In this document: piece by piece, positions 1 through 64,000 of the stretch | Position numbering within the stretch: the first letter of the stretch is position 1 | How the letters are laid out: each line of letters opens with the position of its first letter | DNA from: Promethearchaeota archaeon | Lineage (GTDB): Archaea > Asgardarchaeota > Lokiarchaeia > Sigyniarchaeales > SOKP01 | Assembly (NCBI GenBank): GCA_016840085.1 | Contig: JAEOTA010000085.1 | Coordinates: 17,441 to 81,440 of the forward strand | Direction of reading: 5' to 3' | DNA length: 64,000 bases | Translations under genes and position numbers: made by a program | Notes under the pieces: model-generated | What the model was told of the DNA's origin: nothing | What the model saw: the letters and a program-made list of their open reading frames with translations, nothing else | Database searches by the model: none

Positions 1-546
1 CTGCTTTTATTCTGCTATCATATCCCTCTAAATAACCAGGATCGGTAATAAAATCTAATTTTTCGGGTAGCTTACGCTTTATGTGTTCATCTATAAGCCA
101 TATTAATCTTTTTGCCATACCTGCAATTTCGGTTGCTCCTCCACCTCCCGGTAAACGATAAATAGGTTTTTCATACGGGCCGACTACAGTTGTATTACAG
201 TTTCCATATTTATCAACCATGGAAGTACTTAATAATGCCACGGTTATTTCTCCTCTTTGGAGTATAGATAATGCATCGATAGAGTCCCCAACAAATAAAG
301 AATTTGGTACTAAAACAGGATCACTAATCGAGTAAGGCATTTTAATTGGTCTGGGAAGTTCGTCTTGAAATAATCCAACTTCTAGCACAAAGAAAAGATC
401 AGGACAATGGAGTAATTTTGCCATGTGGACCGCGAGAAAAGGCCAGTGAAAAGCATTAAATACAATATCATCATTTTTAATCTGTCTGCACGCCGACACT
501 AACATCATTTCAAAACCAGTATATTCTTTACAATACTCTCTCTCAT
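1..546 (-). CDS. Family I CoA-transferase subunit B (GctB/AtoA-like), C-terminus cut by window edge
   Basis: Not in the ORF track. Reverse translation from ATG at 546-544 gives MREYCKEYTGFEMMLVSACRQIKNDDIVFNAF...KPIYRLPGGGGATEIAGMAKRL..., open to position 1. The ATG overlaps the TAA of the upstream subunit A gene (TAATG). Confidence 0.7.
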
Positions 547-1481
547 TAGAACCCATAATCAACAGCTCCTTGTATTATACTTTTAGCTTTTAGAAATTTT
601 ATTTTATCCTCTCCTAAAACCTTCAAATATTCCTGTCGATCTTCGACTCCAGTTATCCATTTTTCAAGCCAATTTTCCCAATCTTCTATCGTTTTAGTTT
701 CTTTAGCGTAATTAAATCTATATTCTAAGTCTGTATAGTAAAAACCCTGCACATTGCTAGGATGAGCACCCCAGGGTTCATGTACGACAGCATCAACCTT
801 ATGGGCTCCAACTATTGTACGTTCGGGTGATTCCATAATGACTTTTTTATCCACAATCTCTTCTGCTGCAACAATAATTCTTTTGCACGCATTGATTCCA
901 TATTTAGTATCTCCTATTAATCCCCACAGTTGGGCATTTCCTTCATTATCTGACCGTTGAACCTGAATCACACCAACATCAGGATTTATTGCTGGAACAA
1001 CACATATCTCTTCCCCGGTAAAAGGGCATTTCACTCTTGCAACCTTTAATCCAACTTCTTTTGGATGATCAAAAATGCCTGTGCCAATAATTGAACGAAT
1101 TGGTACAAACGGGATGCCCATATAACCGGCAAAAAAGGACATATTTATCATAAATAGTGATTGTTCATTATATATTATTTTTTGAGGTATTCCTTTTTCC
1201 ATAGCTCTTTTGAGATTCCATGCCGGTTGTGGACCAGTACCATTCCAACAATGTGAAGTAACGATGTGATTAGTAACTCCCGCACCTATTAATTGATCGA
1301 AGAGGATTCCTCCACCACACTTACACACTTTAAGATTTCTTATATCTTGTCTAATAATTTCATGAGCAGCAGAAAAGGTCATGCCATTCCCAAATCCACC
1401 AAAGAAAACAAAATTATCATTATGAACAAACTTACTTATCGCTTCTTTCATGTTCATTAATTTATCGGAAATATTATTCAC
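546..1481 (-). CDS. Family I CoA-transferase subunit A (GctA/AtoD-like)
   Basis: 311 aa. N-terminus SKFVHNDNFVFFGGFGNGMTFSAAHEII is typical of glutaconate/3-oxoacid CoA-transferase alpha subunits. Coupled to the subunit B ORF downstream. Confidence 0.7.
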   Translation of the reverse strand: MNNISDKLMNMKEAISKFVHNDNFVFFGGFGNGMTFSAAHEIIRQDIRNLKVCKCGGGILFDQLIGAGVTNHIVTSHCWNGTGPQPAWNLKRAMEKGIPQKIIYNEQSLFMINMSFFAGYMGIPFVPIRSIIGTGIFDHPKEVGLKVARVKCPFTGEEICVVPAINPDVGVIQVQRSDNEGNAQLWGLIGDTKYGINACKRIIVAAEEIVDKKVIMESPERTIVGAHKVDAVVHEPWGAHPSNVQGFYYTDLEYRFNYAKETKTIEDWENWLEKWITGVEDRQEYLKVLGEDKIKFLKAKSIIQGAVDYGF

Positions 1482-1938
1482 CTTTACATAAATGTTTAGA
1501 CCATATCATAATTCGATAATATGTAATTTACTTTTAGACCATTTAAAAATTTATACATTTAGCTTAAATGGTCTTTAGGTGAACTAAATTAATAATGTAA
1601 TAATTAAAGCACACTTTTTTAGAGAATTAATTATTCTTCTCTTATTTGAGGTGAATTTATGAGTATGGAAAAATGATCAATTACACTTATGGAATATTTC
1701 ATTAGATAATGAACGAAATGAAAAGCAAATGTTTAATGAAAATATATACAAAAAATTAATGTGTAAATGAGATTAATCGAATTTGTTATTTTTTAATAAA
1801 GTTAAAGTTATAATTCGAATTGCTAGTAGAACTTTTTTTGTAATTCAATATTATCTATGAAAACTACCAATTAATTAAAATAAATTTAAATGAAAAAGTT
1901 AAAGTTAAAAAAAAACCATAATATAAATAGAAGAAACC

Positions 1939-2853
1939 ATGAATTATGTAGTTGGAAATTTGGAAGACCCCGTATTTAGACCTCCTTCTGAGTGGAATGC
2001 TTTATTGATTGCTGTAACCAATGGATGTACTCATAAATGCACATTCTGCTCTATGTATAGATCAAAAACATTCTCTATTCGTAAAGATATCGAAGAAATT
2101 AAAAAAGATATTAAAAGAGCGGGTGCTATTTATGGAAATCGAGTACATAAAATATTTTTCGAAGATGGAAATGCTTTTGTTGTTAAACCTGAGATTCTTA
2201 CTGAGTTAACCAAATATTGTTATAAAATTCATCCAAATCTCAAAAAAGTTAGTTCATATGCTCATGCCAAAGATATCATAAAAAAATCCGATGAGGATTT
2301 AAAAAGACTTGCAGAAAGCGGATTTACGATGGTTTACGTGGGCATTGAAAGTGGAGATGATGAGGTTCTAAAAGCTTGTAAAAAAGGAGCTACACAAGAT
2401 GAGTTTACTCTTGCGGCACAAAAATGCTATAAAGCAGGAATCTCTTGGTCGGGTATTTTTTTATTAGGACTCGCCGGAAATGATCCTGAAAAAAGCAGAA
2501 AACATGCAATTGAATCTGCTAAATTGATTAATAGAATGACTCCACCAACTCCGATTGATTGGTATATATCACCTTTAACATTAGGTATTACTCCCGGAAC
2601 TGAGTTGTGGACACAAAAATCAACAGGAGAATTCCAACCGTGTTCTAGTACTCAAATTTTAGAAGAATTATATACAATGATAGAATACACATCTGATGAT
2701 TTGCAGAAGTGTATATTTAACACAAACCACGCATCAAATTATTTAAGTTTGAAAGGAGAACTAGCGAGAGATAAGGAAAAATTTCTTAAAATTATAGAAA
2801 CAGGGATTAAAAACCCAAACATGCGTCGACCTGATTATCTTCGTAGCTTATAA
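1939..2853 (+). CDS. Radical SAM domain protein
   Basis: CxxxCxxC motif in VTNGCTHKCTFCSMY, followed by a TIM-barrel-like region (VYVGIESGDDEVL). Confidence 0.8.
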   Translation: MNYVVGNLEDPVFRPPSEWNALLIAVTNGCTHKCTFCSMYRSKTFSIRKDIEEIKKDIKRAGAIYGNRVHKIFFEDGNAFVVKPEILTELTKYCYKIHPNLKKVSSYAHAKDIIKKSDEDLKRLAESGFTMVYVGIESGDDEVLKACKKGATQDEFTLAAQKCYKAGISWSGIFLLGLAGNDPEKSRKHAIESAKLINRMTPPTPIDWYISPLTLGITPGTELWTQKSTGEFQPCSSTQILEELYTMIEYTSDDLQKCIFNTNHASNYLSLKGELARDKEKFLKIIETGIKNPNMRRPDYLRSL

Positions 2854-2909
2854 AAATTCATATTACTTATTCCTGAACCAGATATGGATTATTATTAATG
2901 AGGTAAATT

Positions 2910-3140
2910 ATGAACAATCCGAAATGTATAATGAAAGGTTGTAATAACAATAGCCGCCATAAAGATAAATTCCTTTGTCAAAAACATTGGAAAAATCTAA
3001 GGAGAACTTCATGTAAGCAGATAAAAAATGTTATTACTTTTTTGAATGAACTCGAACTTGAACCAAATTCTCAGAAAGGAATTTTAAGAGAGAATTTGAA
3101 AAGTGAATTAAATTCAGTTTTAAAGAGAAGAAGACGGTAA
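2910..3140 (+). CDS. Small basic Cys/His-rich protein (putative zinc finger)
   Basis: 76 aa. CIMKGC...FLCQKHW motif and a basic C-terminus (KRRRR). GAGGT Shine-Dalgarno-like motif about 7 nt upstream of the ATG. Confidence 0.45.
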   Translation: MNNPKCIMKGCNNNSRHKDKFLCQKHWKNLRRTSCKQIKNVITFLNELELEPNSQKGILRENLKSELNSVLKRRRR

Positions 3141-3364
3141 TTATTGAAGATTTAAAAATAAATTTTATAGGTTATAAAAAAAATCCTTAGAAGTGGGGAT
3201 ATACCATACTATTTGTTAAAAGAATATTCTGATGAAATAATAAAAAATAAAGAATTAATGATCGAGCAATAGCTAAAGCCTTGGTCCGACGCTCTGAACT
3301 ATTTTTCAAAAATTTAAAAAATAGAGAGGAATTAATAACAGTAATTTCAAAATTTTGTTAAAAT

Positions 3365-4387
3365 GTGATGTATATGACTGTAAATTTTTTAGATTTAATG
3401 CATATTGAGATTACGGTTCCTGATGCTGAAGAAGCTTATCGAATTCTTCATAATGTTTTTGGTGCGGAAAAAGTCCAAGAGGAATTCGCAGGTTTTTTGG
3501 ATGGAGAATATAATAAAGTGATTCATGTTGGTCTTGGTGATGTAGTGCTGCAATTTATCGAACCCCTAGCAGAAGGAAGCTCTTGGGACATCCAACTGAA
3601 AACTAAAGGTCCTGGAGTTCATAATTTGACTTTTGGTGTAGAAAGTGCTGAAGAAACAGCGAATAAATTGGAAAAATTAGGAGGTATTAAGCCTCTATTT
3701 ACATTTGATCTAGAATGGGATAAAATGATTCCTTCTCAATTCCTAAAACCTGGAGTTAAGAAAGTATTTATGATGGATTCCATGGAAAAAATTGGATTTC
3801 ACTTAGAGTTCGGTGATAATCCTGTGAAAGAGGACATTAATGTATTTCCTCAAACTAAATACGTTACTGGGCATGACGAATTAATTGGGAACGTTTCACC
3901 AATGTTACACATTGAACTAGTAACCCCTGATTTAGAGAAAACATATGAGTTCTTACATAAAGTTTTTGGTTCAGAAAAAGTGGAAATCGAGTTTGCAAAT
4001 TTTTTAGATACTCCATTTATGCGTATCATGCATGTGAATTTAAGTAATGTTGTATTGCAGTATTGTCAGCCTATGGTTAAAGTAAAAACAGAAATGGGAA
4101 GTTGGTATAACCTTTTAGAAAAAAACGGGGCATACGTACACAACATAACTTTTGTTGTAGATGATCTTGATGATATTGTAGAAAAATTCAAAAAAGAGGG
4201 AATAAATCCTCTTTTCACGTTTGATCTACAATGGGAAAAGTTAAATGAGAATATTAAATCTAAGACAAAACCAGTACATATGATGAATACTCTTGAAAAG
4301 TTGGGTTTTCATATGGAACTTGGTGAAATAACAACAGACGAAGAACTTGAGGCTTTTTCAGAATTATTATACATAGATTTAAAGTAA
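3365..4387 (+). CDS. Tandem-domain VOC (glyoxalase/dioxygenase/epimerase-like) superfamily protein
   Basis: Two internal repeats: MHIEITVPDAEEAYRILHNVFGAEKVQEEFAGFLD and LHIELVTPDLEKTYEFLHKVFGSEKVEIEFANFLD. Each is followed by HNLTF/HNITF and FHLEFG/FHMELG. Confidence 0.65.
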   Translation: MMYMTVNFLDLMHIEITVPDAEEAYRILHNVFGAEKVQEEFAGFLDGEYNKVIHVGLGDVVLQFIEPLAEGSSWDIQLKTKGPGVHNLTFGVESAEETANKLEKLGGIKPLFTFDLEWDKMIPSQFLKPGVKKVFMMDSMEKIGFHLEFGDNPVKEDINVFPQTKYVTGHDELIGNVSPMLHIELVTPDLEKTYEFLHKVFGSEKVEIEFANFLDTPFMRIMHVNLSNVVLQYCQPMVKVKTEMGSWYNLLEKNGAYVHNITFVVDDLDDIVEKFKKEGINPLFTFDLQWEKLNENIKSKTKPVHMMNTLEKLGFHMELGEITTDEELEAFSELLYIDLK

Positions 4388-4443
4388 AAATAGTATATAA
4401 TAGAGTAGAGCCGTAAACAAGGAGCTCTATTAAAATATAAAAA

Positions 4444-5616
4444 TTAATAACCAATTTTTTCTAACTTTCGAGCTGCTGCTTGAAGTGTTTCTTCTTTTTT
4501 ACAAAAACAAAATCTAGTTTGAAATTGCCCGTCTTGAGGATTTGCATAAAAAGAGGAGCCGGGTACAGTAACTATCCCAATATCTTTTACTAAATGAATA
4601 GCTAAATCCATAGATGTTTTAAGATCTTGTCTCTTCATGTATTCTTTACAATTTGTCATCATATAATATGCTCCCTTTGGTTTAATTGGTCTGAGATTTG
4701 TATTTTTCAAGGCATTAAAAAGAATATCTCTTGCCTTTTGATAGAAATCCTTTAATGATTGATAATATTCATCTTCTAAAGATAAAGCAAAAGCACCAGC
4801 TTCTTGAAGTGGAGCAGGTGCACCAACTGTCAAGAAATCGTGTACTTTTTTGATTTCATTTGTAATACGTTCACAAGCAATCGCCCATCCAACTCGCCAC
4901 CCCGTTAAGGAATAGGTTTTAGAGATTGAATTGATAGTTATTGAGTTATCTTGCATCCCAGATAAAGACGCAATTGAGATATGTTTCTTATTATCATATA
5001 ATATATGTTCATAAATTTCGTCTGTAATGGCGATTGCATTATAATCTAGACACAAATCTGCGATAAGTTTTAATTCTTCTTGATTATATACCTTACCAGT
5101 GGGATTATTTGGAGTATTTATAATTATTGCTTTTGTTTTTTTATTGAATAACATTTTTAAGCCTTCGGGTTCCAATGACCAACTGGGAGCTTGCAATTGA
5201 ATATAACGAGGTTTCGCGCCAGAAAGGAGACAATCTGGTCCATAATTTTCATAAAAAGGCTCGAAAATGATAATTTCATCTCCTGGATTTATAATTGCTT
5301 TCATAGCGGAAATCATCGCTTCTGTTGAACCACATGTTACAGTAATATTTTTATTAGGATCTACAAATTTAATTTTATTGTATTTTGAAATTTTATCTAC
5401 AATAGCCTTTCTTAATGATAAAGCCCCCCATGTAATTGAGTATTGGTTGATATCATCTTTAATTGCATTTATTGCCGCATTTTTTATTGATTCTGGTGCT
5501 GGAAAATCTGGAAATCCTTGTGCTAGATTAATACTTCTAGGGTGTTGATGTGCTATGCGTGTCATTTCACGTATAACTGATTCAGTAAAAGATTCTGTAA
5601 TTTTGGAAAGATCCAT
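4444..5616 (-). CDS. PLP-dependent aminotransferase, class I/II
   Basis: 390 aa. Lysine motif SISKTYSLTGWRVGW, NPTGKVY, C-terminal RFCFCK. Confidence 0.85.
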   Translation of the reverse strand: MDLSKITESFTESVIREMTRIAHQHPRSINLAQGFPDFPAPESIKNAAINAIKDDINQYSITWGALSLRKAIVDKISKYNKIKFVDPNKNITVTCGSTEAMISAMKAIINPGDEIIIFEPFYENYGPDCLLSGAKPRYIQLQAPSWSLEPEGLKMLFNKKTKAIIINTPNNPTGKVYNQEELKLIADLCLDYNAIAITDEIYEHILYDNKKHISIASLSGMQDNSITINSISKTYSLTGWRVGWAIACERITNEIKKVHDFLTVGAPAPLQEAGAFALSLEDEYYQSLKDFYQKARDILFNALKNTNLRPIKPKGAYYMMTNCKEYMKRQDLKTSMDLAIHLVKDIGIVTVPGSSFYANPQDGQFQTRFCFCKKEETLQAAARKLEKIGY

Positions 5617-5809
5617 AAATGATAAAAAATGAAAAAGTATAAGAATTTGATTAAAAGGATTTATCAGTAATAAGAAAAAAGAAAGTTAACTTATTCTTAT
5701 TAATTTAAATCTCTTAGTATAATTTAATACAATATATTAAATATCAAGTCAATTTTGTAATTTAGAATCAAAAATTATTCTAAAAACCATTTGAGTAAGC
5801 AAAAGTATT

Positions 5810-6262
5810 ATGCGAAGTGATTTAAAAAGAAAATTGGGAGGTATTTGCCTCATATGTGGGGGATTATTAATTATAATACCTCTAATAGTTATTATCAGCA
5901 ATATAATAGTAAATCCGACTATCCCTTGGGCAGATTTAGCAATTACTATCAATCTTTGGTTTATATTTTTTTGTGTCTTAATATTTATTCTTCCCGCAAT
6001 TTATTTAATATACACAAGTAGACCATCACCCACAGTAATATATAATGGGCCTGCTCTAGCTTGGTTCGTTACTATTATTATTTTGACATTAATTTGCATT
6101 GTAATTATTACCTTAGCAGGAGGAACAGTAGCTAGGTCTTCTCAGGGTATAGATTTTACAACTTTTTTCTATGGAAATTTTGGATACTGCCTTGGATTAG
6201 GATTTATCTTTTGTTTTTTAGTTATTTGTTTTGGCTTAATTACTGCTAAGTTAAACCATTAA
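5810..6262 (+). CDS. Hypothetical polytopic membrane protein
   Basis: 150 aa, about 4 hydrophobic helices. No family recognised. Confidence 0.5.
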   Translation: MRSDLKRKLGGICLICGGLLIIIPLIVIISNIIVNPTIPWADLAITINLWFIFFCVLIFILPAIYLIYTSRPSPTVIYNGPALAWFVTIIILTLICIVIITLAGGTVARSSQGIDFTTFFYGNFGYCLGLGFIFCFLVICFGLITAKLNH

Positions 6263-6283
6263 TTATAATTTTAGAGATTAAAC

Positions 6284-6700
6284 ATGATAGTATTAGCAAG
6301 AAATAAAGAAGAAGTAGGAATATCTGCTATCGATTTCTTTAGTTGTACTCATATAGTTCTTGGATACTTAATACTTTTGACTAATTATACTATTTTAAAT
6401 TTAAGTTTTGAAATTTCATTTGATTATTTTCTTTTATTGCTAAATATAATAGCATCATTAAGTTGGGAACTTTTAGAAAATTTTGTTCTTTACAAATTTA
6501 AAATAAAATATCGACATAGAAGGGACAGTAAAATAAATGTTTTTATGGATATGGTTTTTTTCTTTTTTGGGGGTTTGATTGGAATGTATATTATTCACCA
6601 AAATCTTACTTTCTTTATAATTTGCACATTTATAATTATTGGTGGTTTTCTTTTAATTACGGATATTTATGCCTTTGTATTATTAAAAACCAAAAAGTAA
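6284..6700 (+). CDS. Hypothetical membrane protein
   Basis: 138 aa, hydrophobic. Follows the previous membrane ORF after a 21-nt gap. Confidence 0.5.
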   Translation: MIVLARNKEEVGISAIDFFSCTHIVLGYLILLTNYTILNLSFEISFDYFLLLLNIIASLSWELLENFVLYKFKIKYRHRRDSKINVFMDMVFFFFGGLIGMYIIHQNLTFFIICTFIIIGGFLLITDIYAFVLLKTKK

Positions 6701-6759
6701 AAAAATCATTGGAAGAATAGAAATCTTTTTTATTTGATTTTTAATTCACGTTAGTTATA

Positions 6760-6900
6760 ATGATTGATTCTGAAATTAAACACTTGAAAAGAAGAAAAAT
6801 AAAAAGAATTTTATTATGGATTCTAGTCGGAGCAATCGTTGTAACATTTATAGTAGCAATAGTATTAACGATTTTGAGTTTTGAAGTAGATACCCAGTGA
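6760..6900 (+). CDS. Small single-pass membrane protein (46 aa), not in ORF track
   Basis: ATG 6760 to TGA 6898-6900: MIDSEIKHLKRRKIKRILLWILVGAIVVTFIVAIVLTILSFEVDTQ. A basic N-region followed by one TM helix is more protein-like than the antisense 6741..6983 ORF. Confidence 0.4.
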   Translation: MIDSEIKHLKRRKIKRILLWILVGAIVVTFIVAIVLTILSFEVDTQ

Positions 6901-7119
6901 CCTTCAGCATGTATGATAACTGGTTCTTTATTACAAAAAGAAATATGCCCGTTCGAGAATTTAAATTTTATAAAAAATATCATAAAAGGTACATAATTCG
7001 ATTATAACCGAATTGAATGACTTTTGCAAAGAAAAGATAGTTGTAAAAGGACTACCCCTGCAAGGGTTTCGGTTTTTTATTTTAATTTATTTCAAAGAAG
7101 GAAAGTAATAGTTTTATTA

Positions 7120-7584
7120 TTAGAATCCCCAAGAGATTTTTTGTATTGGATTCATTTGCATAATACGTCGTGTATTTGGATCTGTTGGGCTTAAATCTTC
7201 TTGTGCCCACGTTTTATATTGAGGATATTTTTCAATAAGTTGTTTCCACCCTTTCATGAATCGTACTGAATGATCTTGGTAATTCAAAATAGAAATTGTC
7301 ACATTGATAAGAATTCCTCGTAGCCTTAACCATTTTCCATTATTTTCAACATATTCATCAAATAACAATGAAACTCTACTTCCTTTATTAATATTTAGCA
7401 AGCGTTTGCTAGTGTTACGAAGTGTCGTAAAAAAAGTATTACCATCAAAACTATAGCAGATTGGTATTATATGTGGAAAGCTATTAGTAGGATCTAGTGT
7501 TCAAATCCGTGCTACACGGGATCTGTTTAAAAATTCATTCTCTGATTTAGAGAGTAAAAAATCATTTAACACTGAATTAATCAA
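7120..7584 (-). pseudogene. PPOX-class (F420/FMN-dependent, pyridoxamine 5'-phosphate oxidase-like) protein interrupted by an in-frame TGA at 7501-7503
   Basis: Reverse translation from TTG 7584 (or GTG 7572): ...ENEFLNRSRVARI*TLDPTNSFPHIIPICYSFDGNTFFTTLRNTSKRLLNINKGSRVSLLFDEY...LIEKYPQYKTW.... This matches the family pattern RVARLATVDxxGxPHvvPvCF...SLLvDhY...KYPQY. The stop sits at the usual Ala/Gly position. Confidence 0.7.
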
Positions 7585-7618
7585 CTCTTTATATGAAATT
7601 TTAAATTGTAAATAAAAA

Positions 7619-7876
7619 TTGATTAAAGAGTTATACTCTTTCTTTTTTATTATTTGCTATTTAGTTAATTATTTTCAAATTCTTATGAAAAATTTTAAAA
7701 AATCTGTAGACTTAGAGATAAATATGGTTAATGCTGACTTAATAGTTAATGAAAAAAAGATCCCTTTAAAAGACTTTATGCAGGAATTGCTTACAAATAT
7801 AATTCTAGGTTATGTAAATTCTACTAGAGGAGTACCTGAAAACATTGAAACTATAAATATCGAAATTACTCTATAA
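7619..7876 (+). CDS. Hypothetical small protein (likely starts at ATG 7685)
   Basis: ORF track entry begins at TTG. MKNFKKSVDLEINMVNADLIVNEKKIPLKDFMQELL... from ATG 7685 looks more plausible. No family recognised. Confidence 0.35.
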   Translation: MIKELYSFFFIICYLVNYFQILMKNFKKSVDLEINMVNADLIVNEKKIPLKDFMQELLTNIILGYVNSTRGVPENIETINIEITL

Positions 7877-7955
7877 ATTTCTTACTTTTTATTTTTATTT
7901 TATTTTAAAACATTAAAGTGAAAAAAAAGGAATATATTTAAAAATATTTATTTAA

Positions 7956-9281
7956 TTATCTGAGTTCTTGAATTGCTTTTTCTTTTGCTGTTCGCTCTTC
8001 TTCTGTTAGTTCTGCTTCTCCTTTTTTTACGAAAAACATGAATATCAAGGCAATAATGAAGAAAAATGAGCTTACTAAAAATAATGTATAATTACCGAGT
8101 AAATCTATTAATGAGCCCACCAAAAATGGTCCTAATATTGCTGCCATAAAACTAAAGAAATAATATACACCTGTATACGTTCCTATTTTTTTGCTTGTAG
8201 GAGCCATTTCCCATACTATTACTATTGAATTGATATTAATAAATCCCCATCCAACACCAGCGACAAATAAAATTATTGTAATCACAGTGACTGTTTGGAT
8301 TAAAAAACCAATAATTAGAGCACCAATAAAAAGGATTAATCCAATTTTTATTGTCAATCTTCTACCTATTTTTGAACCTAATATACCTGCTGGAACTGCT
8401 GATAGAAGAAAAGCAACTGCTACATACAATAACATAAAACCAGCATCCCCTCGTTCTAGACCTAAAACATCCATCCCATAAACTGTGTAAAGAGCTTCTA
8501 ATGCTTGATATCCTACGAACCATGCAAAAATTGCTAGTAAAATAAATAATGTAGACTTATCTTCTTCTGCCAGAATATCCTTAAAACTTTCTACTAAATT
8601 GGGTCTTTCTTTTTTATCTTTTATTTTAAGTCCTTCTTGTTCTTCCCTTTCTAAAATTAGTTTGTAACTATAAGAATCCTTCTCTCTTATTGTTAATAGT
8701 AAGATAATTAAAGACACAACCATAATTATCGCAACTGCTAAAAATGCTAAAAATAAACTAATTGGAACGAGAAATTTATTAAAAATATAAGCAATCAAGG
8801 CTCCAACTCCACCCATAAAGTTAATAGTTGCATTTCCTTTGCTTCTATTAACGGGTTCTACAAAATCTGGCATAAGAGCAACAGCTTGCGATCTATAAGA
8901 AGCCATGCTTACATTAAAGAAGAACATCCACAAAAGTAAAAGCCATAGAGGATCCTGGGATGAATTTATAGTTGAAATCATAACAAAAAATATCGCCGCA
9001 AGAGGTATCCCAATAATTAAATAGGGCATTCGCCGACCGAGCCTAGTTCGCGTATTATCTGAGACTGTACCCATAATGGGTTGGATACAAACTCCAATGA
9101 TATTATCCATTGCCATCCATGCTCCTACAAGAGCATAAGAGCCTAAATACTCAAATAGTGTAATATTAACTTGAGTATTGAACATTGACCAAGCTATACC
9201 AGTCGTAAAGAACGCTAACCCAATTAAAGTTGTTTGTGATAAATTAAATTTTTGTTTAGATTCTGACATAATTTTAACCAA
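7956..9281 (-). CDS. MFS transporter, glycoside-pentoside-hexuronide (GPH)/SLC45-like
   Basis: 441 aa, about 12 TM helices. Loop motif SDNTRTRLGRRMPYLIIG. Confidence 0.75.
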   Translation of the reverse strand: MVKIMSESKQKFNLSQTTLIGLAFFTTGIAWSMFNTQVNITLFEYLGSYALVGAWMAMDNIIGVCIQPIMGTVSDNTRTRLGRRMPYLIIGIPLAAIFFVMISTINSSQDPLWLLLLWMFFFNVSMASYRSQAVALMPDFVEPVNRSKGNATINFMGGVGALIAYIFNKFLVPISLFLAFLAVAIIMVVSLIILLLTIREKDSYSYKLILEREEQEGLKIKDKKERPNLVESFKDILAEEDKSTLFILLAIFAWFVGYQALEALYTVYGMDVLGLERGDAGFMLLYVAVAFLLSAVPAGILGSKIGRRLTIKIGLILFIGALIIGFLIQTVTVITIILFVAGVGWGFININSIVIVWEMAPTSKKIGTYTGVYYFFSFMAAILGPFLVGSLIDLLGNYTLFLVSSFFFIIALIFMFFVKKGEAELTEEERTAKEKAIQELR

Positions 9282-9467
9282 TTTTTTATAAATAATTGAT
9301 TATTTATTAAATCTTTAAATATTTAAAAGATCTTTCCAAAATAATTTTTATTTGCATCAAAAAAAGATTGAAACTAAGGAATGGTTAAAAATTTTTTTAC
9401 TTATATATTTGTAAGAAATTAATAGAATTCAATATTTACCTATCTAAAATTATGTTTTTTCAATATC

Positions 9468-10352
9468 ATGAAATTAGAACCTGAATGCATAGGATGTTTG
9501 TTTGATCAAATTTTAAATGCATTGAAATTACTTAAACCAGATATCTCTCGCGAAAACGTTATATTTGCCCAAAAAAAGTTCATAAATTCTTTAATGGATA
9601 TAGACATAGAAAATAAAGCTGCTCCAATTTTAGGAAAAGTTGTTTATTCTATAGTAGCAGATGTATTAGGGGAACAAGATCCATATCATTCTTTAAAACA
9701 AAAATACAATCGTCTTGCATTGCAATATTATGATGATGTCATGAAAATTATTGAGAGTTCAGAAGATCCATTGTTTGAAGCGATATTCGTGGCAGCTCTT
9801 GGAAATACTATTGATTTTGCTAGCCAACACGAAATAAATCTTATATCTGATATTAAAAACTTTAAAAAAGAAGATTTATTCATCAATGATTATACTAAAT
9901 TCAAGCAATCCCTTGATAAAACTAATCATCTTTTGATAATTGGAGATAATTCTGGAGAAATCGTATTTGATAAATTATTAATTACAACTATTAAGAAATT
10001 TTATCCAAAATTGCAAATAATATATTCAGTTAGAGGGGCACCAGTCGTAAATGATGCAACAATAGAAGATGCAAGATATATTGGTTTAACAGATTTAGTT
10101 CAAGTTGTAGAATCAGGTCCTATTCCGGGAGTAGATATAACAACATCTCCAAAAGAATTCAAAAAGCATTTTTATCAAAAAGGAGGTATTATTTTATCAA
10201 AAGGACAGGGAAATTTTGAATGTCTTTATGGAATGGAAATTCCAGATAAAGATTTATATTATTTATTAAAAGTAAAATGTAAATTAATGGAACGAATTTT
10301 TAATGCCAAGATTGGTGATTTAATTTTTAAAAAGAAAGTTAAGAATTTTTGA
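9468..10352 (+). CDS. DUF89/ARMT1-like damage-control phosphatase family protein
   Basis: N-terminal CIGCLFDQ, IGDNSGEIVFDKLL, SKGQGNFECL. Confidence 0.7.
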   Translation: MKLEPECIGCLFDQILNALKLLKPDISRENVIFAQKKFINSLMDIDIENKAAPILGKVVYSIVADVLGEQDPYHSLKQKYNRLALQYYDDVMKIIESSEDPLFEAIFVAALGNTIDFASQHEINLISDIKNFKKEDLFINDYTKFKQSLDKTNHLLIIGDNSGEIVFDKLLITTIKKFYPKLQIIYSVRGAPVVNDATIEDARYIGLTDLVQVVESGPIPGVDITTSPKEFKKHFYQKGGIILSKGQGNFECLYGMEIPDKDLYYLLKVKCKLMERIFNAKIGDLIFKKKVKNF

Positions 10353-11207
10353 TTATGATTTTTCTAATATTTCTCTTATTTTTTTAACTGTTTCTTTGAA
10401 TGCCTTAGCAGATTTACTTTCAGGGTACTTTAAAATAAAAGGTAAGCCTTGATCCCCTTGCTGACTCACTTCCGTTTCAAAGGGAATTTTGCCTAACAAT
10501 TGAACCTTGAAATCAGTTGCTGCTTTCTCTGCTCCACCAGGGGGATATAAATCGATATACTCTCCACAATGCGGACAATTAAAGCCTGACATATTTTCAA
10601 TTATACCAAGAACTTTCCTTTCCATTACCATTGCCATTTTTATTGTCTTTCGGGCATCCATTAAGGCTACTTCTTGTGGAGTAGTTATAACAACGACATT
10701 CTCATCAGGTATAAGTTGTAAAATATCTAAGGTCTCATCAGAAGTTCCTGGAGGTAAATCACATATCAAATAATCAAGTTCACCCCAAATTGCATCGCCA
10801 AGAAACTGTCTTACTGCACTCATCTTCATAGGTCCTCTCCAAATCACGGGATCATCTGAAGAAAGGGTTAAAAAAGCCATACTCATTACTTTTAGTCTCA
10901 AAGGACCATCAATAGGATAAAACCTTTTAGCTTCAGCATCAACTTTTGGTTTTAATTCAGGATCAACTCCTAGCATTTTAATAACATTGGGTCCGGTAAT
11001 ATCAACATCAAGAATTCCTACCCTTAGTCCTATACTTGCTAAACTCATAGCTAAGTTAACTGCTACAGTTGTTTTTCCAACTCCTCCTTTTCCTGAAATT
11101 ATTACTATTTTATGTTTTATCTGCTCCATATTTTTTTTTATGTTCTTTTCTCTCTCATCTACCATCATTTCTTTTAAGTTGATATCTGGTACGTTTTCTT
11201 CTGACAT
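10353..11207 (-). CDS. Mrp/NBP35/ApbC-type Fe-S cluster carrier ATPase
   Basis: Deviant Walker A ISGKGGVGKTTVAVNLA, CPHCGEYIDLY motif. Its stop abuts the stop of the convergent DUF89 gene. Confidence 0.9.
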   Translation of the reverse strand: MSEENVPDINLKEMMVDEREKNIKKNMEQIKHKIVIISGKGGVGKTTVAVNLAMSLASIGLRVGILDVDITGPNVIKMLGVDPELKPKVDAEAKRFYPIDGPLRLKVMSMAFLTLSSDDPVIWRGPMKMSAVRQFLGDAIWGELDYLICDLPPGTSDETLDILQLIPDENVVVITTPQEVALMDARKTIKMAMVMERKVLGIIENMSGFNCPHCGEYIDLYPPGGAEKAATDFKVQLLGKIPFETEVSQQGDQGLPFILKYPESKSAKAFKETVKKIREILEKS

Positions 11208-11466
11208 CTTTCTAACTCACATTTTTTGAATTTTATAGGTTTTTTCAATACTTCTTATTTAAGATATCATACTTATGATTTGTAATAATTCTTATGATAA
11301 TATTTTATGAAAATTTCCCTAATTTCAGTTATATTATAATTCTTATCATTAGAAATTTATTTTAAATAAACTAAAGAAATTAATAAATTCTATAATTATT
11401 ATTCAATACTGAAAAGAGAAGAAAAATTAATTTTCAAGGTGTAAGTGAATTCCCGTTAGTAACTTC

Positions 11467-11934
11467 ATGGAGCTTTACAAGTTTTTACCTAAAACAAATT
11501 GCAAGGAATGTGGAAAACCCACATGTATGGCATTTGCATTAGATTTACTACAAGGTAAAGTAAAGATTGATGATTGTCCTCCACTTTTAGAACCAAAATA
11601 TAAGAAATATTATGATACCTTAAAAGAAATGCTAGGTGCTGAGGAGGGTAAAGAAAAAGAATTAAGAATAGATGTAGATACTGATTTATGCGATGGATGC
11701 GGAATCTGTGTTACAGTTTGTCCTGTGAATGCAAGATATTGTCCTCCCACTCTAAGTGGAAAGGCACCAGATTATCCTCCTGAAAAACATCAATTATTTC
11801 AGATCAAAGAAGGTAAATGCGAATTATTAAGTATAGAACATTGTAGGAGAATAGAAGCAGAAGGAAGAGAAAGAGAGTGTCGTGTATGTGAAACGTATTG
11901 TCCTCGGGATGCTGTAAAAATTGATTATGTATAA
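11467..11934 (+). CDS. Fe-S electron-transfer protein: RnfB-type N-terminal 4-Cys domain plus 2x[4Fe-4S] ferredoxin (FwdG-like role)
   Basis: TNCKECGKPTCMAFA...DDCPP, then CDGCGICVTVCP and CRVCETYCP. First gene of the fwd cluster. Confidence 0.65.
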   Translation: MELYKFLPKTNCKECGKPTCMAFALDLLQGKVKIDDCPPLLEPKYKKYYDTLKEMLGAEEGKEKELRIDVDTDLCDGCGICVTVCPVNARYCPPTLSGKAPDYPPEKHQLFQIKEGKCELLSIEHCRRIEAEGRERECRVCETYCPRDAVKIDYV

Positions 11935-11976
11935 AAATAATTTAGAAATTTAATTTTTAAGTTAGAGGTAAAATTT

Positions 11977-13275
11977 ATGAAAAGAATACCTTGTTCAGGC
12001 TGCTCTTTATTATGCGACGATATAATTATTAAAAGCGATGGAATTTTTATTGATGAGGTTGTAGGGGCATGTTTAAAAGGGAAAGAAAGGTTTGACCAAG
12101 TCACCGCAAAAAATCGTATTTTATCGCCTATGATTCGTAAAAATGGGAAATTAGTAAAGAGTTCTTGGGATGATGCAATCAGTAAAACAGTTGAAATTAT
12201 TAGTCAGTCATCCAATCCTTTATTGTATGGTTTTTCAACAAGTAGTTGTGAGGCACAATTTAAAGGAATTAAGTTGGCAAAGCTAATAAATGGCTTTATA
12301 GATTCAAATTCTACTATATGTCAAGGAAAAGTATTAAATACTTCAAAACAAACAGGGATTACATTAACAACAATTACCGAAGTCATAAATAAAGCGGATT
12401 TATTAATATTATGGGGAGCAAATGCAGCAGCATCTATTCCTCGCTTATTAAATAAGGTTCTTTTTTCAAGGGGAAAATTTAGGATGACGGGGCGTGAAAT
12501 AAAAACGTTAATAGTATTGGATCCAATGAAAACGGCTTCTTTTGGAGTTATGGGTGTCAGGGATATTGCTTTAAATATCGAACCAGAAAAAGATATTGAA
12601 CTAATTCAGGCTTTAAAGGAAGAATGTTGCACTGAAAAAAGTATTCCTGAAAGTGGGATAGCAGGTATAGATGCTAATGATTTAAAAAGATTATTACTTC
12701 ATTTAACTGGAACTGAATATGGAGTTATTTTTATAGGGCAAGGTTTATTAAAACCTCAATCAGGTTCTAATGTTATACAGGAATTATTAGAACTGGTTCA
12801 AATGATAAATGAAAAACAACAAAAAGGTCGTATTTCAGTCATATTGGTTGGAGGGCACTATAATATGATAGGATTTGAACACGTTGCATTATCAAGTTAT
12901 GGGAAAAATAGTAGTTTGCAATTTGTTAATAATCAACTAGCAGAAACCACCGATACTATTGTATTAAAAGTTGATAATGAAGATTTTGACAGTTCTTTAA
13001 TTGTAGGAACTGATCCTATTTCACACTTGCCAATTCAATTAAGTAAAAAATTAGCCGCAAAACCTTTAATATTGATTGATAATAAAAAATCGGCTACTTC
13101 TCAAATAGCTGATGTAATATTACCTTCAGCAATTACGGGTATAGAATGTGCGGGATTAGCTTATAGATTAGATCATGTTCCAATTGAATTACAAAAAATA
13201 ATAAATCCACCAAGCAGTGTCAAGACTGACGAAGAGATATTGGACCTGCTATTAGAAAAACTAAAAAACTCATAA
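11977..13275 (+). CDS. fwdB: Formylmethanofuran dehydrogenase subunit B (molybdopterin oxidoreductase family)
   Basis: 432 aa. N-terminal IPCSGCSLLCDDI is typical of FwdB/FmdB. Cys (STSSCEAQ) rather than an in-frame TGA. Followed by fwdD and fwdA. Confidence 0.8.
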   Translation: MKRIPCSGCSLLCDDIIIKSDGIFIDEVVGACLKGKERFDQVTAKNRILSPMIRKNGKLVKSSWDDAISKTVEIISQSSNPLLYGFSTSSCEAQFKGIKLAKLINGFIDSNSTICQGKVLNTSKQTGITLTTITEVINKADLLILWGANAAASIPRLLNKVLFSRGKFRMTGREIKTLIVLDPMKTASFGVMGVRDIALNIEPEKDIELIQALKEECCTEKSIPESGIAGIDANDLKRLLLHLTGTEYGVIFIGQGLLKPQSGSNVIQELLELVQMINEKQQKGRISVILVGGHYNMIGFEHVALSSYGKNSSLQFVNNQLAETTDTIVLKVDNEDFDSSLIVGTDPISHLPIQLSKKLAAKPLILIDNKKSATSQIADVILPSAITGIECAGLAYRLDHVPIELQKIINPPSSVKTDEEILDLLLEKLKNS

Positions 13276-13296
13276 GAGGCGGATATTTAGAAGAAA

Positions 13297-13665
13297 ATGT
13301 TGGTAAACACAGTAAGAATGGTTGATTATGATCAATTAAAGGAATTTACGATAGGAGATAATAACTCACTTAAAGAAAATTTGGCAATAGGCTTCTTTAA
13401 TCCAGAAGATATGAAAAAACTAAAATTAACAGAGAAATCAAGAGCAAAATTGAGTAGCAAATTTGGTAATGTTATAGTAAATGTTAAACAAGAAAAAGAT
13501 GTCCCTAAAGGGTTAATTCTAATACCTGTATCAATTTGGGCTAATCAAATAACTGGTGTAGAAAATGAAGAACTAATTTATAAGAATATTGAAGTAAACG
13601 TGGTATCAACCCAAGAACCTGTATTAAGTTTTGAAGATATTATTATTTCAATTAAAGGAAATTAA
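13297..13665 (+). CDS. fwdD: Formylmethanofuran dehydrogenase subunit D (molybdopterin dinucleotide-binding beta-barrel)
   Basis: 122 aa, with the right size and position between fwdB and fwdA. LILIPVSIWANQITG region. Confidence 0.65.
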   Translation: MLVNTVRMVDYDQLKEFTIGDNNSLKENLAIGFFNPEDMKKLKLTEKSRAKLSSKFGNVIVNVKQEKDVPKGLILIPVSIWANQITGVENEELIYKNIEVNVVSTQEPVLSFEDIIISIKGN

Positions 13666-13682
13666 ATATACTAAGATTAGAA

Positions 13683-15353
13683 ATGGTTAAATTAATTATT
13701 AAGAATGGATTGATTTTTGATCCCCTCAATAATATTGAAGGTGAGAAGAAGGATATCTTAATTGAGGACGAATTTATTGTAGAAAAATTTTCTAAAGAAA
13801 GTGATATAAAGGAAATTGATGCTAAGGGAAAAACTGTTATTCCTGCTGCCTTGGATATTCATACTCATTTTGCATCTCAACAAGTAAATTGGGCACGATT
13901 ACTTGGTACAGAAAATTCAACTTTCAAAAAAATATGGCAAGGTTTAACACTTGAAAAAATAGCTCAAGATTATATTAATAATGGCTATACTTTCATTCTT
14001 GAAGCGAACGTCTTCCCATCCTTATCAAAACAAACAATATTTGATTTTAATCATTTACCGGTTCTTGATAAGGGAATGTTATTAAATGTCAGTAATTTAT
14101 GGGCTTTAGAGTTAGAGTTTCAGAGAAGTAAAATAGATAACTTAAGTGTATTTTTATCCGATTTATTGCAAAAAACCAAAGCTTTTGGCATTAAAGTCTA
14201 TAATCCTTTTGAAGCTGAAGAATGGAATTTTAAAGAGATAAGAGAAGATGTTAAAAAATTAGGAAGACTCTATAATTTCTCAGCTTTAGATGTTTATGAG
14301 AACTTAACAAAAGCTAATGAGCGGTTAGGATTACCGCATTCAGTTCATGCCCATATTGAAGGCTATGAGACTAAATATGCAAAAGATAATTATGCAATCA
14401 TATTAGAAAGGATAAATTCTTTAGATATAGTCCCTAAATTAAAAAATAACTCTCAAACTTCGAGATCCCAAATTTTTCATCTTGCTCACGCTTCTGCTTA
14501 TAATATCGATGGAGATAATACTAAATTAATTGATATTATCAATCAATCTAATAAAATAGACATTGATATTGGATTTCTTACATTTAACAAAATCAATCCA
14601 TTAATCACTTCTGATAGAAAGTTAATTGAAAATGAAATAAAAATTGAAAATCAAAATAATATATTAATTAGATCCGCTGTAGAATTTGAAGGAGATTTAT
14701 TTGTAAAATTTAGAAATTTTGATAAGAATAATAAAGATCATTGCATATTGTGGGCAAATGGAATCAACCTCGCTCTAAATATTAAAAATAAGTGGAAAAT
14801 TCAACTTTCTCTTAACTATCCAAATTATGGTAATATAAACGATCTTGCTGAAGTTGCTACATGGCTATTAAGTAATGATGCAAGAATTAAATTTATGGAG
14901 AATATGACAAAAAATTTTATACCAGATGAATTTTTAACAGAGCCAGATAACAATTTATCATTTTATGAGTATATTATTTTAAGTCGAGCAAGTCCAGCTA
15001 AATCTCTTGGATTGGGACAAATTAAAGGAAATTTGGGAATTGGTGCTGATGGAGACGTTAATATTTTAGATATTGATCTACATAACATCGATACAGTTAA
15101 AGATTATGATGTAATCAAGAAATCGTTAAGTAATATTGAATATGTTATAAAATCTGGTGAAATTATAAAATATGGGGATAATTTAGATTTGTCACATCAA
15201 GGTAAGATTTTTTGGACAAGGGGCACTATAGAAAAAGAGGATAGATCAATTATTTTGAAACAAAAAAAGGATTTTTATCAAAAATATTATTCAATTTTCT
15301 ATGATTCTCTAATAACTTCAATTAATAATAAATTTTTAAGGTTAGTTGATTAG
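13683..15353 (+). CDS. fwdA: Formylmethanofuran dehydrogenase subunit A (amidohydrolase fold)
   Basis: 556 aa. IIKNGLIFDPLNNIEGEKKDILIED, IPAALDIHTHF, LPHSVHAHIEG, and C-terminal FYQKYYSIFYDS resembling FwdA KQYYSVNF. Confidence 0.85.
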   Translation: MVKLIIKNGLIFDPLNNIEGEKKDILIEDEFIVEKFSKESDIKEIDAKGKTVIPAALDIHTHFASQQVNWARLLGTENSTFKKIWQGLTLEKIAQDYINNGYTFILEANVFPSLSKQTIFDFNHLPVLDKGMLLNVSNLWALELEFQRSKIDNLSVFLSDLLQKTKAFGIKVYNPFEAEEWNFKEIREDVKKLGRLYNFSALDVYENLTKANERLGLPHSVHAHIEGYETKYAKDNYAIILERINSLDIVPKLKNNSQTSRSQIFHLAHASAYNIDGDNTKLIDIINQSNKIDIDIGFLTFNKINPLITSDRKLIENEIKIENQNNILIRSAVEFEGDLFVKFRNFDKNNKDHCILWANGINLALNIKNKWKIQLSLNYPNYGNINDLAEVATWLLSNDARIKFMENMTKNFIPDEFLTEPDNNLSFYEYIILSRASPAKSLGLGQIKGNLGIGADGDVNILDIDLHNIDTVKDYDVIKKSLSNIEYVIKSGEIIKYGDNLDLSHQGKIFWTRGTIEKEDRSIILKQKKDFYQKYYSIFYDSLITSINNKFLRLVD

Positions 15354-15462
15354 AATATAAAATTTGAAGTTATTATTCAAACCAATGATTTTTAATAGCA
15401 TGAAATTAAAAAAATTCAATGAAAAAAAAATCTGTTAAGAGAATTTTTAATCTTTCTTATTT

Positions 15463-16974
15463 CTAACCTATAGCGTGGTAGTGAAGCATAGAATGATGAT
15501 AATACCTTGGTGCTATAATATACGCTAAAGGTCTTCTCCTTATGTAAGTTTCTAAATCTTGTTCGAAAAAAGAGTATATGCTAAGATGTATCAAAGGATT
15601 TATTAAATATTTCCATTTATCCAGTTGCTCTTGTGAGATATTATTTTCAATCAATAATACATTGGGATTTAAACACATTAGAATAGCATATTCCATTAAT
15701 TCTGGAATAAATTTTGCACTTTGGGCTTTTAATATGTTTGATTGTGCTCGCAATAATACTCTCCACGTCTCTTCAGGGTCCCATGGAAATAATGAGGAGA
15801 TTGCTGAAAAGAATTTCGTACCTTCAGGTATATCTTCAATAATTTCATAAAAATAATTATAAGAGTCTAATTTAGTGGAAAATGCTAAAATTAACAATAC
15901 GAATATCATTTCTTCATCAATATTTTGCTTTAAATGTTGATAAAGAATTGTCTTCTTTCCGATCATTGGTAAATCTCTTTGAAAGTCTATGAAAATTCTA
16001 AGATTTTCATAATATTGCATAATTATATTTCTATTTACCTCATTTTTTGAACCCCATATTGTAAAAAATTTACCCAATAACGAGATCGCTGTTCTGATTT
16101 TATGAGTTGATATATTAGCATTATTAAGGATTTCATGAAATATTCTTTTATATTCATTTTCGGGATATTTATATTTAAATTCATTCTCAGTAATCTTTGC
16201 TTCATGATTATTCTTTGGAATCATATTTTCTGGATGGTTCATGAGATAAAATGATAAATTCATCATTCTTTTTTGTGCGTTATTGTAATTACGTTCACGT
16301 AGCGTAATAATATTCATAATTTTAGATAGATTTAGCATATTTGTATTAAGAAAGTATAAAGCCCATACCGGTGAGAACTTATTTGTTCTCATAATATTTC
16401 CAATACTGTCGATAAGCATGGTGAATGTGTCATCTAAATTCTTTAACACAATAATTAGCTCTTTTAATTCTCGAGAATAGAATCTCCTCCGAGCTTTTAT
16501 TTCATCAATAATTGTTTCACCTATGGGGGTAAGAAAAACTCTAATACCATTAACCTTAACGGCTCTTTCATAAGATTCAATTTCTCTATTAAGTTTTAAC
16601 AAATCGTTCTTCAATATTTTCAGATTAATTTCGTTATTTTCAATGAATTGACATAAATCAGATATGTCCTTTTTTAATGTTGCACCTCTTCCAATTTTTA
16701 AATAAGCAAAAAAGCGGGATATCGTTGATACATGATTATAATCACCCTCTAATGATACTAAATTTTGATAAGCTTGTCTTATATCATTAGATAACTTCAC
16801 ATACTTTCTTTTTAGACTTGTTATGTCTTTTTCTCTTGACGTCTTGGGGATTTTAGATTTGAATTCTGAAATAAGATGATTTTCTTTTAATTCAGAGATC
16901 TCTTCATATGATGTCAATATATCTTTTTTATCTTTTATAGAACTTAATATCTCTAACGCTCTCTCACATCTCAA
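15463..16974 (-). CDS. Hypothetical 503-aa protein, mostly helical with a coiled-coil N-terminus
   Basis: TTG start overlaps the TGA of the upstream gene (TTGA). No motif recognised. Confidence 0.6.
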   Translation of the reverse strand: MRCERALEILSSIKDKKDILTSYEEISELKENHLISEFKSKIPKTSREKDITSLKRKYVKLSNDIRQAYQNLVSLEGDYNHVSTISRFFAYLKIGRGATLKKDISDLCQFIENNEINLKILKNDLLKLNREIESYERAVKVNGIRVFLTPIGETIIDEIKARRRFYSRELKELIIVLKNLDDTFTMLIDSIGNIMRTNKFSPVWALYFLNTNMLNLSKIMNIITLRERNYNNAQKRMMNLSFYLMNHPENMIPKNNHEAKITENEFKYKYPENEYKRIFHEILNNANISTHKIRTAISLLGKFFTIWGSKNEVNRNIIMQYYENLRIFIDFQRDLPMIGKKTILYQHLKQNIDEEMIFVLLILAFSTKLDSYNYFYEIIEDIPEGTKFFSAISSLFPWDPEETWRVLLRAQSNILKAQSAKFIPELMEYAILMCLNPNVLLIENNISQEQLDKWKYLINPLIHLSIYSFFEQDLETYIRRRPLAYIIAPRYYHHSMLHYHAIG

Positions 16975-17954
16975 ACTTGATTCACCTTTTCTAAAATTGG
17001 TATTTCAACCGAGGGTAAATCCTTACCCTCTACTATAATTGTTAAATTTTCATTTATATTTTCTACATAAGTAAAAAAATCTTTATTTAAAGCTTCATAA
17101 ATAAGTAATGCTAGTTCTTCTCTTTGTTTTTGCCAAGAAATTTGACGTTCTTCCAATAAATGGCGATAAGAGTCGAGTTGAACTAAAGCATAGAGAAACT
17201 CATACACTAATTTCTGCCACTCTTTTTTCTGAGTCTCTTTATATTCATCCATAGGCACTTTTTTCCAAATAAATCCTTCAATATCTGCAAAATGTATTGT
17301 TCCATTCGGTGCTACTACACAATCCTTATCTAACCATACATCTTGATAAAATATACCTTTAATTTCGTTTCCTTCAATTATTGCTGATCGTGTATAAAGA
17401 GTTAAAAGCGCTATTCCACTTTTAATAAAATTCAATTCAAAATTCTCTGCCCTTTCTATGTTATCAATCTCAAATAACTGGAAAACTGAACTTGGATTAG
17501 CAATGACATGAGATGATTCAAAATACAAACGTACATTTGAAGGGAGTAGGCGTAGAACTTGATAAAAATGATCTTTATATGTTCTAAACCAAAAGAATTT
17601 CTTGGCCACTTCTTCGATTTCTTTTGGTAACTTAATAACTGCTACTGAGGGGCATATGTAAGCTCCATTAATAGAATCCAATTTAGCGATTCTAGAAAAT
17701 TTCAGTTCATCAAATCCATTTATAAAACCTTGAGCGCCATATGGACTTTCACCCATCCAAGATTCCCCCATTATGAATCCTAAACCAGTGGATAATGTTT
17801 CAATTTTACTTAGATGTTTTATATCTCGACATGCGTTTTTTATTTTACTCGGGTTCAATTTTCCTCCAAAAAACATATCCTCATAAGCACCACACCCTTT
17901 TACTGATAAATATACAATTTTTCCTCCAATTTCAATAAAGTTTTCTGGAATCAT
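16971..17954 (-). CDS. Hypothetical protein with a weak protein-kinase-like/PI3-4-kinase-like signature. The frame stays open 72 codons upstream, to 18185.
   Basis: IVYLSVKGCGAYED and WLDKDCVVAPNGTIHFADIEGF resemble a lysine strand plus a catalytic-loop/DFG-like segment. The upstream extension ...LPEEWYSAYLGPATAEFHGLNHKSQPAVRDENRNA has no ATG/GTG/TTG. Confidence 0.55.
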   Translation of the reverse strand: MIPENFIEIGGKIVYLSVKGCGAYEDMFFGGKLNPSKIKNACRDIKHLSKIETLSTGLGFIMGESWMGESPYGAQGFINGFDELKFSRIAKLDSINGAYICPSVAVIKLPKEIEEVAKKFFWFRTYKDHFYQVLRLLPSNVRLYFESSHVIANPSSVFQLFEIDNIERAENFELNFIKSGIALLTLYTRSAIIEGNEIKGIFYQDVWLDKDCVVAPNGTIHFADIEGFIWKKVPMDEYKETQKKEWQKLVYEFLYALVQLDSYRHLLEERQISWQKQREELALLIYEALNKDFFTYVENINENLTIIVEGKDLPSVEIPILEKVNQV

Positions 17955-18169
17955 TGCGTTTCTATTTTCATCTCTAACCGCTGGCTGTGATTTATGATTT
18001 AACCCATGAAACTCAGCAGTGGCTGGCCCTAAATAGGCAGAATACCATTCTTCCGGTAATTTAAATTGCTTATTAATTTCAATAGCCTCAGGTTCAATCT
18101 TGAATAAATTAAAATTAACAGAATTTAGTAATTTTTGATGATAAAGTGTATTGTAAGTTAAATTTTCAT

Positions 18170-19813
18170 TCAGTAGCGTCTCACCTTAACTTTAGGCATC
18201 TTTTTACCTAAAAGGTATATTGTACCTACTATTTGAGCATTATAATCATCATATATGTTTTTAGCGGGACTATTCCATTCAGCAATTTCCGTAATTGCTC
18301 GTGTACATCCTATTTCCTTGAGCGCTGAAAGTCGAGCTAATACAAGCATTCTTCCGATTCCATGATTTCTAAAAGCAGGATGGACGTAAAGACCATATAA
18401 CCATCCAGTTTCTTCTCCGGGAGTAGCAAAACCTACACCTAATATTATTTCATTAGCTATAGATTCTGGTTTAGGATAATTACTTTGAAATAAATCTGAC
18501 ATTATTGATTGAATCCAAGTTTCTGTTCTTAATGCAGTAGCTCCAACCGCTATATCATCCTCATAAGATTTAGTAACCCATTTTGCATATTTCTTGCTTT
18601 TTTTACCCCTATCTTCATTTGCGATCATTTTCATGATAGCATCTAAATGTTTCTCCTCAACAGGTTTTATATGAGCAGTATCAAAACTTAAATCTCTTTG
18701 CTGGAGATTATTAATTTCAAAGATATTATATTTCTCAATTGTGCGAAAACCCTTTAATCCTCTTCCACTTTCAGTAAATGCATATTTAACTTTAGTATAA
18801 TTTACCATATCCCATATGTGATTACCATAAAAGGTACCAACTTTCCCTTTTTGTTCAATAAATCCTATTCCTTCTACTACTCCATTACTATGAGCGCTGA
18901 TGATTTTTTTTTCATGAGATCTCGCTCTAACTAAATAGGAGGGTATCATTTCTGAATAAGCAGATTGTATTTCAAATTTAACAAAGTTAGGTAGATTTCT
19001 TTCAACGATAATTTCTATATCTCCTTTCGGAATTATCCTTGATTTCCAACGGAGGTTTTCATATATTACATAAAATAGAATCATAAAAAATAATATAGGA
19101 CCCCAGTAAGCTAAAAAGTACATTCCAAAATTAAAAGGTCTTAGATAACTAGAAGATGTAATGAAGACATAGGAATTTATTCTAAATTTTGACCAATGCC
19201 CTGTTTCTCCATCATATCCATCATCTACTTCTGTATAAATCTCTCCAATCAAATAACCATCTTTCGTAAAGAAATTATCTACTTCATATTTAGCATCAAA
19301 TTCTCCATACACATCATCTCGAGAATAGTAGCCCTCACTATGAAGTTTTTTTCCACTAAAAGGCATTAGATTTCCAACCCAAATAAGGTGTTCTCCACTG
19401 ATTACATCATATGAAGTATCGAGAATATCATATTGAGACGCTTTAATCCCTCCAGGAATATGAAACCAAACATTCATATCAGTAGTATTAAGGACATCTT
19501 GGTCAGTGCCCCATACATAAGCTCCATTAACTAGTGAATATGAAAACTCATAATTATCTACGCTTTTTTGGGAAGAACCATAGTAGTTTTCAGAAAATCT
19601 CCATGAAATCCGAGCGGTCACATTTGCATAATTTCCATTAAAATCAACAAGATAATGCCCTTTTGCTCTAAAAGTTTCTGTATATCCATCATACCAACCT
19701 CCTGTTCCTACCAAATCCCAATTATAGACATATTCGAATTCTAGGTCATGAGATGTAAATTTAATACCTAAATATGGCATCCCGAATAATTGAACAATAA
19801 CAGAAGTTATCAC
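18170..19813 (-). CDS. Membrane protein with a Tyr/Gly/Asp-rich N-terminal extracytoplasmic domain and a C-terminal GNAT acetyltransferase domain
   Basis: TM segment MYFLAYWGPILFFMILFYVIY. GNAT motif A YVHPAFRNHGIGRMLVLARL. Probable signal anchor encoded upstream of the listed GTG start. Confidence 0.7.
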   Translation of the reverse strand: MITSVIVQLFGMPYLGIKFTSHDLEFEYVYNWDLVGTGGWYDGYTETFRAKGHYLVDFNGNYANVTARISWRFSENYYGSSQKSVDNYEFSYSLVNGAYVWGTDQDVLNTTDMNVWFHIPGGIKASQYDILDTSYDVISGEHLIWVGNLMPFSGKKLHSEGYYSRDDVYGEFDAKYEVDNFFTKDGYLIGEIYTEVDDGYDGETGHWSKFRINSYVFITSSSYLRPFNFGMYFLAYWGPILFFMILFYVIYENLRWKSRIIPKGDIEIIVERNLPNFVKFEIQSAYSEMIPSYLVRARSHEKKIISAHSNGVVEGIGFIEQKGKVGTFYGNHIWDMVNYTKVKYAFTESGRGLKGFRTIEKYNIFEINNLQQRDLSFDTAHIKPVEEKHLDAIMKMIANEDRGKKSKKYAKWVTKSYEDDIAVGATALRTETWIQSIMSDLFQSNYPKPESIANEIILGVGFATPGEETGWLYGLYVHPAFRNHGIGRMLVLARLSALKEIGCTRAITEIAEWNSPAKNIYDDYNAQIVGTIYLLGKKMPKVKVRRY

Positions 19814-20201
19814 AAATATTACAATTAAAATTGTTCTCTTTCTTATAATTTTAAAACAACTCCTAAGGATATTAGATTACTTTTTGTAATATATTTAATG
19901 CATATCTTAATTTAAAATATGTTAATATTGAATTTCTTTTGAATTTAAATATAAAAATAAGCCTTTAAATATTCATATTAGATCAGGGGATTTTTATACA
20001 TTTACTATATTTATTTGTAATATTTTTAAGTAAAAAATCCTCTAATTTATGAATATTTCATACTAAATAAAAGAAAACTAACTAAATGTTTATTTTGAAG
20101 TTATAAATAAAGTTGATTGATTAAAAATTAGTTTAGGTAAATATTTTTTATTTTATATGATAAAATTTAATCGATAAAAAAGGAATTAAATTAGAAAAGG
20201 A

Positions 20202-21752
20202 TTAAGAATTGAATATTTTACCAGTTTTAGCTTCTTCTTCTTCACGGAGTGGTTGTTTCATAATCTTACCTGTAGGAGTCTTAAGTAGATCATCTCTGAA
20301 TTCCACATATTTTGGAATTTTGAAATTAGCAAGATTCTTTTTGCAATGTTCAATTATTTCTTCGGCAGTTGTAGTTTTTCCTTCTTTCAATACTACAAAA
20401 GCTTTAGGAAGTTCTCCATAGATATTATCTCGCACTCCAATAACAGTTGCTAATGAAACATCAGGATGAGCATATAGCACCTCCTCTATTTCTCTAGGAT
20501 ATATATTTTCTCCACCTCGAATGATCATATCTTTTTTACGATCTGTAATATAGAAAAAGCCATCTTCATCCATATATCCAATATCACCTGTATATAACCA
20601 ACCCTCTTTGAGAGTTTCAGCATTTGCTTCCGGATTTTTAAAATATTCTTTCATAATATTATCCCCTATAATCACGATTTCTCCTTTAGTGTTAGGGGGA
20701 ACATCATTACCCTTATCATCTACAATTTTCATTTCATTCCCTGGTAGGGGTAGACCAATACTGCCTACTTTTCGCTTATCTTCAGTCTCAGACGGCATGG
20801 GATTAACTGAAGAAGCACAAGTACCCTCCGTAAGACCATAACCTTCTATAATTTTACATTTAAATGTTTTTTCAAATTCTCTAAATACTTCTACAGGTAA
20901 AGGAGCAGCTCCACAAATAATAAATTCTAATGAAGAAAGATCCAGATTTTCATGGGGCATTCTGAGCAAGACAGAAAGCACTGTTGGCACGGAACTAAAA
21001 GTAGATGCTTTATATTTTGCTACAGTTTCCCAATGTGTTTGAGCTGAGAATCCAGGAGTTAAAATACAACTAGCGCCAATAGTGAAAGGTGCCATGACAG
21101 TTACTATCTGAGCATTAACATGGAATAGTGGTAAAATTAACATGAATCGAAAATCTTCCCTAGCTTTTAAAAACTCTTGAATCATTTCTCCATTTCTCCT
21201 GATATTAAAATGGGTTTGTAAAACACCTTTTGGAAATCCTGTGGTTCCTGATGTATAGAGAATTGCCGCAGGATCCTCTTTTTCATCAATAGAAACTATA
21301 GGAGGAGCATCTGAAGATGTTTTGTCCATCAATTCCCAAAAATTTAAAGTACCTTCGACAGGTTCTCCAATTACTAGTATATGTTCCAAATTGGGGAGAT
21401 CGTCTTTGATTTCATTAACCAATTCCATAAATTTTGGGATCGTAACTATAGCTTTAGCTTCTGAATGCCCTACTACAAATTTAACTTCTCGAGTCTTAAA
21501 TAATGCATTTACTGGACCAGTAATCGCGCCGATTTTTGGAATACCTAAGTATACATATACATATTCAGGCATATTTGGAAGGTAAACACTTACTTTTTCT
21601 CCTTTTCTTATTCCTAAATTATATAATAAATTAGCCACTTTATTCGTAAGCTCATTCAATTGAGAATAAGAAACGGTAATATCCTCCCAATATAAAAAAA
21701 CCTTATCCTTATACTTTTCTGCCTGAGTTTCTACTAATTCTCTTAGATTCAT
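20202..21752 (-). CDS. AMP-dependent acyl-CoA synthetase/ligase
   Basis: ILYTSGTTGFPKGV, GYGLTE, GWLYTGDIGYMDEDGFFYITDRKKD, C-terminal PKTPTGKI. Confidence 0.85.
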   Translation of the reverse strand: MNLRELVETQAEKYKDKVFLYWEDITVSYSQLNELTNKVANLLYNLGIRKGEKVSVYLPNMPEYVYVYLGIPKIGAITGPVNALFKTREVKFVVGHSEAKAIVTIPKFMELVNEIKDDLPNLEHILVIGEPVEGTLNFWELMDKTSSDAPPIVSIDEKEDPAAILYTSGTTGFPKGVLQTHFNIRRNGEMIQEFLKAREDFRFMLILPLFHVNAQIVTVMAPFTIGASCILTPGFSAQTHWETVAKYKASTFSSVPTVLSVLLRMPHENLDLSSLEFIICGAAPLPVEVFREFEKTFKCKIIEGYGLTEGTCASSVNPMPSETEDKRKVGSIGLPLPGNEMKIVDDKGNDVPPNTKGEIVIIGDNIMKEYFKNPEANAETLKEGWLYTGDIGYMDEDGFFYITDRKKDMIIRGGENIYPREIEEVLYAHPDVSLATVIGVRDNIYGELPKAFVVLKEGKTTTAEEIIEHCKKNLANFKIPKYVEFRDDLLKTPTGKIMKQPLREEEEAKTGKIFNS

Positions 21753-21951
21753 ATAAATTTCCTCATATTTTTAAAATTATCAATTATGATTTTAAACAAG
21801 CAAAAATATGTTCTCTCTTATATAAAGTTTATAATCCTAATATTAAAGTTAATTTTATCCACCTTAATAGTAGAGAGATTTAAAAATAAAACTATTATAA
21901 TATTTACATAATTATTTTATATTTTGAATGATAAAAATAAATGATTAAGAT

Positions 21952-22203
21952 TTGATATTTATGGAATTTAAAGAATTTTTTAGCGATTTTGCGGTTTTCC
22001 TAAAGACAGGTCTTAAAAAATTAATACTTGTTAGTATCCTCGTTTTCTATTTTTCATTTTTGGGTTTTTATAATGCTTTTAGGATGAATTTAGATTATTC
22101 AGTAGAATTTAGTTGGATATATGGTATAATCTCTAGCCTAATATTCACTATAATTTTCGTTTTACTTGTAGAGATATTCCTCTTTTATCTCAAGAAACGA
22201 TAG
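21952..22203 (+). CDS. Small two-TM membrane protein (probable start ATG 21961), paralog of 29001..29258
   Basis: MEFKEFFSDF...ILVFYFSFLGFYNAFRMNLDYSVEFSW aligns along its whole length with the 29001 ORF. The first 18 nt from the ATG are identical. Confidence 0.55.
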   Translation: MIFMEFKEFFSDFAVFLKTGLKKLILVSILVFYFSFLGFYNAFRMNLDYSVEFSWIYGIISSLIFTIIFVLLVEIFLFYLKKR

Positions 22204-22271
22204 TAAATTTTTATTATCAGTAAACAAAAATGTATTATAATAATAAGTATCTTTATTAGAGGGTGGATTAA

Positions 22272-23495
22272 TTAAGGATTTGACAAATTTTTGAATAGAT
22301 CTAAATACTTTTCTACGTGAGTTATCAAAAGAAATTCATTTTTAACTTTCTCGCGGCCTTTTTCGCCCATTTTTTTAGCAATTTTTGGATTCTTTAAAAG
22401 ATAAATTACTTTTTCAGCAGTCTCATCAATTGTATCAACTAAAAAACCATTAATTCCATTTTCAATTTGTAATTTAATACCTCCAACATTTCCACCGATA
22501 ACGGGAGTTTTTTTCCATAGTGCTTCGGTGACAGTGAGACCAAAACCTTCTCTAATTGATTTTTGGAGAATAATTTCAGAAACTTGTTGGAACGCATTTA
22601 CTTCTAAATCTGCAACTCCATCTAAATTTGATAAGATATGAATGCTTGGATCATCTCCAGCATAATTTTTTACTTTTTCTAACCATTTAACACCTTCCGG
22701 ATCATCATGAGCAAGACTTCCTATTAAAACTAAACGGATAGGAATTTCTTCATTAACTTTTCTATAAACATCAATTACACCCAATGGATCCTTCCAGGGA
22801 TCAAATCGGGAAACTTGTGTAATAAGGGGTAAATCTAATGGAACAAATTTTTCGACAATCTCTTTGGCAATATTTTCATCTAGTTGTTTATTCTTCTCTG
22901 AAAATGGATCAATTGAAGGTGTTATTTGAAATATAGGTGTTGTAATATCTTCTTTGGCAAATTCTCTCTTAGTAAAAATGAGGGCATTATATAAAGGAAG
23001 ATATTCCGAAATCAAATCCCATGCGTGAGGATTTGGATTAGAAGTATCAATATGACACCGCCAAATCCATTTACCTTTCTTCTCTTCAGCAAATTTGATA
23101 ATAGGACATGGTTGAGGATCATGAATTATTATGAAATCACCATCAGGTCGAATTTGTTCATATGACGATTTTGCTTGCAAAATATATGAGGAAATTTCGT
23201 CATCAGAGAATTTGATATCCATATTCCCCTGTAATGCATTATGCATTTTCTTGGATATTTTAAAAAATTTTTCAGGAGCTGTAAAAACTTTCCAATCCAC
23301 GTTAATTTTTAATTCTTGCATTAACGGAATCATATTATGTAAGATTTCAGCAACCCCTCCACCAAATTTAGTAGCGTTTATATGTAAAATATTATAATTC
23401 TCAAACTCTTTTGCTTTTTTTTGGACTCTTTTTATTACTTTATTCCCTAATAATTTAGAATATTGTTTTAATAGATTATCAGATTCAGTATCCAT
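22272..23495 (-). CDS. treT: Trehalose glycosyltransferring synthase (GT4)
   Basis: HINATKFGGGVAEILH, WRCHIDTS, ITQVSRFDPWKD, AHDDPEG and REGFGLTVTEALWK closely follow the Thermococcales TreT sequence as I recall it. Adjacent to a sugar ABC transporter. Confidence 0.8.
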   Translation of the reverse strand: MDTESDNLLKQYSKLLGNKVIKRVQKKAKEFENYNILHINATKFGGGVAEILHNMIPLMQELKINVDWKVFTAPEKFFKISKKMHNALQGNMDIKFSDDEISSYILQAKSSYEQIRPDGDFIIIHDPQPCPIIKFAEEKKGKWIWRCHIDTSNPNPHAWDLISEYLPLYNALIFTKREFAKEDITTPIFQITPSIDPFSEKNKQLDENIAKEIVEKFVPLDLPLITQVSRFDPWKDPLGVIDVYRKVNEEIPIRLVLIGSLAHDDPEGVKWLEKVKNYAGDDPSIHILSNLDGVADLEVNAFQQVSEIILQKSIREGFGLTVTEALWKKTPVIGGNVGGIKLQIENGINGFLVDTIDETAEKVIYLLKNPKIAKKMGEKGREKVKNEFLLITHVEKYLDLFKNLSNP

Positions 23496-23662
23496 TTCTT
23501 TAATTCCACTATCTTTTTTTACAATTACTATAATTACTATAAATCTAGTTGGTTCGAATTCATAACTTATTATTTTTTATTCATTTTACGCATATAAAAT
23601 TGATTTGTTTATTTATCAAAACAGTAACATTTATAAACATTACTATCGTATTTTCTTTTTGA

Positions 23663-23699
23663 TTTTTTCCCTCTTCATTCTCATTAAAAAGGGAAAAAA
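23663..23699 (+). promoter_or_regulatory. 10-bp perfect inverted repeat (TTTTTTCCCT N17 AGGGAAAAAA) upstream of the binding-protein gene
   Basis: Lies 45 nt upstream of ATG 23744 and downstream of a TTTATAAA TATA-like box (about 23630). Confidence 0.3.
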
Positions 23700-23743
23700 T
23701 GAAAATTTAACAAAAATCAAAAAATTTGGGTCGAAATTAAAAA

Positions 23744-25198
23744 ATGAGAAAAAAAATTAATTATAAAGCATCAACCATTTTGATTAGTCTTTTATTGTTA
23801 ATTTCCGCTTCAGTAATTGTTATTCCCGTTAACGCCGGTCCAAAAATCTCACAAGTAACCTTAAATATTGTAGTTACTAGTGAACAAATAGAGTCAATCG
23901 AAGGTGTAATAGACGATTTTCTTGCCACAGATGAAGCAGAAGGAATAGATGATGTGAATGTTATTTCTTCAGGAGATACAGCTGATGATCAGCTAACATA
24001 TATACAAACGCGTATGGCAACAAAAGATACAACTTTGGACGTTGTAGGAATGGATGTTATTTGGACAGCTCTTTTTGCTGAGAATGGATGGATTATAAAT
24101 TTAGATACACATTTAGAAACCAAAGAAATGGATGATTATGTTGGTGGTATGGTCGATTCAGGTGAATATCAAGGTAGCCAGTGGGCATTTCCTTATTTCT
24201 TTAACTTAGGAGTTCTTTTCTATCGTAAAGATCTATTAACAAAATATGGATATAATGAAACAGATTTTGATACTTGGGCTGAATTAAATGCAACAACAAA
24301 TGATATTTTAGAAAAAGAAGATAATTCTAAACTAGTTGGATACGTAGCACAATTTGATAATTATGAAGGAGGAACAGTTAATTTTCAAGAATGGATAGGA
24401 AGTATGGGTGTTACAGCAATATTTGATGCAGAAGGTACTCCAGATGTTACTGATGTAAAAATTGTAGCCGCCTTGACATTTTTAAAAGGATTAATAGCTC
24501 CTGATGATGATACTGATTTAAGAGATACTGATTATATTATTCCCCGTGATGCATTGGAAATGAATGAAGGTACATCAGAGGCAAAATGGACAGTTGGGGA
24601 AGCAATATTCTGTCGACAATGGCCATACGTTTATGGTATAACTATATTAAATGATAAATTGAATGCTAGCACTGGTGGAGTATACACTCAATTTGGAGTA
24701 GCACCTATACCAACTTTTACTGGTGCAGCAGGTGAGAAATCTTCTTGTGTAGGTGGTGCAATTTTAGGAATTTCAGCATATAGTGAACACACAGATGAAG
24801 CTATTGCCCTTGCTAGATACTTATGTCAAAATCATTCCCAGTATTATGCGTTAGAGAAATATGGCCATTTTCCTGCATTGAAAGCAACATATACAAAACT
24901 ACCTCCAAAATATGAATATGTCGATGACTTTTATAAAGCAGCAGGTGTAACTCTAGCTAGACCAAAACATAAAGAATATCCAAAAATTAGTGATGCTATA
25001 TCAGATCGATTTACAGAAATAATTAGTTGTCAAAGTACTCCTACAGATGGAATGGATGATTTACAGAAAGATATTGAAGATATTATTACTCCAGCAGAAG
25101 AGATTATCCCAGGTTTTGAATTACCGATTGTGCTTTTAACCATAGCTTCAATGATGTCAATGATATTCATTTTAATAAGAAAAAAAATTCTTCATTAA
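23744..25198 (+). CDS. Sugar ABC transporter substrate-binding protein (family 1) with N-terminal signal and C-terminal membrane anchor
   Basis: N-terminal ILISLLLLISASVIVIPVNA, C-terminal LPIVLLTIASMMSMIFILIRKK. Followed by permease and ATPase genes. Confidence 0.8.
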   Translation: MRKKINYKASTILISLLLLISASVIVIPVNAGPKISQVTLNIVVTSEQIESIEGVIDDFLATDEAEGIDDVNVISSGDTADDQLTYIQTRMATKDTTLDVVGMDVIWTALFAENGWIINLDTHLETKEMDDYVGGMVDSGEYQGSQWAFPYFFNLGVLFYRKDLLTKYGYNETDFDTWAELNATTNDILEKEDNSKLVGYVAQFDNYEGGTVNFQEWIGSMGVTAIFDAEGTPDVTDVKIVAALTFLKGLIAPDDDTDLRDTDYIIPRDALEMNEGTSEAKWTVGEAIFCRQWPYVYGITILNDKLNASTGGVYTQFGVAPIPTFTGAAGEKSSCVGGAILGISAYSEHTDEAIALARYLCQNHSQYYALEKYGHFPALKATYTKLPPKYEYVDDFYKAAGVTLARPKHKEYPKISDAISDRFTEIISCQSTPTDGMDDLQKDIEDIITPAEEIIPGFELPIVLLTIASMMSMIFILIRKKILH

Positions 25199-25220
25199 AA
25201 TTCTAAAATTTAAAAATTAC

Positions 25221-25231
25221 TTTTTTTTTTT
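25221..25231 (+). terminator. Intra-operon oligo-T tract (T11) between the binding-protein and permease genes
   Basis: T11 lies 23 nt after the SBP stop and 39 nt before the permease start. Possible partial terminator. Confidence 0.35.
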
Positions 25232-25269
25232 ATTTATGTTGCAATAATATTTTTCAAAAGTGAATAAAA

Positions 25270-27303
25270 ATGATAAATAGTTTAACTCAAAAAGCTGAAG
25301 TTATCGAATTCCCTGATAAAAAATTTGATAAACCCCCTTCTGATACAAAATTTGTTATTTCACTACTAACTCCCGCAATAACCCTTTTTTTAATTGCTAT
25401 TTTTATTCCAATAGTAATTGGTATTTTTATTAGCTTTACTAATAGCAGTGCACAAACTGGCTATTTAGGGAATAGATTAGTTCTTACTAATTTTTTTGAT
25501 TTGTTATTCTATGGAAGAAGAAATTCTACTATCTTTTGGCAATATACATATCAGACGATTTTTTTTTCAGTTGTCGCCTTAATCCTCGAATTTGTATTAG
25601 GATTGGTTTTTGCCTTAATATTAAATAAAGAATTTAGAGGTCGTGGATTAGCGAGAGCAACATTACTTATTCCGTGGGCAATTCCAACAGTTGCCTCAGC
25701 AACTATATTTAGATATGAAATATTTTCACCTGCTAGCCAATTTGGACTTATAAATAGTTTATTTTCTCTTGTAAATTTTCAAACAATAAATTTTTATGGA
25801 GTAGATGCAGACACACTTTTTAATTTACCTGTTTTTGTTCCATATGATCCTTTTATAACCGAAATCCCAATAAAAATGACTATGGTAACTGTTATAATAA
25901 TTGATGTATGGAAAACAACACCTTTTATTACATTATTAATTTTAGCTGCTTTGCAAATTGTACCTGAAGATTTATATAAAGCAGGAGATATTGCTGGCGC
26001 AAATGGTTGGCAGAAATTTAGATATATTGCGTGGCCAATGATAAAACCTGGTGTTGGAGTTGCCTTGATATTTCGCATGATGCAAGCACTTAGAGTTTAT
26101 GACGCAGTTGTAGTTTTTAATGATAACAGTGTTAATTCTATGACCTCACAATCAGTAAGTTTATGGATTAGTGGAGACTTTGGTATCGCTTCAACTGTTG
26201 CATTCTTATTATTTGTGCTAATCATCATTTTTGCAATATTAATTTTATTTTTAACAAGGAGTAAAGAAACTGTTAAATTAGGAAAAGGTGAAGATGTTGA
26301 AATAGTCTATAAAGAGAAAGAAGAAAAATACGGTGTTGATCAGTTTCTTGCTGCTACGGGGGGTCAGTTTAAAAGTAGAGTTGAAAGCCCTTCTAAAAGA
26401 AGAATCAATTGGTATAAAAGGAAGCGGATTATCAAGAAAATTGTCTTTTATCTTATGGCTGTTTTTATGTGTCTTTTTTGCGCATTGCCTTTTATTTGGA
26501 TTGTTTTGAGGTCTTTTAGATATCCATATTTAGATGAGCAACAAACATATTTTGAAATAATACCTAGAGTTTTCTCCATTGAACCATATAAGATAATTTT
26601 TGAAAATTCGCGATTTACTGGGGTTTCGTTTGATAAAGCTCTTCTTAATAGTGTCATTCTTGCTGGTTTGACGGTTTTAGTTGTAATCATTTTAGGATCT
26701 TTCATTGCTTATGCCATAGCGAAATTTAAATTTCGAGGAAAACGGGTTTTAAATTCCTTCATTTTTTCTATGAATAGCTTACCACCATTAGTTATTATTA
26801 TTCCATTCTTCATTCAAATATCATTATTTATGGATTTACTCCCAATTTTACAATTAAAAGATAATATTTATACATTAATTTTACCATATGCTGCAGTTAA
26901 TTTACCGTTAGCTGTTTTTGTTTTAACAGCATTTTTTAATGAAATCCCTGAAGAACTATGGAGTGCAGCAAAAGTTGATGGCGCATCGAATTTTCAAATA
27001 TTTAGAAAAATAATCTTCCCTTTAACAATTCCAGGTGTTTTTACATGTGCTATTTTAGTATTTATTGCAGCCTGGAATGAATTACTGTTTGCTCAGATTT
27101 TTTTAACGTCTGATCGTAACCATACTGTTCCACGAGCGATATTGAGATTTGTATTTAATGAATTAAGTTTACAAGCTCCATGGGACACAGGTATCGCATT
27201 ATTGGCAGCAACATCATTAGCCACAGTTCCATTAGTTGTTGTTGTGTTAATTTTCCAGAAAAAAATTATAGGTGGTTTAACTAGAGGTGCTGTTAAAGGA
27301 TAA
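25270..27303 (+). CDS. Fused MalF-like/MalG-like ABC permease (both transmembrane domains in one 677-aa polypeptide)
   Basis: Two EAA-type loops: YKAGDIAGANGWQKFRYIAWPMIKPG and LWSAAKVDGASNFQIFRKIIFPLTIPG. They are separated by a charged linker (GKGEDVEIVYKEKEEKYG...). Confidence 0.85.
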   Translation: MINSLTQKAEVIEFPDKKFDKPPSDTKFVISLLTPAITLFLIAIFIPIVIGIFISFTNSSAQTGYLGNRLVLTNFFDLLFYGRRNSTIFWQYTYQTIFFSVVALILEFVLGLVFALILNKEFRGRGLARATLLIPWAIPTVASATIFRYEIFSPASQFGLINSLFSLVNFQTINFYGVDADTLFNLPVFVPYDPFITEIPIKMTMVTVIIIDVWKTTPFITLLILAALQIVPEDLYKAGDIAGANGWQKFRYIAWPMIKPGVGVALIFRMMQALRVYDAVVVFNDNSVNSMTSQSVSLWISGDFGIASTVAFLLFVLIIIFAILILFLTRSKETVKLGKGEDVEIVYKEKEEKYGVDQFLAATGGQFKSRVESPSKRRINWYKRKRIIKKIVFYLMAVFMCLFCALPFIWIVLRSFRYPYLDEQQTYFEIIPRVFSIEPYKIIFENSRFTGVSFDKALLNSVILAGLTVLVVIILGSFIAYAIAKFKFRGKRVLNSFIFSMNSLPPLVIIIPFFIQISLFMDLLPILQLKDNIYTLILPYAAVNLPLAVFVLTAFFNEIPEELWSAAKVDGASNFQIFRKIIFPLTIPGVFTCAILVFIAAWNELLFAQIFLTSDRNHTVPRAILRFVFNELSLQAPWDTGIALLAATSLATVPLVVVVLIFQKKIIGGLTRGAVKG

Positions 27304-27334
27304 TTTAAATTCAAGAAAAAGAAGGTAAAAAAAA

Positions 27335-28426
27335 ATGGTACATATAAAGTTAAAAAATGTTAACAAAATTTTTCAACCAGATGTACAAGTTTTAAATGAT
27401 ATTAATCTTGAAATTAAGGATAAGGAATTTATGGTTCTCGTAGGTCCTTCAGGATGTGGTAAATCCACTTGTTTAAACATCATCGCAGGTTTAGAATATG
27501 TTACAGATGGAAAAGTCTTTTTTGATGATGCAGATGTTACTTATCTTCCACCCAAAGAAAGAAAAGTAGCAATGGTATTTCAAAGTTATGCTTTATATCC
27601 TCACATGAATGTTAGAGAAAATATGGGATTTGCTTTAAAATTATCAAAAATAGATAAGAAGGAAATTAATAGAAGAGTTGAGGAGGCAGCAAAACTTTTG
27701 GGGATTTCAGAGTTATTAGATAGAAAACCCGGTGAATTAAGTGGGGGACAACGCCAAAGGGTAGCATTAGGAAGGTCAATTGTTAGAAATCCCACAGTAT
27801 TTCTTTTTGATGAACCATTAAGTAATTTAGATGCGAAATTACGTATTCAAATGCGAGGTGAAATTATTAAATTACAAAGAAAACTTCAAATTACTCAAGT
27901 TTATGTGACACATGATCAAGTGGAAGCAATGTCTATGGCAGATCGTATATCTATCTTATTTGAGGGTAAATTTCAACAAATTGGAACGCCTAGCGAAGTA
28001 TATAATAAACCAGCTAATAAATTTGTTGCGGGGTTTATTGGATCACCTTCTATGAATTTTTGGGATGCTAGTTTTAATGCAACCAAAATAATTTTTGGTG
28101 TACAAGAATATCAATTACCTTCAGAGCTCGCACAGAAACTTGATGATGAGAGAGTAGAAGAAATGATTTTAGGAATACGCCCAGAACATATTAAAATAAC
28201 TCCTACTGCTCATGACAATTCTTATGAAGTTGAACTAACAGTAGTGGAGTTCTTAGGAGCAGAAACAATTGTTACTTTTGAGTTTCCAGATGGTATTAGT
28301 GGCATGATATCTGCACCTGGTTTTTATGAATCAAAAATGGGGGATAAATCATATATTTCATTTCCTTCTGAAAAAATTCATATATTTAATAAGGAAACGG
28401 AAATAAATCTCATCCATAAATATTAA
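27335..28426 (+). CDS. Sugar ABC transporter ATPase (MalK/UgpC-like)
   Basis: Walker A GPSGCGKST, signature LSGGQRQRVALGR, Walker B FLFDEPLSNLD, plus a C-terminal regulatory domain. Confidence 0.9.
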   Translation: MVHIKLKNVNKIFQPDVQVLNDINLEIKDKEFMVLVGPSGCGKSTCLNIIAGLEYVTDGKVFFDDADVTYLPPKERKVAMVFQSYALYPHMNVRENMGFALKLSKIDKKEINRRVEEAAKLLGISELLDRKPGELSGGQRQRVALGRSIVRNPTVFLFDEPLSNLDAKLRIQMRGEIIKLQRKLQITQVYVTHDQVEAMSMADRISILFEGKFQQIGTPSEVYNKPANKFVAGFIGSPSMNFWDASFNATKIIFGVQEYQLPSELAQKLDDERVEEMILGIRPEHIKITPTAHDNSYEVELTVVEFLGAETIVTFEFPDGISGMISAPGFYESKMGDKSYISFPSEKIHIFNKETEINLIHKY

Positions 28427-28452
28427 CAACCACATAAATTCTATATTAAAAC

Positions 28453-28932
28453 TTGGTGAATTATATCCCTTTCATTGCTAATTTATATCAAAATGCTAAA
28501 GAAAAGAACATCCTTGCTGGAGTAGTTATTATCGACTTAATTTCCTTTATTTCATATATTATTTTTTCAGCAGGTTTTTTCTATTTAGGAGATCTCCAAA
28601 TGGTTATTGGATGTATTGTAGGAACTTATTTTTCTCTTAAAAACATTAAATCTAATCAATCTTTTATAAAACATGGTATAATGGTTAGCTTAGGTGGAAC
28701 TATTTTATCAGCAATTTCAATGAGTTTTTTTGACTGGATTATATTTTGGCAAATAACAGGATTTTCTCTATTTTCATTTCTAGTGATTTTTGGCCTATTT
28801 TCAATTGAAGCATTGATCATAGGATTAATCATTGGAGGGATTCTTGGAGGTTATTACCATCATACAAACAAGAAAGGAATTGAAACATCCCCTAAAGAAG
28901 ATGAATTTTATGAAAGTTTAATAGAAAAGTAA
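28453..28932 (+). CDS. Hypothetical membrane protein
   Basis: 159 aa, 4 hydrophobic segments. Last gene of the sugar cluster. Confidence 0.5.
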   Translation: MVNYIPFIANLYQNAKEKNILAGVVIIDLISFISYIIFSAGFFYLGDLQMVIGCIVGTYFSLKNIKSNQSFIKHGIMVSLGGTILSAISMSFFDWIIFWQITGFSLFSFLVIFGLFSIEALIIGLIIGGILGGYYHHTNKKGIETSPKEDEFYESLIEK

Positions 28933-29000
28933 ATTTTTAGAATATAAAATTTAGTTAAATATATGCCAATTCAAAAATTAAGTAAATAAGTATTGATAAA

Positions 29001-29258
29001 ATGGAATTTAAAGAATTTCTAACCAAATTTATTAGCTATAATAAAAGAATTATAAGAAAGTTAATAGTAATCACTTTTATTGTCTTTTATTTTGCTTTTT
29101 TAATTTTGTACAATCTTTTAAGAATAAATTTACAATATTCCATAGAATCAAGTTGGTCATTAGGATTAATTTATGCGCTAATATCCGCTCTTATTCTAGT
29201 CTTGATTGTAGATTTATTGCGTTTCATCTACATAATTAAATCGGGAAAAGAATTATAA
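29001..29258 (+). CDS. Small two-TM membrane protein, paralog of 21961..22203
   Basis: MEFKEFLTKF...FIVFYFAFLILYNLLRINLQYSIESSW. Same orientation as its paralog. Confidence 0.55.
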   Translation: MEFKEFLTKFISYNKRIIRKLIVITFIVFYFAFLILYNLLRINLQYSIESSWSLGLIYALISALILVLIVDLLRFIYIIKSGKEL

Positions 29259-29360
29259 GAGAACTCTTAGTTTTTTAAGATTTAAGAAAAATAATAATTA
29301 CTAGTTTTCAAAATGAGTATATAAAGCTATATTAGTTTCTTAAACCTACTCTGAAAAATT

Positions 29361-30530
29361 TTATAGTTTTAATGGATATTTACGATATTTCTCTATAGCT
29401 GCTCTGAATGCTAAAATGTTTTCCCATGGCACATTTAAGATATTATGACTTGGTCCTGCAAAATAACCTCCACCATAAGCAGCTGCCTTGATACATCTTT
29501 TTACTTCTTGCTCAACTTCTTTAGCAGTTGCAAAACTTAATATTCTAGTAGCATCCATTCCACCCATAAAACTCAATCGATCTCCTAAAGTTTCCTTTAA
29601 GTGTGCCAAATCAACACCCGCAGCAGGTTCCAGTGCTTGAATGCAATCTAATCCTGCATCAACCATGTCTGGGAGTAATTTATCAATATATCCACATGAA
29701 TGCTGAACAATAAATATTCCGTGTTTTTTGCATTCTTGATACATCTTCTTGTAGTAGGGTAGCATAAACTTACGAAAATTCTCAAGGGAAAACATCGAAC
29801 GCCCTTTATACCCTAGATCATCGTAATAAAATACAACATCTATTCCTGCTTCAGCATAACGTTTAATAAATTCTAAATTTGTTTTAGTATATTCCTCCAT
29901 AACTTCATGGATAAATTGTGGGTTTTTTCGCATATGATAAGTAACCCTACTTACGGTCATTCCTTCGAATAGAGCTTCATTCATGGCAATCATTAATCTA
30001 GCCATTGGATATAAGTATGGAGAGAGACTGTCTACAAACTCTTCCCAGATTTTGGGGGAATAATTAACCTCATCATTAATACATTCAGAAGGTTTTCCAT
30101 ATTCATCCCAATAAGAGTGTAAAATTTCAGGTGTTCTGAAATAGCCATCTAGATACCATGCATAAGTTAAGCCCGTCTTAATTTGTTCCACTCGCTTAAA
30201 TATTCTCCCAGCTGTTGGGACTATGTAACTTCCAGGATATTCAGGTGGACCTTCAGCAATAACTGTTTTCATTCTATGCCTCCATGGATCAATTACATGG
30301 CAATCAACATTCCAGAATCGCAGTTCTGTGATATCTCCCGCCCATCGATATTCTTCTTTTGAATAGTTATTTTTAATATAAGTGTGATTTTCTTTATATT
30401 CATCTGATTCCAGATATTGTTGATAAGCAGTACCAGTTCTTTCGAAACCGAGAGTATGGATAGGTACCATATCTGGCTCCTCATCACATTCTAAGGCTCG
30501 AATAACTCGTTCTCGTTTTGATAAAACCAT
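29361..30530 (-). CDS. Uroporphyrinogen decarboxylase (URO-D) family methyltransferase, MtaA/CmuA-like
   Basis: 389 aa. QHSCGYIDKLLPDMVDAGLDCIQALEP and GGYFAGPSHNI regions are typical of URO-D/MtaA-type enzymes. Divergent from a corrinoid protein gene. Confidence 0.7.
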   Translation of the reverse strand: MVLSKRERVIRALECDEEPDMVPIHTLGFERTGTAYQQYLESDEYKENHTYIKNNYSKEEYRWAGDITELRFWNVDCHVIDPWRHRMKTVIAEGPPEYPGSYIVPTAGRIFKRVEQIKTGLTYAWYLDGYFRTPEILHSYWDEYGKPSECINDEVNYSPKIWEEFVDSLSPYLYPMARLMIAMNEALFEGMTVSRVTYHMRKNPQFIHEVMEEYTKTNLEFIKRYAEAGIDVVFYYDDLGYKGRSMFSLENFRKFMLPYYKKMYQECKKHGIFIVQHSCGYIDKLLPDMVDAGLDCIQALEPAAGVDLAHLKETLGDRLSFMGGMDATRILSFATAKEVEQEVKRCIKAAAYGGGYFAGPSHNILNVPWENILAFRAAIEKYRKYPLKL

Positions 30531-30653
30531 AATAAGAAATTAATTTTGGTTATTTAAAAAAATTTTTAATACAAATATAGTTGTAATAATTATTATAAAC
30601 TAAAATGGAATTGGGGAATATTAAACTACTTATTCAAAAATTGGCCTTATATT

Positions 30654-31289
30654 ATGGATTTTGAAGAATTAACTGAACTTGTTGTTGAATTGGAATTAGA
30701 TGATATAGCTGACGCTGTAAAGATTGCACTAAAGGAAGATGGAAAAGATCCATTTGAAATTTTAACAGCTTTAACAAAAGGTATGGACGAAGTAAGTCGA
30801 CGTTATGAGGAATTTGAATATTTTTTAGGTGAATTAGTATTAGCAGGAGATACTATGAAAGCCGGTCTTGAGGTTTTAAAACCAGCTTTAGCAGTTTCAG
30901 ATGGTACTAAAGAAAAAACAAAAGTTATAATTGCAACTGTTAAAGGAGATCAACATGATCTTGGGAAAAACCTACTAGGAACATTACTGCTAAGTGCTAA
31001 TTTTGAAGTATACGATCTAGGCAGAAATGTGGATGCAGAAACAATAGTAGAAAAGGTTAAAGAAACTGGAGCATCAGTTGTAGCTTTAAGTTCTTTATTA
31101 TCTATGACGGTAGATCAAATTGGGGTTGTTCACAAAGCACTGGAAGAAGCAGGATTACGAGATAAAGTAAAATTGATCGTGGGAGGTGCCCCTTTAAATA
31201 TGGAGCTTGCAAAGCAATTTGGTGCCGATGATTATGCTGATGATGCTATATATGGGGTTGATCACATAAAGAAATTAGCTGAGAATTAA
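30654..31289 (+). CDS. Corrinoid (B12-binding) protein of a methyltransferase system
   Basis: DxHxxG motif in VKGDQHDLGKN, SSLLSMT and GGAPL motifs. N-terminal helical cap domain. Confidence 0.85.
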   Translation: MDFEELTELVVELELDDIADAVKIALKEDGKDPFEILTALTKGMDEVSRRYEEFEYFLGELVLAGDTMKAGLEVLKPALAVSDGTKEKTKVIIATVKGDQHDLGKNLLGTLLLSANFEVYDLGRNVDAETIVEKVKETGASVVALSSLLSMTVDQIGVVHKALEEAGLRDKVKLIVGGAPLNMELAKQFGADDYADDAIYGVDHIKKLAEN

Positions 31290-31313
31290 TGTAATATTAG
31301 TATTCTCATGATT

Positions 31314-31592
31314 TTATTGATAAATAATTGAAAAATAACATATATAATACCCAATCACACTAATAGTGTTAATCAAAATTATCCAATCTCTTTTATTTTT
31401 TCTATTATAATCTTTTCTAATTTGTTCTCTTTTTAATTCAGCTTCGAGGGCTTGTTGTTGGTAACTTTTTACAATGTCAGGATCAGTCAATACGTAATGA
31501 ATAGATGGATCATATTGAGCCCTACCGCTTCTGGCAGCATCTCCAACGTAAGTTAGTCTGCTTAAATTTTCTAATAAGGGGGAATCTTTAGT
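31314..31592 (-). CDS. Unannotated 92-codon open frame with a C-terminal TM helix, in frame with and directly after the TGA of 31593..31949
   Basis: TKDSPLLENLSRLTYVGDAARSGRAQYDPSIHYVLTDPDIVKSYQQQALEAELKREQIRKDYNRKNKRDWIILINTISVIGYYICYFSIIYQ*. Only one internal TTG, no ATG or GTG. Confidence 0.4.
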   Translation of the reverse strand, partial: TKDSPLLENLSRLTYVGDAARSGRAQYDPSIHYVLTDPDIVKSYQQQALEAELKREQIRKDYNRKNKRDWIILINTISVIGYYICYFSIIYQ

Positions 31593-31949
31593 TCAAATAA
31601 CTATGTAGAAAATTTCAGAAATAGAAATGCCAAATATAATATAATCCAAAAATCCATAACTGAAATTCATAAGTGGAATCATAAAAAGTCCAGGTATGGC
31701 GTAGAAAGAACCACAAATTAAAGCTCCGAACACGAAATATGAATTAAAAGGATTCTTTACTTTAAAAGTAAAAATAATTCCAATTGTTATTATTGCTATA
31801 AAAATAAAAGCAAGAATTACTAAGATTAAATTATTCGGAATTAACAAGATCATAAAGCTCATTATAAAACAATTGAACAAACCAAAAAAAATATCATAAT
31901 ATTGAATTGTCTCTCTCTTGTCTGAAGTGCTATTTATTTCTTTATCCAT
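31593..31949 (-). CDS. Hypothetical membrane protein
   Basis: 118 aa, 3-4 TM helices. Its TGA stop is in frame with the downstream open frame. Confidence 0.5.
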   Translation of the reverse strand: MDKEINSTSDKRETIQYYDIFFGLFNCFIMSFMILLIPNNLILVILAFIFIAIITIGIIFTFKVKNPFNSYFVFGALICGSFYAIPGLFMIPLMNFSYGFLDYIIFGISISEIFYIVI

Positions 31950-32187
31950 AAAATATCTTGATTCATTATTGTTTTGTATTCTAGGAAGTAATATTATAAA
32001 TTAAAGGATTTTAATTTGAATTGAAATGTTAACTAAATGATTCGTGTCCTCTTTAAACGCAATTAGCCTATAGTTAATTAGAAAGTAGCTTTAGATGGAA
32101 TTAAACAGATTATAAAACTGAAAATCAGAATATGCAATATTTCTAAAATACTAATAATTAAGTTATACCTTAATTGAACTCTAAGAT

Positions 32188-33693
32188 TTACTCGATTTCA
32201 GGGATTAAAAAAATGAACTTAGCACCTTTAGTGTAATCCCCTTTCACCCTATCTTCAACCCAAATTTTGCCACCATAACTTTCTAATATTTTCTTTACAA
32301 GTGTTAATCCAAATCCCATTCCTTTTGAACCTTTTTCTTTGATAAACCTTTCTTGGAAAATTACTTTTTTCTTTTCTTCAGAAATCCCAATGCCATTATC
32401 TATGAATTCAAATTTAATGAACCTAATATTTTTTTGTAATTCTTTAGAAACTCTTACGAGAATCTCCACTTTGGATTTATCATTATAATTTAAAGCATTA
32501 ATTAATAAATTTTCAAAAATATCGATTAAGAGATCATTAGCTTGGATGAAGATTTTATCTTGAAATGAATCTAATGAAATATCAATATCTCTTATTCTTT
32601 TGTTAGCCCTAATACAATTAATCGCGTCTTTTAATACTTTAATTGCATCAATAACTTTAATTGATTTTTCTGAAACATCTAAAGAAGATAATTTTTGGAC
32701 ATTTGCAACTAACTTTTTACCTCTGGCAAATTGTTTTTTAATTAAGTCATAAAGTTCTTCAATATCACTTTCTCTCTCTGGTTCATTTAGATATTTCTCA
32801 CTAAGTTCAATTGAAATACCAATATTAGTAAGTATGTTATTAATATCATGATAGAATAAATCTTTATAAAGTTCAGCTCGATTATATGCTTCTCGAAATT
32901 GCTTCTCTGATTGTTTTAATTTCTTTTCAGCTTCTTTTTTCTCAGTAATATCTCGAGTAAAACCATAAAAACCAACTTTTCTTCCACTAGAGTCGTATCT
33001 TAAATAAAAAGATCCTTCAAAAGTACGCTTTTCGCCATCACTTCTTATAACTTGACTTTCAAAAGTCCCTTTTGGAAGTTCATTCTTATATAAATTATTA
33101 AAGATATTAAATACTTCTTCTATTGTTTTTTTATCCACTTGAGTAGTGTAACTTTTTCCTAATAGTTTTTTTTTCGGAATCCCTACGTATCTACTAATAT
33201 AATCATTTACATAAGTATAATTTCCTCGTAGATCTACTTCAAAGTATCCATCCTCAATATTCTCGATTATTTCTCTATACTTTTTATCAGATTCCAATAA
33301 TTTTTGTTGAGTTTCTTTTATTTGTGTTATATTTCTTAACAATAACACGATTTTACCATGATTATTATCATCAACCAACTGGCCTTTTGCGGAAAATTGA
33401 ATATAATTTCCTTTTTTGTGCTGTACTTTTAGTTCAGCAGATATAGCGTCATTTGTTTTTATTGCGTTATTAAGTATCTCCTTTATTCTTAACCTATCAT
33501 CAGGATGTATAAGATGAATAAATCTTTGTCCTATAAATTCTTTAGATGAATAACCAAGTAGGCCATTAACTTGAGGATTAATATATGTAATAGCTAAATC
33601 TAAATTTATTTCAACTAGTATATCTAAAATGCTGTTTATAAGATTAAGATATCTCGTTTCAGATTCTTTTAATTCATTTTTAAACTTACTCAT
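32188..33693 (-). CDS. Cytoplasmic sensor histidine kinase with two PAS domains
   Basis: PAS-like repeats, H-box FYHDINNILTNI, G-box GMGFGLTLVKKILESYGGKIWVE. No response regulator nearby. Confidence 0.85.
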   Translation of the reverse strand: MSKFKNELKESETRYLNLINSILDILVEINLDLAITYINPQVNGLLGYSSKEFIGQRFIHLIHPDDRLRIKEILNNAIKTNDAISAELKVQHKKGNYIQFSAKGQLVDDNNHGKIVLLLRNITQIKETQQKLLESDKKYREIIENIEDGYFEVDLRGNYTYVNDYISRYVGIPKKKLLGKSYTTQVDKKTIEEVFNIFNNLYKNELPKGTFESQVIRSDGEKRTFEGSFYLRYDSSGRKVGFYGFTRDITEKKEAEKKLKQSEKQFREAYNRAELYKDLFYHDINNILTNIGISIELSEKYLNEPERESDIEELYDLIKKQFARGKKLVANVQKLSSLDVSEKSIKVIDAIKVLKDAINCIRANKRIRDIDISLDSFQDKIFIQANDLLIDIFENLLINALNYNDKSKVEILVRVSKELQKNIRFIKFEFIDNGIGISEEKKKVIFQERFIKEKGSKGMGFGLTLVKKILESYGGKIWVEDRVKGDYTKGAKFIFLIPEIE

Positions 33694-34019
33694 AACTTAA
33701 GCTCCTTTTTAAATACATTTTATCTAAAAACATTACAATTGGCAGGCTAGGTCTTTTCATAAAATTGGATTAAATCTATTATTATAAGTTTTTAAATTTG
33801 ATTAAAATTCAATAGATATTACTATGAAGATAAGTAAGAAATTTAATTTTTTCTTATAGATTTAATTTACGTTACAATAGTTAGAATAAAGAGGGAAAAA
33901 GAAAAAGAATTGAATTATTTAGGATAATTTATTTTGACTCCTCTTTTTAATAATCTCCCCAAAATAAAAAAATTTAAGTAAGGTTTATGAATTCAAGGAT
34001 TTGCACAATTTCTTGTATA

Positions 34020-35444
34020 CTAAAAGTTTAATCCCTTAAAGTAATTTACTGTTGTATAAATATCTTTACCACCTTTTCTAAGATAATCCATAGCTTCTTC
34101 GATACCTTCAATTGTTAAGTCAAACATAGGAATTATGCTAGAGATGATCTTTCTAGTCCATGGTGACCATTCAGGTCTTATAAGTTCAGGATTTAACCAT
34201 ACGATTCCATTTTTAAAATGATCCCCGAGCTCCTTGATATAATAGATTCCTGGTAATTCATTTCTATGATAATAATATATCGAACCATATTTTTCAGTTA
34301 ATTCCCAAGACGCCATTGCAGCGTCGCCCACTATGACAACTCTATATTTATTATCATATTTTCTTAGAAAATCGTTGAATTCAATAGCTTCATCAGGATT
34401 GCGTTTTGCATTGAAATAAATTGTTTCATAGATGCAATTATGGAAATAATAATGTTTAAAATCTTTCCAATGAGACATATTATTTGCTGCTGAGAAAAGT
34501 AAATTAACGAGATGGGCATAAGGAGTCATACTACCTCCAACGTCCATTAAAAGGAGGAGTTTTACATCATTTTTTCTACGTTTATCAAATACTATTTCAA
34601 TATCTCCACAGTTTTTAGCAGTTTTATCAATAGTTTCATCTAAATTTAACTCGTCTCTTTTTCCAATTTCTTCAAGCTTCTTGAGTTTTTTCAGAGCAAC
34701 TTTGATTTGTCGTGTATCTAAAACGATATCTTTGCGATAATCTTTAAAAATTCTTTTTTCTGCTATTTGAACTGCTGTCCGCATACCTGAAGAACCACCA
34801 ATTCTCATTCCCATAGGATTTTCTCCAGAATGCCCAAAAGGAGATGTGCCCTGCGTGCCAATCCAATGATCTCCAAAATTATGTTCTTCATCTTGTCTTT
34901 GCATTAAATCTTCGAATTGTTTTTGCATTTCTTCGAGATTAAAAAATTGGTTTAACATTTCTTGGGATATCCCATCAATTTCAGCAATACCAAGGTTTTT
35001 CTGCAACCATTTCAATATTTCCTCCTTAATATCCTCTGGTGCGTTTATTAAAAGCTTACCTTCAAGTTTATCTCTGTATTTCTCTAACAGTTCTTGAAGT
35101 AATTCTTGTATATCTACAACGTTGAGGTATTGTTGATATTCTCTTAATAATAATTGCAATCCTTCAATTAATTCTGGGAAAGTAATATCTTTCTCTAACC
35201 AATCCCAAATCTCGTGTTTAAGATCATCAGGGAATCTTATCATAGCATTTTTAAAGAAATTAGCAAAAGAAATGTCATAGATGTCAAAATGATGTTCATT
35301 TTTGCATAAAATAGATCTTGAAGTATAATAAAACTCGACCATGTTATGGATAAGCCCTTTATTTAACGCCTCTAATAGGGTAATATACTCTGTTATTGAT
35401 ACAGGAAGTCTTTCTTTAAGGTAATAAAAAAATTCGATAAACAT
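34020..35444 (-). CDS. vWA-domain protein (CoxE-like partner of a MoxR ATPase)
   Basis: 474 aa. MIDAS-like LLLLMDVGGSMTPY. A MoxR gene lies upstream on the same strand, separated by an insertion. Confidence 0.7.
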   Translation of the reverse strand: MFIEFFYYLKERLPVSITEYITLLEALNKGLIHNMVEFYYTSRSILCKNEHHFDIYDISFANFFKNAMIRFPDDLKHEIWDWLEKDITFPELIEGLQLLLREYQQYLNVVDIQELLQELLEKYRDKLEGKLLINAPEDIKEEILKWLQKNLGIAEIDGISQEMLNQFFNLEEMQKQFEDLMQRQDEEHNFGDHWIGTQGTSPFGHSGENPMGMRIGGSSGMRTAVQIAEKRIFKDYRKDIVLDTRQIKVALKKLKKLEEIGKRDELNLDETIDKTAKNCGDIEIVFDKRRKNDVKLLLLMDVGGSMTPYAHLVNLLFSAANNMSHWKDFKHYYFHNCIYETIYFNAKRNPDEAIEFNDFLRKYDNKYRVVIVGDAAMASWELTEKYGSIYYYHRNELPGIYYIKELGDHFKNGIVWLNPELIRPEWSPWTRKIISSIIPMFDLTIEGIEEAMDYLRKGGKDIYTTVNYFKGLNF

Positions 35445-35672
35445 TTAATTAAATCTTAATATCTTCAATGGTCGTTATTTAAATAGAGTTAACCATATAA
35501 TATTAGTTTTTGGTCAATATCAATACTTCTTTAATCTTCTTATAAAATAATTTGGTCTTATAGTAATAAACTAAGTATAAGAAAAAATTATTTATAAACT
35601 TGAAAACCCAAAAACTCATTGATATTATCTGGATATTTATTATTTTGAATTATTATTAATGGACGCATCGCT

Positions 35673-36770
35673 ATGAGAAAGATTTCATATCAAAATTGTA
35701 AAGAATTGGCAAAGCTAAGAGGGCTTGAATTAGTAATTTCTGAAAAAGAGTTTAATAAACTAATAAATAGAAAAAAATCAGCTCTAAGCAAAATTAAAAT
35801 TAAATGGAAATGTGACAAGGGACATCAATGGACTGCAACATATAACAATATAAAACAACATGAATCTGGTTGTCCTTATTGTTATGGTAATGTTGCAATA
35901 TCCTATCAGGTCTGTAAGGATTTAGGAAAACTAAAGGGATTTGAGTTAATAACCTCTGTAAATGAATTTAATATATTAATGAAAAATAGAACCAATGTTC
36001 CTAGTAAAGTTAAATTAAGATGGAGTTGTTTTTTAGGACATAAATGGAATGCAGCATATAACAATATAAAGCATACAGATACGGGATGTCCTTATTGTTA
36101 TGGTAATCTACCATTATCATATCAAAATTGCATAGAATTAGCAAAACTGAGAGGATTTGAAATATTAATATCTGAAAAGGAGTTTATAGGTTTAATGAAA
36201 CAGAGAACTACAGTTCCAAGTAAAGTAAAATTAAGATGGAAATGCGAAAAGTGTCATGAATGGTGTGCGATATATAATGATATACAACAAGGTAAGGGAT
36301 GCCCAGAATGTGCTGAAGGTAAATATGAGGAAAGCTGTCGTTGGTATTTTGAAAAAATTTTCAAAGAAAAATTTAATAAAATCAAACTATCCAAATTAAT
36401 ACCTTATTATAATGGTCAGATGCATTTAGATGGATTTGCTTTAGTAATGATTGCTGAAAATCAAATTAAGTTAGCTTTTGAATTTAATGGTATACAACAT
36501 GATGAATTCCCTAATTTCTTTCATAAAACATATCAAGACTTTTTAGAACAACAACGATATGATAATGAAAAGAAAGAATTATGTGAAAATAATGGAATAA
36601 TTCTTATTGTTTTTCCCCAGAAAATTGATTTAAAAATGAATCATCCTGAAATAATTCAAAAATTCATTATAGACGAATTAGAAAGAAAAACTGGTTTTAG
36701 ATTATCAAACATTCAACAATATAATCATCTGGTTGAATGGGCTAGTTGGAGAAGTTTAGATAATTTTTAG
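35673..36770 (+). CDS. Triple zinc-ribbon repeat protein with a C-terminal PD-(D/E)XK-like (Vsr/DUF559-like) nuclease domain
   Basis: Three ~72-aa repeats (...LAKLRGFEL...KLRWKCxxGHxWxAxYNNIKxxxxGCPYCYGN). C-terminus HLDGFALV...KLAFEFNGIQH...YDNEKKELCENNGIILIV. Confidence 0.6.
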   Translation: MRKISYQNCKELAKLRGLELVISEKEFNKLINRKKSALSKIKIKWKCDKGHQWTATYNNIKQHESGCPYCYGNVAISYQVCKDLGKLKGFELITSVNEFNILMKNRTNVPSKVKLRWSCFLGHKWNAAYNNIKHTDTGCPYCYGNLPLSYQNCIELAKLRGFEILISEKEFIGLMKQRTTVPSKVKLRWKCEKCHEWCAIYNDIQQGKGCPECAEGKYEESCRWYFEKIFKEKFNKIKLSKLIPYYNGQMHLDGFALVMIAENQIKLAFEFNGIQHDEFPNFFHKTYQDFLEQQRYDNEKKELCENNGIILIVFPQKIDLKMNHPEIIQKFIIDELERKTGFRLSNIQQYNHLVEWASWRSLDNF

Positions 36771-36781
36771 TAAATTTATTC

Positions 36782-36847
36782 TATCACATATTCTGTAATA
36801 CTAACCAGTAATCTTTCTTTTAAGTAATAATAAAATTCGATAAACAT
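36782..36847 (-). pseudogene. Remnant copy of the vWA gene 5' end, 15 nt downstream of the MoxR stop
   Basis: Reverse translation gives MFIEFYYYLKERLLVSITEYVIE*. The intact gene has MFIEFFYYLKERLPVSITEYITLL (35379..35444). Confidence 0.7.
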
Positions 36848-36862
36848 TCTTAAAAATCAAAA

Positions 36863-37714
36863 TTAGGTAGGGAATTTTATTTTATCAACAACTATTTCAA
36901 AATCTTTCTCTTTCTTTATCAAAACGCCAAGAAATGGAATTCCTTTCTTTAATTCATCTATTGTAATCCCGCTTTTTAGCAAAACTCCAATCCAATCAAG
37001 AAGTTCCGAAGTTGATGGCATTTTTCTTAATTTAGTAATCGCTCTTAAGGCATAAAAATGTTTTAAACATTGTTCTAATAAGTTCTGCTTTAGATTCGGA
37101 TAGTGTAATCTGCAAATTTCTGCCATGAAGCTTTTAGAGGGAAATTCAATCCAGTGGAATACACATCTTCTTAAAAATGCATCTGGGAGTTCTTTTTCAT
37201 TGTTAGATGTAATAATTACAATTGGTCTGTTTTTAGCTTTCACAAATTCTTTTGTTTCTTTTATATAAAATTCCATAACATCCAATTCCTGTAAAAGATC
37301 ATTAGGAAATTCAATATCAGCCTTATCAATTTCATCAATTAATAAAACTACCTGTTCATCAGAAACAAAAGATTCGCCTAATGGGCCCAGCATTATATAA
37401 TCGTGAATATTATCTACATCTCGATCATCACAGCCAAATCTACTATCATTTAATCTTTGAACTGTGTCATACATATAGCACCCATCAATACCCTCACTCG
37501 TGCTTTTAATATTCCAGATAATTAATTTTTTACCTAAACTTTCAGCTATTGCATGCGCGAGCATTGTTTTCCCTGTTCCTGGCTCTCCTTTAACTAATAA
37601 GGGTCTTGCTAATGCTATTGATACGTTAACTATGTTCCTTAGTTGAGGATCAGCAAGATATTTAACCCTATCAGTTTTTACGTCTCCTTGGAATTTATTA
37701 AATGTAGCATCCAT
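36863..37714 (-). CDS. MoxR/CoxD-like AAA+ ATPase (AAA_5)
   Basis: Walker A LVKGEPGTGKTMLAHAIA, Walker B VVLLIDEIDKAD. Confidence 0.85.
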   Translation of the reverse strand: MDATFNKFQGDVKTDRVKYLADPQLRNIVNVSIALARPLLVKGEPGTGKTMLAHAIAESLGKKLIIWNIKSTSEGIDGCYMYDTVQRLNDSRFGCDDRDVDNIHDYIMLGPLGESFVSDEQVVLLIDEIDKADIEFPNDLLQELDVMEFYIKETKEFVKAKNRPIVIITSNNEKELPDAFLRRCVFHWIEFPSKSFMAEICRLHYPNLKQNLLEQCLKHFYALRAITKLRKMPSTSELLDWIGVLLKSGITIDELKKGIPFLGVLIKKEKDFEIVVDKIKFPT

Positions 37715-37890
37715 AGTTACTCAAAATTAATGTAAAATTATATAATTTTTGAATATATTTCAATAGTTTTTTGTTTACAATTTATAAAAAATTCAAAAAA
37801 ATTTTAAATAGTTAAGAATAGTACAAGAAATTACTCAATTTTAATATAGAGAATAGTAAGAGTCAATTTAAAATAACAAAATGATTAATC

Positions 37891-38295
37891 ATGTCAAAAG
37901 AAGAAGAGGTTCTAGAAGAATTAAAAAAAATTCGTGAGTTGCTTTCTCCACCTCCGCCACCACCAAAACCTAAAAATTTATTTGAGGAATTCAAGCAATT
38001 TTTAGAGAAATATAAAGTTGTAGGGATTGCTGTTGCTTTTATTATGGCAATTTATCTTGGCGCATTAATTCAGTCTCTTGTCAACAATCTAGTAATGCCA
38101 ATAATAGAGCTTTTCTTACCTGGTGTTGATTGGGAGTCAGTAAAAGCAGGTCCTTTTAGAGTTGGAGCATTTATAGGAGATCTGATAACATTCGTTATTG
38201 TTGCTTTCGTAATTTTTATGTTAGTTAAACTAACTACTCAATTTGGAGAATACAGTAAAAAAATACAAGAAAAAGTAGGTCAAGTAATAGATTAA
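37891..38295 (+). CDS. mscL: Large-conductance mechanosensitive channel
   Basis: FKQFLEKYKVVGIAVAFIMAIYLGALIQSLVNNLVMPII plus a second TM helix. N-terminal extension with a PPPPPPKPK tract. Confidence 0.8.
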   Translation: MSKEEEVLEELKKIRELLSPPPPPPKPKNLFEEFKQFLEKYKVVGIAVAFIMAIYLGALIQSLVNNLVMPIIELFLPGVDWESVKAGPFRVGAFIGDLITFVIVAFVIFMLVKLTTQFGEYSKKIQEKVGQVID

Positions 38296-38296
38296 A

Positions 38297-38313
38297 TTTT
38301 TTTTTTATTTTTT
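38297..38313 (+). terminator. Oligo-T terminator (T10 A T6) after mscL
   Basis: Begins 2 nt after the mscL stop codon. Confidence 0.5.
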
Positions 38314-38341
38314 ATAAATTAGCTTAAAAAGTGATAATTTT

Positions 38342-39517
38342 TTAGTCTCTTTGACTTAACACTGTAACAGAACAAACACTAAACGCACCACCAAGATTGT
38401 GGGCTAATCCCGTTTTAGCGTCCGGAACTTGTCTTCCTTCTGCTCGTCCTTGAAGCTGTCTAGTAATCTCTTGGAGCATTCTACAACCAGTTGATCCTAT
38501 AGGATGTCCAAATGATTTTAAACCACCTGATGGATTTACTGCTGTTTCCCCATCCCAATTAAACGTACCATTCTTTAATTCTTCGGCAGCCATTCCACGA
38601 TCACAGAATTGTAAATCCTGACAATTTAATAATTCTGTAATGGTAAAACAATCATGAACCTCAGCAGCATCAATTTCTTTTCGTGGATCAGTTATATCTG
38701 CTTCTTTATACGCCATCTCAGCTGCTTTAACAGTGGCAGGGGCATGAGTAAAATCAAAATTAGGCCAATACCATGGAATGCTTGTATACACGGCAATTGA
38801 GTTTGCTTTTACAACTACATAATCGTCTGCATGAGCATAACTTTCTGCAAGTTCTGGGCTTGTTAAAATAAGTGCTGCTGCACCATCACTCATTGCACAA
38901 CAATCATAGCGACCAAGGGGATCTGCAATCATTGGAGCATTCAATGCTTGTTCAATTGAAATTTTCATTCTGAAATGAGCTTTTGGATGATAATATCCAT
39001 TATCATGATTCTTAACAGCAACTCGCGCTAAATCTTCTTTTGTCCATCCATATTCCTGAAAACTACGGGTAGCAAGTAAACAAAACATTGCAGGAGCTGA
39101 TGGGCGGGGATATACAGGATGACCAAAATATTTTGCGCTAGGAAGTCCTCTACCACCTTCATCCATTAGTTTTTCTACACCACAGGCCATAACAACATCA
39201 TACGCACCGGAAGCAACACCAAAACAAGCATTGCGGAAGGCATCCATACCTGAAGCACAATAATTCTCACATCTAGTAATTGGTTTTCCACCTAATCTTA
39301 ATGTATCTTCTAAAGTGGCGCCAGAAACACCTGTGAAGAAATAATAAACACCTAACCATGCTGCATCAATTTCATCTTTACTTACCCCTGCATCTTTGAA
39401 AGCACCATGGCATGCCTCACTTAAAAGGTCATACTGATTTTTATCCCAGAGTTCCCCATATTTCGTCGCGTCACATCCTATTATCGCAACCTGATCTTTT
39501 ATTCCATGTTTAACCAT
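38342..39517 (-). CDS. Archaeal-type acetyl-CoA acetyltransferase (thiolase), paralog 2
   Basis: YCASGMDAFRNA (active-site Cys), GHPIGSTGCRM, NLGGA. Start taken at ATG 39517 (the track starts at TTG 39526). About 80% aa identity to the neighbouring paralog. Confidence 0.85.
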   Translation of the reverse strand: MVKHGIKDQVAIIGCDATKYGELWDKNQYDLLSEACHGAFKDAGVSKDEIDAAWLGVYYFFTGVSGATLEDTLRLGGKPITRCENYCASGMDAFRNACFGVASGAYDVVMACGVEKLMDEGGRGLPSAKYFGHPVYPRPSAPAMFCLLATRSFQEYGWTKEDLARVAVKNHDNGYYHPKAHFRMKISIEQALNAPMIADPLGRYDCCAMSDGAAALILTSPELAESYAHADDYVVVKANSIAVYTSIPWYWPNFDFTHAPATVKAAEMAYKEADITDPRKEIDAAEVHDCFTITELLNCQDLQFCDRGMAAEELKNGTFNWDGETAVNPSGGLKSFGHPIGSTGCRMLQEITRQLQGRAEGRQVPDAKTGLAHNLGGAFSVCSVTVLSQRD

Positions 39518-39672
39518 AATACACAATCCAATAGTAATTTCTACTAAAATAATTAAGTTTTCTATTAAAAATTAATTGATTATATTAGTAAGAGTTTTTT
39601 AAATTTCCTAATATTTACACACAGTCTTAAAAAAAAGAAAAAGAAAAAAATAAGGATTTTTGTTATAAAATC

Positions 39673-40860
39673 TTAATCTCTTTGACCTAAAATAGTTACA
39701 GAGCACACACTATATGCTCCACCGAGATTGTGGCATAAACCTAATTTAGCGTCTGGAACTTGTCTTCCTTCTGCACGTCCTTGAAGTTGTTTAGTAATTT
39801 CTGTTAACATTCGACAACCTGTAGATCCTATTGGATGACCAAATGATTTCAGACCACCTGATGGATTTGTTGCTGTTTCACTATCCCAATTGAAGGTTCC
39901 ATTCTTTAATTCCTCGGCAGCCATTCCACGATCACAGAATTTCAAATCCTGACAATTAATTAATTCTGTAATTGTAAAACAGTCATGAATCTCAGCACAA
40001 TCAATTTCTTTTCGTGGATCAGTTATATCTGCTTCTTTATACGCCATCTCAGCTGCTTTAACAGTAGCAGGAAAGCTTGTAAAGTCAGCTCCAGGCCCAT
40101 TAGAAGGCACATACCATGGGGTATTAGTTCTGCATGAAAGAGCATTTGCTTTTACTAATATATAATCATCAGCATGAGCATAACTCTCTGCAAGTTCTGG
40201 TGTAGTCAATATTAGAGCTGCAGCGCCATCTGACATGGCACAGCAATCAAATCGTCCAAGAGGATCAGCAATCATAGGTGCATTCATTGCTTGTTCAATT
40301 GATATTTTTCTTCTAAAGTGAGCTTTTGGATGATAAGAACCGTTATCATGATTTTTCACTGCAACTCGAGCCAGATCTTCTTTTGTCCACCCAAATTCAT
40401 GAAAACTGCGGGTAGCAGCCATAGAGAACATTGCAGGAGCGGATGGGAGAGGTAATACAGGATGTCCGAAAATTTTGAATCCTGGAAGTCCACTTGACCC
40501 TTCATCCATTAGTTTTTCTACACCACAGGCCATAACAACATCATACACACCCGAAGCAATAGCAAAACAAGCATTTCGAAAGGCATCCATTCCTGAAGCA
40601 CAATAATTTTCTGTTCTCGTAATTGGTATTCCATCTAATCTTAACATATCCTCAATTGTAGCACCAGACATTCCTGTGAAATAATAATATATCCCCGCCC
40701 ATGCTGCTTCAATCTCATCTTTTTTAATGCCAGCATCTTTGTAAGCATCTCGAGCTGCTTCAAAAAGTAAATCATACTGACTTTTATCCCAGAGTTCTCC
40801 ATATTTTGTCATATCACAACCAATTATAGCAACTCTATCTCTTATCCCTTTAGTTACCAT
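39673..40860 (-). CDS. Archaeal-type acetyl-CoA acetyltransferase (thiolase), paralog 1
   Basis: Same motifs as paralog 2. GGAGGT Shine-Dalgarno 7-8 nt upstream. 16 nt downstream of the HMGCS-DUF35 gene. Confidence 0.85.
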   Translation of the reverse strand: MVTKGIRDRVAIIGCDMTKYGELWDKSQYDLLFEAARDAYKDAGIKKDEIEAAWAGIYYYFTGMSGATIEDMLRLDGIPITRTENYCASGMDAFRNACFAIASGVYDVVMACGVEKLMDEGSSGLPGFKIFGHPVLPLPSAPAMFSMAATRSFHEFGWTKEDLARVAVKNHDNGSYHPKAHFRRKISIEQAMNAPMIADPLGRFDCCAMSDGAAALILTTPELAESYAHADDYILVKANALSCRTNTPWYVPSNGPGADFTSFPATVKAAEMAYKEADITDPRKEIDCAEIHDCFTITELINCQDLKFCDRGMAAEELKNGTFNWDSETATNPSGGLKSFGHPIGSTGCRMLTEITKQLQGRAEGRQVPDAKLGLCHNLGGAYSVCSVTILGQRD

Positions 40861-40876
40861 TTTTTATCTACCTCCT

Positions 40877-42316
40877 TTACGGTCTCCCTCTTTCAGGGCG
40901 ACATTTCCAATAATAATTTAAAAATTCAGCTCCTTCATGTTCTTTTCTAAACGTCAATTCAACTCTCATACCTATATGAACTTTTTCCTCAGGTTTGTCT
41001 ATTTCTGTCATATTTAATAGAACTCTTCCACCACCATCTAAATCAATCACACATCGAGGTACAGGTGTGGCAAAATAATTACCACCCACGAGATGATCTA
41101 AGGTAAATGTAAAGATGGTTCCTTTTAACTCGAGTTTTACCGGTTCTAACTGATCATCTGCTCTACACACATAACAAGAACGTAAAAAGTCTGGATATTG
41201 AATTGTTCCGCAATTTTTACATTTAACTCCATACCACTTATATACTGATGCTGCATCACGCCATAGCGTTACAGCAGAGCTTTTTCTTTTATATCTATCT
41301 TTTTCAAGAACCTCCTTAAAATCAATAAATTTACTGTAATCTTTTAAGGTTGCCATAGATTTTTGATGTCCGACGACACCCATTCGAGTTTTTCCAAGAT
41401 CTCTTAGAGCATTTCTGTCTCGAACTTGCATTAAAATTGCGTCTGCTCCATCTCCAAATCCTGCCATAATTATCTTTGCATCAGGTTTAGGTCTTCTTAA
41501 AGCGGAAATTAAAAGTATAAATGGCATTGGAGTTCCTAAATCACCAACTTGAAAAAATACACTGTTTTGAGCAACCCCTTGTGAAAATTTCATCATCTTA
41601 GCTACTCTACCGTGCATTCTAGGATTATTATAATAATAAGCAGCAGCACCAATATCCTCAGGTTTTAAATTATTTCTTTTTAAAATTTCTGACATTGTTT
41701 TAGTTATATTCTCAAGATAAAACCTAGCATCCATCTTTGCTTCAAATGTCCTTATAAATTTATCTTTATCAGCTCTTTTCCATGGTCCAGTAACATTAGC
41801 AGCAACTGAATAATAATCATCAATTGATAAAGCTAGATTATCATCTTCTGATATAAGTAAAGCAGCTGCCCCATCAGCAAATCCATATTCCCACATCGTT
41901 GATGGTTCTGGCACACGTGTATCTGCAGCAATTACAAGAATGTTTCTAATATCTTTATTTGCTTTAATAGTATCAACAGCTCGAGCAACTGCACTTGTTC
42001 CTGCTTTCAAAGAATCTGTAAAATCAGCAGTAATTATATCCTCTCTCATATCTAATATAGTGGCGAGTAAGGATGCTGAATCCTTTTCTGTATAGACTTG
42101 AGTTGTTGATGCAAAATATAATCCATCAATTGTTTTTGGATCAATTCCCATTAGGCAATCTAAACCGGCTTCAACTGACATAGTAATACTATCTTCATCT
42201 GCCATCGCAACAGCTTTAGTACCAGGAACGACAGGGAAATCCCATGCTTTCCCGATTAACTCTCTTGGTAATAGATATTTTGGCAAATAAGCTCCATATG
42301 ATTTAATTCCAATCAA
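40877..42316 (-). CDS. HMG-CoA synthase fused to a C-terminal DUF35 (zinc ribbon plus OB fold) domain
   Basis: Start re-set to TTG 42316 (GGAG 10 nt upstream), giving (M)IGIKSYGAYLPKY, typical of HMGCS. The C-terminus has CKNCGTIQYP...CYVCRADD followed by an OB-like segment. Confidence 0.8.
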   Translation of the reverse strand: MIGIKSYGAYLPKYLLPRELIGKAWDFPVVPGTKAVAMADEDSITMSVEAGLDCLMGIDPKTIDGLYFASTTQVYTEKDSASLLATILDMREDIITADFTDSLKAGTSAVARAVDTIKANKDIRNILVIAADTRVPEPSTMWEYGFADGAAALLISEDDNLALSIDDYYSVAANVTGPWKRADKDKFIRTFEAKMDARFYLENITKTMSEILKRNNLKPEDIGAAAYYYNNPRMHGRVAKMMKFSQGVAQNSVFFQVGDLGTPMPFILLISALRRPKPDAKIIMAGFGDGADAILMQVRDRNALRDLGKTRMGVVGHQKSMATLKDYSKFIDFKEVLEKDRYKRKSSAVTLWRDAASVYKWYGVKCKNCGTIQYPDFLRSCYVCRADDQLEPVKLELKGTIFTFTLDHLVGGNYFATPVPRCVIDLDGGGRVLLNMTEIDKPEEKVHIGMRVELTFRKEHEGAEFLNYYWKCRPERGRP

Positions 42317-42479
42317 TTTTAATTTTCTCCTTTTTTTGATTTTAGTATTTTGTTTTAAATTTATTATATATATGAATTTGAATGTAATAAGATAAAAATA
42401 TTTCTGCAAATTAGAATGAAAAAGTAACACAAAAAAAATATTTTTTGCAGAGTTGTATCCTTTATTGCTTTTATTTTTT

Positions 42480-42501
42480 TAAGGATTTAATTTAATCCTT
42501 A
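42480..42501. promoter_or_regulatory. Inverted repeat TAAGGAT N8 ATCCTTA in the divergent HMGCS/lyase intergenic region
   Basis: 7-bp perfect arms. Position fits an operator or a leader hairpin. Confidence 0.25.
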
Positions 42502-42566
42502 CAAGTAAATACTTAAATCTATCAATTCTACGAATTTATAAGAGACTCCTTTATAATGGGAATAAT

Positions 42567-42653
42567 ATGGGAGGATATCTACGAAATCTTTTTCAAATCA
42601 TTATTCTTAATTCACCTATAATTAGAATTTATATAAACAGATGGTTTAAATGA
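42567..42653 (+). CDS. Candidate 28-codon upstream ORF overlapping the lyase start (ATGA)
   Basis: MGGYLRNLFQIIILNSPIIRIYINRWFK*. TGA 42651-42653 overlaps ATG 42650-42652. No Shine-Dalgarno seen, so this is speculative. Confidence 0.25.
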   Translation: MGGYLRNLFQIIILNSPIIRIYINRWFK

Positions 42654-44047
42654 ATGGACCCCCCGAACCTTTTAAAATTAAGATGATTGAACATGTTGGA
42701 ATGCCAGATCAAATAAGAAGAAGTGAAGCAATTAGAGAAGCTGGTTATAATACATTTCTATTAAGATCCGAGGATGTTTACATTGATCTCCTAACCGATT
42801 CTGGTACATCCGCCATGTCAGATTATCAATGGAGTGGTCTTCTTTTAGGTGATGAAGCCTATGCTGGAGCCCGAAATTTTTATAATCTCGAAAAAGCAAT
42901 ACAGGATGTACTTGGTTATAAATATATCGTTCCAACTCACCAGGGTCGTGGTGCTGAGCATCTTATGTATAGTTACCTCGTAAAATCAGGTCAGCTTGTT
43001 CCAAGAAATATGTATTTTACTACTTCAAAACTCCATGTTGAGCTTCCTGGTGGAAAAATGGTTGATGTCATCATTGATGAGGCACATGATCCAGAAAATT
43101 TACATCTATTTAAGGGTAATATAGATTTCAAAAAATTACAAGCATTTATTGATGAATATGGAGTAGAAAAAATCGCTTTTGTGAATGTTGAAATGGACGT
43201 GAATATGGCAGGAGGGCAACCTGTATCTATGCAAAATCTTCGTGATTTACGAGAATTTTGCAACGATTATAATTTGAAAATAATATATGATGCTACAAGA
43301 TCGAGTGAAAATGCATATTTTATTCGAGAACGTGAAAGAGGTTATGAAAATACACCAATTATAGATATTTTGAGAGAAATGATGAGTTATTCTGATGGAT
43401 GTATTTATAGTTCAAAAAAGGACTGTCTAGTAAATATTGGTGGTTTTCTTGCCACAAGTGATAAGGATATTTTTGAACATTGCCGTAATATGGTTGTTGT
43501 TTATGAGGGATTGCATACTTATGGAGGTATGGCGGGTCGAGATATGGAAGCTGTAGCAAGAGGATTAAAAGAAAGCACATCATATGAATATTTAAAGTAT
43601 AGGATAAATCAAGTTCGCTATCTGGGCGATTTATTGATGAAAGCAGGAGTTCCTATCGTAAAACCTACAGGTGGGCACGGTGTATTTATAAATGCATTAA
43701 AATTTTTACCCCATCTTGAAAGAAAACAATGGCCCGCCCAAACCCTTGCTGCAGCCATTTATGAAGACTCGGGCGTCAGAAGTATGGAACGAGGTGCAGT
43801 ATCAAAAGGACGAGATAAAGAAACAGGGGAAAACATCTTTCCAGCATTAGAGCTCGTGAGACTCACAATTCCTCGAAGAGTTTACACAAACACACATATG
43901 GAGTATACAGCGGAGTCAGTAATTCGCCTATATGAAAAGCGAGACTCTATCAGAGGTTTAAAGATGGTATATGAACCAGAATATCTCCGTTTTTTTCAAT
44001 CTCGTTTTGAAGTCCTAGAGTCATCAAAGTCATACTTAGAGACATAA
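42650..44047 (+). CDS. Beta-eliminating lyase family: tryptophanase / tyrosine phenol-lyase
   Basis: 465 aa. PLP-lysine motif YSSKKDCLVNIGGFL, DLLTDSGT, C-terminal LRFFQSRFE. The last ~12 residues (VLESSKSYLET) lie beyond the duplicated segment. Confidence 0.85.
   Translation: MNGPPEPFKIKMIEHVGMPDQIRRSEAIREAGYNTFLLRSEDVYIDLLTDSGTSAMSDYQWSGLLLGDEAYAGARNFYNLEKAIQDVLGYKYIVPTHQGRGAEHLMYSYLVKSGQLVPRNMYFTTSKLHVELPGGKMVDVIIDEAHDPENLHLFKGNIDFKKLQAFIDEYGVEKIAFVNVEMDVNMAGGQPVSMQNLRDLREFCNDYNLKIIYDATRSSENAYFIRERERGYENTPIIDILREMMSYSDGCIYSSKKDCLVNIGGFLATSDKDIFEHCRNMVVVYEGLHTYGGMAGRDMEAVARGLKESTSYEYLKYRINQVRYLGDLLMKAGVPIVKPTGGHGVFINALKFLPHLERKQWPAQTLAAAIYEDSGVRSMERGAVSKGRDKETGENIFPALELVRLTIPRRVYTNTHMEYTAESVIRLYEKRDSIRGLKMVYEPEYLRFFQSRFEVLESSKSYLET
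43845..44011 (+). repeat. Direct repeat copy 1 (3' end of lyase gene)
   Basis: 167 bp aligning without gaps to 45617..45783, by eye about 85% identity, offset 1772 bp. Confidence 0.85.
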
Positions 44048-44383
44048 CAATTGCGACTATCAAACACAAATTTAGTAATTTTCTATATTTTTTCATACAT
44101 TTACTCACTTTTGATTTCTTTAATTTTCGATTATTTTCAAAATGTTTATGATTAAAAAAAAAAAAATCACCTCTAATATTTAACATTTTTCTTAAGAGGG
44201 AAAATTAGATGCAGGAAATTAAGAAAATAAGCAAGAAAATGACTAAGATTTTATAATTTTAAGCTCTTTTAATTTATTGTTTATTGGAAATTTGTCGGGG
44301 TCCTGACTATTAATTTTCCGTGCAATTATCAGTGTAGTGAGAAGTCAAAAAGATACAGGGATATACAACGTGGCTTTGGAATT

Positions 44384-45289
44384 GTGTTAGAGGGTATTGG
44401 AGAGAGACATAGTAATTATAACCAAATCTTATATAATGAATTATATTATGGGGATGTGGGGATTTATTTAGATAATTCAAATTATAATACCATTAAATAT
44501 AATACTTTTTTTAAAAATCGAGTATTTATACAAGAAGAAAATAATTGTATAGGAAATATTATTGAAGACAATTATTACGTAAAAAGAGCTTATTTTAATT
44601 GGTCTATTATAATTATAGCAGTAATAGTCTTAATAATCATATCTGTGTGTATTTTTTTATATTATAAATTAAAGAAGAAGAAAGCCTCTATGAAATCAGA
44701 AACTGAAGATGAAATAGCGGAGTCAGTCACTATCCAAAGTGAAACATTGATTTCTGAAGAAGAGCAGACTCCAAAGATATTTCCACATGAAATTGAACAA
44801 AAAGAGTCTCAAACTTCTATGGTTGAATCCATCTCTGTTGAAGATGATGTACCACCCCTTATAGAGCAACTTCCTGAAATCAGTCCTGTAGATAAATTTA
44901 ACATTTTTTTAAGCTATTCTACTTTAGATTCGCAGTATTTCCAAATAGAAAAGATTGTGGAGCTTCTGGAGCAATATCCCGAAATTGGTAAGATATATTA
45001 TTGGGAAGCGGACAGTAAAGAAAATATCGTTGAATTTATGAATGAGACCTTAAAAAAAATTAATGTATTTATTCTCCTCTGCAGTGAGAATTCACTCAAA
45101 TCTAAAGCTGTGAATGACGAATGGCAAGCAGCGTTTCAGATGCGAAAAGAAGGATTATTAAAAATTATCCCTGTATATGAACAACAAGACCATATACCAA
45201 ATATCTTATGGCATTTACTTAATGTAAAGTATACCAAAGACGACTTTAAAGGCTTTCTTGAGAACTTGCATCGTGAAATTTTGAGATAA
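44384..45289 (+). CDS. Membrane-anchored TIR-domain protein with a short N-terminal beta-helix (PbH1-like) remnant
   Basis: N-terminus GIYLDNSNYNTIKYNTFFKN, TM helix WSIIIIAVIVLIIISVCIFLYY, acidic linker. TIR: FNIFLSYSTLDS...VFILLCSENSLKSKAVNDEWQAAF...IIPVY, with the conserved Glu. Confidence 0.7.
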   Translation: MLEGIGERHSNYNQILYNELYYGDVGIYLDNSNYNTIKYNTFFKNRVFIQEENNCIGNIIEDNYYVKRAYFNWSIIIIAVIVLIIISVCIFLYYKLKKKKASMKSETEDEIAESVTIQSETLISEEEQTPKIFPHEIEQKESQTSMVESISVEDDVPPLIEQLPEISPVDKFNIFLSYSTLDSQYFQIEKIVELLEQYPEIGKIYYWEADSKENIVEFMNETLKKINVFILLCSENSLKSKAVNDEWQAAFQMRKEGLLKIIPVYEQQDHIPNILWHLLNVKYTKDDFKGFLENLHREILR

Positions 45290-45330
45290 TAGAGAGAAAT
45301 ATAAATAACAGATTCAACATACTCTTTCTA

Positions 45331-45340
45331 TTTTTTTTTT
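45331..45340 (+). terminator. Oligo-T tract (T10) downstream of the TIR gene
   Basis: T10 lies 42 nt after the TIR stop. Archaeal RNA polymerase terminates at oligo-T. Confidence 0.4.
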
Positions 45341-45471
45341 AAATATGTACCTATTACTTTAGAGTAATAGAAAGAGCAGTAGTGAGAGCGAAGACAAATA
45401 GACGAAAATGTGTCTTACCTTATGATATTTGAAATATATGAAAAAAAGAAAATAAAGACATAAGAATAATT

Positions 45472-45792
45472 ATGGGAGTAATTGATAATTATCTTAAATC
45501 AAAAGAAAAGAAGAAATACTATTGCTTAAGCTGTTTCCTGTATACCAAGAAAAGATATGTTCTCCATGTTCTTGAAGATGAGACAGGAAAGGTATATAAA
45601 TGTCCAAATTGTCCACCATTAGAGCTCGTTAGACTCACAATTCCTCGAAGGGTCTATACTAACACACATTTGGAATATACGGCGGAATCAGTGATTCGCC
45701 TATATGAAAAACGGGACACTATTAGAGGGTTAAAAATGGTATATGAGCCCCAATATCTACGGTTTTTTCAGGCGCGATTTGAAAAATTATAA
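45472..45792 (+). CDS. Chimeric ORF: novel zinc-ribbon N-terminus fused in frame to the duplicated lyase C-terminus
   Basis: MGVIDNYLKSKEKKKYYCLSCFLYTKKRYVLHVLEDETGKVYKCPNCPP plus LELVRLTIPRRVYTNTHLEYTAESVIRLYEKRDTIRGLKMVYEPQYLRFFQARFEKL*. Confidence 0.5.
   Translation: MGVIDNYLKSKEKKKYYCLSCFLYTKKRYVLHVLEDETGKVYKCPNCPPLELVRLTIPRRVYTNTHLEYTAESVIRLYEKRDTIRGLKMVYEPQYLRFFQARFEKL
45617..45783 (+). repeat. Direct repeat copy 2 (lyase 3' end)
   Basis: See copy 1. It ends in FQARFEKL*, which resembles a canonical lyase C-terminus. Confidence 0.85.
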
Positions 45793-45961
45793 AAAAGATA
45801 ATTTTTAGAATAAATATCAGCCAAAAATAAAAAAGTTAGGGAAAGAGAATGGATGTTCCTGTTTTTTTCTTAGCAATCCATTGCCGCATTTCCTCATAAC
45901 ATTCCACGCAGTACTATGCGCCATCGCGTAGGTTGTACGTCATGTCTTGGTCTGATCTTGC

Positions 45962-46663
45962 TTATTCTCTAACCTTTTCTATGGATAAAATAACTCTTTT
46001 TAATTCCCAATTAGGATCTCTCTTACCAGGAAATTCCAAAATCTCCTTACATTGTAAACCCAAATTTTCTAAAAGTCCATTCCATTCTTGTACTGTTAAA
46101 ACTTTTGAACTTTTTTCACCTTTATATTTCCTTCTGATTATTTTTTGAAAAATAAATCCGATAATTTTTCCTATTTTTGTGCGCCATTTATCTGGGGCAC
46201 ATATATCTGCTATTACTAATCTTCCATTATTTTTTATGACTCTTTTAAACTCATTTAATGCTTTTTCAACCTTCATATGACGGATAGCAAAAGAGCTTAT
46301 TATCAAATCAAATGAACTATCACTAAAAGGAATATTTTCTCCATTTCCCTTTTCTGTAATAATAAAGTTTTCAAAACCTTGCTCTTTTATATTTTTTTTA
46401 GCAATCGCAATCATTTCATCCACGGGTTCAAGAGCAATTATCTTAAAGTTATTAGATATCTTTTTTGCAAGAGCTAAAGAAGTGAGTCCTGTTCCTGCTC
46501 CTACATCTAATATTCTAATATCGGGTTTTAATTCACATAATTTTATAAAAGATTTCATAAAATCTTCATAATTAATACCTGATCTCTCAAACATCCTTAA
46601 CTTATCATCCTCATAAGAAAGAGCCCATTTTTTATATTGTTCTTCAATTTTTTTTTCTTTCAT
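45962..46663 (-). CDS. Class I SAM-dependent methyltransferase
   Basis: Motif I ILDVGAGTGLTSLAL and post-I/II regions (FDLIISSFAIRHM, NGRLVIAD). Confidence 0.8.
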   Translation of the reverse strand: MKEKKIEEQYKKWALSYEDDKLRMFERSGINYEDFMKSFIKLCELKPDIRILDVGAGTGLTSLALAKKISNNFKIIALEPVDEMIAIAKKNIKEQGFENFIITEKGNGENIPFSDSSFDLIISSFAIRHMKVEKALNEFKRVIKNNGRLVIADICAPDKWRTKIGKIIGFIFQKIIRRKYKGEKSSKVLTVQEWNGLLENLGLQCKEILEFPGKRDPNWELKRVILSIEKVRE

Positions 46664-46673
46664 TTTTTCATCT

Positions 46674-46889
46674 CTAATTTGGTTTTTCTACAATGAAATG
46701 TCCAAGCGCGTTTTTATACTTATAATTTAATTTAACAAAACCTGATTTTCTCAACAGATTTATACATTTTTTCTTAGATAAAAATTTCCATGATAAGAGA
46801 GGGCATGGAATAATCGTTCCAACAGTTCGCAATGGTTCTATTGATAGAAATTTACCTCTTGGACGAAGCACTCTAAAAACTTCTGACAA
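46674..46889 (-). pseudogene. C-terminal remnant of a second SAM methyltransferase (no SAM-binding N-terminus)
   Basis: SEVFRVLRPRGKFLSIEP is the typical Methyltransf_11 post-motif. An in-frame stop lies 2 codons upstream of the TTG. Confidence 0.5.
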
Positions 46890-47019
46890 GTATTTTTATA
46901 CCTCCTAACTTTAAGAAAAATAAAATAATTAGTATTCCCAAAATAACATCTATACTAATAATAAGATGAAAGTATCCAAATCCATAATATCCATAAAATG
47001 GTTTTTCTGATTTATTCAT
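46873..47019 (-). CDS. Small hydrophobic protein (48 aa), not in ORF track
   Basis: MNKSEKPFYGYYGFGYFHLIISIDVILGILIILFFLKLGGIKILVRSF*. GAGGT lies 2 nt upstream of the ATG. Immediately downstream of PadR. Confidence 0.35.
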   Translation of the reverse strand: MNKSEKPFYGYYGFGYFHLIISIDVILGILIILFFLKLGGIKILVRSF

Positions 47020-47030
47020 AACCTCATGCC

Positions 47031-47594
47031 TTATAAAAAATCTTCAATGACTTTTCGATTTTCCACTTCTTCCTTAAGCTCTTGAAGCCATTTCAATTCT
47101 GCTTCCCAATGAGCATAGTGATGTTTAATAATATAAATTGCAAAAAAGGGGATTTTTCTCTTTAATGTATCTATAAGACCTTTATGTTCCTTATTTTTTT
47201 TTTGAATATACTGAATTCGTTTATCAATGGCTTCAATAATTTCACTCTTAGATAAAATGGGCATGAATAATAACCCTACATCAAGAGGATATCGTATTGG
47301 CTGGATTTCGAAAAAATTTTTTCGAATCATTACAATTAATTCTGTTTTTCCCTTCTCTGTTATATGATATAATGTTCTTTCTGGACGTTCACTATCTTTT
47401 TCCTTTCTACTACTTAATAAACCTTCTTTTTCCATTTTTTCTAAATTGTAGTAGAGAGATCCATAAGAGATTTCCGTAAATTCGCCAATAGCCCATTGAT
47501 TTATCACTTTTTTAATCTCATATCCATGAATGGGTTTAGGAAATTCAAATAAAATCCCTAATAAAATCAATTTTGTAAGATTTTGAATTGCCAT
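47031..47594 (-). CDS. PadR-family transcriptional regulator
   Basis: Winged helix PIHGYEIKKVI...SYGSLYYNLEKMEKEGLL plus a C-terminal helical domain. Confidence 0.85.
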   Translation of the reverse strand: MAIQNLTKLILLGILFEFPKPIHGYEIKKVINQWAIGEFTEISYGSLYYNLEKMEKEGLLSSRKEKDSERPERTLYHITEKGKTELIVMIRKNFFEIQPIRYPLDVGLLFMPILSKSEIIEAIDKRIQYIQKKNKEHKGLIDTLKRKIPFFAIYIIKHHYAHWEAELKWLQELKEEVENRKVIEDFL

Positions 47595-47607
47595 TATTTT
47601 ATTTTAG

Positions 47608-47621
47608 ATAGAATATTCTAT
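47608..47621. promoter_or_regulatory. Perfect 14-bp palindrome ATAGAATATTCTAT, candidate PadR operator
   Basis: Lies 14 nt upstream of the PadR start codon. Confidence 0.35.
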
Positions 47622-47795
47622 ATAGACTATATCTTTTATTTAATTTAAAAATTTCTTTAAATTGCTTTTGACCTTTTAATAGAGTTAAATATGAATTCCT
47701 CTAAAGAGTTGCAAGATTTGAACCGTTACCATTATGAATTAAAAAAAGTGGATTTCGATCTTACTTTTCATACAGGATTATTAAATGATTAAAAG

Positions 47796-48272
47796 TTAAA
47801 ACCTTTTTTCAAGCACGATAATGATTGGTTGAAATCCTGCTTTAGCAAAAACATCAAGTAATTTTTTATCTGTTTTATACGCAAGATTTATTCGAAGGGA
47901 GTCGCACCCCCATGACTCTAAAATTTGAGTAGCTTTATCCGCTAAGAGTTTTCCCACACCCTTACCAATAAATTCTTTTTTAGTGGCCCAATTATCAAGA
48001 TATCCGATATATCGCCCAAGAGTATTCTTCACAGCTTCAATCATTCCCATACTTACCACTTGACCGGTAGATTTTAATTCTGCGATTAAGGTTATTCTTT
48101 TTAAATTGGGTTTAAATTGCCGAAGCCCACTAGACTCTCTCCATTGTTTTTCATCAAAACCAATATCAAATAATTCATTAAGTTCTTTTAAAATTGCTAA
48201 AGTCGCCTGATAATCTGAAGTACGATAATTTCTAATTACAATATCTTCTTGTTTAATTTCTTCCTCTAACAT
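47796..48272 (-). CDS. GNAT-family N-acetyltransferase
   Basis: Motif A KKEFIGKGVGKLLADKATQILESWG. Confidence 0.8.
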   Translation of the reverse strand: MLEEEIKQEDIVIRNYRTSDYQATLAILKELNELFDIGFDEKQWRESSGLRQFKPNLKRITLIAELKSTGQVVSMGMIEAVKNTLGRYIGYLDNWATKKEFIGKGVGKLLADKATQILESWGCDSLRINLAYKTDKKLLDVFAKAGFQPIIIVLEKRF

Positions 48273-48285
48273 TTTTATACAACAA

Positions 48286-49344
48286 TTAACTTGTAATTTT
48301 TTTTATTAATTTTAAATCAATTCTTTGTGTAAGAATTTTTTCTCTATCTCCCCCATCATCTAATTGACGAATAGAGAATAAATATTCGTCAATATGAGGA
48401 ACAATTGGGGAGATAAATAAAAGTTCCTCGTGGGGAAACCATATATCAACTTGTTGGGTCATTACTTCTTTCTCAAAAAATTCTTTAACATGAGTAATTG
48501 TAATAGAGATATTGTTCAATTCCTCATCTGTATTATTTTGGACAGTTATTTCTATTTCTTGACTATTTTCAATAAAATAAATATTGTTAATTGATAGTGG
48601 AGTCGTGGTAGAAAGATCTACAGCAACCTGTTGTTTAGGATCAAATAAATCTACATTATAAAAAGTATTTTCCCCTTTAAGACTACTTAGAGGAGAAAAC
48701 TCAAATCCTCTTATAGAGAAATAAGAAATAGCTTTTTGTGCTTTAAGAGAAGGAGCGTCTGATTTTTTTTCTATAACTTTTGAGAAATAATCTTTAATAG
48801 TATTATCAATTAATTCTCTCAAAAATAATTTTATTTTATTTCCTTCAGATATTAACTCTTGTATTTTAGGTGTTTTAATAACATTTTCAGATGCAATTTC
48901 ACTTACAATAACTTCAGATAATTGATCTTCAAATTTAGCTCGTATATTATTAGTTAGAATACGTATCAAATCATCCCCAAAAATATCTATCTCAATAGGT
49001 AAAGATACTATAAGTACTATAGTTTCAGGAGTTTCTTCTTTAAGTCCTGCTCTCCTCTTTTTCCTTTCTGATTTTGCTAAGAATTTTTTACCAAAAAAGG
49101 TGTAACCCTTATATTCTAAATCAATATGGTCTAAATCATCAGTTTCTAAAAACCACACAGGATGATAATGGATCGGACGCATATATTTTTTATTACTTCT
49201 GAGTCTATCATCAGGATACATTAACAGTGGAATTTGCCCCTTTTTTTCATCAAAATACAACACATATACAACGCATAAATCTTCATTAGGGTTTTTTTCC
49301 ACTGATGCGTTGTTAAATACGTCTGCCACTTGAAACCATTCCAA
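48286..49344 (-). CDS. Hypothetical protein, possible N-terminal longin/uDENN-like module and C-terminal beta-rich domain
   Basis: CVVYVLYFDEKKGQIPLLMYPDD, IDLEYKGYTFFGKKF and ETIVLIVSLPIEIDIFGDDLIRILTNNI resemble the FLCN/SMCR8/DENN longin pattern. Weak, judged by eye. Confidence 0.5.
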   Translation of the reverse strand: MEWFQVADVFNNASVEKNPNEDLCVVYVLYFDEKKGQIPLLMYPDDRLRSNKKYMRPIHYHPVWFLETDDLDHIDLEYKGYTFFGKKFLAKSERKKRRAGLKEETPETIVLIVSLPIEIDIFGDDLIRILTNNIRAKFEDQLSEVIVSEIASENVIKTPKIQELISEGNKIKLFLRELIDNTIKDYFSKVIEKKSDAPSLKAQKAISYFSIRGFEFSPLSSLKGENTFYNVDLFDPKQQVAVDLSTTTPLSINNIYFIENSQEIEITVQNNTDEELNNISITITHVKEFFEKEVMTQQVDIWFPHEELLFISPIVPHIDEYLFSIRQLDDGGDREKILTQRIDLKLIKKITS

Positions 49345-49449
49345 GAAGTAATTTTAAAAATACAAATGATTCTTTTTTCAAAAGAATTAAATAATCCTTA
49401 TTCTAAAAATTTAACTATAAAAAAATTAAAATAAATAGTAAAATTCTGT

Positions 49450-50547
49450 TTGTTGATGTGTAAAATGGAAATTACAGATATTAAAACATATTTATTATCG
49501 CTCGATTTTAAATTTCGCATTGGAGCAATGCCTCCCTTAGAAGCTACAGGGTTATATATTAATATCAAAACTGATGAAAATATAGAAGGATGGGGCCTTT
49601 CACACTGGAATTTAAGCAATAAGGCACAAAAAGTATTTATTGATGAGGTGTTTAGGCGGTTATTAGTAAAAAAAGATCCATTTATGGTTGAAGAAATTTA
49701 TCATACTCTCTATCATTCATCAAATCGAATAATGTTTGGGATACCGCAAGCTACGTCTGCTGTATTGGTAGCATGTTGGGATATTATTGGAAAAGCTTGT
49801 AATCAACCTATCTATAAATTACTTGGAGGAATGAAAAAGAAAATAAGAGTGTACGCATCTATGCCAAGAGGATACAAACCCAAAGCTGCGGTTGGTGCTG
49901 TACAATCTGCTATAGATCTTGGAGGATATAAAGGTGTTAAGCTAAGAATTGGAGGGCGGGGTGGGAAACCAGAAGCTATTATAAGAGAAGTAAGAGATGT
50001 ATTTCCAGATTTAAATATTATGGTTGATGCAAATTCTACATATGAATCTGTCAATGAAGCTCTAAAGATAGCTAAGTTTTGTGCAAAACATGAACTCACT
50101 TGGCTTGAAGAACCTATGCCTTCTGATAACCTAAATGGTTTAGCTAAATTAAAAACTCTTTCTCCAATTGAAATTGCTGGTGGTGAAAACGATATGGGAA
50201 TATTTAGATTCGAGGATATTCTTAGTAAAGAATGCTACGACATAATACAACCAGATGTGAATAGGAGTGGTGGATTTTTACAATTAAAAAAGATTGATGC
50301 TATGGCAGAAGTTAAAGGAGTAAAATGCATACCCCATGTTTTTGGCTTAGGACATCAAGTTGCTGCAAATATGCATTTTGTGATGTCTACTAGATGTGAT
50401 TGGCTAGAATTTCCTTTTTGGCCGGAACAATATCAAATTTTAGAAGAACCTATTAAAATTGAAAAGGGTTTTGTGAAGGCAATAGATAAACCTGGTTTAG
50501 GAGTAGAAATTAATAAAGAAATGTTTGAAGAACACATAGTAAAATAA
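49450..50547 (+). CDS. Enolase-superfamily enzyme (mandelate racemase/muconate lactonizing/acid-sugar dehydratase-like)
   Basis: Metal ligands in MVDANSTY, WLEEP and IAGGEN. Likely start at ATG 49465. Confidence 0.85.
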   Translation: MLMCKMEITDIKTYLLSLDFKFRIGAMPPLEATGLYINIKTDENIEGWGLSHWNLSNKAQKVFIDEVFRRLLVKKDPFMVEEIYHTLYHSSNRIMFGIPQATSAVLVACWDIIGKACNQPIYKLLGGMKKKIRVYASMPRGYKPKAAVGAVQSAIDLGGYKGVKLRIGGRGGKPEAIIREVRDVFPDLNIMVDANSTYESVNEALKIAKFCAKHELTWLEEPMPSDNLNGLAKLKTLSPIEIAGGENDMGIFRFEDILSKECYDIIQPDVNRSGGFLQLKKIDAMAEVKGVKCIPHVFGLGHQVAANMHFVMSTRCDWLEFPFWPEQYQILEEPIKIEKGFVKAIDKPGLGVEINKEMFEEHIVK

Positions 50548-50551
50548 AAGA

Positions 50552-51916
50552 CTATTCTTTCCTATCTAATTCTTCTCTTCTTTTTAATAACAAATTTCTA
50601 CATTGTGCAGATTCTTTTGAATAATAGAAATAAGGTAATAACCAAAAGAAACCTCCAAATAAGTAAATGATCAGCACTAAAGAAATAGCAAAGGGCAATA
50701 AAGATATATTTTTTTCTATCAAAAAAGACAATAATAAATTACCAAAAATCCCTCCAATATTTACCATTAAACCATTCATAGCATTAGCAGTACTTCTTGC
50801 CTCAGGTGGGCATACATCAGCGTATATCGCGAATTGGTTACCCATTGGGAATGCAGCAAAAAAGAATCCTAGATACCCCAACATTAAGAAAAAAATCCAA
50901 GAAAAGATCACTTCCAAGAGAGTTGCAGCAAAAAAAGGAATTAAATAGAATGCTATCAACAATAAGACTCCAATAATTAGACCTAAAAATGAGATAATTA
51001 CTCGTCCATTTATTTTTTCTTTATGTACATAAGAATCTCCTAATTTTCCCCCTATAATTGATCCTAAAAGTGCACCACTACCTGATAGGATATAAAGAGT
51101 GGTAGCAATTAATTCGGCATCAGTTCCGTTAATTTTTGAACTTAAATAAAAAATAGCCCAGATTGCAAGTGTAGCATTAGCTATACCCGCAAAAAGTACT
51201 GAAATTAAAATACCTAATACTGATTTTGTCTTAAATAATTGTTTAAGGTTATTAAAAGTTAATTTATAATTATAATTGATTTCTCCTTTAAAATTCTCGA
51301 ATTCTGGCTCAGTTCGACCTATTTCCGGTTCTATGCCAATATATATATATGATAATAAGGCTAAAAATCCTAAAACAAATCCTAAACCATAAGAATATCT
51401 CCATCCTGATGGTCCTGCGTAATTTCCCAAAATACCTCCAAATATAATTCCCATTCCAGATCCTAATATCATACCAAACTGCATTCCACCAAATCTTTTA
51501 CCTCTTTCTTTTGGGGGGTAAAAATCTCCTATCATTGCAAATCCAAGTGGCATAAATGCTCCTATACCAATTGCACTCATAGCGATAAAGAGTAAATAAT
51601 AGGAGAAGTTTAAGGATAATGAGGCTAATCCAAATGAAATAATCCAAACAAGATTAATATATGCAAATACTTTTTTTCTCGAAAATTTTTCAGCTATTTT
51701 ATCACCATAATATCCAAAAATTAATATGCTAAAAATTCCAATAACTAAATAAATTGCTGTTAATACTCCAATTCCGAATTTTGTGGTGTTAGGAAGATTT
51801 AGTAGTAAATTATCTATATTTACAGGTAAAATTCCAGTACAAAAATATATCATAAAATAAAGAAGAAATAAGGAAAAGTATGTTTTTTTTCTTTTTATTT
51901 GGTATATTTCATCCAT
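50552..51916 (-). CDS. MFS transporter
   Basis: 454 aa, about 12 TM helices. GDKIAEKFSRKK loop between TM2 and TM3. Confidence 0.8.
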   Translation of the reverse strand: MDEIYQIKRKKTYFSLFLLYFMIYFCTGILPVNIDNLLLNLPNTTKFGIGVLTAIYLVIGIFSILIFGYYGDKIAEKFSRKKVFAYINLVWIISFGLASLSLNFSYYLLFIAMSAIGIGAFMPLGFAMIGDFYPPKERGKRFGGMQFGMILGSGMGIIFGGILGNYAGPSGWRYSYGLGFVLGFLALLSYIYIGIEPEIGRTEPEFENFKGEINYNYKLTFNNLKQLFKTKSVLGILISVLFAGIANATLAIWAIFYLSSKINGTDAELIATTLYILSGSGALLGSIIGGKLGDSYVHKEKINGRVIISFLGLIIGVLLLIAFYLIPFFAATLLEVIFSWIFFLMLGYLGFFFAAFPMGNQFAIYADVCPPEARSTANAMNGLMVNIGGIFGNLLLSFLIEKNISLLPFAISLVLIIYLFGGFFWLLPYFYYSKESAQCRNLLLKRREELDRKE

Positions 51917-52066
51917 TTTTTGAGTCAGTCTTTTCTACTTATTTTAAGTGATTTGGTTAGGATCTTTCGAATAATATTATTTGAATTTCATTTTATTTAT
52001 AATAATGTTTATTTTCATTACAAAAAGATGAGTCTAATATTAGAAAAAGAACGAAATTGATATTTA

Positions 52067-52501
52067 TTATAAGTCTATTTTTGTGAACTTTCCTATATCT
52101 TTATTAAGTGTTTTCAAAATTTTCTCTTCTAATTCTTCTGGTATATTTCTGAATGAAAAGTTTTCTAATTCTGGTAAAAGATTTTGAATCGTTAACCTAG
52201 TAATATGATCTAAATGATCACATAAGGCAAATAATTGAAAATGAATTGAATTTTCTACTAATACAGCACCTCTGCTTACAGTGAAATAGTTTACTTGCTG
52301 TTGAAACGTATTTTTCTTGATATTATTCCAAAGATCACGAAATCCTAGTAAATAATGAGTATCTTTAGCAGTACTTCTCTTTTCATTTTGTAGACATAAT
52401 TCCCAAGCAGAATCTTGGGTCCCTATGCAGATTGTATAAACAACACTTTTTTTTTTTAGTTTGGTTTCCTCTGATTTTCTAAATGTTAATCTTTGGAACA
52501 T
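52067..52501 (-). CDS. Hypothetical protein
   Basis: 144 aa, no motif recognised. Last gene of the ADH/sulfatase/HD operon. Confidence 0.45.
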   Translation of the reverse strand: MFQRLTFRKSEETKLKKKSVVYTICIGTQDSAWELCLQNEKRSTAKDTHYLLGFRDLWNNIKKNTFQQQVNYFTVSRGAVLVENSIHFQLFALCDHLDHITRLTIQNLLPELENFSFRNIPEELEEKILKTLNKDIGKFTKIDL

Positions 52502-52611
52502 TCTTCGTAAGATGGCACCAGCAGAGTCATCTATAATGTCGTGTTGAGAAGATGTAAAGCCAGTAATTAATATTTTAACTTTTTTTTATTTTTGATAAGG
52601 GATAATATTTT

Positions 52612-53892
52612 TTAATTAAAAATTGAATCGAAATCTAAGTATAGATTGAATTCCTTCTTATTAATGTCAAAATCCTGAAAAGAATTTTTTATTATATAAT
52701 TTATAGAATTATAGTTTAATTCTTTTTTAAATTTTCTATCCCACTTCCACCAATTTGGTAAACCTATGAAATTTACATTCCATAAAGATTCTTTATCTTT
52801 AATAGATCTTTTAGCTATTTCTTTTGAAAGCAAAATCCAGAATATTATAAGGTTATTTGAGATTTTCTCATCTTCCCTCATAGGTCCTCTATAAAATTTA
52901 CCTAATGCTAACAACATTAAGATACCCAAACCATACTTTATTTGAATTTTCCACGTATTCATTAAATAATTGTTCTTTAAAACATTCCAATCTAAATCCT
53001 CTGTCATTCCCTCTATTGGCTCATGTGTACTTTCTATTATTTTTTCGATGAAAAAATCCTTAGTTAAATAAAGTTGGGTGTCAATGAATTGAAAAATCCT
53101 AAGAGCCCCTGCGATTCTCCATTCTATCCATTCGTGGGAATATTCTATTGCTTTTTTTAAAATCAAATTCTTATCTGGCCAAAAACCTAAAAGTGACTTT
53201 AGTTTATAATTAACCTCATCATAAAATTTTAAATAGTGATCATAAATTACAGCATAGGAATAACCTAAAATATCAATATATGTAAAAATCTCTAACAAGT
53301 CTATGAAAATATTACGAGATTTCTCATTAGAAAGTAATTTGAAAAATTCGTTATCATTTATTAAAGAATATATTCCATAAAAAGTAGATTCACCTGTGTA
53401 AATAGTAGCAAAAAGTAAATGGTATTGAATAATTTTACTTATAAGGAGTTTATCTAAATCTGAAATATCATAAGGTGCAAGTAATTCTCTATCATTAATT
53501 AATAAATAACTTTGATAAGGATGATTTTCCTTATCATAAAACCTTCCGATGTCATGATACATTAAGATAAGAGGTAAAATCAATTCATTTTCTATAGCTT
53601 GATCATTTACTTTTTTACTAATAGTCTGTAGAGAACTCATTGATAATGTATTATGAACAAATTTATTATTCTTTAGAAGAAAATAAATTTTAAATGATCT
53701 AAATATATGCCTTAAAGTCCTTAAAAACTCAAATTTATCCTCATGCCATCCTTCTTCAAAAATTTCGTGCAAGTTGGGGAAAAGTAACAGAAGTTCATGA
53801 TAATACCTGCTATTGGTTATTTCATTTGAATTATCAATCCATTCAAGATCAATTGTAGAAATAAGATTTTCAAGACATTCAGTTATTTTCAT
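52612..53892 (-). CDS. HD-domain (metal-dependent phosphohydrolase-like) protein
   Basis: LILMYHDIGRFYD HD signature. Its start overlaps the sulfatase 3' end by 14 nt. Confidence 0.6.
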   Translation of the reverse strand: MKITECLENLISTIDLEWIDNSNEITNSRYYHELLLLFPNLHEIFEEGWHEDKFEFLRTLRHIFRSFKIYFLLKNNKFVHNTLSMSSLQTISKKVNDQAIENELILPLILMYHDIGRFYDKENHPYQSYLLINDRELLAPYDISDLDKLLISKIIQYHLLFATIYTGESTFYGIYSLINDNEFFKLLSNEKSRNIFIDLLEIFTYIDILGYSYAVIYDHYLKFYDEVNYKLKSLLGFWPDKNLILKKAIEYSHEWIEWRIAGALRIFQFIDTQLYLTKDFFIEKIIESTHEPIEGMTEDLDWNVLKNNYLMNTWKIQIKYGLGILMLLALGKFYRGPMREDEKISNNLIIFWILLSKEIAKRSIKDKESLWNVNFIGLPNWWKWDRKFKKELNYNSINYIIKNSFQDFDINKKEFNLYLDFDSIFN

Positions 53893-55189
53893 TTTTTTTA
53901 TACCTTACTCCATTTTGAGGTTCAATTGTGCCTTTTAAAAGGGGATCATTAGTTTTCAACATCCAATTAAGTAATTTTTGCCTTAATTCCAGTACAATCT
54001 TTTGATAATTTGAGTTATTAACTAAGTTTTCTTGTTCGTTTGGATCATTTTCAAGATCATAGAGTTCTTCTTCACTTCTTGGCTTTTTGATCTTATCTAT
54101 TAAAAATTTTCCTGAAAGCCCTCTTTGAATATCAAGCGGCATTTGATATAACGTATCTGAACTTGTAAAATTTCTAATGTACTTATATTTTTCAGTTCTT
54201 ATACTTCGCATTGGGTCATAAATTTCATGAAAAGTTTTTTCTGTATAAATTTCTTTTCTGAAATTTCCAAATTTATTTTCTAGTACTGGTAAAAAAGAAA
54301 TCCCCTCAATATTTCTCGGTTTTTTAGCTCCAACAAGATCCAATAATGTTGGTAAGAGATCAATATTACTTATCATATAATCAATTGATTTTCCCCCACT
54401 AACAAAATCTAACTCTGGACAATTCATAATGAGAGCAATTTTAATTCCTGGATCATATAATGTGCATTTAGCTTTTGGAAATGGGCTCCCATGATCGGTC
54501 GTATATATAAATAAAGTATTTTTTCGCAACCCTACTTTTTGTAAGCAATTAATTATAGTCCCAATTGCTAAATCAACATTATTGATAACTCCATAAAAAA
54601 GTCCAATATCTTCTCTCACCATTTCATCGTCAGGTAAAAATTGCGGAACACTAACAAATTTTGGATCAACAGGATCACTCCATATGACAAATGGACGGTG
54701 ATTTTCAATTGTCCCTATATTTACAAAAAAAGGGTTATCTTCATTTTCTCGTTCTTCGAAGAATTTAAGATATTCATCTTCCATTCTTTTGGTAGAATAC
54801 TTATAATCCTTAACTCTTTTACTAACATAATCATACCCCAATGTTGAAGCATCTTTACTCTCATGTTGTAATCCAAGAAGATACGTATTATAACCATTTT
54901 CTCGTAAATACATTGGCAATGTTTTATTGTTTTCAGGTAAAGTCCATCCGAGATTGACAAGTCCCATTAAACCATTTTGATGGGGATATAAGGATGTCAT
55001 TAAGCTTCCTCTGCTTGGACTACATTGAGGAGCAGTACAAAAATAATTTGTAAACCGTACTCCATTTTCAGCAAGTCTGTCTATATTGGGAGTATAAAGT
55101 GATTTTGTGGTCTGAGGAGTCTCATAACATCCTAAAAATTGGCCTTGATCATGTGTTATGAATAAAATTATGTTTGGTTTTTCTTTCAA
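53879..55189 (-). CDS. Cys-type sulfatase (arylsulfatase family), no signal peptide
   Basis: PNIILFITHDQG and the formylglycine motif CTAPQCSPSRGSLMTS. Confidence 0.85.
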   Translation of the reverse strand: MKEKPNIILFITHDQGQFLGCYETPQTTKSLYTPNIDRLAENGVRFTNYFCTAPQCSPSRGSLMTSLYPHQNGLMGLVNLGWTLPENNKTLPMYLRENGYNTYLLGLQHESKDASTLGYDYVSKRVKDYKYSTKRMEDEYLKFFEERENEDNPFFVNIGTIENHRPFVIWSDPVDPKFVSVPQFLPDDEMVREDIGLFYGVINNVDLAIGTIINCLQKVGLRKNTLFIYTTDHGSPFPKAKCTLYDPGIKIALIMNCPELDFVSGGKSIDYMISNIDLLPTLLDLVGAKKPRNIEGISFLPVLENKFGNFRKEIYTEKTFHEIYDPMRSIRTEKYKYIRNFTSSDTLYQMPLDIQRGLSGKFLIDKIKKPRSEEELYDLENDPNEQENLVNNSNYQKIVLELRQKLLNWMLKTNDPLLKGTIEPQNGVRYKKNENN

Positions 55190-55223
55190 GATATTTCAAA
55201 TAATAAAAAATTGTTTAAAAATT

Positions 55224-56201
55224 CTATTTTAATTCAATCAGAATCTTGATAAAATCTCTTTCACCAGGCTTTAAAAATGATTCAAAAGTTTCTTGAACAT
55301 CCTTTAAAGGTATAACTTTGGAGATAAATTTTGCTGCATCAATTTTGTTTTGACCAAATAGTTCAATTGTAGAAAGGATGTCATTACGATCATGTCCTAG
55401 GCACCCTTTTAAGCAAATTTCTTTATTAATGATTTGAAATGTAGGAATAGACATACCTTTTTGAATTCCTTCCAATAATAATGTTCCACCTCTTTGAATT
55501 AAATCAATTGCCATCCTTAAAGTGTCTTCACTTCCTACACAATCAAAAACAATAGAAGGTTGCCCATGTGTCTTTACAAATTTCTTTATTTTAGCTTTAC
55601 TTGGGGGAAAAGCATCAATCGCACCAAATTCCTTTGCTTTTTTCCTTAAAAATTCATGAGGTTCTATCACAATTACATATTCAGGACTTTTTTCACTTAA
55701 CAAAGTGACTAGAAAAGCTAATCCAATATTTCCTCCTCCAATGACCATGATCCTCTGGTTATTTTCTATCTTTGACATTCTTATAGCTCTTATTATATTA
55801 GCAAATGATTCAATCATAACAGCTTCTTTTATAGAAATCGATTTGGGGGGATAAAATATATTACTCCTTCGCACTTTCACATACTCTGCAAATCCACCAT
55901 TTTCAAATATTCCTAATCCTTTTAATTCTCCCATAACATATTGCGAAACATTCATAGCAATTACTTTATCACCAACATTAACATCTTTAATATTCTCACC
56001 TATTTCTACTATCTCTCCAGAAATCTCATGCCCCATTACTAAGGGAACTTGATACATCTTATATTTAAAATTGGTAACATCGCTTCCACATATTCCACAG
56101 AAATGTACTCTAACCAGAACATCGTCCGGACCAGGAACTGGTTTAGGATAATCTTCCTTATACACTATTTTTTGAATATCTTCAAAAACCGCTGCTTTCA
56201 C
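55224..56201 (-). CDS. Zinc-dependent medium-chain alcohol/polyol dehydrogenase
   Basis: CGICGSD, GHEISGEIVEIG, Rossmann VIGGGNIGL. Confidence 0.85.
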   Translation of the reverse strand: MKAAVFEDIQKIVYKEDYPKPVPGPDDVLVRVHFCGICGSDVTNFKYKMYQVPLVMGHEISGEIVEIGENIKDVNVGDKVIAMNVSQYVMGELKGLGIFENGGFAEYVKVRRSNIFYPPKSISIKEAVMIESFANIIRAIRMSKIENNQRIMVIGGGNIGLAFLVTLLSEKSPEYVIVIEPHEFLRKKAKEFGAIDAFPPSKAKIKKFVKTHGQPSIVFDCVGSEDTLRMAIDLIQRGGTLLLEGIQKGMSIPTFQIINKEICLKGCLGHDRNDILSTIELFGQNKIDAAKFISKVIPLKDVQETFESFLKPGERDFIKILIELK

Positions 56202-56351
56202 AATATTTTGAACTTTTAAATTTGATTTCTATTAAACCAAAAAAATCAATTAATAATTTCTCATAAAAATATATAATACTTATTTTATAGTGATTTATAT
56301 AAAATTAGATTTATGATGAATATTAGAAAAAGAAAATTTATTTAGAGCATT

Positions 56352-56594
56352 ATGAAGCCTCCTATATATTGCATATGTGATGAAAAATTAAAAGATATGA
56401 ATGACGGTGGTTTGATAGATTTTAAGAAACGGCTTTCTGATATTGAATGGGAAAAACATATGGAAAAAATTAAAGGTGTTGGACATCCTCCATATGCGGA
56501 ATGGTTCTGTAAAAAACATTATGATAAAGCAAGTGAATTAAAACACTTACCTATTGACAAAGCTTTAAAAATTTTAATGTCTGAAGGAACTTAA
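56352..56594 (+). CDS. Small Cys/His-containing hypothetical protein
   Basis: 80 aa. YCIC...WFCKKHY motif similar to the 2910..3140 ORF. The last 7 codons lie inside the mvhD-remnant repeat. Confidence 0.4.
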   Translation: MKPPIYCICDEKLKDMNDGGLIDFKKRLSDIEWEKHMEKIKGVGHPPYAEWFCKKHYDKASELKHLPIDKALKILMSEGT

Positions 56595-56669
56595 TTCTTT
56601 AATTTGGTTAGTAAACTCTGTAATTATCTCAGCAAATCTCTTCCCTTCAGATCCGCTAATTCATTCTAA
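56574..56669 (-). pseudogene. Remnant copy of the mvhD 3' end with an in-frame TGA
   Basis: Reverse translation gives [30 protein letters not shown]. Intact mvhD has [31 protein letters not shown]. 95-bp direct repeat with 57588..57682, offset 1013 bp. Confidence 0.75.
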
Positions 56670-56730
56670 TTATATTTACTTAATTAATATAAATTTAGTA
56701 ATATCCAGTATCTCCATCACTATTATAATT

Positions 56731-57256
56731 TTAAATCCTTAGCTTTTTCCAATAAAATGGTATAGTACTTTTTTTCCATCCATAAACCCATCTCAATCAT
56801 TTTATCAAGTAATTCATGGAATTCTTTATAATTTTTCAAGATTCTTTTTTCAAGAGCTTCTAAGAGAATTTCAGTGCTCCATTTCGTATTGATACTTTTT
56901 GATTCAGCAATTAACCTGGCTCTCTTATCGTTTACAAGTAATAAGTCAGCATTTAGCTCTAAACATAGAGCTATGGCATATGCCTCTCCGCGCCCTAATT
57001 ATTTTGTAAGATTTAAAGCAATTTCATGAGATTTATCTGATTCCGGGTCTTTAACGATAAGCCATCCTTCTTCTTTAGCATTTAATTCATATTTTATATC
57101 TTGTGGGATTTCCTCATCTAGTTTAGAAAATGGATGTATTAATTCTTCCCAAACAGCATTATGAATGAATACTGTCGAATATAATTCTTTTAATAGAAAT
57201 AATTTCTCAATTTTAGCAAAAAATATTAAAGGAGAGGTATCAGAAATAACTATCAT
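56731..57256 (-). pseudogene. DUF3368-type PIN-domain toxin interrupted by an in-frame TAA (56999-57001)
   Basis: MIVISDTSPLIFFAKIEKLFLLKELY...HEIALNLTK*LGRGEAYAIALCLELNADLLLVNDKRARLIAESKSINTKWSTEILLEA..., all in one frame. Confidence 0.7.
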
Positions 57257-57267
57257 ATAAATCAGTT

Positions 57268-57504
57268 TTATATATGAACAGGTATTCTGGCTTTTGTACG
57301 AATCAATTCTAACTCTCGATATGAAATTCGTGCTATTTCAGAAGCTTTACCAAATGATATATCTCCTCGCATATATAATTCTAAAGCATCTTGAATAGCC
57401 TCTGGAAGTGATCTTATATATTCCCAATCTATAGGTTTAATTAAATCCTTTTGATTGAACCAATATTGACTTAAATCACTGTTCTGTACCATATTATATC
57501 TCAT
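57268..57504 (-). CDS. UPF0175-family antitoxin
   Basis: ALELYMRGDISFGKASEIARISYRELELIRTKARIP. Sits 11 nt upstream of the PIN gene. Confidence 0.7.
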   Translation of the reverse strand: MRYNMVQNSDLSQYWFNQKDLIKPIDWEYIRSLPEAIQDALELYMRGDISFGKASEIARISYRELELIRTKARIPVHI

Positions 57505-57562
57505 TGATTCTTATTCAATAATTTAAAGGAAATATTCATATAAAATTTTATTGGCTTAAATA

Positions 57563-58033
57563 TTAACTGTTATCTTCTATACTCTTATAATGTCTGAAGG
57601 GACCTAATTCTTTAATTTGGTTAGTAAATTCTGTGATTACTTCAGCAAATCTCTTTCCTTCAGATGCACTGACCCATTCTAAACGCACCCTTTTTGGATC
57701 TACTCCTAATTGTTTAATCAGAATATTATGTAATCTCTCGAATCGTTCCTGTGTATATTCATTTCCAGTAATATAATGACAATCTCCAATATGACATCCA
57801 CTTACTAGAACTCCATCAGCGCCATTTTTTAAAGCTTTTAGGACAAATGATGGATCTACTCTTCCAGAGCACATTACCCTAATGATTCGAATATTCGGAG
57901 GGTATTGAAACCGTGAGACTCCTGCTAAATCTGCTCCTGCATAACTGCACCAGTTACAACAAAAAACTAAAATATGAGGTTCGAATTCTTCTTTTTTTAC
58001 TTTTTTTCTTGATCGTGACATTTTCTTATTCAC
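57563..58033 (-). CDS. mvhD: Methyl-viologen-reducing hydrogenase delta subunit
   Basis: [37 protein letters not shown]. Overlaps the hdrA stop by 8 nt. Confidence 0.85.
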
Positions 58034-61000
58034 CTTTAGAATTAATAGTTGCTTTTTCTAATAAATAGGAATCTATCATTGTATTGATCTGGTCAAAATC
58101 ATAATGTTTTACTATTATTGCACCTACAGGGCAAGTTGCAGCACAAGTTCCACAACCTTTGCACACAGCTGCATTTATATTTGATTTCTTCACTATGATG
58201 CTTAGATCTTCAAATTCTTTAGTTATTTCCGTAAGCTGTATTGCTTTATAAGGACAAACCTCCTCACATTTACCACATCCTATACATTTTTCTTCTAAAA
58301 CCTCAGCTACCAATCCAGATGTGGTAATTTTATCAGCACTTAAAAATCTACTTGCTCTGCCCGCTGCACCGTTAGCTTGTGAAATTGAATCTTGAATATT
58401 TTTCGGCCACTGAGCACAACCACATAAGAAAATCCCATCTGTAGCAAAATCTAAGGGTCTTAATTTAACATGAGCTTCTAAGAAGAAACCGTTTTTATCC
58501 AATGGAACTTTCAGCATCATTGCTAATTCTTTAAGATTGTCAGCTGGAATCATGGGTGTTGAAAGTATTACCAAATCTGTTTCAAATTCAATATTATCTT
58601 TCAAATTAGTATCAAATACTTTTATTTCAAACTTTTCTGAGCTTCTTTTTTTCTTTTTTACTACTGGCAGATTATCTAGGTCATATCTTAGAAAAATTGC
58701 ATCTTGTCTACGTTCACGATAAAATTCCTCAAAATATTTCTTAGCCATTTGCAAATCCCTATAAATCACAACTATTTCTAACTCAGGCTTCTTTTCTTTT
58801 AAGATTCTAATGTTTTTAATTGAATTCGCGCAACATATATTAGAACAGTAAGTAATTCCTTCGTTTTGTCTAGCATTTACGCATAAAATCATTGTTATTC
58901 GATTTATATTTTCTAACCATGATTTATCCTTGCTTTTTAATTTCTGTTCTAACTCCAATTGGGTTATTACATTATTATTTTTATCGTTATAGCCAAAAAG
59001 ACCATTAGGTTTATACTCTTGACCACCAGTAGCAACTATGATAGTTCCAATTTTTAACTCATGGATTTCGTTATTTGAATCATTTAATATCACGTCATAA
59101 TTTCCAACATACCCTTTAATACTCTTAATTTCAGCATTAAAGAAGGTTTGGATGTTATTGTTTTTTTCTATCTTTTCTTTTGTTTCATTTAATAAATCTA
59201 ACGCATTTTTATGAACTGGATACAATACATTTAAAAATCTTAGGTTTCCCCCTAATTCACTTTCTTTTTCAACAATAATAGTTTTAAATCCTTGATTAGC
59301 AGTATTTAATGCAGCAGTCATTCCCGAAATACCTCCACCAATAATTAATGCTGTGTGTGTAATATCTATTTTATCTTCCTTTTGTGGTTTTAATAATCTT
59401 GATTTAGCAACATGCATTCGAATTAAATCCATGGCTTTTTCTGTAGCTGCTTCTTTTTCTTTCATATGAACCCATGAACATTGATCTCGAATATTTACAA
59501 GTTCAAAGAGATATTTGTTTAAACCCGCTTCCTGACATGTTTCTTGAAATAAGGATTCATGGGTTCTAGGAGTACAAGACGCAACAATAAACCTATTTAA
59601 ATCATATTCATCAATTAATTCTTTAATCCTTATTTGGGAATCAGGTGAACAAGAGTATAGATTATCTTCACACAACACTACATTTGGGAGGGTTTTTACG
59701 TATTCTACAACTTTAGGGACATCTACATAATTTCCTATATTAATTCCACAATGACAAACCATTACACCTATTCTTGGTTCATCTGTAATTTTAACCTCTT
59801 TTTCTGGTATATCAAATATTTTCTCTTGTATTTTTGTGAATTTAACAGCATTTAGTAACTCGGCAATTTGCGCAGCCACCCCGCTGGCATCTGCAACTGT
59901 CTCAGGGATGTCCATTGGGCCTTGGCAGAATCCACATAAGTAAATTCCTTCTCTTGTTGACTTTAATTTATTAAAATATGATTTTTCTTGGAAGAAATTG
60001 TATTTATCCAATTCAATACCTAACACTTCTCCTAACTCATTAACTCCTTTTGACGGAACTAGAGGTGAAGCTAAAACTACTAAATTTGCACGGAAATCCT
60101 TAAATTCACCTGTCTTTAAATCTTCATAATGTATGAGTAAATCATTTGTTGCAGGATTTTCTTCGATGGTACTGATCTTAGATTGGAAATATTGTACTCC
60201 ATATTCTTCTTGTGCTCTTTGTGTGAATTCGTAAAAATTTTTACCATATGCGCGAATATCATGTCGAAATATATAACATTTAGAATTTTCAGAATGCTCT
60301 TGAGTAATAATTGCTTGTTTTGCAGTGTATGTGCAACAAACACTAGAACAATAAGGTACATTTTCATGAAGATCTCTAGAACCCGCACATTGAACGAAAG
60401 CGATTACCTCAGGTTCTTCTTCATCGCTTAACCGCATAACATGCCCGCTAAATGGTCCAGATGCGCATAATATTCTTTCATATTCAAGAGCACTTACTAC
60501 ATTTTCGTATCGATAACCCCATCTTGAAGATAATTTTTCAGCAGGCATCTGAAAACCTGTAGCAACTACCACAGCTCCAACTTTAATCTCAAATTCTTGT
60601 GACTTCTGCTCAAAATCTATTGCATCAGCAGAGCAAGCTTTTTTACATACTTGACATACGCCCTTCGTTAAATATAAACACATTTCTGGATCAATTAAAT
60701 AAATAGGGGGTACTGCTTGAGGAAAAGGAATATATATGGATTTTCTTGTACCAATATTCATTTCAAAAGGATTTGGAGCCATTATTTTTGGGCACTTGTT
60801 TGAACATTCTCCACATCCCTTACACTTTGTTTCATCAACATATCGAGGTTTCTTTAGAATTTTGGCAGTAAAATTACCAGGTTCTCCATCAATTTTAAGA
60901 ACTTCATGATATGTCATTAATTCAATATTAGGATTACGAAAGACTTCAACCATTTTAGGGGCGAGGATGCATAATGAACAATCTAATGTTGGAAAAGTTT

Positions 61001-61136
61001 TATCCAATTGAGCCATTCTTCCCCCAATTGAAGGTGACTTTTCTACTAAATAAACTTTAAATCCTAATTCCGTTAGATCAAGTGAAATTTGAATTCCAGC
61101 TATACCTCCTCCAATTACTAAAACTGAACCTTCCAT
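58026..61136 (-). CDS. hdrA: Tandem-fused heterodisulfide reductase subunit A (two HdrA-like modules, 1036 aa)
   Basis: Module 1: [37 protein letters not shown], inserted ferredoxin. Module 2: [64 protein letters not shown]. Confidence 0.85.
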
Positions 61137-62434
61137 TATTTTACCTCCTCCACTTTTTCACTTGATTCCACAATATTAATCAAATCCACTAAAAATTCAG
61201 AAAAATCTACTATTTCAATTGAAGAGATATCTTCATAATCTTCTTGTAAACATGATAAGTGCATTTTACACTTTGGACATGAGGTCACCATTATTTCTCC
61301 AGCTTCTTTTGCTTCCAATAGTTTCTTGTAGCGTAACGCTTTTGAGCGATCATTACAATTCATCCAAGAACTCACACCACAGCATAAAGAATCTGTTTTA
61401 TTATGTACCATTTCTTTAAATTCATAACCCAATTCTTTTAAATAAGAGAAAATTTCACGTACATTTTCTATAATATCACTTTCTTTTGGTAAAAATCTGC
61501 TTAGACGACAAGGATCATGATAAGTGAATTGAATAGATTCCTTTTTATCACTTGGATTTTTAAATTCTATCTTATTTGCTTTCCAATTTTCGTAAATATA
61601 TTCTATTAAATGTTTAACTTCAAATTTTTTGTTAAAATCTTCAAATAGCTTTTGATACTCCACTTTAAATGTTCGATAGCATTCAGCACATGCAGTTATT
61701 ATCGTTGAAATCCCTGCTTTTTCAAACTTATCCAAATTCTTTTTTGCTAAATTGATGAAAGCATTAAGCTTCCCTTGACCCCAATAGAGATCATGACCAC
61801 AGCAAATTTCGTCTTTAAGGACTACAATTGGTTCTTTTTCTATCTGGCAAATGATTTTTAAGGTGCTTTCTGCTATCGAATCTGAATTTTTAAATTCAAA
61901 ATTAAAAAAGGGTAAACATCCAACATAATACATAATAGTTCCGTGTTCTGAAATCTTACATCCTTTGGGTACCCAATCAAGAGATCTATTTGGCTCTATA
62001 TCGGATTCACTCATTATTTCTGAAACTATAGTATATATACCTTTATGAGCAACATATTCATCCGGATTTTGATTATAAGATGTCCGCATTTTATATTTTG
62101 CCATTCTTACAATATCTGCGAAATTTATTCCCTCAGGACAATTTTGAAGACAGGTATTACAAGTTAAACAATCCCATAAAACACCACTCTTGATTATTTT
62201 GTCTTCAAAACCTTCTAATATCATTTGAATAATTCTACTAGGTTCAAAAGTTTGAACCTTACTGAGTTGACATACCCCACTACAGCGAACACATTGATAA
62301 CATCGATATAATAATTTTCTTATATCTGGTTCATAAATTTTTTCAAGATAAGAATTAATATCATCGCTGAGTTCTTCTGAATCATCCGCTTTTTTAGTCT
62401 CAGTAATAATCTTCACTTTTTTTTGGTAATTCAA
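61136..62434 (-). CDS. Fused HdrC-like (2x[4Fe-4S]) / HdrB-like (two CCG domains) protein
   Basis: CYQCVRCSGVCQLS, CLTCNTCLQNCP, then EICCGHDLYWG and SLCCGVSSWMNC. The stop overlaps the hdrA start by 1 nt. Confidence 0.8.
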   Translation of the reverse strand: MNYQKKVKIITETKKADDSEELSDDINSYLEKIYEPDIRKLLYRCYQCVRCSGVCQLSKVQTFEPSRIIQMILEGFEDKIIKSGVLWDCLTCNTCLQNCPEGINFADIVRMAKYKMRTSYNQNPDEYVAHKGIYTIVSEIMSESDIEPNRSLDWVPKGCKISEHGTIMYYVGCLPFFNFEFKNSDSIAESTLKIICQIEKEPIVVLKDEICCGHDLYWGQGKLNAFINLAKKNLDKFEKAGISTIITACAECYRTFKVEYQKLFEDFNKKFEVKHLIEYIYENWKANKIEFKNPSDKKESIQFTYHDPCRLSRFLPKESDIIENVREIFSYLKELGYEFKEMVHNKTDSLCCGVSSWMNCNDRSKALRYKKLLEAKEAGEIMVTSCPKCKMHLSCLQEDYEDISSIEIVDFSEFLVDLINIVESSEKVEEVK

Positions 62435-62567
62435 ATTTTAATAATTTGAACCAATGATGATAAGAAAAAAAAAGGAAATAATTTATTTTTTCTGATTAGA
62501 TTTCATAACTCTATTATCAAATGAGAAAATATAGATATGATAAAGTTATATTCTATTAAGTTTCAGG

Positions 62568-64000
62568 TTACATTGCTAATGTCCTAATCATAGCATTGAT
62601 TTGTTCAAAATCGTAATGTTTAATAGAAATTGCCCCAACTGGACAATTCACTGCACAAGTTCCACATCCTTTGCATAAACCTGAATTTACAGAAATTTTT
62701 TTTATTGGTAGACTTACCTCTTCAAATTCTTTTAGGACGTTTGTAATTTCTATTGCGTTATAGGAACATGCTTCCTCGCATGTTCCACATCCGATACACA
62801 CATCTGGATCTACTTCCGCTATTAATCCAGATGTAGTAATTTCCTCTGCGATTAAAAACCTACATGCTCTTCCTGCTGCACCATTTGCTTGTGATATTGA
62901 ACCTTGTATATTTTTTGGCCAATGAGCACATCCACACAAGAAGATACCATCAGTAGCAAAATCTAATGGTCTTAATTTAACGTGAGCCTCGAGAAAAAAA
63001 CCATTTTTGTCTAGAGGAACCTTGAGCATCTTTGCTAGCTCATCTGAATTGTCAGCTGGAATCATAGGTGTCGATAATACTATTAAATCTGTTTCAAATT
63101 TGATATTATCTTGTAGATTGGTATCAAAAACTTTAATTTCGAACTTACTTGTTCCACTATTGCTCTCTTTAATTGTAGGGGGAGCATCTAAATCATACCT
63201 CAAAAAAATAGCATCTTTTCTTCGTTCACGATAATAACTTTCGAATTCTTTCTTTGCCATCTGAAGATCTCTATAGAGAACTATTAATTTGAGGTCGTGC
63301 TTTAATTCTTTTAGGATGTTAATATTCTTTATAGCACTTTCACAACATATATTTGAACAATATGTTATCCCTTTCTTTTGTCTAGCGTTCACACATAATA
63401 GGGTAGTAATATGATTAAGTTTATCTAACCATGATTTATCTTCATCCTTTAATTTCTGTTCTAGTTGTAATTGTGTAATTACGTTGTGGTTCGTATATCT
63501 ATATTCAAAAAATTCATTAGGTTTTAATTCTTGTCCTCCAGTGGCAACAATAATAGTACCAATTTTTAACTCATGAATCTTATTATCTGAATCAATAAGT
63601 GAAACATTATAATTACCAAGATATCCATTAATATCGTTTAAATTAGAGTTTAAAAAGAGTTGAATGTTCTTATTTTGTTCAACCTTTACTCTGGTTTCGT
63701 TTAATAAGACTGAAGCATCCTCTTGAGTAGGATATAGCATATTTAAGAATCTTAAATTTCCACCTAAATATTTCTCTTTTTCTATAAGATAAACAATAAA
63801 TCCTTGATTAGCGATATTTAATGCAGCAGTCATTCCGGATATTCCTCCACCAATCACCAATGCAGTTTGAGTAATTTTTAATTTCTTTTCTTCTTGTGAT
63901 TTTAATAATCTAGATTTAGCAACTCCCATTCTTATTAAATCAATTGCTTTTTCCGTAGCTAGCTCCTTTTCTTTCATATGTACCCATGAACATTGATCAC
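62568..64000 (-). CDS. hdrA: Second HdrA-like gene, N-terminal part outside the window
   Basis: The frame is open to the window edge (...[24 protein letters not shown]...). About 75% aa identity to module 2 of the 1036-aa HdrA. Confidence 0.85.
   Translation of the reverse strand, partial: DQCSWVHMKEKELATEKAIDLIRMGVAKSRLLKSQEEKKLKITQTALVIGGGISGMTAALNIANQGFIVYLIEKEKYLGGNLRFLNMLYPTQEDASVLLNETRVKVEQNKNIQLFLNSNLNDINGYLGNYNVSLIDSDNKIHELKIGTIIVATGGQELKPNEFFEYRYTNHNVITQLQLEQKLKDEDKSWLDKLNHITTLLCVNARQKKGITYCSNICCESAIKNINILKELKHDLKLIVLYRDLQMAKKEFESYYRERRKDAIFLRYDLDAPPTIKESNSGTSKFEIKVFDTNLQDNIKFETDLIVLSTPMIPADNSDELAKMLKVPLDKNGFFLEAHVKLRPLDFATDGIFLCGCAHWPKNIQGSISQANGAAGRACRFLIAEEITTSGLIAEVDPDVCIGCGTCEEACSYNAIEITNVLKEFEEVSLPIKKISVNSGLCKGCGTCAVNCPVGAISIKHYDFEQINAMIRTLAM

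Follow-up and report, generated by a model that had tools for sequence, protein, structure and literature searches.

The window, a 64,000-nucleotide stretch of a Promethearchaeota contig, carries on its minus strand three long open reading frames (ORFs) at positions 18170–19876, 16971–18185 and 15463–16974 (window coordinates), here termed g1, g2 and g3 in that order. g3 encodes 503 residues, and g1 and g2 comprise 568 and 404 codons, respectively, from stop to stop. Since ORFs of 400–570 codons at 30% GC, each with 74–99 homologous clusters, lie far beyond chance, all three are real genes. The operon features are as follows.

19860..19865, minus strand: Shine–Dalgarno-like TAGGAG 5′ of g1 (sequence reading)
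18170..19849, minus strand: g1; probable start ATT 19849–19847, stop TGA 18172–18170
18181..18187, minus strand: Shine–Dalgarno AAGGTGA for g2, within the last g1 codons, 7 nt 5′ of the CTG
16971..18173, minus strand: g2, 400 aa; start CTG 18173–18171, stop TGA 16973–16971
16982..16988, minus strand: Shine–Dalgarno AAGGTGA for g3, within the end of g2, 7 nt 5′ of the TTG
15463..16974, minus strand: g3, 503 aa; start TTG 16974–16972, stop TAG 15465–15463
15408..15430, minus strand: oligo-T runs T7 and T9, 33–55 nt 3′ of the g3 stop

Translation starts and gene junctions

The initial annotation described a packed trio with a TTGA overlap at 16971–16974, a 16-nt overlap at 18170–18185 and a g1 edge at 19876. 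The three minus-strand ORFs and the TTGA, in which the g3 start TTG overlaps the g2 stop TGA, are exact; the 16-nt figure describes the overlap of stop-to-stop frames only, and 19876 is the point at which the g1 frame opens rather than its start. In a comparison with 35 related loci, the g2 start falls on the CTG, which overlaps the g1 stop in a 4-nt CTGA, and the annotated ATG at 17954 cuts off 73 conserved residues. At both junctions start and stop overlap as YTGA, AAGGTGA being located 7 nt 5′ of each, and the block AAGGTGAGAC(G)CTA[C/T]TGA at the g1/g2 junction is kept in about 30 Loki-type loci.

From sequence comparison, g1 likely starts at the non-canonical ATT, with ATA 19846–19844 as an alternative. 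Homologues of 557–560 residues match the product begun at the ATT along its whole length, the GTG at 19813 given in the annotation is unconserved and the Shine–Dalgarno-like motif is kept as TAGGAG/TTAGGAGC in the seven-species clade of the window; a canonical start first occurs 85–133 codons into the conserved ectodomain in loci L007–L009 and L013. Non-AUG starts would be used throughout (AUU, CUG and UUG for g1, g2 and g3), those of g1 and g2 being supported by the comparative data, and public annotations truncate both of these genes. Archaeal transcription termination relies on oligo-T tracts, so that the two runs downstream of g3 are probably an archaeal-type operon terminator.

The three predicted proteins

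The sensor-like layout originally proposed for g1, with two hydrophobic helices around a Tyr/Gly/Asp/Trp-rich segment of ∼210 residues and a C-terminal GNAT domain, was borne out.

19769..19837, minus strand: TM1 or signal anchor (RKR-TILIVIFVITSVIVQLFG; Kyte–Doolittle)
19130..19768, minus strand: ectodomain, ∼210 aa (alignment A2)
19058..19129, minus strand: TM2 (FGMYFLAYWGPILFFMILFYVIY; hydropathy and alignment), with the basic segment ENLRWKSR directly after
18632..19024, minus strand: predicted cytoplasmic middle domain (hhalign)
18173..18631, minus strand: predicted catalytic GNAT domain (PF00583 and invariant columns in A2)

TM1, with a hydropathy of up to 2.5 in 19-residue windows, is kept in all homologues. 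Invariant residues of the aromatic-, Gly- and Asp-rich ectodomain include E67, D125 (GTDQD), W137 and F138 (NVWFHIP) and E216 (A2); Pfam and PDB searches gave no known family for this segment, and no ligand-binding fold was recognized. The C-terminal region can be assigned to the GNAT acetyltransferase superfamily: it scores 41.3 bits against PF00583 (cut-off 20.7) and 30.7 against PF13508 (cut-off 27), a GNAT profile is matched in 26 of 26 family members and motif A (R503-N-H-G506-I-G508) is intact, fitting the Q/R-x-x-G-x-G/A pattern that binds the acetyl-CoA pyrophosphate. Within the motif, R503 and G508 show no variation, and conservation of N504 and G506 is at 90% or above; N535 and Y542 are conserved too (A2). 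Solved relatives include SSAT2, RimI and Naa30, the closest being a diamine acetyltransferase. The middle region aligns weakly with the C-terminal GNAT region (hhalign probability 68%, E = 4.8e-5) and is probably a degenerate GNAT-like domain. With its two membrane passes g1 is receptor-like, and its cytoplasmic part would be a double-GNAT module. None of the libraries searched describes a transmembrane GNAT 'receptor'. MtPat/Rv0998 is a cAMP-regulated GNAT protein acetyltransferase fused to a sensor domain; like it, g1 joins a GNAT catalytic domain to a putative input domain, and the nearest solved relatives of its GNAT include the protein N-acetyltransferases RimI and Naa30. Unlike it, g1 has as its putative input an extracytoplasmic domain of no recognized fold, connected via two TM helices, carries the additional degenerate GNAT-like domain and lacks a cNMP or ACT domain.

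The g2 protein has no sequence match in Pfam, NCBIfam or the PDB and founds a new family, whose AlphaFold model (pLDDT 93.5) weakly but consistently resembles the protein-kinase-like (PKL) fold.

17898..17966, minus strand: N-lobe nucleotide-site candidates (invariant columns in A1 and model strands)
17277..17342, minus strand: putative catalytic-loop and DFG-like segment (invariant columns and model strands)

Kinase-fold proteins (ALK5/ACVR1/BMPR2, ROP5, RNase L, SidJ and NIS synthetases) make up nearly all of the top 50 Foldseek matches in the PDB, with probabilities of up to 0.97 but a best E of only 4.5e-3 and TM-scores of 0.25–0.37; the highest query-normalized TM-scores (0.32–0.37) belong to SidJ and NIS synthetases, the latter ranging over 0.29–0.37. 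In BFVD the top matches are viral kinases of Ser/Thr, APH-like and ChoK-like types, at E = 0.045 or weaker. With members of the PKL superfamily (SidJ, the NIS synthetases DesD, IucC and DfoC, and APH/ChoK), which consistently lead the Foldseek matches in PDB and BFVD alike, g2 would share its predicted bilobal fold, an invariant Lys that ends an N-lobe strand, and Asp-x-Asp and Asp-x-Glu motifs before and after two short strands. In contrast to them, an invariant N74-R75 turn between β1 and β2 replaces the Gly-rich loop, a KGxGA motif occurs at the Lys, and an N-terminal subdomain of ∼65 residues and a C-terminal β-sheet are added. Profile matches to PKL families are also lacking: Pfam and NCBIfam searches against Pkinase, APH, ChoK, RIO, ABC1, Kdo, PI3_PI4 and others gave nothing at E ≤ 1 for the window protein, PKL profiles matched none of 32 members at E ≤ 10 and none of 34 distant members at E ≤ 0.01, and an hmmsearch of PDB chains was empty at E ≤ 10.

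Two g2 peptides had been likened at the outset to the Lys strand and the catalytic and activation segments of PI3/4-kinase-like or other kinase-like folds. Both are present (residues 90–103 and 285–305) and carry family-invariant residues, namely Lys96 in the first and Asp286, Asp288 and Asp301 in the second (A1). In the model, strands 66–72, 76–86 and 89–96 lie in the N-lobe, with K96-G-x-G-A closing β3, and the second segment reads D282-x-W-x-D286-K-D288 ... G295 ... F299-x-D301-x-E303 with strands at 289–291 and 297–299. Alignment and model place K96, D286/D288 and D301 in the order and secondary-structure context expected of a kinase, from which we infer that they may be equivalent to the β3 Lys, the catalytic-loop Asp/Asn and the DFG-type Asp; distant relatives still carry the N-lobe K, G, G and R. 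Kinase likeness is supported at the level of the fold, but the PI3/PI4-kinase comparison does not, with no Pfam match and no PI3K or PI4K in the Foldseek top 50. Assignment as an NIS synthetase was likewise rejected, since no IucA_IucC or FhuF Pfam match was found and the fold likeness is weak. Because the full set of putative nucleotide/Mg-site residues (Lys96, Asp286/288 and Asp301) is kept, we regard g2 as most probably an active transferase that uses ATP. The kinase fold serves adenylating ligases and small-molecule kinases equally.

The third protein, g3, is predicted to be a new all-α protein with a long coiled-coil hairpin (AF2 model, pLDDT 85). As the initial annotation noted, it shows no recognizable motif: it matches no known family, and Pfam returned generic coiled-coil noise only.

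16564..16845, minus strand: predicted antiparallel coiled-coil hairpin (AF2 secondary structure)
15466..15546, minus strand: invariant C-terminal tail (invariant columns)

The hairpin comprises helices 44–80/84–91 and 96–137, in which K101 and K122 are invariant (A4). Cross-phylum conservation peaks in the C-terminal domain and the tail, Y477-IRR-R481-PLAYIIAPRYYHHSML-H498-Y-H500-AI-G503-COOH, which is disordered in the model (pLDDT < 50, residues 481–503). The HxH...Gly-COOH ending is shared by Asgard and Thermoplasmata archaea, appearing as HPxHxH...G-COOH in 32 Thermoplasmata homologues, and all Loki-type and Thermoplasmata homologues examined end in Gly. Loki-type proteins carry an almost invariant Cys3, which is also found in one Thermoplasmata subgroup; the other (N-termini MQTSK.../MESDR...) lacks it.

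Conservation and gene linkage

The genes had been called an orphan trio, but all three families, with about 75–100 sequence clusters per protein, have conserved members in both Asgard and Thermoplasmata archaea. The comparisons identify the trio as an undescribed module of Asgard (Loki-type) and Thermoplasmata genomes; as first supposed, no system of this composition was found in Pfam, NCBIfam, PADLOC, the PDB or the literature. The suggested gene-neighbourhood check showed the trio co-occurring in every informative related locus. The g1–g2–g3 order and abutment are retained upstream in 30/30 and downstream in 35/35 informative Asgard loci (43–90% g2 identity), and parts remain linked in Thermoplasmata at 32–39% identity, where some genomes divide g1 into an ectodomain–TM–Zn-ribbon gene and a separate GNAT gene. 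g3 is more tightly linked to g2 than any other gene is, and whole-module paralogues coexist within some MAGs. The data are best explained by an operon of three genes that is inherited vertically and coupled in translation.

The module adjoins FwdA/D/B in 16 Loki-type loci, which reach down to 53% FwdA identity; this synteny is convergent and confined to Loki-type genomes. Its GC content is native. Its metabolic neighbours in the window, an acyl-CoA synthetase, a trehalose synthase and a sugar ABC transporter, are kept only in the closest relative.

Possible functions of the module

We tentatively read the module as a complex, anchored in the membrane, that serves protein modification or signalling, g3 being its scaffold or substrate; a signalling role is plausible. 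The g1 ectodomain would lie outside, with the degenerate GNAT-like domain and the catalytic GNAT on the cytoplasmic side, and might control the modification of g3. The latter would be a scaffold and/or substrate for g1 and g2 at the membrane, acetylated by g1 and phosphorylated or nucleotidylated by g2, and its tail (Y...R-P...HxH...Gly-COOH) would most likely dock into g1 or g2, or be modified. Here the anatomy, conservation and linkage are observed and the fold assignment is supported by the model; a physical complex, its substrate and chemistry, and any sensing role are what we infer.

Chemoreceptors offer an analogy, in that their C-terminal pentapeptide tether NWETF recruits the modifying enzymes CheR and CheB. 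As in chemoreceptors, g3 has a coiled-coil hairpin and, at its extreme C-terminus, a flexible and highly conserved peptide, which could plausibly be a docking site for the covalent-modification enzymes encoded alongside. In contrast to chemoreceptors, the module has no MCP signalling domain, CheR, CheB, CheA or CheW, the membrane span is on the enzyme g1 and not on the hairpin protein, and the tail sequence is unrelated. Profile searches found no HisKA/HATPase_c, MCPsignal or response-regulator domain in the three proteins. Several observations count against a protein-modification complex: GNAT domains act on small molecules as often as on proteins, the Foldseek matches of g2 are weak and no kinase profile recognizes it, the ectodomain fold is unrecognized and no classical signalling output (HTH, HisKA, MCP or response regulator) was found linked.

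Somewhat unlikely, although the strongest competitor, is modification of a small molecule or cell-envelope precursor. On this view g2 would be an APH/ChoK-type kinase whose substrate is a sugar, amine, lipid head-group or xenobiotic; this compound, or one related to it, would also be N-acetylated by g1 at the membrane, with the ectodomain binding glycan at the surface and g3 in an accessory, structural role. There is precedent for a GNAT and a kinase-fold enzyme sharing one small-molecule target: AAC(6′)-Ie/APH(2′′)-Ia is a bifunctional soluble fusion that modifies aminoglycoside antibiotics and, like the module, pairs a GNAT acetyltransferase with a kinase-fold protein in one genetic unit. 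The module differs in that its two enzymes are encoded separately, its GNAT is anchored in the membrane and bears an ectodomain, and a helical third protein is obligatory. APH-like and ChoK-like proteins among the viral matches of g2 and the diamine acetyltransferase nearest to the g1 GNAT fit this reading, as do the ectodomain aromatic and acidic residues, which may resemble those of carbohydrate-binding modules. The metabolic neighbours also fit, but are unconserved beyond the closest relative; NCBIfam AAC(6′) models score g1 at 13–14 bits against cut-offs of 140–325, about tenfold under, and g2 gives no APH/ChoK Pfam signal. The 500-residue helical g3, its invariant disordered tail and its tight linkage to g2 would be left unexplained.

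Distinctly less probable is a scheme in which g2, like SidJ and the NIS synthetases, adenylates the C-terminal Gly carboxylate of g3 and an amine then receives the activated tail; the GNAT-fold g1 might be the transferase, at the membrane. It would account for the universal terminal Gly among the homologues examined and draws on the top PDB fold matches (DesD, DfoC, IucC and SidJ, TM 0.32–0.37), of which DfoC is itself described in the PDB as a GNAT–NIS synthetase fusion. TM-scores below 0.4 cannot, however, separate kinase-fold subgroups, the IucA/IucC Pfam signal is absent, the Gly could simply serve docking and no acceptor is identifiable.

We consider metal handling, in which g3 would be a metallochaperone or a sensor regulated by the g1 and g2 enzymes, improbable. 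The HxH tail (HPxHxH in Thermoplasmata), kept in both phyla, and the near-invariant Loki-type Cys3, seen also in one Thermoplasmata subgroup, would bind the ion, but Cys3 is missing from the other subgroup, no metal transporter or metalloenzyme was found consistently linked, and the Fwd synteny is convergent and limited to Loki-type genomes.

GNAT and kinase-fold toxins exist and paralogues of the module occur in some MAGs, but a conflict system (antivirus defence or toxin–antitoxin, with a GNAT or HipA-like kinase toxin), as initially suggested, is very unlikely given that none of the three proteins matches PADLOC-DB at E ≤ 0.1, that the module has native composition, metabolic neighbours and a stable place beside FwdA/D/B, that a small antitoxin-like partner is absent and that g1 is a 560-residue membrane protein. 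Conservation of g2 equals or exceeds that of FwdA in the same loci, and dN/dS values of 0.08–0.4 indicate strong purifying selection.

Genomic context and distribution

The operon comprises three minus-strand genes in the order g1 (a membrane GNAT protein), g2 (a kinase-like protein) and g3 (a helical protein with an HxH...Gly-COOH tail). The initial annotation was largely right about its layout, with three reading frames on this strand and an exact TTGA overlap of g2 and g3 at 16971-16974.

Features of the operon and its immediate neighbourhood (window coordinates)
9468-10352, plus strand, ARMT1-like damage-control phosphatase (PF01937, E 4e-54)
10353-11207, minus strand, NUBPL/Mrp-type iron-sulfur P-loop NTPase (PF10609, E 1e-91)
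11977-15353, plus strand, Fwd-like cluster FwdB/FwdD/FwdA, convergent with g3
15463-16974, minus strand, g3, 503 aa, TTG start
16971-18185, minus strand, g2 frame, 404 codons stop-to-stop
18170-19876, minus strand, g1 frame, 568 codons stop-to-stop

The GC content of the operon (0.27-0.31 versus 0.26-0.37 across the window) indicates the same composition as its surroundings. Neither a second copy of g1, g2 or g3 nor an Rfam match is present in the window. The ARMT1-like and NUBPL/Mrp-type genes just upstream of the Fwd-like cluster represent ordinary housekeeping context.

The operon had been described as an orphan, but a scan using one genome per species found relatives of g2 in 108 genomes, with g1 and g3 linked to it across Asgard and Thermoplasmata archaea. 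The best 80 of these 108 include 35 Promethearchaeota (Asgard, Loki-type) with 43-90% identity, the rest being about 45 Thermoplasmata/Methanomassiliicoccales and two MAGs labelled Bathyarchaeia, with 32-39% identity. Class-level labels on DZ*/H3* MAGs are evidently unreliable and were therefore not used to describe the distribution within Asgard; NCBI labels proteins that are 78-85% identical to those of the window as Hermod-, Odin-, Thor-, Heimdall- or Hodarchaeota.

The co-occurrence of the trio is borne out by HMM searches, which placed g1 directly upstream of g2 in all 30 Asgard loci with room for it (in three loci flagged by an overlap threshold, g1 ends at 6013 and still abuts g2) and g3 directly downstream in 35 of 35. 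Two layouts are found in Thermoplasmata. The first is g1-g2-g3, as in Asgard; in the second, g2 and g3 precede the gene for an ectodomain-TM protein that carries a zinc ribbon on its cytoplasmic side, and the opposite strand encodes a separate two-domain GNAT. This split form of g1 is exemplified by locus L055 (7010-10428) and also seen in L047, L051, L053-L057, L059-L061 and others; the cytoplasmic tail of the ectodomain-TM protein is a CxxC...CxxC zinc ribbon and the separate GNAT has 277 aa. In some MAGs the entire module is present in two diverged copies, as in L008/L018 (Hel_238_bin13), suggesting module-level paralogy or bin mixing. NCBI tags for such copies are ACFFCI_09180/85 and ACFFCI_20475/80, and g3 copies occur under ACFFKA; paired copies are about 85% and about 62% identical to those of the window.

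In 16 Loki-type loci, g3 is followed immediately by convergent FwdA/D/B-like genes (L007, L008, L010, L015, L016, L019, L021, L022, L024, L025, L029, L031, L032, L034, L037 and L038), as in the window. This neighbourhood is unusually stable, persisting down to 53% FwdA identity, and in these loci the identity of g2 (60-90%) is at least as high as that of FwdA (53-81%). The families of g2, g3 and the g1 ectodomain are nameless in Pfam, NCBIfam, PADLOC and the PDB, yet as conserved as a core carbon-metabolism enzyme in Loki-type Asgard archaea.

Domain architecture and folds

Hydropathy analysis of g1 indicates one TM segment at residues ~14-36, after RKR, and another at residues 250-273, before RWKSR, from which the positive-inside rule predicts a topology with the N-terminus inside, the ectodomain outside and the GNAT inside. 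The intervening segment of ~210 aa is rich in Tyr, Gly, Asp and Trp; its invariant residues in the g1 family alignment include many aromatics as well as E67, D125 (in GTDQD) and E216, and it gave no match in Pfam, including per-member scans at relaxed thresholds, or in the PDB. The C-terminal ~150 aa match the GNAT profile PF00583 (41 bits against a cut-off of 20.7) and retain an intact R-x-x-G-x-G acetyl-CoA loop, so that both profile and motif A assign g1, at the sequence level, to the GNAT superfamily. Among solved structures, SSAT2, RimI and Naa30 are closest to this domain, and a PDB profile search returned generic GNATs only. Between the second TM segment and the GNAT lie ~130 aa that show weak similarity to this same GNAT (hhalign 68%, E 4.8e-5), suggesting a degenerate first GNAT-like domain.

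The g2 family is small: clustering at 90% identity yields 99 groups, and a set of 1.84 billion proteins contains 127 representatives at the 50% level. Neither Pfam, NCBIfam, PADLOC nor the PDB gave a sequence match, even when members were scanned one by one with loosened thresholds, and no Pfam domain was found in any of 34 distant members. An AlphaFold2 model built with the family alignment (pLDDT 93.5, pTM 0.91) was compared with the PDB using Foldseek, and nearly all matches were kinase-fold proteins: TGF-beta-receptor kinases, ROP5, RNase L, CDK12, SidJ, Rv3197 and the NIS synthetases DesD/DfoC/IucC. Probabilities reached 0.97, yet the best E value was only 4.5e-3 and TM-scores were 0.25-0.37. 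The independent BFVD library gave likewise weak top matches to viral Ser/Thr kinases and to APH-like and ChoK-like proteins. In the model, an N-lobe strand terminates in the invariant K96, D282-x-W-x-D286-K-D288 lies ahead of a short strand and D301-x-E303 comes after the next strand, an arrangement of invariant residues that would fit a kinase-type active site. The best reading is that g2 adopts a protein-kinase-like fold, with fold support that is weak in absolute terms, and is probably catalytically competent; its chemistry may be phosphotransfer or adenylation. The kinase likeness proposed in the initial annotation is supported, if weakly, at the level of fold, whereas its suggested PI3/4-kinase type does not. 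Assignment to the PI3/4-kinases, the NIS synthetases or a known defence protein was rejected for want of profile membership. Since g2 is kinase-like in fold and falls outside every sequence profile searched, it is treated here as a new family of this fold.

Further out in the family, g2 relatives occur by themselves in various archaeal settings, and no consistent partner genes emerged from the contexts examined. One archaeal contig (Logan SRR31012007; L087/L089) encodes two tandem distant paralogues of 409 and 456 aa, which directly follow two M16-family peptidase genes (L089, 3526-8602). This single adjacency may hint that the wider g2 family acts on peptides.

No recognisable motif had been noted in g3, and profile searches of Pfam, NCBIfam and the PDB agree, giving no family match (only noise from the PDB, and coiled-coil noise from per-member Pfam scans at relaxed thresholds). 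The model is all-α (pLDDT 85): a small N-terminal domain, into which a long antiparallel coiled-coil hairpin (residues 44-137) is inserted, precedes a helical domain of ~300 aa. Foldseek yielded nothing meaningful (best E 0.07); LSD1 tower and Vipp1 were rejected as relatives, their matches mirroring the coiled-coil hairpin only. Conservation within g3 is highest in the last ~25 residues, even though these are predicted to be disordered (pLDDT below 50): Y477, R481, H498, H500 and the terminal G503 are invariant. The Thermoplasmata ORF directly after g2 is homologous to g3 (hhalign 98.2%, E 5e-14, for one subgroup and 92%, E 7e-7, for the other; the subgroups match each other at 100%), and in 32 Thermoplasmata loci it ends in HPxHxH-(3-12 residues)-Gly-COOH.

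Possible functions

Four parts are shown by the evidence to be co-inherited and co-translated: the ectodomain-TM module, the GNAT, the kinase-fold enzyme and the helical protein, whose flexible tail is invariant. These parts remain linked even where domain fusions differ, which is typical of proteins that act on each other or assemble into a single complex. We tentatively favour the simplest model, a membrane-anchored modification complex in which g3 serves as scaffold and/or substrate; its tail would dock into g2 or the GNAT, and the ectodomain may gate activity.

Genes neighbouring the operon in the window are metabolic (a Fwd-type molybdopterin oxidoreductase and amidohydrolase, an acyl-CoA synthetase, a trehalose synthase and a sugar ABC transporter), and a role of the module in a small-molecule or envelope-precursor pathway is conceivable, if somewhat unlikely. 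More doubtful is a hitherto unknown archaeal system for the modification or conjugation of a protein tail, coupled to a transmembrane receptor-acetyltransferase. In it, g2 would phosphorylate or nucleotidylate the HxH...Gly-COOH tail of g3 or, in the manner of SidJ and NIS-type enzymes, activate its terminal Gly carboxylate. Such a system would constitute a new envelope-to-cytoplasm signalling or anchoring device common to Asgard and Thermoplasmata archaea; a receptor-coupled modification system would also represent a new signalling or anchoring principle in the lineage closest to eukaryotes and a new functional branch of the kinase-fold superfamily. SidJ/NIS-like activation of the terminal Gly of g3, taken by itself, seems quite unlikely, and metal handling by the HxH tail improbable. 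The conflict module envisaged in the initial annotation is very improbable, as PADLOC gave no matches and synteny, composition and selection also argue against a defence or toxin-antitoxin role.

Several known systems offer functional analogies only: sensor-fused protein acetyltransferases; AAC(6')-APH(2''), which pairs a GNAT with a kinase fold; the kinase-fold ligases SidJ and DfoC, the latter itself a GNAT-NIS fusion; and the C-terminal pentapeptide tether of chemoreceptors. No described family for g3 or the g1 ectodomain was found in Pfam, NCBIfam, PADLOC or the PDB, a full-text literature search returned no description of the module, and the public names of these proteins are only 'hypothetical protein' or 'GNAT family N-acetyltransferase'. 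Two parts of the module adopt known folds, but the system as a whole fits no known type.

Translation starts and flanking signals

In the mechanical ORF list, g2 begins at ATG 17954 and has 327 aa. Its frame stays open for 77 codons upstream of this position, with no ATG, GTG or TTG, and homologues of ~400 aa span 99% of the 404-codon frame. The g1/g2 junction block AAGGTGAGAC(G)CTA-[C/T]TG-A is kept in 35 Loki-type loci, where its YTG overlaps the g1 stop TGA and sits 7 nt downstream of a perfect AAGGTGA Shine-Dalgarno sequence. Roughly half of the species have TTG here, and the window shares CTG with about ten others (the position alternates between CTG and TTG over about 25 species), the C/T change being synonymous (TAC/TAT) in the g1 frame. 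Among CTG species, the first 72 codons after the CTG have a dN/dS of 0.08-0.4 and encode both the first N-lobe strand of the model and the invariant N74-R75. Translation must therefore include them, which places the g2 start at CTG 18173-18171 with a 4-nt CTGA overlap. The annotated ATG 17954 was rejected, as it would lose N74-R75 and strand β1.

No canonical g1 start is conserved before TM1 in the window and six related species, and in four of these seven the first canonical codon lies 85-133 codons inside the conserved ectodomain. ATT 19849-19847, the probable g1 start, is found in 7/7 clade species, 10 nt downstream of TAGGAG, and ATA 19846-19844 aligns with the ATG of more distant homologues; GTG 19813 was rejected, as the codon is not kept in the clade. 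The start of g3 is TTG in the window, ATG or GTG elsewhere and ACG in L025, each 7 nt past AAGGTGA. All three genes thus begin at non-AUG codons, AUU (or AUA), CUG and UUG, each behind a strong Shine-Dalgarno sequence.

Public gene calls in the clade are shortened (g2, 301-353 aa; g1, 435 or 547 aa) because of these non-canonical starts. The operon provides clean comparative evidence for initiation at CUG and AUU/AUA behind strong Shine-Dalgarno sites in Loki-type archaea; current gene callers overlook such starts, leaving shortened proteins in public databases.

Two oligo-T runs lie at 15408-15430, downstream of the g3 stop. Scanning for bacterial promoters and terminators gave counts equal to those in shuffled sequences, a comparison that is uninformative for an archaeon. 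Right after the g1 stop, in the third frame, a mini-ORF of three codons (ATG AAA ATT TAA; 18158-18169, minus strand) at the g1/g2 junction is probably incidental. Upstream of g1, the window, L007, L008 and L012 share an almost unchanged block, GATATGCATTAAATATATTACAAAA (19880-19904, minus strand). Within it, the TATA-box-like TTAAATATA lies about 25 nt ahead of TAGGAG, making the block a candidate archaeal promoter, in which case the 5' leader of g1 would be very short.

Follow-up and report, generated by a model that had tools for sequence, protein, structure and literature searches.

Accessory genes bracketed by an intact gene and a remnant copy of its end in a Lokiarchaeial genome: most likely recombination scars of DNA import

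In a 64-kb stretch of DNA from a Lokiarchaeia MAG (an Asgard archaeon), hereafter the window, accessory genes are flanked on one side by a working gene and on the other by a remnant copy of that gene's end. These arrangements are most likely recombination scars from DNA import. Three loci (i, ii and iii) are probably homology-anchored insertion scars of foreign DNA, a 'gene-end displacement' that involves no dedicated mobile cassette. Loci i and ii are true insertions relative to the empty sites of relatives. The four repeat pairs described in the earlier note were all recovered, where it had placed them or a few bases beyond. Gene calls were verified by Pfam (Beta_elim_lyase, TM-TIR, FlpD for mvhD, UPF0175 and VWA_CoxE, with further calls for a MoxR-like AAA, three DUF4379, TreT, and an ABC SBP, permease and ATPase).

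RESULTS

Two diverged ends of the lyase gene flank a TIR island

Locus i lies at the 3' end of a lyase gene and comprises:
42650-44047, + strand: beta-eliminating lyase (tyrosine phenol-lyase/tryptophanase type), 465 aa, intact (Pfam, homologues)
43840-44011, + strand: copy A, final 57 conserved codons of the intact lyase (repeat comparison)
44012-45611, + strand: cargo, 1600 nt (Pfam, homologue alignment)
44384-45289, + strand: beta-helix/TM/TIR gene, 5'-truncated (Pfam, homologues)
45472-45611, + strand: small zinc-ribbon gene, codons 1-47 (homologues)
45612-45792, + strand: copy B, displaced 3' end of the lyase (59 codons), which finishes canonically in ...RFEKL and stop (comparison; Logan contig L172)
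45839-45961, - strand: 3' remnant of a convergent 128-aa gene, 41 codons with one in-frame stop (comparison with L003)

The two repeat copies (43840-44011 and 45612-45783, 172 nt) are 85% identical and their homology ends right after ...RFE. In all 119 other lyase homologues listed, RFE plus 2-7 residues forms the C-terminal end; the working lyase of the window carries a unique 11-aa tail, VLESSKSYLET, in place of the canonical K[LI] and stop. The cargo is composed of this tail, an AT-rich spacer, the TIR gene and the 5' part of the zinc-ribbon gene. Pfam supports the TIR identity of what had been noted as a TM-TIR gene, but the gene is not complete, since ~175 N-terminal residues found in full-length homologues are absent. 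At the second junction (J2) the zinc-ribbon gene is cut after codon 47 and joined to lyase codon 398: the ORF at 45472 thus reads residues 1-47 of zinc-ribbon proteins of 75-85 aa, then lyase sequence. Copy B is fused in frame to this truncated ORF and is located at the ancestral flank. The 128-aa gene is the lyase's downstream neighbour in the nearest relative, L003, and its remnant in the window abuts the stop codon of a methyltransferase gene. Further downstream, the gene at 47031-47594 encodes a PadR regulator, which corrects an earlier annotation.

The lyase ends A and B differ at 5/57 aa, with dS 0.90, dN 0.039 and omega 0.04. Their differences are largely synonymous (21, compared to 5 non-synonymous; synonymous excess P = 1e-9), and derived states, as judged against 18 outgroups, are distributed over both copies (13 in B and 11 in A). 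By this substitution pattern A and B are two diverged functional alleles, and the DNA inserted here thus came with a lyase end of its own. Neither copy is close to the end of L003 (77% for A, 79% for B), so that either may be the foreign one. Along the gene, dS between window and L003 increases from 0.17 to 0.52 and 1.58 and is then saturated; the 3' end of L003 is itself aberrant (pS 0.96 to L001), which blurs any donor-type tract. Such a mosaic points to frequent recombination inside the anchor gene. Since L003 has an empty site and a dS to the window of only 0.17 in the lyase 5' part, the insertion at locus i is young relative to the A/B divergence.

These data bear on an origin in situ, in which a local or tandem duplication of the gene end was followed by overwriting of A through allelic homologous recombination or by decay of the remnant, with no foreign gene end involved. 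The mosaic lyase indicates that allele replacement does occur. Nevertheless, the 59-codon frame of copy B is uninterrupted and has few if any derived amino acid changes, yet its dS to A is 0.90, so that a duplication in situ would have to be very recent and A replaced at once. The young age of the insertion relative to the A/B divergence also counts against it, as do the cargo, which is no copy of flanking DNA as would be expected from tandem duplication, and the absence of tandem lyase gene pairs in relatives. Overall, we regard an in-situ origin as unlikely.

The mvhD remnant has decayed

Locus ii is on the - strand, at the 3' end of mvhD:
57563-58033, - strand: mvhD (FlpD), intact (Pfam, homologues)
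57585-57682, - strand: copy A, 3' end of the intact mvhD (repeat comparison)
56670-57584, - strand: cargo, 915 nt (Pfam; Logan contig L171)
57268-57504, - strand: UPF0175 antitoxin of the cargo (Pfam)
56723-57256, - strand: DUF3368/PDC-S70 PIN toxin of the cargo (Pfam)
56572-56669, - strand: copy B, displaced and decaying mvhD 3' end (comparison with L166-L168)

The repeats (57585-57682 and 56572-56669, 98 nt) are 87% identical. As for the lyase, the working mvhD has a unique tail, here of 8 aa (YKSIEDNS), which results from a TAA to TAT change at the ancestral stop. A UPF0175/PIN pair had been reported as cargo; both families are confirmed by Pfam, although the PIN gene is not intact but interrupted by an in-frame TAA at 56999-57001. 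Copy B overlaps a convergent 80-aa ORF (56352-56594), as does the single mvhD end in L166-L168, and its decay includes a TGG to TGA change.

The divergence here is of another kind. Ten of the 13 A/B differences are specific to the remnant, the TGA among them, while the working copy keeps the outgroup state; the synonymous excess is weak (P = 0.012), with changes mostly remnant-specific. Locus ii therefore needs no foreign allele and, taken alone, its sequence would fit an in-situ duplication followed by decay. Thus the proposal of the earlier note that the inserted DNA carries its own version of the target gene end is upheld at locus i and is dispensable at locus ii.

Empty sites and independent assemblies

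In L001, L003 and L010 the lyase ends in RFEK[LI] and stop and directly meets its neighbours, with only 17-23 nt to a convergent acetyltransferase gene in L010, L014, L017 and L041. The mvhD of L166-L168, 144 aa long, runs into the convergent 80-aa ORF, and window copies A and B both align to a single segment there. For both loci the ancestral junction corresponds to copy B with its downstream flank. The search for empty sites, suggested by the earlier note, was therefore successful for lyase and mvhD.

The window being a MAG contig, a metagenome assembler could have strung strain variants of one gene end in series. Three Logan contigs, from three runs, were compared with the window: L084 (43382-45513) covers the first junction (J1) of locus i, L172 (45489-47996) covers J2 and L171 (55025-57632) covers both junctions of locus ii. 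All are 100% identical to the window, so that the four junctions of loci i and ii passed the chimera check. Logan unitigs do break at 45489-45513, where L084 and L172 share just 25 nt, and another contig, L085, begins inside copy A. However, the zinc-ribbon ORF runs across these 25 nt and aligns with its family to the left and right of them. MAGs from other studies and assemblers (L004, L022, L035, L036) have the same arrangement, and the outcome of a chimeric path at a k-mer in common would be a hybrid gene and no duplication. An assembly artefact is thus very improbable.

A vWA stub after MoxR, and a paralog pair that stands apart

Locus iii concerns the start of a vWA gene:
34020-35444, - strand: vWA (CoxE-like) gene, 474 aa, intact (Pfam, relatives)
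35673-36770, + strand: cargo, DUF4379 treble-clef zinc-finger protein (Pfam)
36782-36863, - strand: remnant, the first 22-24 vWA codons directly after MoxR (L004, L036)
36863-37714, - strand: MoxR-like AAA ATPase, conserved upstream partner of the vWA gene (Pfam, relatives)

The repeats (35385-35460 and 36788-36863, 76 nt, 74% identical) span 22 codons of the vWA start and 16 nt upstream. Judged only by its DNA score, the pair does not stand out from the chance AT-rich pairs of the window. The allele test applied to the lyase and mvhD ends gives P = 0.008 here, on 22 codons. We accepted the pair as real because the reading frame is kept (18/22 aa identical) and because the same stub, with the same breakpoint, follows MoxR in L004 and L036, in line with the earlier reading of this segment as a vWA start. 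The cargo, noted as a zinc-ribbon nuclease, is a zinc-finger protein by its three DUF4379 matches and the nuclease label was dropped; its gene contains three 216-nt internal repeats and lies on the strand opposite to vWA. The window vWA belongs to a distinct allele group (..SITEYITLL..) common to L004, L036 and L041. Being common to L004 and L036, locus iii is old. Its origin by import is conjectural: tandem vWA paralogs exist in relatives (L063, L069, L038 and L045) and, for this reason, the stub may be the leftover of a lost tandem paralog, which would favour an origin in situ.

Locus iv, described as having the same layout, is composed of:
21961-22203, + strand: memA, small 2-TM membrane gene, 80 aa (repeat comparison)
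22272-28932, both strands: supposed cargo, with treT (-) and an ABC SBP, fused permease, ATPase and 159-aa membrane ORF (+) (Pfam)
29001-29258, + strand: memB, paralog of memA, 85 aa (repeat comparison)

MemA and MemB are 48% identical over 75 aa (tblastn E 6e-20), and the closest relative, L004, is without memB and carries a diverged allele of the transporter. The two genes are old, diverged paralogs with no gene-end scar, and locus iv was set apart from loci i-iii.

Gene-end scars recur in other Lokiarchaeia

Lyase 3' remnants were found in four other Lokiarchaeial MAGs, with varied lengths and cargos: 17 codons in L036, 25-35 in L035 and L032 and 112 (+29) in L022, compared to 59 in the window. 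They are accompanied by an aminotransferase gene, a 162-aa membrane ORF, a 511-aa membrane protein or TPR genes, and start at about codon 347 (L022), 398 (window), 422-432 (L032/L035) and 438 (L036). L022 contains two nested lyase remnants.

A self-scan of 1.79 Mb of Lokiarchaeial DNA revealed some ten more remnants of gene ends, in genes other than the lyase. Most are 3' ends that follow the intact gene and terminate at the corresponding stop. The remnants have dS of 0.2 to >1 and dN of 0.02-0.2. An intact gene followed by same-strand end fragments is seen at loci i and ii of the window and in L022, L015, L027, L028, L034, L041 and L061. Gene-end scars thus turn out to be common in these archaea. 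One true case of plain tandem duplication of a gene junction, in L120, lends some weight to an in-situ origin; for the cargo loci plain tandem duplication was rejected, the cargos being unrelated to flanking DNA.

No signs of a dedicated element

As the earlier note had reported, the cargos are without integrase or transposase: no Pfam match to these families was obtained in any cargo ORF or in the 50+ window ORFs tested, nor to recombinase families in the cargos examined at other loci. Cargo ends showed no terminal inverted repeats, only AT-rich chance inverted matches, and no end motifs shared between cargos. The window has no tRNA or other Rfam match. A transposon, IS or MITE was rejected (repeats of 76-172 nt that are diverged, no transposase, no terminal inverted repeats), as was an integron cassette (no Rfam match in the window, no integrase, cargos at three unlinked genes).

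We also considered site-specific integration of small non-autonomous elements, with an attP that carries a replacement gene 3' end, a tyrosine or serine recombinase encoded elsewhere, and repeated integrations that push older elements outward. The layout is exactly that of attL/attR around an element that carries the gene end, the tails of the working copies are element-like, two cargos are conflict-type genes, and the nested remnants of L022 resemble the serial integrations split by partial tRNAs in tycheposon islands (10.1101/2020.12.28.424599). The longest identical runs inside the repeats, 20 nt at locus i and ~25 nt at locus ii, are compatible with a recombination core and also expected by chance at 85-87% identity. 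Against this, no recombinase was found in the cargos examined or in the window ORFs tested, though a trans-acting integrase may be encoded in the genome beyond these 64 kb; independent lyase remnants have different left edges, and a fixed att boundary was rejected on this ground; many different genes are hit; cargo ends cut genes and are not conserved, with no shared motifs or inverted repeats. Moreover, no cargo was found at a second site. Together, these observations make site-specific integration quite unlikely.

DISCUSSION

We favour homology-anchored insertion as the origin of the scars at loci i-iii. In this model, DNA donated by another member of the Lokiarchaeia would bring a conserved gene end (lyase, mvhD or vWA) and its donor neighbours, and homologous recombination within the conserved gene would anchor the incoming piece. 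On the other side, the piece would be joined illegitimately to the resident gene at a point before the end of that gene, i.e. by homology-facilitated illegitimate recombination (HFIR), or, alternatively, a circular piece would integrate by the single crossover itself (Campbell type). The incoming gene end, presumably copy A, would turn into the working end, and the resident end would be pushed beyond the new genes and decay there. The cargo would then be foreign; this origin we infer, as no donor genome with lyase then TIR, or mvhD then the TA pair, was found.

HFIR was reportedly described by de Vries and Wackernagel and by Prudhomme and colleagues, both in 2002. We know of no DNA-uptake route in Lokiarchaeia. 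Experimental demonstrations of HFIR are limited to bacteria capable of transformation and to conjugation in E. coli (PMC3240628), and the mechanism was proposed for the T6SS effector-immunity arrays of V. cholerae (Kirchberger et al. 2017, PMC5361080). The loci resemble its products: a conserved gene provides the anchor at one end and the join at the other is illegitimate; foreign genes are gained, with some of the resident locus surviving downstream; and junctions fall at arbitrary points and truncate genes. At locus i, J2 is such an illegitimate junction and the gene-end copies are alleles of different lineages. However, the simplest HFIR expects a canonical stop in the working copy and both A copies have non-canonical, unique tails (0/120 homologues each); HFIR would therefore need a further step, or else a circle whose homology has a defined edge would have to be assumed.

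A recombinase-free route has also been proposed for rhs C-terminal displacement, where a circle made by homologous recombination, with a gene fragment and intervening genes, would re-integrate by single crossover and shunt the old end downstream (Jackson et al. 2009, PMC2935791). As in that system and in the orphan CT-immunity modules of Rhs/CDI, an intact gene is followed here by same-strand fragments, composed of a conserved stretch and their own end, which vary in length and sometimes occur in strings (L022). Unlike rhs, where core fragments are identical within a locus, the copies here differ by 13-26% at the DNA level; the ends that were displaced are orthologs with near-identical protein sequences; and the genes hit are metabolic or housekeeping (lyase, mvhD, vWA), in an Asgard archaeal host. 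Polymorphic toxin tips of the rhs type were rejected, the displaced ends encoding the same C-terminus as the working copy with no variable tip or immunity logic, and the host gene showed no toxin/immunity pairing.

Integrase islands at tRNA or gene 3' ends, such as tycheposons (10.1101/2020.12.28.424599), share the element-borne end that keeps the target intact, the partial target copy at the distal border, serial insertions that push older ones outward and a cargo that often comprises defence genes. They differ in having an integrase, a fixed att boundary and conserved element ends, whereas here many kinds of protein-coding genes are targets and the cargos, of 0.9-1.6 kb, include truncated genes. 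Previous work on Asgard mobile elements (PMC8813620, PMC11529989) deals with integrase elements at tRNA/att sites and not with gene-end scars.

On this reading the scars are of a known kind, in a new host and a new gene set, and are no new mobile element. The undescribed small-cassette mobility suggested by the earlier note is not supported, since junctions cut genes, remnants and cargos are variable, many genes are hit and the model had already been proposed (PMC2935791, PMC5361080). A bolder reading, to which we give little credence, is that a bracketed accessory gene acts as a recombinase-free mobile unit in Lokiarchaeia: homologous recombination between the two copies would free a circle, carrying the cargo and one gene end, which would re-integrate at the same gene in related genomes by single crossover. 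If this were true, conserved gene ends would serve as the 'att sites' of a general, host-encoded flow of accessory and defence genes in Asgard archaea.

Repeat pairs, gene calls and assembly support

The earlier note described four duplicate pairs bracketing accessory cargo, and all are present in the window (G+C ~30%), as listed here. Searches for tRNA genes and Rfam families across the window found none.

Repeat pairs
43840-44011 and 45612-45783: pair i, lyase 3′ end, 172 nt, 85% identical
56572-56669 and 57585-57682: pair ii, mvhD 3′ end, 98 nt, 87% identical
35385-35460 and 36788-36863: pair iii, vWA 5′ end, 76 nt, 74% identical
pair iv: two whole small membrane genes (memA and memB), 48% amino-acid identity across 75 residues

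Gene calls made previously agreed with Pfam except on three points, namely a 5′ truncation of the TIR gene, the unsupported ‘nuclease’ label given to the DUF4379 protein and an in-frame TAA (56999-57001, ...ALNLTK*LGRGEAY...) in the PIN toxin gene (DUF3368, PADLOC PDC-S70; 56723-57256, minus strand). The toxin of the UPF0175-PIN pair is thus probably inactive, as judged by its reading frame, while the antitoxin frame is intact.

An assembly chimera could in principle produce such repeats. We compared the window junctions with Logan contigs, which are independent assemblies, from three sequencing runs.

Logan contigs crossing the junctions
L084: 43382-45513, 100% identical to window
L172: 45489-47996, 100% identical to window
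L171: 55025-57632, 100% identical to window

This support was drawn from look-ups of the TIR, 80-aa ORF and methyltransferase proteins; exact-protein look-ups of the lyase, the protein P0001, the zinc-ribbon/copy B ORF and UPF0175 returned no record. L084 and L172 overlap by just 25 nt, but their join is credible because the zinc-ribbon ORF running across the overlap fits its protein family on either side. At 45489-45513 one contig of SRR14699983 stops and another begins, and L085 (SRR14699982) likewise has its end at 45513. The assembly graph branches here, where the zinc-ribbon ORF starts, owing to either a strain variant or a low-complexity k-mer rich in A. Since independent contigs cross the junctions and the same architecture recurs in other metagenome-assembled genomes (MAGs), a chimeric origin is highly improbable.

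Empty sites at the lyase and mvhD genes

The window lyase has hundreds of homologues at 83-93% identity, and those with a named source are Promethearchaeota/Lokiarchaeota with few other Asgard names. In the fetched loci L001, L003 and L010, the lyase has 456 aa and ends in RFEK[LI]*, and a convergent GNAT acetyltransferase gene lies 17-23 nt from it in four genomes. The tail of the window lyase, VLESSKSYLET, was found in 0/119 other lyase homologues listed. A similar picture was obtained for mvhD. In L166-L168 this gene encodes 144 aa and runs into the 3′ end of an 80-aa ORF convergent with it, while the window tail YKSIEDNS occurs in 0/120 mvhD homologues. A single segment of L166 (6340-6437) aligns with both copies of locus ii, and the L166 DNA downstream of it matches the window sequence after copy B. 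The empty sites proposed as a check were therefore found for both genes. They place copy B, the displaced end beyond the cargo, at the ancestral flank with its canonical stop, and show copy A joined to the gene body and reading on into cargo. Loci i and ii are thus insertions relative to these genomes.

An enoyl-CoA hydratase gene lies between the 80-aa ORF (or the mvhD side) and an ADH gene in L166 (6658-7752) and L001 (20672-21371). Just 150 nt (56202-56351) are left at this place beside locus ii, so the gene was apparently deleted or rearranged in the window.

Divergence between the gene-end copies

Lyase copies A and B show 26 differences in 57 codons, 21 of them synonymous (dS 0.90, dN 0.039, omega 0.04), and the neutral probability of such a synonymous excess is 1e-9. 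Relative to 18 outgroup lyases, derived states are split between the copies, B carrying 13 and A carrying 11. Together, the excess and this split indicate two alleles, each having evolved inside a working gene. The 59-codon frame of copy B is still open and its residues follow the family consensus, implying that this copy turned into a remnant recently relative to the age of the A/B split. The core proposal of the earlier note, that the insert brought its own gene end, is therefore borne out at locus i by two diverged functional alleles.

Copy A is closer to L001 and copy B to L003, both being merely 77-83% identical, and amino-acid comparison with 120 homologues did not discriminate the resident lyase copy. 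The gene itself is a mosaic. Between the window (42650-44011) and L003 (10001-11362), dS is 0.17 over nt 1-420, 0.52 over nt 421-840 and 1.58 over nt 841-1191, and is saturated over the last 171 nt. This climb suggests that recombination within the anchor gene is frequent. The L003 lyase 3′ end is itself aberrant (pS 0.96 to L001).

For mvhD the signal was weaker (dS 0.44, dN 0.073, P = 0.012) and 10/13 differences are unique to copy B, including a TGG to TGA change. Copy B here is mainly a decaying remnant, for which a foreign allele is unnecessary. These data bear on another explanation, duplication in situ followed by allele replacement or decay. It fits mvhD but not the lyase, and we consider it unlikely. 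For the vWA stub and the working gene, compared over 22 codons, dS was ~1.6 and dN 0.18 (P = 0.008), and one of the changes is a serine switch between TCA and AGT.

Cargo and junctions of locus i

The cargo and the junctions of locus i involve the following features.

44384-45289: TM-TIR ORF with a GTG start
45472-45792: chimeric ORF, 106 aa
45839-45961, minus strand: 41-codon stub with one stop, just past copy B
45962-46663: class I methyltransferase gene

Homologues of the TIR protein with about 475 aa combine a beta-helix with a TM segment and a TIR domain, and the full-length homologues P0124, P0164 and P0169 span 407-477 aa. By this comparison the window gene is 5′-truncated: it is without the N-terminal ~175 residues, and the last ~66 residues of the NosD/beta-helix ectodomain remain. 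In the chimeric ORF, residues 1-47 correspond to a zinc-ribbon N-terminus and residues 48-106 to the lyase C-terminus. Its zinc-ribbon relatives (CxxC...CxxC) have 75-85 aa (P0295, 64% identical; P0296, 68%), and the gene breaks off directly after the second CxxC, continuing in the same frame as lyase from codon 398. This junction is an illegitimate joint, made across a gene that already existed. The 41-codon stub derives from a 128-aa zinc-ribbon gene which, in L003, lies next after the lyase in convergent orientation, and it adjoins the stop codon of the methyltransferase gene; this is a second illegitimate breakpoint within the island. The locus i cargo is scrap, and the island a patchwork of arbitrary breakpoints.

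We also looked for signs of a discrete element. Terminal inverted repeats were at most AT-rich chance matches, and no repeats or end motifs were shared among cargos. When the cargos were sought in the 172 fetched loci, the only matches were DUF4379 copies of vertical descent and distantly related TIR genes. Cargo ORFs, other tested window ORFs and tested cargo ORFs of comparable scars elsewhere gave no match to integrase or transposase families, which upholds the earlier view that the cargos encode neither.

The MoxR-vWA locus and locus iv

A search with the MoxR-like ATPase returned 80 loci from Lokiarchaeial MAGs. Together with the lyase matches, this marks the window as a MAG contig of a Lokiarchaeon and rejects a Methanococcales methanogen, which mvhD and the 30% GC had suggested. 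The window, L004 and L036 share the order MoxR, 24-codon vWA stub, DUF4379 (opposite strand) and 474-aa vWA, with an identical breakpoint. MoxR is 98% identical to that of the window in L004 and 87% in L036, which is from another species; for DUF4379 and vWA, L036 and the window share 78% and 81% identity, matching the flank divergence. The common breakpoint and this flank-like divergence indicate that the event is old and inherited, or that it moved as a block.

In L063, L069, L038 and L045, a tandem pair of vWA paralogs (412 and 472-474 aa) comes after MoxR, and the 474-aa type never adjoins MoxR directly. Codon usage places the stub in the common ..SITEYMTL.. type and the working vWA in a distinct ..SITEYITLL.. 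group. Assignment of the stub to the first or second vWA of the tandem-paralog genomes was attempted, and the N-terminus was too conserved for it. Either the stub is the start of the resident gene, pushed aside when a DUF4379-vWA block was imported, or it is what remains of a first paralog since lost. In other genomes, inserts of 0.3-8 kb lie between MoxR and vWA and the stub is absent. An isolated vWA 5′ stub is present in L033 (17821-17910), 7 kb from MoxR.

Within the window DUF4379 gene (35685-36290), a 216-nt unit occurs as three tandem copies that are 69-74% identical. The L004 ortholog of this gene (5065-5943) is ~72 aa shorter with one repeat fewer and just ~76% identical in amino acids, though the flanking genes are 96-98% identical. 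This gene thus appears to be fast-evolving or exchanged.

Locus iv had been presented as a fourth case of one architecture. It is not a gene-end scar, and nothing ties it to loci i-iii: memA and memB are complete, diverged paralogs, with no homologue in any fetched locus. MemB is missing from L004, whose ABC transporter is a 75-80% allele of that of the window. Tandem thiolase paralogs (38342-39526 and 39673-40860; 82-83% nt) and two hdrA-like paralogs (58026-61136 and about 62580-64000; 71-81% nt) are also present. Ordinary tandem or segmental paralogy therefore seems common in the window.

Recurrence in other Lokiarchaeia

Among 16 genomes with both genes, the lyase/acetyltransferase junction is empty in 4 and filled (0.6-3.8 kb) in 12. 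A lyase 3′ remnant lies past the insert in four further MAGs, reaching the stop codon in each, with different lengths and cargos.

Displaced lyase 3′ remnants and cargo
L022: 112 codons and a second, nested one of 29 codons; class I/II aminotransferase
L035: 25-27 codons; 162-aa membrane ORF
L032: 27-35 codons; 511-aa membrane protein
L036: about 17 codons, weak match; TPR protein and 273-aa protein

The L022 (Loki_b32) remnants, at 906-1241 and 1441-1527, are downstream of the lyase (3398-4774), with the aminotransferase gene intervening. This arrangement looks like serial displacement at one gene.

When 1.79 Mb of the fetched Lokiarchaeial loci were scanned against themselves, further terminal remnants turned up at unrelated genes in L015, L027, L041, L028, L034, L058 and L061, those of the first three being vWA 3′ ends. 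Most are 3′ ends on the same strand, downstream of the intact gene and sharing its stop (dS 0.2 to >1, dN 0.02-0.2). The displaced vWA remnants of L027 (13138-13395) and L041 (19680-19874) are 81% and 71% identical in amino acids, each with a stop. In L120 (1725-4461), the order gene1, gene2 N-stub, gene1 C-stub (96% aa), gene2 represents a clean tandem duplication of a gene1-3′/gene2-5′ junction; in contrast to the scars, its terminal remnants were made without cargo.

Because boundaries and cargo vary and many genes are targeted, a recombination process of a general kind is favoured over site-specific elements. A trans-acting integrase using gene ends carried on the element, as happens in tRNA islands and tycheposons, would fit the topology and the nested L022 remnants. 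It is nevertheless quite unlikely, given that boundaries vary, junctions truncate genes, targets are many and the tested ORFs include no recombinase.

A proposed homology-anchored route

Homology-anchored insertion is the simplest account of the scars. Incoming DNA from another Lokiarchaeon, carrying the end of a conserved gene and the donor's neighbouring genes, would recombine within that conserved gene. Closure of the far side would take one of two forms: an illegitimate join placed upstream of where the resident gene ends (homology-facilitated illegitimate recombination, HFIR) or, if the molecule was a circle, the single crossover itself. Both routes would strand the resident gene end past the cargo.

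Architecture and proposed routes are alike in two bacterial systems. In rhs C-terminal displacement, a circle made by homologous recombination (core fragment, tip and intervening genes) re-integrates via one crossover (PMC2935791), and HFIR was proposed for the T6SS immunity arrays of V. cholerae (PMC5361080). Since the pattern falls in this known class of recombination scar, the new small-cassette mobility mode suggested previously is unsupported. The mechanism class is already known from bacteria, and the present case extends its hosts and genes and is not a new principle. As far as the literature searched shows, the scar class is newly documented in Asgard archaea and at housekeeping genes.

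Gene gain in Asgard archaea is of wide interest, and little is known about it beyond a few integrase elements and viruses. For Lokiarchaeia, the scars are a concrete mark, one that can be counted, of recombination between lineages with illegitimate ends; their density is roughly 1 per 100-150 kb in the sampled loci, which were picked around these hotspots. They flag conserved convergent gene junctions as insertion hotspots and suggest that defence-type genes (TIR, PIN toxin-antitoxin) arrive via this route. The displaced ends may serve as ‘fossil alleles’, able to date and polarise transfers.

Follow-up and report, generated by a model that had tools for sequence, protein, structure and literature searches.

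Organization of the vWA locus

The window, by which we mean the whole 64,000-nucleotide stretch of DNA that was analysed, derives from a Promethearchaeota (Lokiarchaeia-like Asgard) chromosome and carries a vWA_CoxE gene that is separated from a MoxR-like gene by a single opposite-strand nuclease gene. The locus comprises the following features, given in window coordinates.

36863–37714, minus strand: MoxR-like AAA+ ATPase gene, 283 aa (Pfam AAA 1e-12, AAA_5 1.6e-10)
36848–36862, minus strand: native MoxR–vWA spacer, 15 nt, aligning with the spacer of the empty-site relative L057
36776–36847, minus strand: stub, the displaced native 5' end of vWA, 23 codons and a stop, reading MFIEFYYYLKERLLVSITEYVIE before the stop
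36771–36783, no strand: left junction and cassette trailer, from the stub to the nuclease stop codon, placed by junction alignment
35673–36770, plus strand: nuclease gene, 365 aa, the only ORF between stub and vWA
35445–35672, no strand: cassette-borne divergent intergenic region, 85–95% identity among filled loci
35355–35444, minus strand: imported, cassette-type first ~90 nt of the working vWA gene, near-identical in all filled loci
34020–35354, minus strand: host-derived rest of the vWA_CoxE gene (474 aa in all; Pfam VWA_CoxE 1.4e-7)

The intact vWA_CoxE gene spans 34020–35444 (minus strand), and its ATG is 1403 nt away from that of the stub. All coordinates stated in a preliminary description made from sequence alone, along with its 15-nt spacer and 1403-nt offset, held against the ORFs and the sequence. 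The vWA reading frame is unbroken, and the nuclease, a separate gene on the opposite strand with a start and a stop codon of its own, is therefore free-standing and not part of an intron or intein. GC content did not distinguish the insert from its surroundings.

For comparison we used about 60 related Promethearchaeota loci (referred to by L numbers), all of them from metagenome assemblies, which is a caveat to the cassette reading below. The MoxR-like product also matched the NCBIfam model MadB_ATPase (4.7e-31), under the cut-off of that model. Its gene lies directly upstream of vWA in L057, L049, L041, and bacterial L053–L058, and represents the partner that preceded vWA in the ancestral operon.

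Positions 35445–35510 are a copy of the usual vWA upstream region, resemble that region in many nuclease-free loci, and include a TATA-like TTTAAATA at 35476–35483 (minus strand). The earlier claim that vWA was forced onto a promoter inside the insert is refined accordingly: the 65 nt that precede the working ATG are similar to the sequence found before vWA in many nuclease-free relatives, and the cassette promoter is therefore a copy of the normal one, not a novel one. That 35445–35672 serves as a divergent promoter region, and that vWA uses it, is inferred.

The nuclease combines zinc fingers with a Vsr/EDxHD-like domain

The nuclease contains three modules of ~72 aa (Pfam DUF4379 2.1e-22, three stretches), in each of which a helical part is combined with a DUF4379 treble-clef zinc finger. 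Its C-terminus is formed by a Vsr/EDxHD-like PD-(D/E)XK domain (aa ~215–340, about 36315–36692). The modules appear in the DNA as three copies of a repeat with a period of 216 nt (35685–36290), and the Cys ligands are kept in every one of them. A profile of 25 C-terminal domains matched PDB entries 3R3P ("Mobile intron protein", E 2.5e-6), which we take to be the I-Bth0305I catalytic domain, and 3HRL (5e-3). PHROG matches of the nuclease were annotated as "HNH endonuclease" (1.7e-29), "homing endonuclease" (1.4e-5), and "intron encoded nuclease" (6e-4). Residues D253, E270, and D297 are invariant, and E219, G273, and K300 are nearly so. The AlphaFold2 model of the nuclease reached a pLDDT of 90.6, and the model of the C-terminal domain (pLDDT 88.8) has the secondary-structure order alpha-beta-beta-beta-alpha-beta. 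Structural matches among viruses (n = 69, TM 0.6–0.7) were annotated as restriction endonuclease, treble-clef zinc finger, or homing endonuclease. Based on the zinc-finger modules, the C-terminal profile, and the conserved residues, the nuclease has the architecture of CapR/DUF4379 plus EDxHD/Vsr-like homing endonucleases, whereas site-specific cleavage by it is inferred. With dN/dS of 0.17–0.36, the gene is under purifying selection.

Several searches returned nothing. The C-terminal domain alone had no match in Pfam, NCBIfam had no family for the nuclease, phmmer of the full-length protein against PDB gave noise only, and an exact-sequence look-up of the window nuclease retrieved no record. 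Foldseek against PDB with the full-length and C-terminal models gave no match at E <= 1e-3; the FASTKD4 RAP module ranked first (E 0.09), and the other top matches were PD-(D/E)XK enzymes, none of them significant. The lack of significant Foldseek matches to solved structures and the invisibility of the C-terminal domain to Pfam speak against homing. The DUF4379 plus Vsr-like nuclease family is itself uncharacterised, very large, and abundant in giant viruses and phages.

The stub is native and the working vWA start is foreign

The two vWA starts lie in a direct repeat of 76 nt with 74% identity (35385–35460 and 36788–36863). Counted from the ATG, stub and working start share 52 of 72 nt and 18 of 23 aa, and their match within the window has a blastn E of 3.5e-10, compared with 0.049 for the next-best chance match. 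Their first 22 residues had been described as the same; this held only in part, as they are similar, with differences at residues 6, 14, 21, and 22.

The stub is host-type sequence, 86–89% identical to the vWA starts of nuclease-free L057, L039, L007, and L012, while the working copy is cassette-type. In each host the stub resembles the nearest nuclease-free relatives, and its host type varies by lineage. The stub is the host's own start, and the first ~90 nt of the working gene are foreign. The vWA start is thus not simply duplicated, as initially described; the stub is native, and the working start, ~90 nt together with DNA upstream of it, came in with the cassette. A stub is found at the same place in L001/L002, L005/L006, L015, and L045, and is therefore neither a chance match nor a local assembly error.

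The working start contains the recoded stretch GAGTATATTACCCTATTAGAGGCG (aa EYITLLEA), for which host-type alleles read GAATATATGACCTTAATGGAAGC. Recoding of the imported start is dense right around the junction, with the protein nearly preserved. We propose that the recoded stretch is immune to cleavage, which is inferred in the absence of cleavage data.

Filled and empty loci part at a single nucleotide

The nuclease is present in ~6 of ~50 Promethearchaeota vWA loci. Filled and empty alleles in near-identical hosts part after the same nucleotide, the last of ATGACNTTAAT, in codon 24; the insertion, previously placed between the two genes, lies within the vWA coding sequence, after codon 24. 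Filled L015 and empty L057/L039, which represent near-identical hosts, can be aligned from the MoxR 3' end across the spacer and over the first 71 nt of vWA (+1 to +71), and divergence begins exactly after ATGACCYTAAT. Filled L001 and empty L025 have the same junction behind a different upstream gene (DsrE-like). The stub of the window resembles uninterrupted alleles as far as ~36784; its left junction is blurred by a small deletion and is sharp in L001, L005, and L015. Within the cassette, variation is greatest in the junction and trailer segment (59–65 of 88 positions identical).

Mismatches per 30 nt from the ATG were 4, 9, 8, then mostly 0–3 between L015 and L039, 6, 10, 10, then mostly 1–5 between L001 and L025, and 5, 9, 9, then lower between the window and L007. 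Filled alleles differ from empty relatives by 20–26 mismatches in the first 90 nt, and thereafter mostly by 0–4 per 30 nt in the two closest host pairs, and the right-hand boundary of the foreign tract is therefore at ~+90 in these pairs. The more diverged window/L007 pair agrees with this boundary, less sharply. About 20 nt past the junction are converted. A boundary at ~+90 is what a cut-initiated short conversion tract would predict, and not random recombination.

Two checks proposed in the preliminary description were run. Uninterrupted MoxR–vWA pairs were found in relatives (L057, with a 28-nt gap, and bacterial examples among L053–L058), and the segment recurs at precisely this site in other hosts, whose upstream genes differ. 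The upstream neighbour in filled loci is MoxR, a DsrE-like gene, or a PAS-domain protein, and L001 and L045 carry the nuclease without an adjacent MoxR. The statement that the insertion uncouples a normally paired MoxR–vWA needs qualification, as vWA is already separated from MoxR in many relatives.

An assembly or binning artefact would mean that metagenome assembly had created the stub, or the junctions of the cassette, as chimeric joins. In its favour, L002, where the cassette adjoins a DUF362 gene at vWA codon 57, is possibly chimeric, and L023 carries a bacterial bin label. Against it, the order stub–nuclease–vWA and the same junction occur in independent assemblies from different studies and samples (window, L001, L005/L006, L015, L045, L066), which leaves this explanation next to no room. 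L066, a short contig, was the only one recovered by a metagenome scan with the nuclease, and it has the same arrangement. In L003/L004, a diverged nuclease lies beside vWA with several extra genes and no detectable stub, which counts against the reading as a homing cassette.

Further candidates were rejected. A transposon or insertion sequence would require a transposase, but the nuclease is the sole gene, and terminal inverted repeats are lacking. The 71-nt repeats are not the target-site duplication of an insertion sequence, being only 72% identical and of different origins. Campbell-type integration of a circle by a single crossover should yield hybrid stubs, but only host-type sequence is seen in the stubs as far as +71, and only cassette-type sequence in the working copy as far as +90. 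A dedicated MoxR–vWA effector does not agree with the patchy distribution (~6 of ~50 loci), the opposite strand, and the lack of an adjacent MoxR in L001 and L045.

Cassette and host genes have discordant histories

The cassette of the window is 90–96% identical at the nucleotide level to those of L001/L045. Host-derived vWA of the window has only 69–82% nucleotide identity to L001, L015, and L045 (dS 2.4–3.3, where nuclease dS is 0.40–0.51), and MoxR is about 80% identical between the window and L015. Between L005 and L015, nuclease dS is 0.127 and vWA is saturated. Overall, nuclease dS is 0.13–0.5 where that of the adjacent vWA ranges from 1.7 to saturated. The order is reversed between the window and L005 (nuclease dS 0.40, vWA 0.255). 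As nuclease dS is far below that of adjacent vWA, the cassette moved between lineages, and its horizontal spread is shown. Cassette dS of 0.13–0.9 means that the transfers are not very recent, a point against the homing reading.

These data bear on the alternative of one ancient insertion followed by vertical inheritance and loss in most lineages, with the nuclease now a resident and possibly a MoxR–vWA effector. Consistent with it, this nuclease is found only beside vWA, in six or more related lineages, and MoxR–vWA pairs are known to partner with varied effectors. Against it, nuclease dS is 5–8 times below that of the adjacent vWA between lineages and above it between the two closest hosts, stub host types and upstream neighbours (MoxR, DsrE-like, PAS-domain) differ among lineages, the nuclease is on the opposite strand and missing from ~45 of ~50 orthologous loci, and paralogues occur at unrelated genes. 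We consider this history very improbable.

Loss footprints, paralogues, and nuclease-free cargo

Three nuclease-free loci (L029, L032, L036) have chimeric vWA starts. L029 and L032 are host-type from -70 to -1 (7–10 of 68 mismatches, vs 28–30 of 70 to the cassette type) and cassette-type from +24 to +95 (0–2 mismatches per segment); over 5.8 kb, L029 shares 97.7% identity with L001. In L036, host-type and cassette-type sequence meet near +40. The chimeric alleles are plain in the alignments, and they are consistent with cassette loss via recombination between the repeats.

Paralogues of the nuclease adjoin unrelated genes. P0008 (40% identity) lies between the 3' end of ClpB and a decayed copy of the last ~150 ClpB codons. 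This is the mirror arrangement, at a 3' end, and the C-terminal version is found in L060/L061. For the paralogues in L059, L062, L063/L064, and L065, searches for flank duplications found none.

Gene-end duplications also accompany cargo other than the nuclease, namely a HEPN/nucleotidyltransferase pair at the vWA 3' end in L045/L032 and, in L019, a DsrE-like gene next to a vWA stub of 137 codons; the architecture alone therefore does not require a nuclease. The cassette might accordingly have moved by ordinary homologous recombination of imported DNA, with the nuclease as passive cargo (e.g. restriction-like or in defence) that does not cut vWA. This rival is supported by the HEPN/nucleotidyltransferase pair and the DsrE-like gene, as such insertions evidently arise without a nuclease, by a toxin-antitoxin-like pair that also occupies the DsrE–vWA spacer in L034/L023, by the lack of cleavage evidence, and by the annotation of giant-virus homologues merely as restriction endonucleases. 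Opposed to it are the right boundary at ~+90 in separate hosts and the left junction at the same nucleotide, which random crossovers along a 1.4-kb gene would not produce, the dense recoding at the junction with the protein nearly kept, which is typical of immunity to a site-specific nuclease, and a protein architecture as described for homing endonucleases. We regard passive carriage as unlikely.

Proposed mechanism of cassette spread

The segment from ~36783 down to ~35355 (~1.43 kb) is probably a free-standing mobile cassette of the homing-endonuclease type, with cleavage by its nuclease being inferred. The preliminary proposal of a nuclease cassette at the MoxR–vWA junction, with the nuclease as its likely homing function, is supported to this extent. 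The cargo would consist of the zinc-finger plus Vsr/EDxHD-like nuclease, the divergent promoter region, and the recoded first ~30 vWA codons. In this model, the nuclease would cut a cassette-free vWA allele around coding nt +60 to +95, and the cassette-bearing copy would serve as template for repair of the break. The start of the recipient (+1 to +71) would pair with the donor stub and its gene body (from ~+91) with donor vWA, and everything in between would be copied in. Severed behind codon 24, the native start would persist as a stub next to MoxR or another upstream neighbour, and vWA would then be expressed from the imported promoter and start. Recoding at the junction (M21I, M24L, and silent changes) may guard against re-cutting, and the 71-nt direct repeats would permit precise loss of the cassette, resulting in a chimeric, presumably immune start.

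That the nuclease makes the initiating cut is inferred, and the cut site is placed from tract boundaries only (the +72 to +90 conversion tract), without cleavage data. A point against homing is the left homology arm of just 71 nt, ~80% identical between lineages, which is short for recombination.

Comparison with known mobile elements

The closest analogue is the fungal mitochondrial mobile ORF (mORF). mORFs have created gene hybrids in Allomyces macrogynus atp6, Glomus atp6, atp9, cox2, and nad3, Rhizopus atp9, and Mortierella cox2 (PMC3630166), and partial atp6/cob duplications have been described (PMC6279837). As in mORFs, an endonuclease gene and a foreign copy of one end of the gene it targets move together, and the replaced native end persists nearby as an unexpressed or decaying duplicate that is closer to close relatives than the inserted copy is. 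Protein sequence is likewise kept despite nucleotide divergence, and horizontal transfer is inferred in both. The criterion of a gene-end hybrid is met at the 5' end of vWA and, as a 3'-end case, at ClpB, where the paralogue (L060/L061) is a C-terminal version as in mORFs. The vWA cassette differs in its host, an archaeal chromosome and not a mitochondrion, in its enzyme (DUF4379 plus Vsr/EDxHD-like instead of LAGLIDADG or GIY-YIG), and in the opposite-strand position of the nuclease gene, as mORFs are on the same strand and often in phase. It also replaces the 5' end and promoter instead of the C-terminus, which would rewire transcription and break the MoxR–vWA operon, promoter use being inferred.

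The enzyme resembles the CapR/DUF4379/DUF723 plus EDxHD/Vsr-like homing endonuclease group of phage group II and group I introns (PMC12350094), in which three to five zinc-finger modules of ~60–70 aa precede a Vsr-like nuclease domain of ~100 aa. The conserved acidic residues and the match of the C-terminal profile to 3R3P are shared with EDxHD/Vsr-like homing endonucleases. Unlike that phage group, the window nuclease is archaeal, chromosomal, and free-standing, without intron or intein, and a coding sequence is invaded by gene-end replacement instead of splicing. The locus meets the criteria for a homing element in its precise filled/empty difference at one site and in its discordant history with flanking co-conversion.

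Free-standing homing endonucleases of T-even phages and cyanophages are known for "intronless homing" (reviews are cited within PMC12350094 and PMC6279837). The vWA cassette is like these in having a stand-alone nuclease gene beside its target and in break-repair spread with flanking co-conversion and a carrier target protected by sequence differences, of which cutting and protection are inferred for vWA. The phage elements lie between genes, without replacement end or stub, whereas the vWA cassette inserts inside a coding sequence. Some integrative elements, e.g. those integrating in tRNA genes, also carry a copy of the target-gene end. Like these, the cassette restores its target with its own copy of the displaced end and leaves a partial copy at the other junction, but it has no integrase or recombinase, is only ~1.4 kb with a single gene, and its repeats lack an identical core (72% identical, different origins).

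Implications for Asgard archaea

Archaeal homing endonucleases are known mainly from rRNA introns and inteins. Our literature search found no report of such an element in Asgard archaea, and replacement of a 5' end plus promoter in an archaeal chromosome is apparently new. A bolder reading, which could as readily fail as hold, is that Asgard archaea contain an unrecognised class of free-standing homing endonuclease cassettes that invade chromosomal coding sequences without intron or intein via a recoded gene end (vWA 5' end plus promoter; ClpB 3' end), with cleavage and the immunity of the recoded end both inferred. If true, this would be a third general way for homing elements to spare their host, and operons would be rewired (vWA uncoupled from MoxR) and rearrangements seeded at the target.

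The locus apparently captures a whole life cycle, with empty, filled, degenerating, and lost states, the last with a scar whose immunity is inferred. The candidate recognition sequence is narrowed to ~30 bp, which makes the DUF4379 plus Vsr-like family directly testable. The strategy of gene-end replacement, documented so far for C-termini in fungal mitochondria, would be extended to a 5' end plus promoter and to a prokaryotic chromosome. If a free-standing homing endonuclease is active in the chromosomes of Asgard archaea, the lineage closest to eukaryotes has a new source of gene flow and of rewired operons.

Organization of the MoxR–vWA locus

The window is AT-rich (G+C content of ~30%) and its closest relatives are Promethearchaeota metagenome-assembled genomes, i.e. 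Lokiarchaeia-like Asgard archaea. The locus comprises:

36863–37714, minus strand: MoxR-like AAA+ gene
36776–36847, minus strand: stub ORF of 23 codons (MFIEFYYYLKERLLVSITEYVIE, then stop), with its ATG 15 nt past the MoxR end
35673–36770, opposite strand to MoxR and vWA: nuclease gene, the sole gene in the gap between stub and vWA
from 35444, minus strand: intact vWA_CoxE gene (474 aa) beginning MFIEFFYYLKERLPVSITEYITL, 1403 nt beyond the stub ATG

Stub and working vWA start are identical at 52 of 72 nt and 18 of 23 aa (blastn E 3.5e-10 within the window; best chance match 0.049). The coordinates and the account of MoxR, stub, vWA and opposite-strand gene in the preliminary description held; its claim that stub and vWA share the same first 22 residues failed in detail, the residues being similar, not identical. 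Tandem thiolase-like paralogues (38342–39526 and 39673–40860) lie just past MoxR and an MscL-like gene. One thiolase stretch in the related locus L005 matches one of them at 95% and the other at 79% nt identity, and L005 has three additional genes, one of them a radical SAM gene, between MoxR and MscL.

The opposite-strand gene encodes a putative nuclease

The 365-aa protein consists of three ~72-aa modules, each with a terminal DUF4379 treble-clef zinc finger (Pfam 2.1e-22) and repeated in the DNA with a period of 216 nt, and a ~130-aa C-terminal domain without a Pfam match. A profile of 25 homologous C-terminal domains matched PDB entry 3R3P (E 2.5e-6), named only 'Mobile intron protein' in the database, which we take to be the I-Bth0305I catalytic domain, and 3HRL, a DUF559-like endonuclease (E 5e-3). 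Conservation is complete at residues D253, E270, and D297 and nearly so at E219, G273, and K300. Affiliated PHROGs families are phage endonuclease, homing endonuclease, and intron-encoded nuclease. AlphaFold2 models were confident (pLDDT 90.6 and 88.8); Foldseek searches with them gave no significant match to solved structures and 69 matches at E <= 1e-3 to viral proteins, mainly from giant viruses and annotated as 'restriction endonuclease' or 'treble clef zinc finger'; a 'homing endonuclease' from a Bacillus phage was also among them. The dN/dS of 0.17–0.36 indicates purifying selection on the nuclease. Module number differs among cassettes, from ~2 (L005/L006, 294 aa) through three (window, L001, L015, and L045, 365–366 aa) to ~6 (L003/L004, 576 aa), which could change target recognition or reflect decay.

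Filled and empty alleles

We scanned species-representative genomes with vWA and obtained 53 loci. Related loci, mostly from Promethearchaeota metagenome assemblies, are denoted by L-numbers. Every close nuclease homologue (61–86% identity) was encoded head-to-head with a vWA orthologue. In the empty locus L057, an uninterrupted vWA starts 28 nt after the ATPase gene, as in bacteria; this tight MoxR–vWA operon is the ancestral state. The filled locus L015 has nearly the same host background as L057, and the two are practically identical from the 3' end of MoxR across the spacer and on through vWA positions +1 to +71 relative to the ATG, splitting exactly after ATGACCYTAAT. Filled L001 has another background, in which vWA follows a DsrE-like gene and a promoter region of 95 nt, and diverges from empty L025 after the same nucleotide. 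The stub is thus the native vWA start of each host.

The working vWA starts of filled loci differ from those of their host-type counterparts over the first three 30-nt intervals, with 4, 9, and 8 mismatches (L015 versus L039; thereafter mostly 0–3), 6, 10, and 10 (L001 versus L025; thereafter mostly 1–5) and 5, 9, and 9 (window versus L007; thereafter fewer). These first ~90 nt are foreign and near-identical across all filled loci. Near the junction they are recoded (GAGTATATTACCCTATTAGAGGCG versus host GAATATATGACCTTAATGGAAGC), with M21I and M24L as the only effects on the protein.

In L003/L004, the longer, diverged nuclease adjoins vWA without a stub, and four additional genes precede MoxR. 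L002 shares 99.8% identity with L001 in the stretch that runs from vWA codon 58 through nuclease, stub, and DsrE-like gene; at L002 1199–1378, vWA ends at codon 57, right against the beginning of a DUF362 gene. The join is either a true rearrangement with a breakpoint in the vWA 5' part (codon 57, ~80 nt past the imported tract) or an assembly chimera. At L039 4858–5177, a vWA 5' stub (-38 to ~+60) directly adjoins a 67-aa Cys-rich ORF on the opposite strand. No nuclease is recognisable there, and vWA itself has a host-type working start; the arrangement may represent a degenerate or a different cassette.

Horizontal spread and possible loss

At the nucleotide level, the window shares 90–96% identity with L001 or L045 in the cassette but 69–82% in the vWA body; its MoxR gene is ~80% identical to that of L015. 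Nuclease C-terminal domains have a dS of 0.40–0.51 where vWA has 2.4–3.3, and L005 and L015 have a nuclease dS of 0.127 with vWA saturated. The window and L005 are the two closest hosts (vWA dS 0.255), yet their cassettes are more diverged (dS 0.40), and the nuclease of L005 has two modules only. Cassette and host histories therefore disagree in both directions.

L029 lacks the nuclease and, across 5.8 kb, shares 97.7% identity with L001. Its vWA is host-type in the upstream region and first ~23 nt and cassette-type from +24 to +95. L032 has this pattern too, and in L036 the change from host- to cassette-type falls near +40. These chimeric starts match the product expected from recombination between the 71-nt repeats, which is one possible route; break repair converting the target without copying the nuclease is another. 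Under either route they are cassette scars.

Proposed mechanism

The data are probably best described by break-initiated copying of the cassette, with cleavage, cut position, protection of the recoded stretch from cutting, and use of the promoter all inferred. Recipient +1 to +71 would pair with the donor stub, so that recipient sequence is retained there, the recipient vWA body would pair with donor vWA past ~+90, and all sequence between the two paired arms would be copied into the recipient. The cut is inferred to lie near +60 to +95, because the left junction is constant and the right tract constant and short. The 65 nt ahead of the working vWA ATG resemble the usual vWA upstream region of many relatives, with a TATA-like TTTAAATA 32–39 nt upstream of the ATG, and this region is a putative promoter. 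Single-crossover integration of a circle was rejected: it predicts hybrid stubs, and none were seen.

Paralogues and other cargo at gene ends

A 386-aa nuclease paralogue (40% identity) on two Promethearchaeota MAG contigs (L060 963–3646 and L061) lies between a ClpB-like 3' end and a decayed copy of the last ~150 ClpB codons (L060 990–1437 versus 2734–3177, 71% nt identity), which in L061 is broken into two ORFs. This is the mirror image of the vWA case, at a gene 3' end. A further paralogue also adjoins ClpB, without a stub there; searches for flank duplication at the other nuclease paralogues were negative.

vWA ends are also duplicated around other cargo. In L045 and L032 (both 7425–8520), a HEPN-like (130 aa) and nucleotidyltransferase-like (104 aa) pair lies between intact vWA and a downstream copy of its last ~65–75 codons; L009 (8190–8414) and L013 (11032–11193) also have 3'-end copies with other genes intervening. 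At L019 4779–5346, a MoxR C-terminus fragment (aa 238–283) and, after a 16-nt gap, a 137-codon vWA 5' ORF sit upstream of a DsrE-like gene and intact vWA, with intact MoxR 1.8 kb further up; this is a stub of the MoxR–vWA junction that is older and larger and is linked to other cargo. Because such duplications occur with nuclease-free cargo, the architecture alone does not prove nuclease-driven mobility. Movement of the cassette by ordinary recombination, favoured by the nuclease-free duplications at L045/L032 and L019, is considered unlikely and is not dismissed.

L034 (5160–5809) and L023 (1916–2565) carry a toxin-antitoxin-like pair on the opposite strand (PIN-like 143-aa ORF and overlapping 76-aa ORF) in the DsrE-like/vWA spacer; the vWA upstream region seems to act as a general hotspot for insertions. 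L023 is contig DATKTW010000077.1, labelled 'Candidatus Nanopelagicaceae bacterium'; its MoxR/DsrE-like/toxin-antitoxin-like/vWA order is of the Promethearchaeota type, its vWA has 79% aa identity to that of the window, and the label probably reflects misbinning in the public record. In L028 (632–2700), the gene immediately after MoxR is a shorter vWA paralogue (53% identity, ~400 aa), with the 474-aa vWA (6001–7422) 3.3 kb downstream. Short-form vWA genes (L041–L043, 60–62% identity) may be those still coupled to MoxR.

Comparison with known systems

Fungal mitochondrial endonuclease genes travel with foreign C-termini (Allomyces atp6; Glomus atp6, atp9, cox2, and nad3), and there, as here, a foreign gene end replaces the native one, which is left as a duplicate (PMC3630166; PMC6279837). 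Unlike those cases, the present one is hosted by an Asgard archaeal chromosome, its enzyme is from a different family and is encoded on the opposite strand, a 5' end with an inferred promoter is replaced, and the replacement breaks an operon. No description of an element of this kind from Asgard archaea turned up in our literature search. The locus provides an unusually complete natural allele series and sharply delimits a candidate target, inferred from sequence, for a family of nucleases as yet uncharacterised.
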